The notes under the pieces are model-generated. The model saw only the letters and a list, made by a program, of their open reading frames with translations, made no database searches and was not told the origin of the DNA. From Candidatus Methanophagaceae archaeon (GTDB lineage: Archaea > Halobacteriota > Syntropharchaeia > Alkanophagales > Methanospirareceae), in assembly GCA_003194425.1 (NCBI GenBank), contig PQXB01000002.1, positions 1 to 32,000 on the forward strand: a stretch of DNA of 32,000 bases, in the 5' to 3' direction. The position numbers and the translations under genes were made by a program. Below, in pieces: positions 1 to 32,000 of this stretch. The number at the start of each line of letters is the position of its first letter. Position 1 is the first letter of the stretch.

Positions 1-126
1 TTGTTCTTGCAGGACTTGGGCGTGACTTTTCGGCGCGACTTGAGCACGCTCCGCCCGAGAATAAACAAAATCGGCTCGGCGAAAGACCGCGAGCAGAAGG
101 CGGAGGGAAAATATTATTATTTGTGA
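1..126 (+). CDS. 3' end of an unidentified CDS entering from the left edge (partial)
   Basis: Frame 1 is open from base 1 to TGA at 124-126 ([41 protein letters not shown]). It is convergent with the next gene. No recognisable motif. Confidence 0.25.
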
Positions 127-134
127 AATTCAGA

Positions 135-1085
135 TTACACATACATTGATTGAGACGGTTCAGCCCCTGTCCCAACTTCAACGCCCTCGCCCCGGTAAGC
201 AACCTGCTCCCTCTGTTTCTTTATTCGCTCTTCCACAGCCTTCGCACCCTCCTCAAGCATCTCCTCCACCTTCGTCGTCTCCAACTCCGACTCCAAGCCC
301 GACAATTTCTTGAACGCCCTGAGCGCACCTGCACACGCCCTCAAATCTTCAGGATATTTCCCCACGCCGAGAATCGCGTAGCTCTCAATCCCGAGCTTCG
401 AGGCAAAGCCAGGCAGAAGCCCGGTCTTGCGAATAATTGAATACCTGCCAATAATTCCTCTCGTCATCTTTTTAACCCCCGCAGGAATCTCCTTCTCCTT
501 CCCCTTCTCCTTCCCCTTCCCCTTCTTCGAGCCCTCAAAAAACCCAACGCACGCTTCCACCTGTGCTTCCTCGTCCTTAAATTTAAACGGCTCTTGCATC
601 GGCACAATCACGCCAACTGTGTAGAGTTCCTTAACGCCGAGTTCTTTCGTGAGCCGAGCCACGCACTCCGCCTGCTTGTAACTCGCTCTCGGAATGTCAG
701 TCTCTGGATATTTCCCGACATAACAGAACAGCCGCTTCTGCTCGCTGAACCAAATCTCGTCGTGCGGAATCTCAAACTCGTCCTCTCTCGCCTCCACCAT
801 CGGCGGAAAGTCGCAAGAATACAAACTCAAAACCTTCTCTGAATCCTCTAAAATCTCTTTTAGGTGGTACGGAACGATATTTCCCATCGGCGGAAACCCC
901 GCAACCAAAATGCACTTGCCTTTCTCTTTCTCTTCTCTTAAATTTTTTACCTTCTCCCTAAACTCGCCCTCGTCCACATTCCAATAAAAACTCAGCTCCC
1001 CAACCTCAAACCCACGCTCAAACCCACGCTCAAACCCACGCTCAAACCCACGCTCACGCTCAACGCCTTTCGCCATTTTTATCAC
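135..1085 (-). CDS. PAC2-family proteasome assembly chaperone (PbaA/PbaB-like)
   Basis: PAC2-like core (CILVAGFPPMGNIVPYHLKEIL...). The C-terminus ends in M-Y-V, which fits the HbYX proteasome alpha-ring docking motif. The track start is GTG at 1085; ATG at 1076 (MAKGVE) is an alternative. Two low-complexity inserts: ERGF x4 and KKGKGKEKGKEKE. Confidence 0.6.
   Translation of the reverse strand: MIKMAKGVERERGFERGFERGFERGFEVGELSFYWNVDEGEFREKVKNLREEKEKGKCILVAGFPPMGNIVPYHLKEILEDSEKVLSLYSCDFPPMVEAREDEFEIPHDEIWFSEQKRLFCYVGKYPETDIPRASYKQAECVARLTKELGVKELYTVGVIVPMQEPFKFKDEEAQVEACVGFFEGSKKGKGKEKGKEKEIPAGVKKMTRGIIGRYSIIRKTGLLPGFASKLGIESYAILGVGKYPEDLRACAGALRAFKKLSGLESELETTKVEEMLEEGAKAVEERIKKQREQVAYRGEGVEVGTGAEPSQSMYV
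1005..1052 (-). repeat. 12-bp x4 perfect in-frame tandem repeat (ctcaaacccacg) encoding ERGFERGFERGFERGF
   Basis: Read directly. Four identical units, followed by degenerate copies to about 1065, inside the N-terminus of the PAC2-family gene. Confidence 0.95.
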
Positions 1086-1129
1086 ATTTAATTAAATCTT
1101 TTACTTTTTTACTTTTACAAATTTACAAA
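1086..1129. promoter_or_regulatory. 44-bp AT-rich divergent promoter region
   Basis: This is the only spacer between the divergent genes at 1085(-) and 1130(+). It contains the palindromic TATA-like TTTAATTAAA (1088-1097) and repeated TTTTAC motifs. The short distances imply short or absent leaders. Confidence 0.35.
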
Positions 1130-2353
1130 ATGAGAGAGGAGAAGTACGATGTGGTGGTGGTAGGGGCAGGACCGGCAGGCAGCGTGGCAGCGAAGACAGC
1201 TGCAGAGCGAGGTGCAGAGGTTCTTTTAATCGAGCGAAATCAGGAAATCGGCGTGCCCGTGAAGTGTGCAGAAGGAGTGAGCAAGGAGATCGAGAAGTTC
1301 GTTGAGGTTGTCCCCAGGTGCGTCTCCGCCGAGGTGAAAGGAGCGAACATTTACGGTCCCGACGGCACGAAGGTGGTCTTGTCTGCGGAGACGATGGACG
1401 AGACGGGCTACGTTTTGGAGCGGAAGATATTTGACAAGTCGCTTGCGATCGCGGCTGCGAGAGCGGGAGCGGAAGTGCGAGTGAAAACCGAAGCCTACGG
1501 CGTCGTTAAAGAAAACGGGTTTACGAAAGGCGTTCTTGCTCGCTGTGGCTGCAGCGACTACAGCGACTGCAGCGGAGGTGGCAGGGAAGGAGAGGTTCGG
1601 ATTTCCGCTGATGTTGTTGTGGCTGCAGACGGCGTGGAATCACGGGTCGGCAGGTGGGCGGGGATCAAGACACGGCTGCGACCTTCTGAAGTTTCAGTGA
1701 GCGCCGAGTTCCTGATGTGCGGTTTAGAACGGGAACTGAACAGCGACTTTTCCGAGTTCTTCGTTAGCAACGAAATTGCACCAAAGGGCTACGCTTGGGT
1801 CTTTCCGAAAGGGAGCGGTTGTGCGAATGTCGGGCTTGGAATAAGCGGCGACGTCTCGGGCGAGAAGCACCGTGCGTTTGACTACCTGCGGGCGTTTGCG
1901 CGAATGAAGTTTCCGAAAGGGGGAGTAGTGGCGGAAATTTATGGGGTCGTGCCGCTGAGTGGTTCGCTCCCCGAGACGACAGCAGACGGGCTTGTTTTGG
2001 TCGGCGACGCTGCGAGACAGGTCAACCCGCTTACAGGCGGCGGGATTTTGTACGCGATCCAGGCAGGCGAAATAGCGGGCGAGGTCGTTGCGAAGGCAGT
2101 GCAGGAAAAAGACTTCTCAAAGACGCGGTTGGCAGAGTACGAGAAGAGGTGGCGGAGCGAGTTTGGGAAGCGGTTGGAGACCGGGCTGAAAGCAAAAGAG
2201 TTCTTCTTCGGGCTCTCTGACAAAGACCTCAACAAGTTGGCTCACTCTTTGGAAGGCGTGAAAATCGAGGAACTTTCTGTCGGGGCACTGCTCTTGGAAC
2301 TCGTGAAGCGGAACCCGAAAATGCTGCTTGGACTGCGGAAAATCCTGCTCTAA
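1130..2353 (+). CDS. Geranylgeranyl reductase family FAD-dependent oxidoreductase
   Basis: N-terminal DVVVVGAGPAGS dinucleotide-binding fold, VKCAEG motif, and LVGDAARQVNPLTGGGI, all typical of archaeal GGR / digeranylgeranylglycerophospholipid reductase. Contains an insert CGCSDYSDCSGGG encoded by a 9-bp repeat. Confidence 0.8.
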   Translation: MREEKYDVVVVGAGPAGSVAAKTAAERGAEVLLIERNQEIGVPVKCAEGVSKEIEKFVEVVPRCVSAEVKGANIYGPDGTKVVLSAETMDETGYVLERKIFDKSLAIAAARAGAEVRVKTEAYGVVKENGFTKGVLARCGCSDYSDCSGGGREGEVRISADVVVAADGVESRVGRWAGIKTRLRPSEVSVSAEFLMCGLERELNSDFSEFFVSNEIAPKGYAWVFPKGSGCANVGLGISGDVSGEKHRAFDYLRAFARMKFPKGGVVAEIYGVVPLSGSLPETTADGLVLVGDAARQVNPLTGGGILYAIQAGEIAGEVVAKAVQEKDFSKTRLAEYEKRWRSEFGKRLETGLKAKEFFFGLSDKDLNKLAHSLEGVKIEELSVGALLLELVKRNPKMLLGLRKILL

Positions 2354-2381
2354 CAAAACAAAACCTCTAACAAAACAAAAC
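2348..2381 (+). repeat. 17-bp x2 perfect tandem duplication (ctctaacaaaacaaaac) that includes the GGR stop codon
   Basis: Unit 1 (2348-2364) contains the TAA stop at 2351-2353. Unit 2 (2365-2381) repeats it exactly in the spacer before the next gene. Confidence 0.95.
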
Positions 2382-2398
2382 TAAAATCAAAACTAAAA

Positions 2399-3865
2399 AT
2401 GCCAGTAATTAAGACCGCACCGTCAAGGTTTCCGAACGAAATCTCCGAGACTGAGGTGAAGAGGGAGATTTTGAGATGCATAAACTGCGGCACCTGCGCT
2501 GCGGTCTGCCCGTTCGGCGTGCACGAGCGGAGAAAGGGCTACAACAGGATTTCAAAGCCCGTGAGTTCCCGCTGTCTCGGCGCCGCGTGTGAGGAGAAGC
2601 CGTTTTACTGCGTCAGGCACTGCCCTCGAGGAGCACTCTCGCTGGGCGTAAGTTCGGAGTACCGCACAATTGGTGACTTCCGCTGGACTCGCGACCTCCT
2701 ACTCGGAACTTGGAAGCAGGCGGAGACAGGACTACCGCTTAAAGGGAAAGGACGAAAATACGAAATCGGGAACTCGAGGGGGGGGTTTGACCGAATTTTC
2801 TTCAATTTTCCGAAAGAGAGAGAGGGGGACGAAAAACTTGAAGACAAAAAAGTAAGCACCGAAATCGAGTTGAACAAGCGGTCGGAGGGGGAAAAAATCC
2901 GAATCGCAGTGCCGTTCTACGGCGGCGGAATGTCCTTCGGCTCGGTCAGTCTCTCCGTAATTCTCGCGAGGGCAAAAGCCGCGAAGGCGTGGGACACCTT
3001 CACCTGCACGGGCGAGGGCGGCTACCCAGAAGTCTTGAAAGAGTACGACGAGAATGTGATTACGCAGGTTGCGACTGGGCTCTTCGGCGTGACGGAAGAG
3101 ACAATTCAACGCGTGAGGGTCGTTGAATTCAAGTACGCGCAGGGAGCAAAACCAGGTCTCGGCGGGCATCTGCTCGGCGACAAAGTAACACCTGAGGTGG
3201 CACGAATGCGGGAAGCGGTGCTGGGCAGCAGCCTCTTCTCCCCGTTTCCGTTTCACAGCGTCTACTCGGTGGAAGACCACAAAAAGCACGTGGACTGGAT
3301 AAAGGAGCTGAACCCGAATGCTGTCGTTTCGGTAAAGGTCTCAACCCCGACGGACGTGGATATGGTCGCGGTCGGCAGCTACTACGCGGGTGCAAACATA
3401 ATTCACCTCGACGGCAGTTACGGGGGGACGGGAGCGGCGCCCGAGATTGCGAAGAAGAACATTGCGATGCCGATTGAGTACGCAATCCCGAAGGTGCACG
3501 AGTTTCTCAAAGAGGAGGGGATTCGCGAAAAAATGACGGTCATCGCGAGCGGCGGAATAAGAACCGCACACGACGCGGCGAAGGCGATTGCACTGGGTGC
3601 TGACGGCGTTGTCCTCGGGACAACCGAGCTGGTTGCTCTGGGCTGTGTGCGGTGCGGTAACTGCGAGTCCGGCAGGGGCTGCCCGCGTGGGATTGCGACG
3701 ACCGACCCTGAACTTTTCGGGGCTGTTGAGGTGGAGTGGGGCGCTCAGCGGCTGGTGAATTTGTACGCAGCGTGGCGGAGCGAGCTTGTGAGCATTTTAA
3801 GGAGGCTCGGGCTGCAGAGTGTGAAAGAGTTGGTGGGGCGGTACGACTGCTTGTCTTATTTATGA
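2399..3865 (+). CDS. Glutamate-synthase domain-2-like FMN/Fe-S oxidoreductase with N-terminal 2x[4Fe-4S] ferredoxin domain
   Basis: N-terminal CINCGTCAAVCP plus C..C..CVRHCP. GltB FMN-domain motifs are present (FYGGGMSFGS, KYAQGAKPGLGGHL, ASGGIRT, LGADGV) together with the C-terminal CVRCGNCESGRGCPRGIATTD cluster motif. No GATase or GXGXG subunit genes are adjacent. Confidence 0.75.
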   Translation: MPVIKTAPSRFPNEISETEVKREILRCINCGTCAAVCPFGVHERRKGYNRISKPVSSRCLGAACEEKPFYCVRHCPRGALSLGVSSEYRTIGDFRWTRDLLLGTWKQAETGLPLKGKGRKYEIGNSRGGFDRIFFNFPKEREGDEKLEDKKVSTEIELNKRSEGEKIRIAVPFYGGGMSFGSVSLSVILARAKAAKAWDTFTCTGEGGYPEVLKEYDENVITQVATGLFGVTEETIQRVRVVEFKYAQGAKPGLGGHLLGDKVTPEVARMREAVLGSSLFSPFPFHSVYSVEDHKKHVDWIKELNPNAVVSVKVSTPTDVDMVAVGSYYAGANIIHLDGSYGGTGAAPEIAKKNIAMPIEYAIPKVHEFLKEEGIREKMTVIASGGIRTAHDAAKAIALGADGVVLGTTELVALGCVRCGNCESGRGCPRGIATTDPELFGAVEVEWGAQRLVNLYAAWRSELVSILRRLGLQSVKELVGRYDCLSYL

Positions 3866-4123
3866 GTCGCTCAAAGAGAACGGTTTCTCATTGCATCCAA
3901 AGGCTTTATATTTAAGATTATCGCTTTTTTGAGAACAAAATCGCCAAGATGGATCAAAGAACGAGTAGAAAGTCTGTTCTACCAGCAAATAAGCCTCTTG
4001 GCTAAGAAATAATTTGACAGTGAATAAGCGATTGTTTTGTAAATAGGCTGTTGAAGTCCTGGGCAGAAGGCAAAATAGCCCTCAGCATCCTTTTCCCCCT
4101 CCATTCTTTTACCTCTAATTTTT

Positions 4124-4155
4124 GGAGAAAAAAGAGGAGTGAAATTAATCACTCC
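4124..4155 (-). terminator. Hairpin plus oligo-U terminator candidate for the hdrA operon
   Basis: On the minus strand: GGAGTGA(4155-4149)-uuaauu-TCACTCC(4142-4136), followed by TCTTTTTTCTCC. The stem includes the hdrA stop codon (4149-4151). Confidence 0.5.
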
Positions 4156-6359
4156 ACCGTTGTCTCCGGCTCCAACTCCATTTCCGCGCGCTCTGCTTCT
4201 GCACCGACTTCAGACTCAGGAATTCCTACCTCCACCAGCCTCTGCGTCAAGGCGTCAATTTGGGCGTAGACCTGCCTGTCGCGGTAGTGCTTCATCGTCG
4301 CTGCACCTGAGGGGCAGATTGCGTTGCAGCCGCCGCAGCCCTTGCAGACCGCTTCGTTCACTGTCATCACATGCCGCACCTCGTCAAGCGCGAGCGCACC
4401 GTACGGGCAGCACGGCTCGCAGGTCCCGCAGCCGATGCAGACCTCCTCGTTTATCTGCGAGATTGCAGGCTCTATTTTCGCTTTCCCGAGAACCAGGTAG
4501 AGAAGTGATCCTGCAGCCGCTGCCTTGCCTTGTGCCACGCTGTCGGTAATGTCTTTTGGGCTTGCACAGCAGCCTGCGATGAAGACGCCGTCGGTCGCTG
4601 TGTCCACAGGACGCAGTTTTGGGTGTGCCTCCATCAAGAAGCCGTCGACGGATTTAGAGAGTTTTAGCATATTCACAACGCTCTCTACATCCTTGTTCGG
4701 CGCCAAGCCCACGCCAAGCACGACGAGGTCCGCCTCCATTTCGTAAGGCTCGCCAAGCAGCGTGTTCTCGCCTCGCACTACCAGTCTGCCACCGTTGGCT
4801 TCACTGCCCGGTTTCTTGTAAATCTCGCTCGGAAGCCCCCGCAAGTAGAGGACGCCCTCCTTCTTCACATTGCCGTAGAACTCCTCGAAGCCCTTACCGA
4901 ACGCCCGCACATCTTGGAAGGTCACCGTCACATTCGCGTCCGGCGGCAGCAGATCCTTCGCCACGCTCGCCTGCTTCGCCAAATACATACAGCAGACCCG
5001 CGAGCAGTACTCGTTCCCTACCTGCTTGTTCCGCGAGCCGACACACGACACGAAAAGCACATCCTTCGGCTCTTTCCCGTTCACCAAAATCCTGCCGCCC
5101 GTCGGTCCGCTCGGCGACGACAACCGCTCAAACTCCAAGCCCGTAATCACATTCGGGTAGTCGGCGTACTTGTACTCTGCCGAGACCCGCGGGTCAACGA
5201 TGTCAAAACCCGTCGCCACAATTATTGTCCCGACCTTCAAGTCCACGACCTCCTCGGTCTGCTCGAAATTTATCGCACCCGGACACGCCTCCAGGCAAGG
5301 CGGGATTTCCTTGCCCTCCTTAATCGTTTCGAGTGTCGCAGAACCGCATTTCCCGTCTTTCAGCAACGCACAGTGCTCAGCGTCAACCGTGTAAGCAGGC
5401 GGAACCGCGAACGGGAAAGGCAGGTAAACCGCCTTCCTCTTACTCAGCCCCTCGTCAAACTCGTTTGGCACTTCCACCGGGCACGCCTCTACGCACGCCG
5501 CACAACCCTCGCCCTCGCCCGTGCCCGCGCATTTCACAGGATCAACGAACCTCGGCTTCCGCCTCACCTTCACATCGTAGTTCCCGATGTAGCCGCCGAT
5601 TTCCACGACCTCCGAGTAAGTCATCAAATTTATCTTCGGGTGCGCCCCGATCTCTATCATTCTCGGCGTCAGAATTGAAGTCGCCCGCTCGAGCGTCGGG
5701 AAAGTCCTGTTTAGCTGTGCCACGTGCCCGCCGATTGACGGGCTTTTATCGACCAAATGCACTTTGTAGCCGCCGTCTGCGATGTCCAACGCAGCGTACA
5801 TTCCCGTGATTCCTCCGCCAATCACAAGCACTTCAGGTGTAACATCGACCTCCTTCTCCTCAATCGTCTCCAGCAGCGAGCACCTCGCAACCGCACTCCG
5901 CACCAACTCCTTCGCCTTCGCAGTCGCTTCTCTCTGAAAGTCCCCGTGCGGCCAGCTGCAGTGCTCCCGAATGTTCGCCATTTCGTAGTAGAACGGGTTC
6001 AGCCCCGAGTCCGAACAGGTCTTCCTGAAAGTCGGCTCGTGCATTCGCGGCGAGCACGACGCCACAATTACTCGGTTCACCCGCCCTTCTTCGAGGTCTT
6101 TCCGAATCAAATCCTGCCCAGGGTCGGAGCACATAAAAATGTAGTGGCGTGCGAGAACAACATTCGGCAGGCTCGCCGCATATTTCATCACCGCCTCCAC
6201 ATCTACCGTCATTTTTATGTTTATTCCGCAGTGGCAGACGTAAACGCCGATTCTGGGTGCATCTTTCGGTCCTCCCTCTTCCGCTGCTGCCGCTGCCGCC
6301 ACGCCCTCAGCACTACCCTTCATCGGGACTTTCGTGTAGTCATATTCTTCTTCTCCCAT
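4149..6359 (-). CDS. hdrA: HdrA-like heterodisulfide reductase subunit A, full-length architecture but lacking the DCxxC cysteine pair
   Basis: HdrA N-terminal domain (IGVYVCHCGINI, MCSDPGQ, ASCSPRMHEPTF, EHCSWPH). FAD fold VLVIGGGITGMYAALD. YCSRVCCMY motif. C-terminal 2x[4Fe-4S] (CIGCGTCEPCCP, CKGCGGCNAICP). FPTLERATSILTP replaces the usual FPTxDCSxC. Confidence 0.85.
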   Translation of the reverse strand: MGEEEYDYTKVPMKGSAEGVAAAAAAEEGGPKDAPRIGVYVCHCGINIKMTVDVEAVMKYAASLPNVVLARHYIFMCSDPGQDLIRKDLEEGRVNRVIVASCSPRMHEPTFRKTCSDSGLNPFYYEMANIREHCSWPHGDFQREATAKAKELVRSAVARCSLLETIEEKEVDVTPEVLVIGGGITGMYAALDIADGGYKVHLVDKSPSIGGHVAQLNRTFPTLERATSILTPRMIEIGAHPKINLMTYSEVVEIGGYIGNYDVKVRRKPRFVDPVKCAGTGEGEGCAACVEACPVEVPNEFDEGLSKRKAVYLPFPFAVPPAYTVDAEHCALLKDGKCGSATLETIKEGKEIPPCLEACPGAINFEQTEEVVDLKVGTIIVATGFDIVDPRVSAEYKYADYPNVITGLEFERLSSPSGPTGGRILVNGKEPKDVLFVSCVGSRNKQVGNEYCSRVCCMYLAKQASVAKDLLPPDANVTVTFQDVRAFGKGFEEFYGNVKKEGVLYLRGLPSEIYKKPGSEANGGRLVVRGENTLLGEPYEMEADLVVLGVGLAPNKDVESVVNMLKLSKSVDGFLMEAHPKLRPVDTATDGVFIAGCCASPKDITDSVAQGKAAAAGSLLYLVLGKAKIEPAISQINEEVCIGCGTCEPCCPYGALALDEVRHVMTVNEAVCKGCGGCNAICPSGAATMKHYRDRQVYAQIDALTQRLVEVGIPESEVGAEAERAEMELEPETTVE

Positions 6360-6363
6360 TTTT

Positions 6364-8001
6364 TTACGCTCCTATTTTCTCCGCCATCTCGCTCAATGAC
6401 GAGTAGCCAACGCAGATTTCCTCCGCCATTTCCTGCACCGAAGGTCGTATTTTCACTCTTCCGCCGCCCGCTCTTCCGCCTGCCAAAAGCGAGAGAACCG
6501 CAGCCGCCGCACCTTTGGCTTGTGCAACGCTGTCTGGAATGTCCTTCGGACCTTGAGCGCAGCCGGTAACAAAAACGCCGTCTACTTCGGTGTCCACTGG
6601 CCGCAGTTTCGGGTGCGCCTCTTTTGCGAACTTGTCCACGGTCTGCGAGACACCGAGCATTTCCAGCAACTTCTCGCTCCCCGCACTCGGTTTCAAGCCC
6701 ACTCCGAGCACCACGAGGTCGGCTTCGATTTCGTAAGGCTCGGCAAGCATCGTGTCCTCCGCCCGCACAACAACCCGGTCACTGCCCGGTTTCTTGTAAA
6801 TCTCGGACGCAAGCCCTCTGCGGTAAGAAACACCCTCGGCCTTCACGCGGTCGTAGAACTCCTCGAAGCCCTTACCGAACGCCCGCACATCTTGGTAGAG
6901 AACTGTAATCTTGCAGCCGGGAACTTTCTCCTCGAGCAGGTGTGCCTGCTTCGCCAAATACATACAGCAGACCCGCGAGCAGTACTCGTAGCCGGTCTGC
7001 TTGTTCCGCGAGCCGACGCAGGACAGGAAGACCGCGTCCTTCGGCTCTGGCAGGTCGCCCACCAAAATCCTGCCCATCGTGGGTCCGCTCGCCGACGAGT
7101 AACGCTCGAACTCCAAGCCGTGAATCACATTTGGGTAGACGCCGTACTTGTATTCTGGCGTAGCCTCGGGCTCAATAATGTCGTAGCCGGTCGCAACGAT
7201 GATCCCGCCGACATTCAACTCCACCACCTCGTCTTTCATATCGTGCCGAATCGCATTTGCGTCGCACGCAATTACGCACGGCGGGGCTTCGTTCTTCGAG
7301 ACCTCCTCGCCTCGCTCCCGCTTCTCCACCGCGGCTTTGGTGCTCTCAAGCGTCGCCTTCCCACACTTGCCCTTCTTTATCATCAGACAGTTCTCGCCGT
7401 CAAGGGTGTAAATCGCAGGAATTGCGAACGGGAACGGGCGGTAAATCGCAGCCCTCTTCATCAGCCCCAGGTCAAACTCGTTCGGAAACCGGTTCTTCAG
7501 CCGACAAGCCTCTTCGCAGGTTGAACAGCCAGTGCATTTCGTCTCATCCACATACCTCGCCCGCTTTAGCACCTTCACCTTGAAATTCCCGACCGAGCCC
7601 TCTACACCGACTACTTCCGAGTAACTCATCAGGTTGATGTTCGGGTGAGCGCCCACATCCACGAGACGCGGCGTCAAAATACAAGCCGAACAGTCGAGCG
7701 TCGGGAAGGTCTTGTCGAGTTGAGCCATATGTCCGCCGAGGGAGGGCGTCCGCTCCACGAGGTGCACCCTGAACCCCGCCTCTGCAATGTCCAACGCAGC
7801 GTACATTCCCGCAATCCCGCCACCGATCACCAACGCCTCTGGAACGACCTCAACCTCCCGCTCCTCAACGCTCCCCAAAAGGCTCTCCTCAACCCTGCTT
7901 TTTATCGTCTGCAACGCACTCCTGCTCGCTTGGATTTCTTCATCAACAATTCCAATCCCTGTCCTCTCCTTCTCTTCCTCTACCTCTGCTTCTGTCGCCA
8001 T
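6364..8001 (-). CDS. hdrA: HdrA-like flavoprotein, core-only paralogue (no N-terminal Cys domain, no C-terminal ferredoxin domain)
   Basis: ALVIGGGIAGMYAALD, FPTLDCSACILTP, CTGCSTCEEAC and YCSRVCCMY are all present. The protein starts directly at the FAD domain after an acidic leader and ends without CxxCxxCxxxCP motifs. Its stop lies 4 nt before the next hdrA start, and a GGAG sits inside its 3' end. Confidence 0.8.
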   Translation of the reverse strand: MATEAEVEEEKERTGIGIVDEEIQASRSALQTIKSRVEESLLGSVEEREVEVVPEALVIGGGIAGMYAALDIAEAGFRVHLVERTPSLGGHMAQLDKTFPTLDCSACILTPRLVDVGAHPNINLMSYSEVVGVEGSVGNFKVKVLKRARYVDETKCTGCSTCEEACRLKNRFPNEFDLGLMKRAAIYRPFPFAIPAIYTLDGENCLMIKKGKCGKATLESTKAAVEKRERGEEVSKNEAPPCVIACDANAIRHDMKDEVVELNVGGIIVATGYDIIEPEATPEYKYGVYPNVIHGLEFERYSSASGPTMGRILVGDLPEPKDAVFLSCVGSRNKQTGYEYCSRVCCMYLAKQAHLLEEKVPGCKITVLYQDVRAFGKGFEEFYDRVKAEGVSYRRGLASEIYKKPGSDRVVVRAEDTMLAEPYEIEADLVVLGVGLKPSAGSEKLLEMLGVSQTVDKFAKEAHPKLRPVDTEVDGVFVTGCAQGPKDIPDSVAQAKGAAAAVLSLLAGGRAGGGRVKIRPSVQEMAEEICVGYSSLSEMAEKIGA

Positions 8002-8032
8002 ACCTTTCTCACCTCTTCTAAATTTCCCTTAT

Positions 8033-8050
8033 CCTTATATAAATTTTTTG
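8033..8050 (-). promoter_or_regulatory. TATA box / BRE candidate for the hdrA-hdrA operon
   Basis: The minus strand reads AAAAAATTTATATAAGG. TTTATATA (8043-8036) is centred about 38 nt upstream of ATG 8001. GAGGTGA Shine-Dalgarno at -14 to -8. Confidence 0.4.
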
Positions 8051-8068
8051 TTTTTTCACTCTGTCTTT

Positions 8069-8112
8069 CTCAACTTAACCACGCCCTCATCTCAACTCAA
8101 CCACGCCCTCAA
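8069..8112 (-). repeat. 22-bp x2 tandem duplication spanning the dapF stop codon
   Basis: ctcaacttaaccacgccctcat (8069-8090) and ctcaactcaaccacgccctcaa (8091-8112) match at 20/22. The copy at 8091-8112 encodes the last dapF codons (EGVVELR). The dapF stop (8087-8089) lies at the junction, and the rest of the other copy is non-coding. Confidence 0.9.
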
Positions 8113-8989
8113 ACACCTTCTCCGCAGGACCGACGAGGTACGCGCCCTCCTCCCACAGCTCCACCTCCAGATCCCCTCCCCTCGTGTGCACCTGCACCGT
8201 AACAGGCACAGGCTCACCGCTCGTCACCGCCGTTGCCCCCGCTGCAGCCGCCACACGCCCCAGCTCGTTCAACGCAAGCACGGACGCCGTCGCACCCGTC
8301 CCGCAGGACAAGGTCTCCCCTACGCCCCGCTCGTAAGTCCTCACGCTTACCTCTTTCTCCTCTTCCCGCCCCCGCCCCACCTCTTCAACCACCACAAAAT
8401 CTACATTCGTCCGCTCTGGAAACGCCTCGTGCGATTCGATGCCGCGTCCTACCGCGTCCAAATCCAAGCCTTCAAAAGAATCCACTACAACCACCGCGTG
8501 CGGGTTGCCGAGACGCAGCGAGGTCAGCCTAACCACGCCGACCCGCTCGTTCACAAAAAACGGCTCGTCTACTCTCTCAAATCTCGGCTTGCCCATAAAA
8601 ACCCGAACCAAACCAGAACCAACTAAAACCTCAGCGACAACCACCCCCGCCAAAGTCTCCACTCTCAACCCTCCGCCCCTACGATCTGGTACCGCCCCCT
8701 TTTCGTAAGCGTACTTAGCGAAGCACCGCAGACCGTTTCCGCACATTTCCGCCTCTGAACCGTCGGCGTTGAAGACCCGCATTCTCACATCTGCTGCTGC
8801 AGTGGCAGAGTCGCACAGAAACAAAACCCCGTCTGCACCAACCGAGAACCTGCGTCGGCACAAAAATTCGGCGACCTCTGCTTTCTTCTCCTCCGCCACT
8901 CTCTCCCTCCCCCTCCCTCCTTCCTCACGGTCGTCAATCAGAATAAAATCGTTGCCACAACCCTGCATCTTCGTGATTTTGATTTTCAC
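8087..8989 (-). CDS. dapF: Diaminopimelate epimerase
   Basis: MKIKITKMQGCGNDFILIDD (GTG start), catalytic MCGNGLRC and SCGTGATA, and LGNPHAVVVV. Contains a charged insert REEGGRGRERVAEEKKAE. Confidence 0.9.
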   Translation of the reverse strand: MKIKITKMQGCGNDFILIDDREEGGRGRERVAEEKKAEVAEFLCRRRFSVGADGVLFLCDSATAAADVRMRVFNADGSEAEMCGNGLRCFAKYAYEKGAVPDRRGGGLRVETLAGVVVAEVLVGSGLVRVFMGKPRFERVDEPFFVNERVGVVRLTSLRLGNPHAVVVVDSFEGLDLDAVGRGIESHEAFPERTNVDFVVVEEVGRGREEEKEVSVRTYERGVGETLSCGTGATASVLALNELGRVAAAAGATAVTSGEPVPVTVQVHTRGGDLEVELWEEGAYLVGPAEKVFEGVVELR

Positions 8990-9005
8990 ACTTTTAACCC
9001 CCTCA

Positions 9006-9035
9006 GCCTTTCACACGCACGCCTTTCACACGCAC
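9006..9035. repeat. 15-bp x2 perfect tandem repeat (gcctttcacacgcac) upstream of dapF
   Basis: Read directly. Lies 17-46 nt upstream of the dapF GTG on the minus strand. Confidence 0.95.
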
Positions 9036-9037
9036 CG

Positions 9038-9067
9038 CCTAAATCAAAGATTTAGGAAGTGGCTTCC
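9038..9067. promoter_or_regulatory. Two adjacent perfect palindromes (possible operator or hairpins)
   Basis: CCTAAATC-aaa-GATTTAGG (9038-9056) overlaps GGAAG-tgg-CTTCC (9055-9067). Located in the dapF upstream region. No assigned function. Confidence 0.3.
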
Positions 9068-9210
9068 TCCTTCTACAACAACAGAACTTGCCGAAACTTG
9101 CATTAGTTCCCTGTCCCTGTCCTGTTCTCGTGCCTTGTGAATTTACTTTCACAACTACCTTACCAGATATTTCTGCATTGTATAATATAACATTCCAAAA
9201 AGAGAGAGAT

Positions 9211-9321
9211 GTGGTGCTCGTTTTGGTTGGGGCGGAAGTTTGTCTGCGGTGTGGCGAGGCTTACTACACGCCGAAGACCGTAGAGAAGTTAGTGAAGATA
9301 AGAGAAAGATTGAAAGGGTGA
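9211..9321 (+). pseudogene. Remnant of a YgiT/MqsA-type zinc-ribbon protein (C-terminal half only)
   Basis: VVLVLVGAEVCLRCGEAYYTPKTVEKLVKIRERLKG resembles the second half of YgiT-type zinc fingers (VP..VC..CGE.Y). The first CxxC pair is missing. The TATA-like GTATAATATAAC at 9178-9189 would place a leaderless GTG near 9211. Confidence 0.3.
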
Positions 9322-9350
9322 GGGATTGAAAGGGTGAGGGATTGAAAGGA
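9308..9350 (+). repeat. 16-bp x2.7 tandem repeat (gattgaaagggtgagg) including the stop codon of the zinc-ribbon remnant
   Basis: Two perfect units (9308-9323, 9324-9339) plus a partial third. The TGA at 9319-9321 lies in unit 1 and is repeated. Confidence 0.95.
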
Positions 9351-9505
9351 CGGGTTAAAATAGAGGATCTGTGCGTGCCAGCAGGGCGGACATATCTTTA
9401 CAAAGGAGAGGTTGAAGCGTGAAACCGCGCGATGAGAAACCTTTTCTTACAAAGAAAAGCTTTACTAAAAGAAATAAAATGAGAAAATGAGCAAAAAAAA
9501 ATAGA

Positions 9506-9534
9506 AAAATTTATAAATGCGTATTTATAAAATT
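9506..9534 (+). promoter_or_regulatory. Two TATA-like boxes upstream of the 9567 ORF
   Basis: TTTATAAA at 9510-9517 and again at 9524-9531, in a very AT-rich 90-bp stretch. A G-rich SD-like AAGGGGGT lies at 9550-9557. Confidence 0.4.
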
Positions 9535-9566
9535 ATAAAAACAAAAAAGAAGGGGGTAGAGAAAAG

Positions 9567-10031
9567 ATGCAAACTAGAATAGTTTGGAAGGGCTTGGCGG
9601 TCTTAACCGCCTTAGCGATGGTCGCAAGCAGCGCAGCGGTGTTGTACAGCGGGAGCGGAGCAGAAGGGGTAGGAAAAAAGGGAGACAAAGGAGGCGGAGG
9701 AAGAGGCGTTATTTCGCTCGTGCCACCGCCCTTTGTCTGTGTCGCAGGCGCAGCGGACCTTATTCGAACTGATAAAATTATCTCGCAACTCGAGGAGGTT
9801 TCTGAACCGTTAGGACCAAAATCCGAAATCCACGTTCACAAAGAAGAATGTTTGTCAACGAATGAGCCCCAGATCGAGCACAACAAAATTTATAATTTTA
9901 CTACAAAGTGGAGTGCAAGTGTTTGGGAAGTTGAGAACTTGGAGGATGTGACCTACACGATTACAACCTCAAAGAATTTCACATACAAATTGGGAAAGGC
10001 TACGAGGAGACTTTCTCAGTTCCGACTTTAG
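9567..10031 (+). CDS. Hypothetical secreted or membrane-anchored protein
   Basis: N-terminal signal/TM segment (WKGLAVLTALAMVASSAAVLY), then a Gly/Lys-rich linker. No recognisable domain. AT-rich promoter upstream. Confidence 0.5.
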   Translation: MQTRIVWKGLAVLTALAMVASSAAVLYSGSGAEGVGKKGDKGGGGRGVISLVPPPFVCVAGAADLIRTDKIISQLEEVSEPLGPKSEIHVHKEECLSTNEPQIEHNKIYNFTTKWSASVWEVENLEDVTYTITTSKNFTYKLGKATRRLSQFRL

Positions 10032-10075
10032 AAGTGGTTGTGGAAGACACCGCGGAGTGGCGGTTCGTGTCAGAG

Positions 10076-12223
10076 TCAGGTAAGGGTGTGGGAGCAGAAG
10101 GAATAAATCTTCCACTTCCCCCTTCCCAACCCTGCTACATATTTTAAACGCTCGTCGTCAAAAGCCGAATCGTTTATTTTGAAGTGGTTCTCGGCTGCGA
10201 ATGCTCTCTCGTGCGGTCCAACGCAGACGTAGTCCACGCCGTAGTCGTCAAGAAGCGTGAAATCCCCGCTGTAAATCGCTATTTCGTCCCTCTTCCGTTC
10301 GTTAATCTTCGTCCAATTTATGCCGTGCGACCAGAGCCACCCCTCGTAGCCCATCACTCGTTGCCTGCCCGCGAGCGAGGGAATCGGGTGGTTGTGTGCT
10401 GACCCAGTTAAGAACACGCTCTCTGAAGGCGTGTTCTCCCGCACCCACTCTGCAACCCTAACCTCCTCCGCCGACCAAATCCTGGCATTCTGCTCCAGCA
10501 TTTCCGCGTGCGTCGCAAAGCCAAAGAAAGTGCAAGCCAAACTGCAGCAGACAACGACCAAAAACGCAACAGAGACAGAGACAGGAACGGCGTAGAACTC
10601 CTTTCGCTTCCCTCTCGTCCCCGCACCCCCTCCTGCACTGCCTCCCGCACTCACACCAGCACCCCCTCCTGTACCCACACCCGCACCAACGCGGTTACCA
10701 ACGCGGTCGGCAACCCAAAATATCGCGACCGACGCCAGCACGACGGTCAGAGCGTGCCAATGCAAAAACATCTTGTAGTTGTCGAAGCACCAGGGCTGGA
10801 ATTTCACGAAGTTTGCGAGGACGAAGAGCAGCAGAAACGGGAGGTAGAAGACTCTCGCTCGTCGTGCGGACTTTAAAAAGCCTAAAGGCAGCAGAAAAAA
10901 AAGCGCACCCAGATTTAGCATCCAAAATTTCGCTAACACGAAGACGGCTTTGGCAGCCGAAAAGAGCGGTCCAAAGAATGAGAAAGACCAGTCAAACCCC
11001 AAGAGTGTGGCACGGTTCTCCGCGGTCCAGCCTGGAAAGAAGACGAAAAACCCCTCTGAGACCGCTGTTTTTATGCACAAGACCTGCGGCAAGGCGAGTA
11101 GAATCAGCGGTGCGAACAAAAAAATGAACGCTTTGAACTCGTTTTTCCCACGCCCCTCAAAAGCGAAGTAAAGAATGAAAAGCGTTAAAGAGACAAGAGC
11201 AGTAGCCATAAACGAGTGTGCGTGAATGTAAGGCAGCAAGCCAACGAGCGTCCCCGCCAAAAACAACTCCTTCCCTTTTTTCCTCTCTCCTCTTCCCTCT
11301 CTCTCTTCTCTTCCCTCTCTCTCTTCTCTTCCCTCTCTCTCCTCTCTCTCCCTCTCCTCCCCCTCCGCAAACATTGCGTGAAACAAAAGAATGTAGACCG
11401 CGAACGAGACGCCCAGACCAAGCATTGCCGTCCTTTGCGGCATTAGAACCGCGTACATCGGGTTCAGGAAGTGAATGCCCCACGAGGACTGCAGACCCGA
11501 GGGGAAGCCCGAAAAAATGAAAATGAAAACCGACAACGCCCCTACTCTCTTTGAGCCAGTCAGCCTGCGAGCAAGCGAATAAAAAAGCCCAAAAAAGCAG
11601 AACTGAAACAGAATGTTAGGAACGAGAAAGGCACCTCTCAAGCTCAATCCTGCTTTCATCAGCACCGCTGAGTAAAAATCCATCAGGAAAGGGTAGTGCA
11701 TTTTGGTCCCCGAAAACTGCGGGTAACTCGGGGGAAAACTGAAATTCTCGCTGTAGGCGAACGCGGTGGCGAGCGAGGTGTGAAAAGGGTAGTCCGCCCA
11801 AACAGTGTGAATTGCGTAGAGATTTCCTGCCTCATCGGCACGGAAAACGCCGTGCAAATTCATCGCCACCAAGTAAAGCAGAACAACCGCAAAGAAAACG
11901 AGAACCGACCTCTCCCCCTTCACCCCCTTCCCCTTCACCCCCTTCCCTTTCAGCCCCTTCACCACATTCTCCTCCTTCAAACCGCCAACTCCGAAAAGCA
12001 CGACCGACGCAGCAGCGCACAGAACGACGCACTGCAGGACAGTGGCAACGGACAACGCCCCGTTTAAGCAGGAAAGCAGGAAGACAAGCCAGATTGAAAT
12101 CGCGTGTCCGACGACGAGCGAGAAGAACGCCCGTTCAGCAGCAAGAAAACGGATGCTTAAAAGTGAGGAGACGGCAAGCCCGAGAAGGAAGCAGACCGCG
12201 ATGAAAAATATCCAGAGTAGCAT
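10076..12223 (-). CDS. Polytopic membrane protein, putative GT-C-fold (PMT/ArnT-like) glycosyltransferase
   Basis: More than 12 predicted hydrophobic helices and a C-terminal soluble domain (WSAEEVRVAEWVRENTP...YVCVGPHE), an architecture typical of GT-C enzymes. Family assignment is by architecture only. Three low-complexity loops are encoded by tandem repeats. Confidence 0.5.
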   Translation of the reverse strand: MLLWIFFIAVCFLLGLAVSSLLSIRFLAAERAFFSLVVGHAISIWLVFLLSCLNGALSVATVLQCVVLCAAASVVLFGVGGLKEENVVKGLKGKGVKGKGVKGERSVLVFFAVVLLYLVAMNLHGVFRADEAGNLYAIHTVWADYPFHTSLATAFAYSENFSFPPSYPQFSGTKMHYPFLMDFYSAVLMKAGLSLRGAFLVPNILFQFCFFGLFYSLARRLTGSKRVGALSVFIFIFSGFPSGLQSSWGIHFLNPMYAVLMPQRTAMLGLGVSFAVYILLFHAMFAEGEEREREEREGREEREGREEREGRGERKKGKELFLAGTLVGLLPYIHAHSFMATALVSLTLFILYFAFEGRGKNEFKAFIFLFAPLILLALPQVLCIKTAVSEGFFVFFPGWTAENRATLLGFDWSFSFFGPLFSAAKAVFVLAKFWMLNLGALFFLLPLGFLKSARRARVFYLPFLLLFVLANFVKFQPWCFDNYKMFLHWHALTVVLASVAIFWVADRVGNRVGAGVGTGGGAGVSAGGSAGGGAGTRGKRKEFYAVPVSVSVAFLVVVCCSLACTFFGFATHAEMLEQNARIWSAEEVRVAEWVRENTPSESVFLTGSAHNHPIPSLAGRQRVMGYEGWLWSHGINWTKINERKRDEIAIYSGDFTLLDDYGVDYVCVGPHERAFAAENHFKINDSAFDDERLKYVAGLGRGKWKIYSFCSHTLT
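11291..11342 (-). repeat. 18-bp x2.8 in-frame tandem repeat encoding EREGREEREGREEREG
   Basis: tcttccctctctctcttc is repeated at 11291, 11309 and 11327 (the last partial), within a loop of the membrane protein. Confidence 0.9.
11919..11963 (-). repeat. 15-bp x3 in-frame repeat encoding GLKGKGVKGKGVKG
   Basis: The ttcac(c/g) motif recurs at 11919, 11934 and 11949, within a loop of the membrane protein. Confidence 0.8.
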
Positions 12224-12245
12224 AAATTTTTATTGCTTTCGTGAG

Positions 12246-13766
12246 TTAAAAATCCCTGAAAAGTTTGACCACATTTTTCACTTCCCCCACCACAACCCGA
12301 ACCTGCTTCATCGTGTCCCGCTCCCGCACCGTCACTGTGTCGTCCTCCAGCGTCTCGTAGTCCACAGTTACGCAAAAAGGCGTGCCGATTTCGTCCTGCC
12401 GCCGGTACCGCCTGCCGATGCTGCCGGACTCGTCGTACTCCACGAACATTCCCGCCGCTCGCAACTCCTGAAAAACCGCCCTCGCCTTCTTCTTCAACTC
12501 CTCCCGCTTAAGCAGTGGCAAGACCGCGGCTCTCACCGGTGCGACCTCCTTCTTAAACCTCAACACCTTCCGCTTCTCTTTTCCCACCTGCTCCTCGTAG
12601 AACGAACTCTCGAGCAGGGCGTAAACAATTCGGTCAATTCCGTAAGAAGGCTCAATCACATTCGGCGTCCCCGCACCTCCACCACTCAGCGAGTGTGCCG
12701 AGAGGTCGTAGTCGCCCCGGTCCGCCACGCCAACGATTTCCATCCAGCCGTACCGCTCGCTAAAGAACTCCGCGTCCCAGCAGTCGGTCGCGTAGTGCGC
12801 CATTTCGTCCCCGCGGTGCTGTCTGAATTTCAGTCGCTCTCGCGGGATTCCAAGCCCCTCTACCAGGAACTCCTCCACCCTCGCAATGTGGTAGCCCAGG
12901 AACTCGTTTGCAACCACACCGCTCCTAACTGCTTCCTCTACGCTTACGCTCTTCTCCTCCCCTTTCTCCTCTCCTCCTCTTCCTCCTTCTCCCTCTTCCC
13001 CGCCCTTTCCCTCTCGCTTTCCCTCTCCCTTTTCCTCTCCCTTTCCTTCGCCCTCTGCACTTGGAACAAGCCTCAGCCGCTTCTCCTTCACTGCCGCAAA
13101 CCGCGGGTGCTTCTCCTTCTCCGCGGGGTCGACAAAAACCTCCGCCTCCGCCATCGTGAACTCACGCAGCCGAATAAGGCTCTTTCTCGGCGAAATCTCG
13201 TTCCTGTACGCCTTCCCAATTTGAAACGCACCGAACGGTAGCTTACCGCGGTTGAACCGCAGCAGCCGCGGGAAATTTAGAAAAATCCCCTGTGCCGTCT
13301 CGGGTCGCAGGTAACCCTCGCTCTTCCTTCTCTCTTCTTTCTCGTCTCCCCCTGCCCCTCTCCCTCCTCCCCCCCTCGGCACTCCAATCCTCGTCTGAAA
13401 CATCAAATTAAACTCGCCCGCGTCCTCAAGCTCGCCGCCGCACTCAGGACACCTCTGCCCCTCTCCCACTTCCTCTCTCTCGGCAACGCGGAAAAAATTC
13501 CTGCACTGCCTGCAGACCACCGCCTGGTCTGAAAAGCTCTCCAAATGCCCCGACGCCTCAAAGACCGCCCTCGGTGCGACGGTCGGCGTCTCCACCTCGT
13601 AAAACCCCTCACGCAAGTAGAACTCCCGCCACGCCGCTTCCACCCGCCGTTTCAGCAACGCACCCAACGGACCGTAGTCGTAAAACCCCGCTGCACCGCC
13701 GTAAACCTCAAACGCCTGCCACAAAAACCCACGCCTGCGAGCGAGTTCCGCTACTTCGTCTTGCAT
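12246..13766 (-). CDS. glyS: Glycine--tRNA ligase (archaeal/eukaryotic-type class II)
   Basis: RRGFLWQAFEVYGGAAGFYDYGPLG, LRPETAQGIF and REFTMAEAEVF are GlyRS signature motifs. Zinc-ribbon insert CRQC...CPECG. Two long G/E/K-rich inserts are encoded by CT-rich (antisense) repeats at about 12950-13070 and 13315-13380. Confidence 0.9.
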   Translation of the reverse strand: MQDEVAELARRRGFLWQAFEVYGGAAGFYDYGPLGALLKRRVEAAWREFYLREGFYEVETPTVAPRAVFEASGHLESFSDQAVVCRQCRNFFRVAEREEVGEGQRCPECGGELEDAGEFNLMFQTRIGVPRGGGGRGAGGDEKEERRKSEGYLRPETAQGIFLNFPRLLRFNRGKLPFGAFQIGKAYRNEISPRKSLIRLREFTMAEAEVFVDPAEKEKHPRFAAVKEKRLRLVPSAEGEGKGEEKGEGKREGKGGEEGEGGRGGEEKGEEKSVSVEEAVRSGVVANEFLGYHIARVEEFLVEGLGIPRERLKFRQHRGDEMAHYATDCWDAEFFSERYGWMEIVGVADRGDYDLSAHSLSGGGAGTPNVIEPSYGIDRIVYALLESSFYEEQVGKEKRKVLRFKKEVAPVRAAVLPLLKREELKKKARAVFQELRAAGMFVEYDESGSIGRRYRRQDEIGTPFCVTVDYETLEDDTVTVRERDTMKQVRVVVGEVKNVVKLFRDF

Positions 13767-13822
13767 CTTACATCCCGCATCTTACATCCCGCATCTTACA
13801 TCCCGCATCTTGCATTCCACAT
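13763..13822 (-). repeat. Array of nine ATG-initiated heptads (14-bp x4 repeat) filling the spacer and ending in the glyS start codon
   Basis: The minus strand reads ATGTGGA ATGCAAG ATGCGGG ATGTAAG ATGCGGG ATGTAAG ATGCGGG ATGTAAG ATGCAAG(ACG..). ATGs fall every 7 nt from 13822 to 13766. Confidence 0.95.
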
Positions 13823-14287
13823 TTATTCACTCCCTTCCTTCTTCGCCTTCGCCTTCACCTTCTCCCACTGCCTGTTACCGTCTCTGAGCTCGGCACTGCC
13901 CAGCAACGCCAGCTCAATCGCCCTCGCAATGTGTTCCCGCTGTCTGTCCGCCAAATAAACGACCGACTCCTTGTAAGAATCCTCCAAATACTTCAGCCCC
14001 TTCACAAGATGCTCGTGCATCTCCTTAAACCGATCCGGCGCCTTAATGTACTCCGCCTGACTGAGCGTGCTCTTCGCAGCGTCCCCGCACTTCCGCATCT
14101 CCTTCTCATATTTTCCCTCGCCCACTTTCTCCCAGAAGAAGTCGTGCATCACCACAACGCCGTCAATTACCGCCATTATCTCCGCCAGCAAGTCCGAACA
14201 GTTCATCAAATAAAACTTCTCGTCCTCGCTCATCTCGTACCGCGTTCTTCGCTGCTTGAAAATCCCGTCTAAAGACAAAAAACCCAT
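13823..14287 (-). CDS. Hypothetical protein (helical, no recognised family)
   Basis: ORF with ATG at 14287 preceded by GGAGGGGGGAG (SD). The track's TTG at 14305 is less likely. Embedded in the aIF5A-CBS-glyS co-directional block. Confidence 0.55.
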   Translation of the reverse strand: MGFLSLDGIFKQRRTRYEMSEDEKFYLMNCSDLLAEIMAVIDGVVVMHDFFWEKVGEGKYEKEMRKCGDAAKSTLSQAEYIKAPDRFKEMHEHLVKGLKYLEDSYKESVVYLADRQREHIARAIELALLGSAELRDGNRQWEKVKAKAKKEGSE

Positions 14288-14305
14288 TTTTACTCCCCCC
14301 TCCAA

Positions 14306-15277
14306 CTACGACGCCAACAAAACCCGCAGAAGATCCCTGTCGTGCAGAATGCCCGTCAATTTAGCCCTTCCGGAGACAACAGGAAGTTGGTCAAACTTGT
14401 TTCTGCTCATCTTCGCTGCACACTCGCTCGCCTCGCAGTTACGCGTCGCTGTAGCCACCTTCTTTACCATCACTTCCCGAACGAGCCGGTCTGGCAGTTT
14501 TATTTTTGACACCCCGTAGTACAATTTCATCGTGTCCCGCATTCCCTCCCAAGTCCACTTGTCCTCGTCCGCACCCAGCGAGAGGTCTGAATGCTCGGTC
14601 CCGTCTTCGATCACCGCAGCATTTATCAAGTCCCGGTCCGTTACCAGCCCAACCAGCTCGAGCTCGGAGTTCAAAACCGGAACCGCCTTTACCCTCGCGA
14701 GTTCCATTATCCGACCCGCAACAGGCAACGGCGTCTCCTCCCAGACCGCCACGCACTTGTCGTTGTCTCCGATGTAGTTGCTAACTGGTTCTTTGCAGTG
14801 CAGCTCTGCGATTTTCCTGACGAGGTCCGCGACTGTAACTATTCCAACGAGCCGCCTGTCTGCCACTCTGACCACGGGGAGCCGCCGAATTCTGTTTGAA
14901 AGAAGAATCCTCGCTGCCTCTGCGACCGTCGCCTCGGGACTGACCGTAACGGGATTTCGGGACATCAGCAACGCAATCTGCTCCTCGCTGGGATTTTTCA
15001 GCAAGTCCTGCCTCGTGACCACGCCCACTACTTTTCCCGGCTCTCCACCACTCTCCGCTTCTTTAACAACCGGAGCCCCAGAAATCTGCTTCTCTTTGAA
15101 GAGGTTCATTAGCCGCTCTCTCGTCCCTGGGACTGACACAAAAGCGACCTCCTTTACCATTATCTCACGAACTTTTATCTCTTCTCCTCCTCCTGCTCCT
15201 TCTCTTCCTGCTCCTCCATCTCTTCCTGCTCCTCCGCCTATTCTTCTTCCTTCGCCTGCTCTCTCTTCCCCTGGCAT
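14306..15277 (-). CDS. CBS-domain protein (four CBS repeats, two Bateman modules)
   Basis: Four repeats of the CBS pattern (IMVKEVAFVS..., LMSRNPVTVSP..., VAVWEETPL..., VMVKKVATAT...) with typical GIVT..DL endings. Gly/Arg-rich N-terminal low-complexity extension. Confidence 0.8.
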   Translation of the reverse strand: MPGEERAGEGRRIGGGAGRDGGAGREGAGGGEEIKVREIMVKEVAFVSVPGTRERLMNLFKEKQISGAPVVKEAESGGEPGKVVGVVTRQDLLKNPSEEQIALLMSRNPVTVSPEATVAEAARILLSNRIRRLPVVRVADRRLVGIVTVADLVRKIAELHCKEPVSNYIGDNDKCVAVWEETPLPVAGRIMELARVKAVPVLNSELELVGLVTDRDLINAAVIEDGTEHSDLSLGADEDKWTWEGMRDTMKLYYGVSKIKLPDRLVREVMVKKVATATRNCEASECAAKMSRNKFDQLPVVSGRAKLTGILHDRDLLRVLLAS

Positions 15278-15286
15278 TCTTATTTT

Positions 15287-15700
15287 TTAGACAATCTTGT
15301 ACTGCCCCTCATAGTGCAAAAACGAGATCTCCTTGCCCGGATCAACTTTTCCCCTCTCCTTCTCCCGCAACTCCCCTGGTATTTTTATCTCCACCGTAGA
15401 GTAGTCCTCCAAGTCCATAATTTGTGCTGTGTCGCCCTCGCCCTCGCCCTCGCCCTCGCCCGAGACCGAGAGCACCTGACCGCTCTTCCGCTCAATCACA
15501 GGCACATAAATCTTCGCGGTAACAGGATGAATTGCCGTCCTCTTCTGCCCGTCAAAGACGCCAATGCCCTCGATCCGAGCCTTTGCAGCCCCGTGCTTCC
15601 CCGGTTTTGAAGTTGTCATACTCGTTATCGTGCACGGCTCCTCGTCTAAAACCACGTACCGCCCTTCTTTCAGCGTCCTCACCTCTGCCAGCTCTTTCAT
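15287..15700 (-). CDS. eif5a: Translation initiation factor 5A (aIF5A)
   Basis: LKEGRYVVLDEEPCTITSMTTSKPGKHGAAKARIEGIGVFDG carries the hypusine loop KPGKHG. C-terminal OB domain with a GEGEGEGEG insert. Confidence 0.92.
   Translation of the reverse strand: MKELAEVRTLKEGRYVVLDEEPCTITSMTTSKPGKHGAAKARIEGIGVFDGQKRTAIHPVTAKIYVPVIERKSGQVLSVSGEGEGEGEGDTAQIMDLEDYSTVEIKIPGELREKERGKVDPGKEISFLHYEGQYKIV
15434..15457 (-). repeat. (GCCCTC)x4 hexanucleotide repeat encoding GEGEGEGEG inside aIF5A
   Basis: Read directly. In frame, within the C-terminal domain. Confidence 0.95.
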
Positions 15701-15804
15701 ATTTTATCCGCTCCCTCCTCCTTCGCCTTTGACTTCTCCTTTGGCTTCTCTTCTCGCTTCTCCGCTCTTCCCCTCTCTTCTCCTCTCTTCTCCTTTCCTT
15801 TCAC

Positions 15805-15900
15805 TCACTTCCTGTACCTCATCTTCTTCCGTCGCTTCTTCAACTTGTGCTTCCGCATCTTCGCCAGTTTTCTCTTCTTTCCGCAGGGAATTTGAATCAC
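15805..15900 (-). CDS. Unannotated 31-codon highly basic ORF (possible small ribosome-associated protein)
   Basis: The minus strand reads GTG ATT CAA ... AGG AAG TGA = VIQIPCGKKRKLAKMRKHKLKKRRKKMRYRK*. It is below the track's length cutoff. A TATA-like ATTTTTATAA (15930-15921) is centred about 26 nt upstream of the GTG, consistent with a leaderless mRNA. An internal ATG at 15858 is an alternative start. Confidence 0.4.
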   Translation of the reverse strand: MIQIPCGKKRKLAKMRKHKLKKRRKKMRYRK

Positions 15901-15982
15901 CACCTTTCTATTTCTTCTTCTTATAAAAATCATTAACCTTTTCAAGATAAAGATAAAGAGAAGCAGGGGAGAAAAGGGAAGA

Positions 15983-16354
15983 ATGGAGAAAGCACCTGGT
16001 TGGATTCAAAAATACAAGGAACGAATTGAAAGTGGGAAAATAACAGCAGCGGAAATTGCGGCAGCGGAGAACGAGGCGGAAAACCGAGAACGAGCAGTGC
16101 CGACAAAAATCTCGACGGTAGCGAGAGCGGTAAACTCGCTGGGCTGTCAGATTTCGGGTTCAGAAAGAGAGGCGGGGGCGGTTGTTTATTCGTGCAGCAT
16201 TGGAAAAATATCGAAGGCGACAGAGGAGAGATTTGCGGCTACTAAAAAGAGCTGGGAGCGGGATTTGGGCAAACCGCTGGAGAATGACTATTTCGTGAAC
16301 CTCCTCCTTGCGTTAGCAAAGCTCGCCGAGCGAGGGAAAACGCTTACACTTTAA
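15983..16354 (+). CDS. Hypothetical protein
   Basis: 123-aa ORF. Its stop lies 1 nt before the ATP-grasp gene start, so the two are probably co-transcribed. No recognisable motif. Confidence 0.5.
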   Translation: MEKAPGWIQKYKERIESGKITAAEIAAAENEAENRERAVPTKISTVARAVNSLGCQISGSEREAGAVVYSCSIGKISKATEERFAATKKSWERDLGKPLENDYFVNLLLALAKLAERGKTLTL

Positions 16355-16355
16355 A

Positions 16356-17540
16356 ATGCGGGTCTTGGTGGCGGAGTACGCGGTCGGGGTCGGCGTTGGC
16401 GAGGGTTCGTTGTTGCGGGAAGGAAAAGCGATGCTCACGACTTTGAAGCGGAGTTTTGAGCGGCTCGGGGCTGAAGTTCTCTCACCGGTGGCTGAAGAGG
16501 TGGGTGCGGGGGCAGGAGGTACAGGGAGAGGAGCAGGGAGAGGAGCAGGGAGAGGAGCAGGGAGAGGAGCAGGAAGAGGAGGAGCAGGAGGAGGAGCAAG
16601 GGGAGGAGCAAGGGGAGGAGGTAGAGCAGAGGAAGATTTTGAGGCTGCGGTGGAAAGGCTCGCAAAGAGGAGCGACGCGGGAATTGTGATTGCTCCTGAC
16701 GAGACGCTCTGCGAACTTACAAAGGTCGTAGAAGAGAACACTGTTAATTTGGGCTGTCCCTCGGAGTGCGTGAAAATCTGCGCCGATAAAATGCAGACGA
16801 CAAAAATCTTGGAGCGCGAAGGAATTCCTGTGCCGAGACTTGTGTCAGAGTCAAGGGAAGAAGAGGAGAGAGTGAGAGAGGGAGAGAGGGAGAGAGGAAG
16901 AGAGGGAGAGAGGGAGAGAGGAAGAGAGGGAGAGGGAGTGCAAAGTTATGTAAAGAAGCCGAGGTACGGGTGTGCTTCTGAGAATGTTTTCGTGCTGAAC
17001 TGGGAGGAGAGGGGCGAGGAGGGAGGAGAAGCGTCGTTGGGGGCGGGAACGGAAGATTTTATCGTAACAGAATTTGTAAAGGGTGAGGCGGTGAGCAGCA
17101 GCGTAATTGCTGGCGCTGTTGGCGGCGGGAGTTCGGTGCTGCCGCTCACGGTAAACAAGCAATTCGTGAGGCAGGAGCGAGGAAGAGAGGGAGAGGTAAA
17201 GAGGCTGCGGTACGAGGGCGGCGTGGTTCCGTATTTTGTAGGACGCAGTGCTGAGAAGCAGATAAAAAGCACGAGTGAAAAGGTCGCAACCACGCTGAAC
17301 TGCAGAGGTTACGTGGGCATCGATTTCGTGTTAGGCGAGGAGGACGGGACGGCGTACGTCGTGGATGTGAACCCAAGACCAACGACTTCGGTGGTGGGCG
17401 TGGCGGAGGTGCTGCTGAATTACGAGTTTGCGGACTTGCTGTGGCGTGCGAGGTTTGGAACTCTACCCGCGGAGGAGGTGAAGACAGGGGGGGAATTTAT
17501 TTTAGACTTTTCAAAAGAAAGTTTTGTCAAGGGGGAATAA
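16356..17540 (+). CDS. ATP-grasp ligase, MfnD-like (tyramine--L-glutamate ligase candidate)
   Basis: MRVLVAEYA start, IAPDETL, ADKMQTTKIL, KKPRYGCASENV and GYVGIDFVL....YVVDVNPRPTTS fit the ATP-grasp fold and the pattern I recall for MfnD (COG2232-type). The specific function is not verified. Two long repeat-encoded inserts. Confidence 0.6.
   Translation: MRVLVAEYAVGVGVGEGSLLREGKAMLTTLKRSFERLGAEVLSPVAEEVGAGAGGTGRGAGRGAGRGAGRGAGRGGAGGGARGGARGGGRAEEDFEAAVERLAKRSDAGIVIAPDETLCELTKVVEENTVNLGCPSECVKICADKMQTTKILEREGIPVPRLVSESREEEERVREGERERGREGERERGREGEGVQSYVKKPRYGCASENVFVLNWEERGEEGGEASLGAGTEDFIVTEFVKGEAVSSSVIAGAVGGGSSVLPLTVNKQFVRQERGREGEVKRLRYEGGVVPYFVGRSAEKQIKSTSEKVATTLNCRGYVGIDFVLGEEDGTAYVVDVNPRPTTSVVGVAEVLLNYEFADLLWRARFGTLPAEEVKTGGEFILDFSKESFVKGE
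16523..16570 (+). repeat. 12-bp x4 perfect in-frame repeat (agggagaggagc) encoding GRGA x4, degenerating to about 16620
   Basis: Read directly. Inside the ATP-grasp gene. Confidence 0.95.
16878..16937 (+). repeat. 24-bp x2.5 in-frame repeat encoding EGERERGR EGERERGR EGEG
   Basis: GAGGGAGAGAGGGAGAGAGGAAGA occurs at 16878-16901 and 16902-16925, followed by a partial copy. Confidence 0.95.
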
Positions 17541-17541
17541 A

Positions 17542-18315
17542 ATGCTGGAAATAAAAAATCTGACGGTGCAGGTGGGTTGTAGGGAGATTCTAAGGGATTT
17601 AAGCCTGAATATTGAACGGGGGGAGGTGCACGTGTTGTTTGGACCGAACGGGTGTGGAAAGACGACACTACTGATGACGCTCCTCGGGTTTCCGAATTAC
17701 AAGGTCACGAGAGGGAGCGTAAGGCTTAAAGGCGTTGAAATAACCACTTTGCCGACGAACGAGCGTGTGAGACTGGGGCTGGGAATGTCGTTTCAGCACC
17801 CGCCCGAGATAAGGGGCGTGAAGCTCGGCGAGATGGTAAATATTGCGTTGGGCAGGAAAGAGGGCGAAATAGACTCGGAAGTGGTCGGGCTTGCAAGACG
17901 GCTTAATATCTCGGTTGCTTTCTTGAATCGGGATGTGAATCTCGGATTTTCAGGCGGCGAGGTCAAAAGGTCAGAGATACTTCAACTGCTCGCACAGTCC
18001 CCGGATTTCATAATGTTCGACGAGCCTGACTCTGGCGTGGACATCGAGAACATCGAGCTGATTGGCGAGGTAATGAGAGAGCTGCTGGACAGGAACAAGA
18101 TGCCGAGCAGACGAGAGAAGGCGGGGCTGATAATTACGCACAGCGGCTCAATAATGCGACACCTGAATGCAGACCGTGCGCACGTGATGCTTGACGGGCG
18201 GATCGCCTGCTCTGGAATGCCGGACGAGATAACGAGGAATGTTATGGCGAACGGCTTTGAGCGGTGCGTGGAACTGTGCAAGACAGGGAGAGAAAACAAG
18301 GAGGGGTTGGAATGA
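17542..18315 (+). CDS. sufC: Fe-S cluster assembly ATPase SufC
   Basis: Walker A GPNGCGKTT, ABC signature FSGGEVKR, Walker B IMFDEPDSGVD, H-loop ITHS. The ATG at 17542 follows the previous stop (17538-17540). Confidence 0.9.
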   Translation: MLEIKNLTVQVGCREILRDLSLNIERGEVHVLFGPNGCGKTTLLMTLLGFPNYKVTRGSVRLKGVEITTLPTNERVRLGLGMSFQHPPEIRGVKLGEMVNIALGRKEGEIDSEVVGLARRLNISVAFLNRDVNLGFSGGEVKRSEILQLLAQSPDFIMFDEPDSGVDIENIELIGEVMRELLDRNKMPSRREKAGLIITHSGSIMRHLNADRAHVMLDGRIACSGMPDEITRNVMANGFERCVELCKTGRENKEGLE

Positions 18316-19553
18316 ATAAGAAAGAGCGGGTTGAGCGTGCGGAGCGTGCAAAGGGGAAAAAAGCGGCGCTTGGCGAGGACATCGCGATTGAAAATTTCAC
18401 CGCTGGGAAAGAGCACGAAGAGCACGAGCCACTCAACTCACTGGACGAGTTTCCAGAAAAATATCAGCAAGACCTGCTCAACGCAGGCATTGAACCCTCA
18501 GAGAAGGGCAGGTCGGGTTCTTTTTTGCAGCGGGACTGTTCTGTGGTGTTTTCAGCGGCTAAATTCCCAGGTCTGGAGATCAAGAGCACGACGGACGCCT
18601 TAAAGGATCACGATTGGCTAAATGAGTATTTCTGGCGGGCGGTTCCCGTGGACGCGGACAAATACACCGCGGAGCTCGAATTGGACGAAGACCAGGAGCA
18701 GACAAACGGGTATTTCATTAGGTCTGAAGCGGGCAGAAAGGTAACGATGCCTGTGCAGTCCTGCCTCTTCATCACGACTGAGAAAATCGGGCAGAAGGTG
18801 CACAACATCGTAATCGCAGAGGAGGGCTCGGAACTGCACATCATCACAGGCTGCTCCGTCGCTCACGCGGTAAATTCTGCTCTTCACCTCGGCGTCTCGG
18901 AATTTTTCGTGAAGAGAGGTGCGAAAATCACTTTTACGATGATTCACAACTGGAGCAGGGGCGTGGAGGTCAGACCGCGGAGTGCAGTGGTGATTGAGGA
19001 CGACGGGACGTTTATCAGCAACTACATCTTGATGACGCCCGTAAAATCGCTCCAAATGTATCCAACCGCTTACTGCGTGGGCAGAAACGCACGAGCGACA
19101 TTTCAGACCGTTATTTACGCACACGGGGATGCGAGGATTGACTCGGGGTCGCGGGCGGTGCTTCAGGGCGCGGGTAGTAGGGCAGAGATAATTTCACGGG
19201 TGATTGCGACCGAGAATGCGAAGGTCGTCGCACGAAGTGATGTCGTTGGCGAAGGCGAGAATGCGAAGGGGCACATCGAATGTCAGGGCTTGATGCTCTC
19301 GGACACTGCGGAGGTAGAATCAATTCCGGAGCTCAAAGCGACGCGGAGAGACCTCGTCCTCTCACACGAGGCTGCGGTTGGCAAGATTGCCGAAGAGGAG
19401 ATTCAATACTTGATGGCACGGGGCTTGAGCGAGGAGGAGGCGACTTCGGTGATCATTCGTGGGTTCTTGAATGTGGACATCACGGGACTTCCGGAGGCAC
19501 TCGCGCGGGAGACGAAAAAGATGTTTGAGATGAGTTTGGAGAAGGTGGTGTAA
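18312..19553 (+). CDS. sufB: Fe-S cluster assembly scaffold SufB/SufD family
   Basis: ATGA overlap with sufC. Beta-helix region motifs are present (ELHIITGCSVAH..., RAEIISRVIA, KATRRDLVLSHEAAVGKI, QYLMARGLSEEEA). Confidence 0.85.
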   Translation: MNKKERVERAERAKGKKAALGEDIAIENFTAGKEHEEHEPLNSLDEFPEKYQQDLLNAGIEPSEKGRSGSFLQRDCSVVFSAAKFPGLEIKSTTDALKDHDWLNEYFWRAVPVDADKYTAELELDEDQEQTNGYFIRSEAGRKVTMPVQSCLFITTEKIGQKVHNIVIAEEGSELHIITGCSVAHAVNSALHLGVSEFFVKRGAKITFTMIHNWSRGVEVRPRSAVVIEDDGTFISNYILMTPVKSLQMYPTAYCVGRNARATFQTVIYAHGDARIDSGSRAVLQGAGSRAEIISRVIATENAKVVARSDVVGEGENAKGHIECQGLMLSDTAEVESIPELKATRRDLVLSHEAAVGKIAEEEIQYLMARGLSEEEATSVIIRGFLNVDITGLPEALARETKKMFEMSLEKVV

Positions 19554-19590
19554 AACATTTCTTTAAAAAACCAAAGAAACTTTTTAAAAA

Positions 19591-19628
19591 ATGCTAAACC
19601 TTTTTGGCAATGCTAAAACTTTTCGGCA
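19591..19628 (+). repeat. 19-bp x2 tandem duplication of the isf start codon region
   Basis: atgctaaacctttttggca (19591-19609) and atgctaaaacttttcggca (19610-19628) match at 16/19. Both begin with ATG and encode ML(N/K)LFG. The upstream copy is out of frame and opens a 26-codon overlapping uORF. Confidence 0.9.
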
Positions 19629-20254
19629 TCTCAGGAAGTCCGCGAACTGCAGCGACCGAGTGGGTAGTTAAGGAGGCGTTGAGGTACGCAGGGGAGAAGA
19701 GGGGTGTGGAGACGCGGTACTTCTCGGTTCGCGGTAAAAAACTCAACTTCTGCCTGCACTGCGACCACTGCGTCAAAAAAGGGGGCTGCGTTCACGACGA
19801 CGCGATGAACGAGGTTTATTCTGGGTTCGAGTGGGCGGACGCGGTCTTGATTGGAACGCCGGTTTACCAGGGGACTCTCAGCGGTCAGACAAAGGTGCTT
19901 CTCGACCGGATGCGGGCGTTCGTGGCGAGGAAACCGCACAGACTGCGGGGAAAAGTAGGAGCAGCAGTTGCGGACGGCGGAGACCGAACAGGCGGTCAGG
20001 AGCTCGCAATCCGAGCAGTCGTGGATTTTTATCTGATAAATGAAATGCTTCCTGTGGGAGGGGGGTCTTTCGGTGCGAACCTCGGTGCGTCCTTCTGGTC
20101 AAGGGACAAGGGTGCAGCAGGAGTTAAAGCCGACGAAGAAGGCTTGAAAAGCCTTTACAAGACGCTGGACAGAGTTGTGGAGGTTTGCAGACTTGTGGGG
20201 GTTTGTTTTGTGAGTGGAAAAAGGGGAGTAGAGGAAGGGGAAAAGGAAATATGA
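19610..20254 (+). CDS. isf: Iron-sulfur flavoprotein / NADPH-dependent FMN reductase family
   Basis: MLKLFGISGSPR flavodoxin-like start, compact Cys motif CLHCDHCVKKGGC, and GTPVYQGTLSGQ. TTG at 19604 is the track's alternative start. Confidence 0.75.
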   Translation: MLKLFGISGSPRTAATEWVVKEALRYAGEKRGVETRYFSVRGKKLNFCLHCDHCVKKGGCVHDDAMNEVYSGFEWADAVLIGTPVYQGTLSGQTKVLLDRMRAFVARKPHRLRGKVGAAVADGGDRTGGQELAIRAVVDFYLINEMLPVGGGSFGANLGASFWSRDKGAAGVKADEEGLKSLYKTLDRVVEVCRLVGVCFVSGKRGVEEGEKEI

Positions 20255-20805
20255 GCAAGAAAGAGAAGGTAAAAGTAGCGTGGGGAGTTACAGGCTCCGG
20301 AGACCGCTTAACCGAGTGCGTGAATTTTATGAAGGAACTCGCAAAGAGGCACAACCTTGAAGTTCACGCCTACCTCTCCAAAGAGGGCGAGACCGTCTTA
20401 AAATACTACAATCTCTTGAACGAGGTCAGAGAGAGCTTTTCTAAAATGAGTTCCGAAAAGGGACCGAACGCACCCTTCCTCTCTGGGAAACTCCAGTTAG
20501 GCAAGTACGACTTCGTCTTGATCGCACCCGCTACGGCGAACACCGTCGCGAAAATAGCACACGGAATCGCCGACACCCTGCTCACTAACTCGGCTGCACA
20601 AGCGATGAAAGTGGCCGTGCCTGTGTATATTTTCCCCGTCGACCAAAAGGAGGGAGAAATAACAACAAAGCTTCCTAACGGGCGGGATTTGAAGTTAAGG
20701 ATTCGGAAAGAGGACGAGGAGAATGTAGAGAAGTTACGGAGAATGCGTGGCATCACGGTTCTGAGTCGGGTGGAGGAACTTGAGGCGGTGGTGAGAGGGT
20801 TTTAA
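20251..20805 (+). CDS. afpA: Archaeoflavoprotein AfpA-type flavoprotein (CoaC/Dfp-like fold)
   Basis: VAWGVTGSGDRL and LIAPATANTVAKIAHGIADTLLTN are flavoprotein-family motifs. ATGA overlap with the isf stop. Confidence 0.7.
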   Translation: MSKKEKVKVAWGVTGSGDRLTECVNFMKELAKRHNLEVHAYLSKEGETVLKYYNLLNEVRESFSKMSSEKGPNAPFLSGKLQLGKYDFVLIAPATANTVAKIAHGIADTLLTNSAAQAMKVAVPVYIFPVDQKEGEITTKLPNGRDLKLRIRKEDEENVEKLRRMRGITVLSRVEELEAVVRGF

Positions 20806-20829
20806 ATAAAAAGAAAGTTTTATCAAAGA

Positions 20830-21282
20830 ATGAAAAAGAGAAAGGGAAAGGGAATAAGAAAGAGGGGGGAGATTGTGGGAATAGAAAAAGAGACGTTGGA
20901 TTTTATTCTTGAAGTGAGCAAATCAAACCACCCGCGGGAGTTCATCGGAATGCTGCGTGCCGACGGGGACGCAGGGCTTGTAACCGATGTTCTTTTCCTT
21001 CCCGGCACGCTCTCGTCAGACGAGAGTGCGATTATTCGGCTGGATATGATGCCGACTGGACTTGACTACGTGGGGTCGGTGCACAGCCACCCAAGCCAGC
21101 ACTCGCACCTGCACCCCGTCGACCCCGCCGCGATGCGACCGTCGGAGCAGGACTTGATTATGTTCTCCAAGACAGGAAATTGCCACATCATAACTTTTTA
21201 CCCTTACGCAGCGGAGAGCTGGAAATGCTACAATTCACGAGGCGAGGAGAGGGCGTTGGAGGTGGTGGAAGAAAAATGGTGA
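20830..21282 (+). CDS. JAB1/MPN/JAMM-domain metalloprotease
   Basis: Conserved Glu (HPREFIG) and HSHPS....PSEQD (JAMM H-x-H...S-x-x-D). The spacer between HxH and S is 17 residues rather than the canonical 7 and is His-rich (HSHPSQHSHLHP). Confidence 0.7.
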   Translation: MKKRKGKGIRKRGEIVGIEKETLDFILEVSKSNHPREFIGMLRADGDAGLVTDVLFLPGTLSSDESAIIRLDMMPTGLDYVGSVHSHPSQHSHLHPVDPAAMRPSEQDLIMFSKTGNCHIITFYPYAAESWKCYNSRGEERALEVVEEKW

Positions 21283-21301
21283 AGGTAAAATGGTAAGGGT
21301 C
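21274..21301 (+). repeat. Imperfect 14-bp x2 duplication across the JAMM stop and ribL start
   Basis: aaatggtgaaggta (21274-21287, contains the TGA stop) and aaatggtaagggtc (21288-21301, contains the ribL ATG) match at 11/14. Confidence 0.6.
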
Positions 21302-21715
21302 TTGGCGACAGGGACATTTGAGATTCTTCACCCGGGGCATCTGCTTTATTTAGAGGAGGCGAAGCGGCTGGGGGACGAGCTTTTCGTCGTCGTTGCGAGG
21401 GACACGACGGTGAAGAAGCGGAAGAGAACGCCAGTTATTCCGGAGGAGCAGCGGTTGAAAATGGTCGCGGCGTTGCGGGTCGTGGACGACGCGAGGTTGG
21501 GCAGCGAGCGAGATATGTTTGAACCTTTATATAAGATAAAACCGAATGTAATTGCACTGGGTTACGACCAAAAATTCGACGAGGCTGCGTTGGCGGAGGA
21601 AGTCAGGAGGCGGGGCTTTAACTCGGAGGTCGTTCGCGTAAAAAAGCACAACACAAATGCTTTTTGCAAGGCAGAAGAGATAATAAAACACATATTTAAG
21701 TTAAGGGGGAAATAA
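21290..21715 (+). CDS. ribL: Archaeal FAD synthase (FMN adenylyltransferase) RibL
   Basis: VLATGTFEILHPGHLLYLEEAKRLGDELFVVVARD is the cytidylyltransferase-fold H-x-G-H motif. Size and pattern match RibL. Confidence 0.85.
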   Translation: MVRVLATGTFEILHPGHLLYLEEAKRLGDELFVVVARDTTVKKRKRTPVIPEEQRLKMVAALRVVDDARLGSERDMFEPLYKIKPNVIALGYDQKFDEAALAEEVRRRGFNSEVVRVKKHNTNAFCKAEEIIKHIFKLRGK

Positions 21716-21721
21716 GAAAAA

Positions 21722-22153
21722 ATGGAAGAAGAGTTAGAAGAGATGGGACTGACGCGAATTGGGGTCTCACTGCCCTCAAATCTGTTGAACAAGTTTGACG
21801 AGATAATAAGGGGGCGGGGGTATTCGTCGAGGTCTGAGGGAATAAGAGACGCAATCAGAGCCTACATAATTGAATACGAGTGGATGGAGCGCGAGGAGGG
21901 CGAGGAGATTGGGACGATTACTTACCTCTACGACCACAGCCAGCGGGGTCTTGGCGACGAACTGACAAATGCACAGCACCATTTTATTGGGATGATAAAA
22001 ACCTCAACGCACATTCATTTGGACGAGGAGAACTGCTTTGAGGTGGTAGTGATGAAAGGAGATGCAAAGAAAATAAAAGAGCTGGCGGAGAATATAATGA
22101 GTTTGAAAGGTGTGAAACATGTGAAATTGACGACAACGCACGGGGGGATTTGA
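21722..22153 (+). CDS. nikR: Nickel-responsive transcriptional regulator NikR
   Basis: Ribbon-helix-helix N-terminus ([18 protein letters not shown]...[16 protein letters not shown]) and C-terminal nickel-binding region with HH...H.H...C. Confidence 0.88.
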
Positions 22154-22245
22154 ATGAAAATGAAAGGGGTACAAGAATGAAAGTGGTAGAGAGATGAAAG
22201 AGGTAGAGAGATGAAAATGGAAGAATGAAGGATGAGAAAGGGTAG
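22154..22245 (+). promoter_or_regulatory. Chain of five ATGA-linked mini-ORFs (5-8 codons) bridging nikR and the next gene, built on a 17-bp repeat
   Basis: 22154-22180 MKMKGVQE*, 22177-22197 MKVVER*, 22194-22214 MKEVER*, 22211-22228 MKMEE*, 22225-22245 MKDEKG*. Each ATG overlaps the preceding TGA. The first ATG abuts the nikR TGA, and the last mini-ORF overlaps the ATG at 22232. Confidence 0.6.
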
Positions 22246-23260
22246 TAAAAAGGGTAGTAGAATAAATATTATGGCACTGCTCGCGGGGGTCGTGGCGGTC
22301 TTGATCGCGGGAAGCGGGGTTGTGGGGGTAGCTTCTGCCCACTTCACGATGCTCATTCCAGGCGGTAGCACAGATGTCAGTCCCAAGGACTACTTTGCAA
22401 ATTTAGGCGAGGAGAAGACCGTGCTGATCACTTGGGGCTGCCCGTTCAAGGAACTTTTTGACTGCATAGATATTCCCGCGGTCGCCGTGAGGGATCCTGG
22501 AGGGAACATTACGCAATTAACCCCTGTTGAGACTTCTGTTGAGGGAGTGAAGGCGTACAAGGTCTCTTTCACGGTTGAGAAGCGGGGTGATTACATCGTT
22601 TATTCAACAATGAATGTGTCTGGGATTAAGGGCGATTTTGTGGATCACGCAAAGGCGGTAATTCACTGCGGTCAGGCAGCGTGGACGGGGTGGGAAGCGG
22701 AACTTGGCGAGAGCGTCGAAATAGTCCCTTACATCCGCCCCTACGGGTTAGAAGAGGGGGCGGTGTTCAAAGCGAGGGCGATTCAGGACGGCGAGCCGCT
22801 CACAGGTGCGACGGTTTATGTCGTGAAGTATCGTCTGAGCGACGACCCGCCTGCGAAGGTGCTTGAGAGAGCAGGAGAGGTCTTCCCCCAGGACTCGTGG
22901 ATGATGGTAAAAGGGTTCACGAAGACCGATTCGGACGGCGATTTTGTTTACACGCTCGATGAGCCTGGGATTTGGACAATGGTCGTCTTTGGTAAGGGCG
23001 TGATGGAGCGTGGTGCCTTTATCCTACCTGTCTTCGAATCTTTTCCGCCATCGTCAACCGAGGAGTTTGAGGTTTTTTCTGCCAGACCCGAAACAGAAAC
23101 GAGACCTGTCCCTAAATCCCCAGCAGTCGGTTTATTCGCAACAGTAGGGCTAATTGGGTTTATTGCGGTTCTTTTGAGCCAGAAGGGGTGGAAAGGGAAG
23201 GGACGGAAAGGAGTAGGAGGGAAGAAAAAGGGACGGAAAGAAGTAGGAGGGAAGAAATGA
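22232..23260 (+). CDS. DUF4198-like secreted metal (nickel/cobalt)-binding protein with C-terminal membrane anchor
   Basis: The signal peptide ends ...GVASA|HFTMLIPGG, and an N-terminal His after cleavage is typical of DUF4198-type proteins. C-terminal TM segment (VGLFATVGLIGFIAVLL) plus a Lys/Gly tail. Sits immediately downstream of nikR. Confidence 0.6.
   Translation: MRKGSKKGSRINIMALLAGVVAVLIAGSGVVGVASAHFTMLIPGGSTDVSPKDYFANLGEEKTVLITWGCPFKELFDCIDIPAVAVRDPGGNITQLTPVETSVEGVKAYKVSFTVEKRGDYIVYSTMNVSGIKGDFVDHAKAVIHCGQAAWTGWEAELGESVEIVPYIRPYGLEEGAVFKARAIQDGEPLTGATVYVVKYRLSDDPPAKVLERAGEVFPQDSWMMVKGFTKTDSDGDFVYTLDEPGIWTMVVFGKGVMERGAFILPVFESFPPSSTEEFEVFSARPETETRPVPKSPAVGLFATVGLIGFIAVLLSQKGWKGKGRKGVGGKKKGRKEVGGKK
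23200..23259 (+). repeat. 30-bp x2 tandem duplication covering a stop/start ATGA junction
   Basis: Units at 23200-23229 and 23230-23259 match at 27/30. The second copy carries the ATGA (23257-23260) that ends the DUF4198-like gene and starts the next. The repeat encodes GRKGVGGKKK / GRKEVGGKK*. Confidence 0.9.
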
Positions 23261-23721
23261 GGAGAGGGTTGGAACTGGCGATTTTGATTCTTGCAGCACT
23301 CGCACTTGGTCCGGCTCTTGCATCAGGGCACGCACTCGTGATCGATTACGGGGTTGAGTCGGTCTACATTGAGGCGTACTACGGCGGAGTGAGGCAAACA
23401 CCTGTGCAGTACGCCGATGTAGAGGTCTTTTATCCTGACGGGAGGCTGTACGTGGAGGGCAAGACCGACGAAAACGGCAAGTTCCGCTTTGACCCTAAAT
23501 TTGGGAAGGAGTGGCTGGTCGTCGTTGAGTCAGTAGGGCACAGGAATGAAAAGATGCTAAATCTAACCGCAGCAGGAGTAGGAGCAGGAGAAGCGGGAAG
23601 AGGCGAGATCCCTCTTTATCTCAAAATCTTTGCGGGGCTGGGTTATATTCTTGGGATTCAGGGTTTTTTTTTATGGTACAAGGGTTTTAAGCAGGCTCGC
23701 CAATCGAAGAAAAAGAACTAA
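23257..23721 (+). CDS. Small secreted, C-terminally anchored protein (candidate nickel-transport accessory, NikL-like)
   Basis: Start at ATG 23257 (ATGA overlap). Signal peptide ...ALASG|HALVIDYG, a beta-rich domain (KTDENGKFRFDP), and a C-terminal TM segment plus basic tail. Function is inferred from context only. Confidence 0.45.
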   Translation: MRRGLELAILILAALALGPALASGHALVIDYGVESVYIEAYYGGVRQTPVQYADVEVFYPDGRLYVEGKTDENGKFRFDPKFGKEWLVVVESVGHRNEKMLNLTAAGVGAGEAGRGEIPLYLKIFAGLGYILGIQGFFLWYKGFKQARQSKKKN

Positions 23722-23750
23722 AAGGCGGGCGGCTACTTTACACAAAAGAG

Positions 23751-24440
23751 ATGGAAACGATGCAAACAACAGATATTGGAATAATGGATCAGGTAAAAAA
23801 GGGGACGACTACGGTTGGTTTAATCTGTGGTAGCGACGGCAACGGAGGAGAAGGCGGTGTAGGCGGCGTGGTGCTGGCGAGTGAGAAGCGTGCGACGATG
23901 GGCTCTTTTATCGCGTCAAAAGCAGCGAAGAAGATTTACCAGCTCGACGACCGAATAGGAATGACGACTGCGGGAATAGTGGGCGACGCACAGACTTTGG
24001 TTCGGATAATGACCGTGGAAGCGAGGCTGTACAAGATAAGAAGGCAGGAGCCGATGACTGTGCGGGGGATGACGACGCTGCTCTCTAATGTGCTGAGCGG
24101 GCAGAGATATTTTCCGTTCATTGTGCAACTCCTCGTCGGCGGAATTGACCGGAAAGGGGCACACATATTCTCGATTGACCCCTTTGGAGGCAACACTGAG
24201 GAGAAGGAGATTGCCGCGACCGGCTCGGGCTCGCCGATTGCCTACGGCGTGCTTGAGGACAGGTATTCAAAGGAAATGTCAGTGGAGGACGCGACAGGGC
24301 TTGCGATACAGGCGTTGCATTTCGCGATGCGGCGGGACAGTGCCTCGGGGGAGGAGATTGGAGTGGTAAGGATAACGAAGGAGAAATATGAAGAGGTAAG
24401 TAAAGAGAAGGTGAAAGAGCTGAGGGCTTCGTTTAATTGA
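23751..24440 (+). CDS. psmB: Proteasome beta subunit
   Basis: Propeptide followed by the catalytic G|TTTVGL. Typical GIVGDAQ and ATGSGS motifs. Confidence 0.92.
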   Translation: METMQTTDIGIMDQVKKGTTTVGLICGSDGNGGEGGVGGVVLASEKRATMGSFIASKAAKKIYQLDDRIGMTTAGIVGDAQTLVRIMTVEARLYKIRRQEPMTVRGMTTLLSNVLSGQRYFPFIVQLLVGGIDRKGAHIFSIDPFGGNTEEKEIAATGSGSPIAYGVLEDRYSKEMSVEDATGLAIQALHFAMRRDSASGEEIGVVRITKEKYEEVSKEKVKELRASFN

Positions 24441-24450
24441 TTTTTTGGTT
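24441..24450 (+). terminator. Oligo-T tract immediately after the psmB stop
   Basis: TTTTTTGGTT directly follows TGA (24438-24440). Oligo-T is the usual archaeal termination signal. Confidence 0.4.
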
Positions 24451-24526
24451 TGCGGTTTGTTGAGAATTTAGAGAAGAAGGTTTTGTAGGCGAGGCGAAGG
24501 AAGGAGGGTTAGGGGTTAGGTAGGAA

Positions 24527-26455
24527 ATGTCAGCAGAACAGAGGCTTTTAGAGTTAAAGCGGCGAATAGAGGAGTTGTTACCAGCAGGGGTGGGCTTTAG
24601 CGAGGTGGAGTTTGAGGGTCCTGAACTCGTTATTTACAGCGAGGACGCGCAGAAATTCGCGGACGACGGTGCGATTGTCAGGACACTGGCGAAGGAGTTG
24701 AAGAAGCGGATTTCGGTCAGACCGAGTGCAGAGATGCTGATGAAGCCGGAGAATGCGTCAAAGGCGATTTACGAAATCGTGCCCGAGGACGGAGGGATAA
24801 AAGACATTTATTTCGACCTCGACAAGGCGGAGGTAATAATTGAGGCGGAGCGGCCGGGGCTGGTAATCGGGACGCACGGAGCGACGCTAAAAGAAGTAGC
24901 GAAAGTGATTGGCTGGCGACCCAGCGTCATCCGAGCACCGCCAATTCAGTCCGCGATAATAAAAAGCATTCGGCGGTATTTACGCGAGGAGAGCGAGTTC
25001 AGAAAGGGTTTCTTGAAGCGGACAGGTCGGCGAATTTACAGGGACAGCGACAGAACCAGCGACAGAACCAGCGAGAAGACGAGAAGGGACGACTGGGTGC
25101 GTGTAACAATGCTGGGGGGGTGCAAGGAAGTGGGTAGGAACGCGTTCCAACTTTCTACGCCCGAGACGCGGGTTTTAATAGACTGCGGCGTGAGTGTTGG
25201 GTCAGAGGGGACGCCTTACTTGTACGTTCCCGAGGTGACGCCGATTCGAGACATCGACGCGGTCGTGATCACGCACGCACACTTAGACCACACAGGTTTA
25301 ATACCGCTCTTGTTTCAGTACGAGTACGACGGTCCGATTTACACAACGCCGCCGACGAGGGATTTAATGACGCTTCTGCTGCTCGACTACCTTGAGGTCT
25401 CGGTGCGGGAGGGGAAGCGGATTCCTTACAAGTCCGCCCGAATAAGAGACGCGGTGAGGCACACGATTCTGCTGAACTACGGCGAGGTGACGGACATTTC
25501 GCCGGACTTGAAACTCACTTTTTACAACGCAGGGCACATTCTCGGCTCTGCGATCGCGTACTTCAACATCGGGAACGGGCGTTACAACCTCGCGTTCAGC
25601 GGAGACATAAAATATGAACGCACACTTCTCTTCGACCCCGCGTTCAACGGCTTCCCAAAACTCGACGGGCTGGTGCTGGAATCGACCTACGGCGGTGCGA
25701 ACGACTTTCAGCCGTCGCGGCGCGAGGCGGAGAAGAACTTGAAGGACGACATTGAGCGGACGATAAAAAGGGGTGGTAAAGTTGTAATTCCTGCTTTCGC
25801 GGTCGGCAGGTCGCAGGAGGTGATGTTGGCGTTGGAGCGGCTGCGGTTGGAGGTGCCAGTTTATTTGGACGGGATGATTTGGGAGGCGACTGCTGTCCAC
25901 ACCGCGCACCCTGAGTACCTCAACAAAAAACTGAAGACTTCAATATTCAAGGGCGAGAACCCGTTCTTGTCCGATGTTTTTGTGCAGGTGGACGACGCAG
26001 AGAAGCGGAGGGCGATAATCGAGGGGCGAGAGGAGGGGAAAGAGCCGTGCGTCATTCTCGCCACCTCAGGAATGTTGAACGGCGGTCCGGTCTTGGAATA
26101 CCTGAAAGGGCTGGCAAGCGACGAGAAGAACATGCTCATTTTCGTGGGCTACCAGGCGGAAGGCACACTCGGACGGCGGATTCAGAAGGGCTGGAAGGAG
26201 GTGCCGCTTTCAGATGCGGGCAAAATAAGGAATATTAAAATGAAAATGGAGACGAAGACGATCGACGGCTTCTCGGGACATTCGGACCGCAACCAACTGC
26301 TCGAATTCGTGAAGGGCATTCGACCGCTGCCGTCGAAGGTGATTTGCGTTCACGGCGAGAGTAGCAAATGCGTGGCGTTGGCGAGCGGAATTCACAGGAA
26401 GTTCAGCATCGAGACGGCGGCGCCGATGAATTTGGAGACCTTGAGGCTGGTCTGA
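24527..26455 (+). CDS. fttA: aCPSF1 / FttA beta-CASP ribonuclease (KH + metallo-beta-lactamase + beta-CASP)
   Basis: N-terminal KH-type region (GLVIGTHGATLKEV), MBL motif VITHAHLDHTG, beta-CASP and C-terminal GFSGHSD, HGE. Adjacency to psmB is the arrangement commonly seen in archaea. Linker repeat DRTSDRTSE. Confidence 0.92.
   Translation: MSAEQRLLELKRRIEELLPAGVGFSEVEFEGPELVIYSEDAQKFADDGAIVRTLAKELKKRISVRPSAEMLMKPENASKAIYEIVPEDGGIKDIYFDLDKAEVIIEAERPGLVIGTHGATLKEVAKVIGWRPSVIRAPPIQSAIIKSIRRYLREESEFRKGFLKRTGRRIYRDSDRTSDRTSEKTRRDDWVRVTMLGGCKEVGRNAFQLSTPETRVLIDCGVSVGSEGTPYLYVPEVTPIRDIDAVVITHAHLDHTGLIPLLFQYEYDGPIYTTPPTRDLMTLLLLDYLEVSVREGKRIPYKSARIRDAVRHTILLNYGEVTDISPDLKLTFYNAGHILGSAIAYFNIGNGRYNLAFSGDIKYERTLLFDPAFNGFPKLDGLVLESTYGGANDFQPSRREAEKNLKDDIERTIKRGGKVVIPAFAVGRSQEVMLALERLRLEVPVYLDGMIWEATAVHTAHPEYLNKKLKTSIFKGENPFLSDVFVQVDDAEKRRAIIEGREEGKEPCVILATSGMLNGGPVLEYLKGLASDEKNMLIFVGYQAEGTLGRRIQKGWKEVPLSDAGKIRNIKMKMETKTIDGFSGHSDRNQLLEFVKGIRPLPSKVICVHGESSKCVALASGIHRKFSIETAAPMNLETLRLV
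25046..25080 (+). repeat. 12-bp x2.9 in-frame repeat (agcgacagaacc) encoding SDRTSDRTSEKT
   Basis: Read directly. Lies in the KH-MBL linker of aCPSF1. Confidence 0.9.
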
Positions 26456-26512
26456 AGAGGCTGGTCTGAAGAGGCTGGTCTGAAGAGGCTGGTCTGAAGA
26501 GGCTGGTCTGAA
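26443..26512 (+). repeat. 14-bp x5 perfect tandem repeat (gaggctggtctgaa) starting in the last codons of aCPSF1
   Basis: Five identical units. Unit 1 contains codons RLV and the TGA stop (26453-26455). TGA recurs every 14 nt, so it appears in all three frames. Confidence 0.97.
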
Positions 26513-26560
26513 CTTTGATGTTTAAAGAGAAGGGAGAATAAAAAAGGAAAGGAGAAGAAA

Positions 26561-27397
26561 ATGACGAGCATAAGAGAGAGAATGGAAAGTATGGGAATCG
26601 GCAAGCGGATAAGAATGGAGCGGATTGTGGAGCGGAAGAGCGGGAGGAGTGTGATTGTTCCGATGGATCACGGCGTGACTTTGGGACCGATTGAGGGGCT
26701 GACCGATATGAAGCGGGCGGTGAACGCAGTGGCAGAAGGAGGAGCAAACGCGGTCCTCGTGCACAAAGGCATCGTAATCGCGGGGCATCGCGGCTACGGC
26801 AAGGACATCGGACTCATAATTCACCTCTCCGCCAGCACTTCGCTTGGTCCCGACCCGCTGAACAAGGTTATGGTCGCGACGGTGGAGGAGGCAGTGAGGT
26901 TAGGAGCAGACGCGGTCTCAATGCATTTGAACGTGGGTGCCGAGAGCGAGGCGGAGATGCTCGAGGAGCTGGGCGAGACCACAATGGTCTGCGAGGAGTG
27001 GGGAATGCCGCTCTTGGCGATGATGTACCCGCGGGGGAAGAAGGTGAATGAGACGGCGAAAGGCGAGCACGGGGTGGAAATGGTAAAGCACGTGGCTCGT
27101 GTGGGCGCGGAACTTGGGGCAGATGTTATAAAAACGAACTACACCGGCGACCCCGATTCGTTCAAGGAGGTCGTAGAGAGTTGTCCGGTGCCGGTAATAA
27201 TTGCGGGCGGTCCGAAGGCGAGCACTGACGCGGAAGTGCTGGAAATGGTGGAGGACGCGGTCTCAGTCGGCGCCGCGGGTGTCTCAATCGGCAGGAATGT
27301 CTTTCAGCACTCAAGCCCGACGAAGATGACAATTGCGATAAGCAAAGTAGTGCACGAGGGCGTTTCCGCGGAAGAGGCGTTGGAGACGCTGAAGTGA
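26561..27397 (+). CDS. aroA': 2-amino-3,7-dideoxy-D-threo-hept-6-ulosonate synthase (AroA', class I aldolase family)
   Basis: [25 protein letters not shown], the Schiff-base region DVIKTNYTG, and IAGGPK. Immediately followed by the AroB' gene. Confidence 0.8.
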
Positions 27398-27453
27398 GTA
27401 AAAGTGAGTAGAAGTGAGTAAAGGCGAGTAGAAGTGAGTAAAGGCGAGTAGAA
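27394..27453 (+). repeat. 10-bp x6 tandem repeat (GTGAGTARAR / GCGAGTAGAA) filling the whole aroA'-aroB' spacer
   Basis: Starts at the G before the TGA stop (27395-27397) and ends 2 nt before ATG 27456. Every unit carries TAA or TAG, and four of the six also carry TGA. Confidence 0.95.
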
Positions 27454-27455
27454 AA

Positions 27456-28694
27456 ATGAAAAAAGAAAAGGAGGTGTGGGTAAAAGCGGACAGAGAAGTG
27501 GGAGCGTGGGAGGCGCGGAAAGCAAGAATTACAACCGGCTTGGAGTCAGGGGCAGACGCGGTGCTTGTAGAGAGAGAGGACGTAGCGAAGGTGAGGGAGC
27601 TGGGTCGGATAAAAATCGCTGCGTTTGCGGCTGAGACGAAGTTAGAAGGAGAAGAAGACGCAAAAGAAGAGGCGGAGGTTGTTGTCTTTGGGAGAGGGAG
27701 CGAAGGGGACGGAACGAAGCCGATTCCCACGGGACTGGACGAATCCAGAGTCTTGGGTGCGTTGAAAAGAAGTTTTGGCAGGCGAGGGAAGACTAAAACG
27801 GCGGGGTACGTGGAAATACGAGGGAAGGAGTACGAGCGGTTTGCGGTTGGTCTCGCGGACTACTGCGATTATGTGGTTGTGGTCGGGAAGGACTGGAAAA
27901 TAATCCCGCTGGAAAATATAATCGCGGAACTGCAGCACAAGGAGGTGCAGGTGGTCGCAGGTGTGCAGACTGCGGAAGAGGCGAGGACTGCGTTTGAAAC
28001 GCTTGAGTACGGTGCCGACGGCGTTCTTCTTGACACCGACGACCCGTCTGAAATAAAACGAGCGGTGGAAGTGCGGGAAGCGAGCAAACAAGGAAAAATC
28101 GCTCTTTCTACCGCGAAGGTAACAAAAGTGGCGGAACTTGAAATGGGCGACCGTGTCTGCGTAGACACCTGCTCCTTGATGACGCAAGGGGAGGGAATGC
28201 TGGTGGGTTCGCAGTCGTTTGCGTTCTTCCTCGTGCACTCGGAGTCGGAGGAGAGCCCTTATGTGGCGGCGAGACCGTTCCGCGTGAACGCGGGCTGCGT
28301 TTACGCTTACATTCTGGTCGGCGGGGTCGGCGGCGGTGGGAGGACGAGATATTTGTCGGAGTTGAAGTCTGGGGACGAGGTCTTGGTTGTGAATTCAGAG
28401 GGCGGAGCGAGAAAGGCGGTGGTCGGTAGGGCGAAGATCGAGAAGCGACCGCTAATGCTCGTTGAGGCAGAGGTGGCGACGGGAGGAGACGGGGAGAAAG
28501 CGAAGAGGAAGAGGAAGTGCAGCATAATTCTTCAGAACGCGGAGACGATAAAACTGGTAGGAACGACAAAAGCAGAAAAGAAGCCGATTTCTGTGGTTGA
28601 TTTGAAGCCTGGCGACGAGGTCCTGGTTCACGTTCCTGAAGCAGTGGCTCGGCATTTCGGGATCGCTGTTGAGGAGGCGGTGATCGAGAAGTAG
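27456..28694 (+). CDS. aroB': 3-dehydroquinate synthase II (AroB')
   Basis: VWVKAD...[21 protein letters not shown] start and overall pattern match type II DHQ synthase. Paired with aroA'. Contains Gly-rich and Lys-rich inserts. Confidence 0.85.
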
Positions 28695-28721
28695 AAGAAA
28701 AAAGTCAAAATTTTGAATAAA

Positions 28722-29405
28722 ATGATTCCAATCGCGAAACCGGTATTTGGCGAGGAAGAGTTAAACGCAGTAAAAGAGGTTTTAGCCTCGGGATTTGTCG
28801 TGCAAGGCAGGAGAGTAGAGGAATTTGAGACAGCGTTCTCAGACTACCTCAATCTCGGTCACGCAGTCGCGGTCGCCAACGGGACAGTCGCCCTTGACCT
28901 CGCACTCAAGGCTGCGGGAATTAAACGCGGAGACGAGGTCGTCGTCCCTTCGTTCAGCTTCGTCTCCACCGCGAACGCGGTCCTGTTTCAAGGAGCAAAG
29001 CCGGTCTTCGCGGATTTGGAGGAGGAGAAGAGCGAGAGCGAGAGAACCTTTAACCTTTCTCCAAACGATGTTTTAGAGAAACTGACCGAGCGGACAAAAG
29101 CGGTCGTCGGCGTGCACCTCTTCGGGCATCCGTTTGATGTGCGGGCGATTCAGGAAATCTGCGAGGACCACGACCTAATTTTAATTGAGGACTGCGCGCA
29201 GGCTCACGGTGCAGAGTACGAGGGCAAGAGAGTGGGCGGGTTCGGGACCGCGGGTTGCTTCTCCTTCTACGCCACAAAAAATATGACCACTGGGGAAGGA
29301 GGAATGGTAACAACCGAGAGCGACGAAGTAGCGAGGCTCTGCAAGCTGCTCAGAAATCACGGCGAAGGCGGCGGCGTTTCTTTGCTCGTTTCTTTGCTTG
29401 TTTGA
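28722..29405 (+). pseudogene. DegT/DnrJ/EryC1/StrS-family aminotransferase, 3'-truncated
   Basis: MIPIAKPVFGEEEL..., GTVALDLALKA, FYATKNMTTGEGGM (PLP lysine region) and LRNHGE are normal. The sequence then runs into GGGVSLLVSLLV* at about 228 aa, where family members are usually about 360-390 aa. Confidence 0.7.
29375..29398. repeat. 12-bp x2 perfect tandem repeat (cgtttctttgct) at the DegT truncation point
   Basis: Read directly. Preceded by GGCGGCGGC and followed by the premature TGA (29403-29405) and a 120-bp AT-rich patch. Confidence 0.95.
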
Positions 29406-29528
29406 TTTCAAATTAAAATTCGCTTCATATTTTTTTAATTCTCTCAAATCAAAACGCATCTGCCCGCTTGCTGCAATCTCTGCTTTAATAATTTTTCTAT
29501 TCGCAAGGCGATGAAGCGACTCTGTCAT
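29403..29528 (-). other. Short ORF or fragment with an excisionase/HTH_17-like wing, ATGA-coupled to the DUF35 gene
   Basis: MTESLHRLANRKIIKAEIAASGQMRFDLRELKKYEANFNLK... resembles the C-terminal half of MerR/excisionase-type HTH proteins (..YRL...G.I.A.KIG...RF....L..Y). The rest of the track ORF (to 29181) is antisense to DegT and is not credible. Confidence 0.25.
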
Positions 29529-29959
29529 TCTGTAACCTCAAAAACAGGGCACGAGTGAGCCCCGCCCGAGAATTTGTCGCCTTTGTAGGTGTACGCTCCA
29601 CTCATCCGCACTCGCTTGCCCAGCAGTTCCTGCGCCGCTTGCGTAGCACGCTCGGCGTCGTAGTCAAGCCGTCCTACAACGCAAGGCCCCTCCTCAGTCT
29701 TCACCAGGCAAGGAATGTAGGGGACCTCCCCCTCAAAACCCTCGGACGGCACGCGAATTACCGTAAAAGTCGTCAACTCCCCAGCACCGCTCAACTTCGT
29801 CCTCTCAAGGCTCCGCCCCCCGCACCACTGACAAACAGGCATTGGGTGGCAGGTTACTCCGCCGCAGGACGCACACCGCAGCCCCAACAACTTCCCGCTC
29901 CTCAATCCTTCTTCGTACTCGGAAAGAGTTAGCATTTTCTCTTGCTCTTTTTCTACCAT
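29525..29959 (-). CDS. DUF35 zinc-ribbon/OB-fold protein (thiolase-associated)
   Basis: CASCGG....CQWCGG rubredoxin-like ribbon followed by an OB-fold region. Starts 3 nt after the thiolase stop. Confidence 0.8.
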   Translation of the reverse strand: MVEKEQEKMLTLSEYEEGLRSGKLLGLRCASCGGVTCHPMPVCQWCGGRSLERTKLSGAGELTTFTVIRVPSEGFEGEVPYIPCLVKTEEGPCVVGRLDYDAERATQAAQELLGKRVRMSGAYTYKGDKFSGGAHSCPVFEVTE

Positions 29960-29962
29960 TTT

Positions 29963-31165
29963 TTATTTCCTCCTTTTCGACCGCCCAAGAATAAGGTGGC
30001 AGAGCGTCCCGAAGTCGCCCCCAAGGGTGTCGGTCATTCCGTACTCAGGAACAGGGTCGATTTGAATTCCTTTCGGTGCTTCGCCACGCATCTGCTTAAC
30101 GACCCAGTAGACCTGCGACGCCCCTGTCGCTCCGATTGGGTGTCCTCTGCCGAGCAGCCCGCCAGACGCGTTTACAGGTATTTTCCCGTCCCTCTCGGTC
30201 TGCCCGTCTGCGGTCGCGTCTGCCGCCTCACCCCACCCGAAGAAGCCCATTCCTTCAAGCGCGATTAATTCCGCAATCGTAAAACAGTCGTGAAGTTCGA
30301 GCACGTCAATCTCCGAAGGCTCGAGCCCCGCACGCTTAAACGCCATTCTCGCAGAACTCACCCTCGAAGCAGGCTTTGTCAAGTCCCCGCCAGCCATTTT
30401 TGAGAGCGCACCGCCCGACCCCTGCCCCGTGCCAAGCACAAAAACAGGCTCGTCCGTGTACTTCCGCGCCTCCTCCGCGGAGCAGAGCACGAGAGCAGCA
30501 GCACCGTCTGAGAAAGGGCAGCAGTCCAACAGCGTCAGCGGGTCCGCCACAAACCTCGAATTTACCACTTCCTCCACCTTCAGGTCCCCCATTTTCCCGT
30601 AGAACTGCGCCAGCGGGTTTAACGCCCCTTGCCTGTGGTTCTTAACCGAGACGAGTGCCATTTTCTCACGCAGCTCTTCCAGCGGCACGCCGTAATTCTT
30701 AGAGTACTGCAACGCCGCCATTCCGAAGACTCCTGGGAAAGTGAGCCCCGCTGGTCCCTCGGTCGGTGCGTGGCACGCCATCGAGAAAGTCCGCGTCGCA
30801 AAGAGCGTCCCCATCGTCAACGCCCTCTCTACGCCCCCCGCCAGCACAACATCAAACTCCCCAGCAGCGACCCACATCGCCGCCTCGCGCACTGCAATCG
30901 ACGCCGACGCGCACGCTCCCTCGTACCTCGTCGCAGGCACAGGACTCAGCCCGAGCTCGCCAGCAGAGAAGGCTGCGGGCATTACCTGCCCCTCCTCGAA
31001 ACCAGGCAGCGCCGAACCCTGAAACAACGCCTCCACATCCTTCAATTCCACGCCCGCGTCGTCTACCGCCTGCAACGCCGCCTCTGAGAAGAGCTCAAGC
31101 CCCTTCTTCGTCTTCGCTCGCCCGAACTTCGTGTGCCCAACTCCAATTATCGCTACATCCCTCAT
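29963..31165 (-). CDS. Acetyl-CoA acetyltransferase (archaeal SCP-x-type thiolase)
   Basis: True start is MRDVAIIGVGHTKFG at 31165, preceded by GAAGGAGGAG. The active-site region GACASASIAV is present, along with CFTIAE and NASGGLLGRGHPIGATG. The 54-codon N-terminal extension in the track ORF is spurious. Confidence 0.88.
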   Translation of the reverse strand: MRDVAIIGVGHTKFGRAKTKKGLELFSEAALQAVDDAGVELKDVEALFQGSALPGFEEGQVMPAAFSAGELGLSPVPATRYEGACASASIAVREAAMWVAAGEFDVVLAGGVERALTMGTLFATRTFSMACHAPTEGPAGLTFPGVFGMAALQYSKNYGVPLEELREKMALVSVKNHRQGALNPLAQFYGKMGDLKVEEVVNSRFVADPLTLLDCCPFSDGAAALVLCSAEEARKYTDEPVFVLGTGQGSGGALSKMAGGDLTKPASRVSSARMAFKRAGLEPSEIDVLELHDCFTIAELIALEGMGFFGWGEAADATADGQTERDGKIPVNASGGLLGRGHPIGATGASQVYWVVKQMRGEAPKGIQIDPVPEYGMTDTLGGDFGTLCHLILGRSKRRK

Positions 31166-31212
31166 TTGCTCCTCCTTCTCTTTGCTCCTCCTTCTCTTTG
31201 CTTCTCCTTCTC
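31165..31212 (-). repeat. 16-bp x3 tandem repeat duplicating the thiolase Shine-Dalgarno and start context
   Basis: The minus strand reads GAGAAGGAGAAGCAAA GAGAAGGAGGAGCAAA GAGAAGGAGGAGCAAA-TG. The last A of the proximal unit is the A of the ATG (31165). Confidence 0.95.
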
Positions 31213-31264
31213 CTTTCTCCCCCTTCTTAACTAAACCTAATAAAAATATAATAAACCAAAAAAT

Positions 31265-32000
31265 ATGAACCCAAAAACAACAATCGAACGGGCGAAGGAG
31301 CATTTCGGAAAAATCATTGAGGAGCAACTGAACCGCGTTGAAGCACTGAAAAACTCCGAGACTCGCGAAAATTGGACAGACTACAAATCGCTAAAACCCA
31401 TCGTAATCGGCGTAATCGGGGGAGACGGAATCGGTCCTTACATTTCGAGGGAAACGAGGCGGGTTTTGGAGTTCCTGCTGCGCGACGCGGTGGAGAGCGG
31501 TAAGATTCGGTTTAAAGAGATTTCGGGGCTGACAATCGAACGCCGTGTAGAGGTCGGGCAGACGCTACCTGACGCGGTGCTTGCGGAGGTAAAGAAATGC
31601 CACGTGCTTCTAAAAGGTCCAACGACAACTCCAACCGCCAAGGACGGCTCCTGGCCGAACCTCGAGAGTGCGAACGTGGCGTTGAGGCGAGAGCTTGACC
31701 TTTTTGCGAACGTCCGCCCTGTAAAAGTGCCGGAGCAGGGAATTGACTGGGTCTTCTTCCGCGAGAACACCGAAGGAGCCTACATTCTCGGAAGCAGGGG
31801 TGTAAATGTCTCCGACGACCTCGCCGTTGACTTTAAGGTCGCCACAACGCAGGGTTCGGAGCGAATAATTCGGCTCGCCTTCGACTACGCCCACCGAAAC
31901 GAAATCAACCGCCTGACCGTCGTAACGAAAGCAAACATCTTGAAAGCGACCGACGGCAAGTTCCTCGGCGTCGCAGATTATGTCGCCGCACGCTACCCCG
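31265..32000 (+). CDS. Isocitrate/isopropylmalate dehydrogenase family protein (probably isocitrate dehydrogenase), 5' partial in window
   Basis: Open frame from ATG 31265 to the window end; it is absent from the track because no stop is reached. Motifs: IGVIGGDGIGP, LLKGPTTTP, NVALRRELDLFANVRP, FFRENTEGAY. About 45 aa of N-terminal helical extension. Confidence 0.8.
   Translation, partial: MNPKTTIERAKEHFGKIIEEQLNRVEALKNSETRENWTDYKSLKPIVIGVIGGDGIGPYISRETRRVLEFLLRDAVESGKIRFKEISGLTIERRVEVGQTLPDAVLAEVKKCHVLLKGPTTTPTAKDGSWPNLESANVALRRELDLFANVRPVKVPEQGIDWVFFRENTEGAYILGSRGVNVSDDLAVDFKVATTQGSERIIRLAFDYAHRNEINRLTVVTKANILKATDGKFLGVADYVAARYP

Follow-up and report, generated by a model that had tools for sequence, protein, structure and literature searches.

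Frame selection on fast-varying short tandem duplications as a probable source of repeat-bearing gene ends on an ANME-1 chromosome

Introduction

We asked why so many genes on one archaeal chromosome should end, or begin, within a short tandem repeat. The window, the whole stretch of 32,000 nucleotides that was analyzed, belongs to the chromosome of an ANME-1 (Methanophagales) archaeon. It carries housekeeping genes (glyS, aIF5A, the proteasome beta subunit, aCPSF1 and others) in a gene order common to about 30 ANME-1 MAG contigs, in which the runs glyS-hyp160-CBS-aIF5A and hyp123-ATPgrasp-JAB-ribL-nikR-psmB-aCPSF1-DeoC-DHQS are kept. Its coding density is 93.8%, and 28% of its non-coding DNA is made of repeats. 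An earlier note on this DNA had listed 12 arrays at gene junctions, each with a unit said to contain the start or stop codon, and had proposed that duplications arise genome-wide, are filtered by selection against frameshifts and concentrate on translational boundaries. The arrays exist: Tandem Repeats Finder (TRF) recovered all 12 within 1-3 nt of the coordinates given there. The description of the units is accurate for eight of them, namely GGR, dapF (where the stop was itself made by duplication), the zinc-ribbon ORF, glyS, isf, JAB/ribL, aCPSF1 and DeoC. In the remaining four (nikR stop, DUF4198, thiolase and DegT) the codon lies outside the unit, which only adjoins it or, in DegT, sits at a breakpoint.

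Results

Abundance of tandem arrays in the window and in its relatives

At a TRF score of at least 50 we found 28 non-redundant arrays in the 32 kb, 13 of them outside coding sequences (CDS). The arrays are 80-100% matched and the perfect ones include 12 bp x4.3, 14 bp x5, 17 bp x2 and 16 bp x2.6; some consist of exact integer copies without flanking microhomology (17x2.0, 14x5.0 and 15x2.0). Shuffling that preserved the codon content of each 150-nt block and the base content of each spacer left 1.7 ± 1.0 arrays per window, of which 0.23 fell outside CDS. Density was 0.9-1.2 arrays per kb in the window and in the contig L001 and 0.4-1.4 in contigs L098-L104, and it was mostly 0-0.3 in the other contigs compared, about 30 of them from ANME-1 and about 50 from other Halobacteriota. 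DNA of the same lineage beyond the window still carried about 1 array per kb, the DNA looked at from this repeat-rich lineage amounting to about 60 kb. Tandem repeats are about 5-10 times commoner in the lineage of the window than in other ANME-1.

We considered three readings under which these arrays would not be local duplications at all. On the coding strand, purines account for 81% of the bases in repeats versus 58% elsewhere (45% G and 35% A versus 33.5% G and 24.5% A outside, G rising more than A), which would fit chance low-complexity sequence born of extreme coding-strand purine loading. Such an origin is very unlikely, as the composition-keeping shuffles yielded 1.7 arrays against the 28 observed, relatives with equal purine loading (0.62) show 0-0.3 arrays per kb and strains differ by whole units. 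Because these repeat-poor relatives match the purine loading and some repeat-poor relatives are GC-rich, composition alone does not explain the raised rate. It is even harder to credit that a dispersed intergenic family of the MIRU, REP or MITE kind was inserted at the junctions. Dispersed intergenic 7- and 10-mer repeats do occur in other ANME-1, and sites between operon genes with overlapping stops and starts are MIRU-like, but those 7- and 10-mers are absent from 64 kb of the lineage, no unit recurred elsewhere in the window with up to 2 mismatches allowed, and the units are locus-unique copies of local gene-end sequence that is conserved in relatives; those of aCPSF1, DeoC and JAB consist of conserved C-terminal codons plus the stop. 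Assembly or sequencing artefacts, the former named in the earlier note as a ground for refutation, are a similarly remote explanation of the arrays or their copy numbers. Three Logan unitigs (L004-L006) do stop within the aCPSF1 14-bp array, three assemblies stop at the OB gene (window 29525-29532), and the DegT-to-OB join of the window (29376-29531) is reproduced by no other assembly. The arrays, however, span 28-99 bp, which is less than the read length and less than k=141, they reappear in independent assemblies from different samples (ENA megahit k141, SPAdes, JGI, NCBI MAG and Logan contigs), and their copy-number differences go with about 1-3% SNP divergence.

Arrays at gene ends and in spacers

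The arrays are listed in Table 1. The 45-nt spacer between GGR and GltB is mostly repeats; its 17-bp array is common to the strains and the adjoining 12-bp unit is absent from L099. At dapF the duplication brings an out-of-frame TGA into frame, and the translations end in ...ELR* in the window and in ...ELRKTE* in the single-copy contig L095. The 22-bp unit occurs once in L095, L099, L100 and L102 and twice in L101 and the window. The dapF stop of the window is not ancestral, and the case is direct evidence that a duplication can shift the frame and be tolerated when the change is limited to 3 C-terminal residues. Strains L100 and L102 have the zinc-ribbon ORF annotated as a gene of 63 aa.

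Table 1. Tandem arrays and related features by window position.
Feature	Coordinates	Strand	Array
PAC2 gene	488..1056	-	two in-frame arrays: 6/12/18-bp units at 488-526; 12 bp x4.3, perfect, at 1005-1056
GGR stop	2348..2399	+	17 bp x2, perfect; TAA 2351-2353, repeated in copy 2; followed by 12-bp x2.3 array reaching GltB ATG at 2399
dapF 3' end	8068..8111	-	22 bp x2 inside CDS; frame shifted, new TGA
Zinc-ribbon ORF stop	9308..9349	+	16 bp x2.6, perfect, TGA within
glyS start	13763..13822	-	14 bp (2x7) x3.8, upstream of and including ATG 13766-13764
aIF5A	15432..15461	-	6 bp x5, perfect; GEGEGEGE insertion, not in other ANME-1
aIF5A-hyp123 divergent spacer (282 nt)	15721..15794		12 bp x2.5 and 10 bp x4.6, purely intergenic
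ATP-grasp gene	16522..16934	+	in-frame, 12 bp x8 and 8/24 bp x8.8
isf start	19590..19628	+	19 bp x2; start codon and first 5 codons
JAB stop/ribL start	21273..21300	+	14 bp x2 across both codons
ribL stop region	21690..21721	+	single copy in window
nikR-DUF4198 spacer	22154..22231	+	17-bp ATG-bearing units ATGAAAGNGGTAGAGAG
DUF4198 C-terminus	23198..23257	+	30 bp x2, in-frame (KGRKGVGGKK / KGRKEVGGKK)
aCPSF1 stop	26443..26512	+	14 bp x5, perfect; unit is last 3 codons, TGA and 1 nt
DeoC (aroA') stop	27391..27453	+	10/20-bp array, from TGA to 2 nt before DHQS (aroB') ATG
DegT	29375..29403	+	12 bp x2.4 where homology to full-length DegT ends
Thiolase 5' leader	31165..31227	-	16 bp x3.9, SD-like units GAGAAGGAGGAGCAAA

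Every unit of the glyS array bears an ATG and a TAA, and the array occupies most of the hyp160-glyS spacer. The true start of isf is the second ATG (19610), the first being out of frame, and this array is also present in L001. In other ANME-1 the JAB stop and the ribL start overlap as ATGGTAA; the 14-bp duplication, present in two copies in the window and three in L001, has pulled apart two formerly overlapping genes. L001 also carries a fresh 23-bp tandem duplication at ribL that copies the stop together with the 5 codons before it and 3 nt. The array after nikR begins just 3' of the nikR TGA, which it excludes, and occupies the spacer as far as the start of DUF4198. The in-frame DUF4198 duplication ends at an ATGA stop/start overlap. 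The aCPSF1 C-terminus LETLRLV* is kept across ANME-1. L001 and L087 have an intact DegT, and the DegT repeat of the window begins at the position (29376) beyond which the homology to it is lost; the repeat marks a rearrangement breakpoint or a possible misjoin and is not a duplication of a stop codon. The divergent thiolase/Iso_dh spacer is 99 nt long, and 63 nt of it belong to the thiolase array, whose four SD-like 16-bp units end one base into the ATG; the start codon is not duplicated. In the aIF5A-hyp123 spacer, L001 has one extra 12-bp unit.

Arrays inside genes

Repeats within genes are lineage-specific insertions in conserved proteins and are absent from the ANME-1 orthologues. The ATP-grasp arrays insert GRGAGRGA... 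and RE/GE-rich stretches that the orthologues do not have, and L001 carries a 51-bp deletion of units there. PAC2 alleles differ among strains by +12, +30, +39, +42, +72 and -12 bp. The earlier statement that units in CDS always have a length divisible by three (3n) is nearly correct, the exceptions being two weak arrays, with units of 11 and 17 bp, and the GGAGAGAG array of the ATP-grasp gene, whose unit is 8 bp but whose perfect super-unit is 24 bp.

Strain variation and reading frame

We compared the window with 12 contigs of close strains (96-100% identity). Virtually all indels of at least 2 nt are gains or losses of repeat units, and the loci are often multi-allelic. This bears out the copy-number polymorphism for which the earlier note had suggested looking: the aCPSF1 stop array has five copies in the window, three in L002, L003 and L087 and two in L001, the DeoC array has three 20-bp units in the window, four in L001 and L087 and two in L002, and a 15-bp unit in dapF has alleles of +1, +2 or +4 copies. 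About 19 indel loci lie inside CDS and every one is 3n; non-3n indels are confined to gene ends and one remnant ORF. These data uphold the proposal of a genome-wide duplication process with selection against frameshifts. Among polymorphic loci outside CDS, 5 of 10 are at gene ends, the non-3n gene-end polymorphisms being those of dapF (22), JAB/ribL (14), ribL (23), aCPSF1 (multiples of 14) and DeoC (20). Polymorphic indels in purely intergenic DNA were all 3n (5/5). For the arrays themselves, units are non-3n in 11 of 17 spacer and boundary arrays and in all 8 boundary arrays, although about one third of the latter should have been 3n. Neither the intergenic indels nor the boundary arrays, both small in number, behave as a simple uniform model would have it.

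Are gene boundaries preferred?

Given 93.8% coding DNA and spacers of about 10-50 nt once repeat-made DNA is removed, a surviving duplication of 10-22 bp will often span a gene end. The expected boundary share of arrays is 0.30-0.66, depending on how spacers are treated. Within the window, 8 of 11 arrays lie at boundaries versus 3.2-7.3 expected, with P ranging from 0.004 in the naive placement test to 0.12-0.46 after the repeats in spacers are collapsed and long spacers that bear promoters are left out. The claim that duplications are seeded or specifically concentrated on start and stop codons does not find support, since the excess vanishes under reasonable changes of the null model. Pooling with 12 kb of new same-lineage DNA gave a boundary codon in 8 of 15 tolerated non-3n arrays where 3.8-4.6 were expected (P = 0.02-0.05), and this approximately 2-fold excess leaves room for some real preference for gene ends. 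L098 has spacers of 81-368 nt, and there every new non-3n array is confined to intergenic DNA. We conclude that the junction-centered look is mostly a survivorship effect and in itself indicates no new mechanism.

The opposing view holds that duplication is targeted to translational boundaries, possibly seeded by purine-rich Shine-Dalgarno or stop contexts, or that junction arrays are kept because they are useful, for instance in uncoupling overlapping genes, placing stops in three frames, forming uORF and re-initiation chains or tuning downstream translation. We regard this view as unlikely. The naive test and the pooled count speak for it, as do several units with GAGG or GGAGG motifs and ATG or ATGA, and the boundary arrays are all non-3n, so that successive stop copies fall in different frames. 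Moreover, other ANME-1 species have unrelated short repeats at the same three junctions (DeoC-DHQS, aCPSF1-DeoC and hyp160-glyS), which could reflect junction-specific hotspots or a function. Against it stand the loss of the excess under the corrected nulls, the purely intergenic arrays of long spacers and the mid-gene repeats, which come from the same process. GAGG-type motifs are expected anyway on a 62% purine coding strand, predicted RNA structure is absent in 11 of 12 arrays, and near-identical strains vary freely (2, 3 or 5 copies at one array; 2, 3 or 4 at another) with no preferred state seen. In its most elaborate form, this view would require a dedicated, Borg-like, active repeat-forming mechanism on the ANME-1 chromosome with at least a 2-fold preference for purine-rich stop or Shine-Dalgarno contexts, active remodeling of junctions (overlaps separated, C-termini trimmed, uORF chains or multi-frame stops formed) and a conserved function of junction arrays in other ANME-1; we hold this, too, to be doubtful.

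Discussion

Lineage-wide, high-rate tandem duplication combined with purifying selection against frame breaks probably explains the junction-centered pattern. In this ANME-1 lineage, short tandem duplications with units of about 6 to 50 bp, each copied from local sequence, would arise and vary in copy number unusually fast throughout the genome. Purifying selection would remove the events that break a frame, leaving two kinds of array. Within genes, in-frame arrays would survive and insert low-complexity stretches rich in Glu, Gly, Arg and Lys, even in aIF5A, GlyRS, aCPSF1 and topoisomerase. Between genes or across a gene end, arrays would survive whatever their length, provided that one copy retains an intact stop or the last copy an intact start. 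With 94% of the DNA coding and original operon spacers of about 0-50 nt, a stop or start inevitably falls within many of the non-3n duplications that survive. The side effects would then include multiplied stops and ATGs, mini-ORFs and extra copies of Shine-Dalgarno-like motifs, as well as the separated stop/start overlap at JAB/ribL and the trimmed C-terminus of dapF. We infer that most arrays are neutral by-products and not regulators. They were presumably generated by slipped-strand or template-switch duplication in replication or repair, favored by purine-rich tracts, and a change in the replisome or in flap processing that is particular to the lineage may have raised the rate.

Several known systems share features with these arrays. 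MIRUs are variable-number tandem repeats between operon genes whose small ORFs, stops and starts overlap the codons of the flanking genes, as seen here; they form a dispersed family with a shared consensus unit of about 40-100 bp, whereas the window units at junctions are 10-30 bp, locus-unique and copied from the adjacent gene end. Contingency loci, the phase-variable simple sequence repeats of host-adapted bacteria, are likewise hypermutable and vary in copy number among close strains. They switch genes on and off by frameshifts in the 5' CDS or by promoter spacing, unlike the indels in CDS reported here, which all keep the frame, the lone frameshift (dapF) altering 3 terminal residues. Yeast rad27/FEN1 mutants accumulate short tandem duplications of about 5-100 bp with flanking direct repeats through lagging-strand processing, although several window arrays have no flanking microhomology. 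This process is a candidate source of the raised rate, and so is polymerase slippage, archaeal PolB and PolD having been found to slip in vitro on repeat templates (cited in Schoelmerich et al., 2023).

Among described phenomena, these arrays come closest to the tandem repeats of Borgs, giant linear extrachromosomal elements of Methanoperedens (Schoelmerich et al., 2023, PLoS Biol, PMC9879509). Borg repeats in ORFs are all divisible by three and encode low-complexity amino-acid repeats absent from homologues, while 14-38% of intergenic units are 3n (PMC9879509). The remark of the earlier note that it knew of no described mechanism was therefore too strong. The window arrays resemble those of Borgs in being head-to-tail, perfect or near-perfect repeats with their own unit per locus, often flanked by partial repeats, and in varying in unit number within and between close populations. 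Their in-ORF repeats are 3n in unit or net length and encode amino-acid repeats that homologues do not have, and a minority of intergenic units (about 35-40%) are 3n. Both show a coding-strand base bias, toward G and A in the window and toward adenine alone in Borgs (PMC9879509). The ANME-1 repeats differ in that they lie not on a Borg but on a cellular chromosome with conserved gene order, mostly have 2-8 copies and are often imperfect. They are also denser: under the thresholds applied to Borgs (no fewer than 50 nt and 3 units), 10 arrays cover 2.1% of the window, compared with 0.62% of the average Borg (PMC9879509).

Pervasive, fast-evolving, locus-unique repeats have been held to be a hallmark of Borgs, tandem repeats being virtually absent from their Methanoperedens hosts (PMC9879509). 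Their presence on the chromosome of another methane-oxidizing archaeon, where they reach the essential genes for aIF5A, GlyRS, aCPSF1 and topoisomerase, suggests that the repeat-forming process need not be Borg-encoded. The repeat-rich lineage and its repeat-poor ANME-1 sisters share gene order and so offer a natural comparison for finding the responsible change in replication or repair. At the practical level, the repeats break assemblies, contigs ending within arrays, and alter predicted start sites and C-termini. Because about 28% of the non-coding DNA consists of them, they affect the annotation and strain typing of ANME-1 MAGs.

Tandem arrays are abundant in the window, and those at gene junctions often hold a start or stop codon

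At a score of at least 50, TRF finds 28 non-redundant arrays in the window, as against 1.7 +/- 1.0 in shuffles that preserve the codons of each 150-nt block and the base content of each spacer. Repeats account for 4.9% of the window, for 3.5% of its CDS and for 28% of its non-coding DNA, and purines on the coding strand make up 81% of repeat bases compared with 58% elsewhere. All 12 junction repeats listed in the earlier note were recovered by TRF and can be read directly in the sequence. That their units contain the start or stop codon itself is true of eight: GGR, dapF, the zinc-ribbon ORF, glyS, isf, JAB/ribL, aCPSF1 and DeoC (JAB being the JAMM-type gene and DeoC aroA'). It does not hold for the other four. 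The 'nikR' array begins just after the stop and excludes the codon, the DUF4198 30-mer is an in-frame duplication of the C-terminus, the thiolase array consists of four SD-like units within the leader, and the DegT repeat begins at the point where homology with the intact gene of two strains stops.

Comparison with other ANME-1 showed that the aCPSF1 unit is the conserved ...RLV-stop terminus plus one base and that the DeoC unit begins at a conserved ...LK-stop. JAB and ribL overlap in other species through a stop/start ATGGTAA, and a 14-bp duplication has separated the pair in the window. In dapF, a 22-bp duplication within the CDS shifted the frame and brought in a new stop, so that the protein ends ...ELR in the window and ...ELRKTE in single-copy strains. 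Stops created by frameshift do not account for boundary arrays (repeats containing a start or stop codon) in general, as this is true of dapF only and the aCPSF1, DeoC and JAB stops are ancestral.

Repeat units are gained and lost between close strains

Through exact-protein look-ups and searches with two homologues, via aCPSF1, thiolase and the GltB and topoisomerase homologues, we obtained 12 contigs of other samples and assemblers that match parts of the window at 96-100% identity; exact-protein look-ups with glyS, GGR, the OB-fold protein and hyp154 (a hypothetical-protein gene) gave no match. In alignments of these contigs, practically all indels of at least 2 nt are gains or losses of repeat units. 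About 19 polymorphic loci lie inside CDS, all of them multiples of 3 (3n) and 3 to 72 bp long, with multi-allelic cases in PAC2 and dapF (Table). Non-3n indels are confined to gene ends and, in one strain, to the zinc-ribbon remnant ORF. At the dapF end the 22-bp unit is present in two copies or one, the 14-bp JAB/ribL unit in two or three, the 14-bp unit at the aCPSF1 stop in five, three or two and the 20-bp unit at the DeoC stop in three, four or two, and strain contig L001 carries a fresh 23-bp duplication at the ribL stop. The earlier proposal of a duplication process filtered by selection against frameshifts is therefore well supported.

The arrays are not assembly artefacts because they are shorter than reads and recur in megahit, SPAdes, JGI, NCBI and Logan assemblies. 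Logan unitigs stop within the 14-bp array.

Five further polymorphic loci are purely intergenic, and all five indels are 3n. By contrast, all eight boundary arrays have non-3n units, a difference that a uniform model does not predict, although the numbers are small. The intergenic 3n indels might in part be due to unannotated small ORFs in 8990-9566. Outside the window, a same-lineage contig holds a further non-3n case in which a perfect 47-bp x2 duplication runs across the stop end of a 150-aa gene (Table).

Clustering at gene ends probably reflects, for the most part, a compact genome

We compared the placement of arrays with a null made up of every position where duplicating a unit of the observed length in tandem keeps all ORFs intact, that is, with the unit wholly between genes or spanning a gene end. 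Of the 11 window arrays in this test, eight are boundary arrays. With present-day spacers 3.2 of 11 are expected (P = 0.004), and 3.9 (P = 0.012) once the repeat-made spacer DNA is collapsed to a single unit. The expectation rises to 5.6 when three promoter-bearing spacers over 200 nt are also set aside (P = 0.12) and to 7.3 when only collapsed spacers of 80 nt or less are used (P = 0.46). L098, which adds 12 kb of same-lineage DNA with spacers of 81-368 nt, has four new non-3n arrays, all purely intergenic. Pooling both gives eight boundary arrays among 15 versus 3.8-4.6 expected (P = 0.02-0.05), and five of the ten polymorphic loci outside CDS lie at gene ends. The boundary excess is at most about 2-fold and not robust. 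The junction repeats themselves are largely real. Seeding on start and stop codons, as the earlier note had it, is not supported, and we conclude that the junction-centred appearance is mostly survivorship in a compact genome.

We also considered whether the arrays might have a function. A structured RNA or terminator role was rejected, as 11 of the 12 fold no better than shuffles and most of them have an MFE of 0; the aCPSF1 array alone shows structure (z = -4.9). Neither Rfam at gathering thresholds nor ARAGORN gave a match in the window, so no known RNA accounts for any array. Within the window, each unit is found at its own locus alone, which rules out a dispersed MIRU-, REP- or MITE-type family, and copy number is free to vary between near-identical strains. 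For these reasons the repeated stops, ATGs, mini-ORFs and SD-like motifs are regarded as by-products, which might possibly affect translational coupling. A functional or hotspot reading is kept alive by other ANME-1 species, in which unrelated short tandem repeats occupy junctions that are also repeated in the window: (GGGAATAG/GCCAATAG)n directly after the DeoC stop, and the 7-mer (AAARTGY)n after the aCPSF1 stop and upstream of glyS (Table). Both were absent from 790 kb of other Halobacteriota loci and from 64 kb of the window's lineage.

The excess belongs to one lineage of ANME-1 chromosomes

The gene model of the window has 31 genes at a coding density of 93.8%. Pfam confirms the earlier gene names, giving GGR, a GltB-like protein, two HdrA-like proteins, dapF, GlyRS, a CBS protein, aIF5A, an ATP-grasp protein, SufC/SufBD, isf, a flavoprotein, a JAB protein, a RibL-like protein, NikR, DUF4198, a proteasome beta subunit, aCPSF1/FttA, DeoC-type AroA', DHQS-II (AroB'), a truncated DegT and an OB-fold protein with thiolase. 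An Iso_dh gene is also present in part (Table). The top aCPSF1 matches among GTDB species representatives are ANME-1/Methanophagales at up to 80% amino-acid identity, and the order glyS-hyp160-CBS-aIF5A // hyp123-ATPgrasp-JAB-ribL-nikR-psmB-aCPSF1-DeoC-DHQS (hyp160 and hyp123 encoding hypothetical proteins) recurs in about 30 ANME-1 MAG contigs. These matches and this order show that the window is chromosomal ANME-1 DNA. Public names on same-lineage proteins include 'ANME-1 cluster archaeon ex4572_4' and 'Methanophagales archaeon' (GCA_026133975.1); in the latter assembly, the 363-kb contig JAOQIL010000001.1 matches the window at 96-97% identity. Two gene groups in the window are insertions relative to the conserved order ATPgrasp-JAB-ribL-nikR-psmB (Table).

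Array density at a score of at least 50 is 0.88 per kb in the window, 1.21 in L001 and 0.4-1.4 in the same-lineage contigs L098-L104, and about one array per kb is also found in same-lineage DNA beyond the window. About 30 other ANME-1 contigs and about 50 other Halobacteriota contigs mostly have 0-0.3 per kb. Arrays within genes are insertions relative to orthologues, such as GEGEGEGE in aIF5A, GRGAGRGA... in the ATP-grasp protein, SDRTSDRTSE in aCPSF1 and EGK-rich stretches in GlyRS; the topoisomerase has 727 aa versus about 680 aa in relatives. Composition alone is insufficient to explain the excess because purine loading of the coding strand (0.62) is the same in the nearest relatives, which are repeat-poor, and there are repeat-poor relatives that are GC-rich.

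Relation to Borg repeats

The nearest described system is that of Borgs, repeat-rich extrachromosomal elements of Methanoperedens (PMC9879509). In both, units are perfect and locus-unique and vary in number within populations, units in ORFs are 3n whereas only a minority of intergenic units are (14-38% in Borgs), partial repeats flank the arrays, and the coding strand is biased in base content. In ten Borg genomes, 460 repeat regions take up 0.62% of the sequence, as against 0.01% or less in the Methanoperedens hosts (PMC9879509). By Borg criteria (at least 50 nt and three units) the window has 10 arrays covering 2.1%. Unlike Borg repeats, these are chromosomal, their bias is towards G+A rather than A, and many are short or imperfect. 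A Borg-like extrachromosomal origin of the window is ruled out by its ANME-1 gene order.

We found no description of such chromosomal repeats in the literature on tandem repeats in ANME-1/Methanophagales; one ANME-1 paper names tandem repeats solely in its methods, in connection with structural variants longer than 50 bp. The phenomenon belongs to a known type of repeat proliferation, of which it is a new, chromosomal instance. Arrays may be generated by replication slippage or template switching, and a lineage-specific change affecting the replisome or flap processing may have increased the rate. The ANME-1 repeats offer a handle on how Borg-type repeats form.

Strain-variable loci and an interspersed motif

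Several loci differ between strains (Table). DegT is cut in the window and its 3' half is absent from it; L001 and L087 carry on into a complete DegT of 407 aa, with a 12-bp repeat of their own (AGAGCGGGAGCA) that starts exactly at the cut. Three other assemblies (L096, L097, L098) stop on the far side of the join, a 156-bp AT-rich segment that is either a repeat-associated rearrangement or a misjoin. At least five strain contigs (L095, L099-L102, L104) have an AT-richer, repeat-free gene for a 253-aa SAM-methyltransferase between GltB and the HdrA-like gene; all but its last ~25 nt is missing from the window. L098 has an insertion of about 1.5 kb, which carries two genes (303 and 162 aa), behind the first ~140 nt of thiolase, whose 5' end is duplicated on either side; the 16-bp leader array is consequently separated from the intact thiolase by 1.6 kb. 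Strains also vary in the zinc-ribbon ORF region. L100 and L102 have 63-aa and 93-aa genes there, which may form a toxin-antitoxin pair, indels of 8, 14 and 4 bp set L099 apart from the window, and the window carries a different segment, which takes in the 5' part of hyp154.

Table. Positions of variable, rearranged and repeated features in the window and comparison contigs
Feature	Contig	Position	Detail
Multi-allelic PAC2 locus	window	491-509	
Multi-allelic dapF locus	window	8347	15-bp unit 1, 2 or 4 extra times
Intergenic indels	window	2372, 9006, 9075, 9485, 15733	12, 15, 3, 9, 12 bp
SAM-methyltransferase remnant	window	3866-3893	
SAM-methyltransferase gene	L095	4876-5637	
Zinc-ribbon ORF region	window	9088-9900	
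Different segment	window	9390-9895	
SufC-SufBD-isf-flavoprotein	window	17542-20805	insertion
DUF4198-hyp154	window	22232-23721	insertion
DegT cut	window	29376	
AT-rich join	window	29376-29531	
Ends of L096, L097, L098	window	29525-29532	
Iso_dh gene	window	begins near 31265	continues past window end
47-bp x2 duplication	L101	6177-6270	
Thiolase insertion	L098	12473-14087	
Junction repeats, other ANME-1	L007	7824-7901	
	L009	7717-7749	
	L010	10732-10770	
	L011	5243-5282	
	L015	3886-3935; 13008-13037	
	L020	7843-7883	
	L076	4622-4652	
10-bp motif	L007	11669-11697	
	L015	11933-11960	
	L017	5015-5051	
	L020	6768-6795; 9490-9517	
	L023, L050, L067, L070		TTAACGCAGA x2-3

Many cold-seep ANME-1 MAG contigs also carry a 10-bp tandem motif (ACACAGATTA / TTAACGCAGA, 2-4 copies) at several intergenic sites, which looks like a small interspersed intergenic repeat family.
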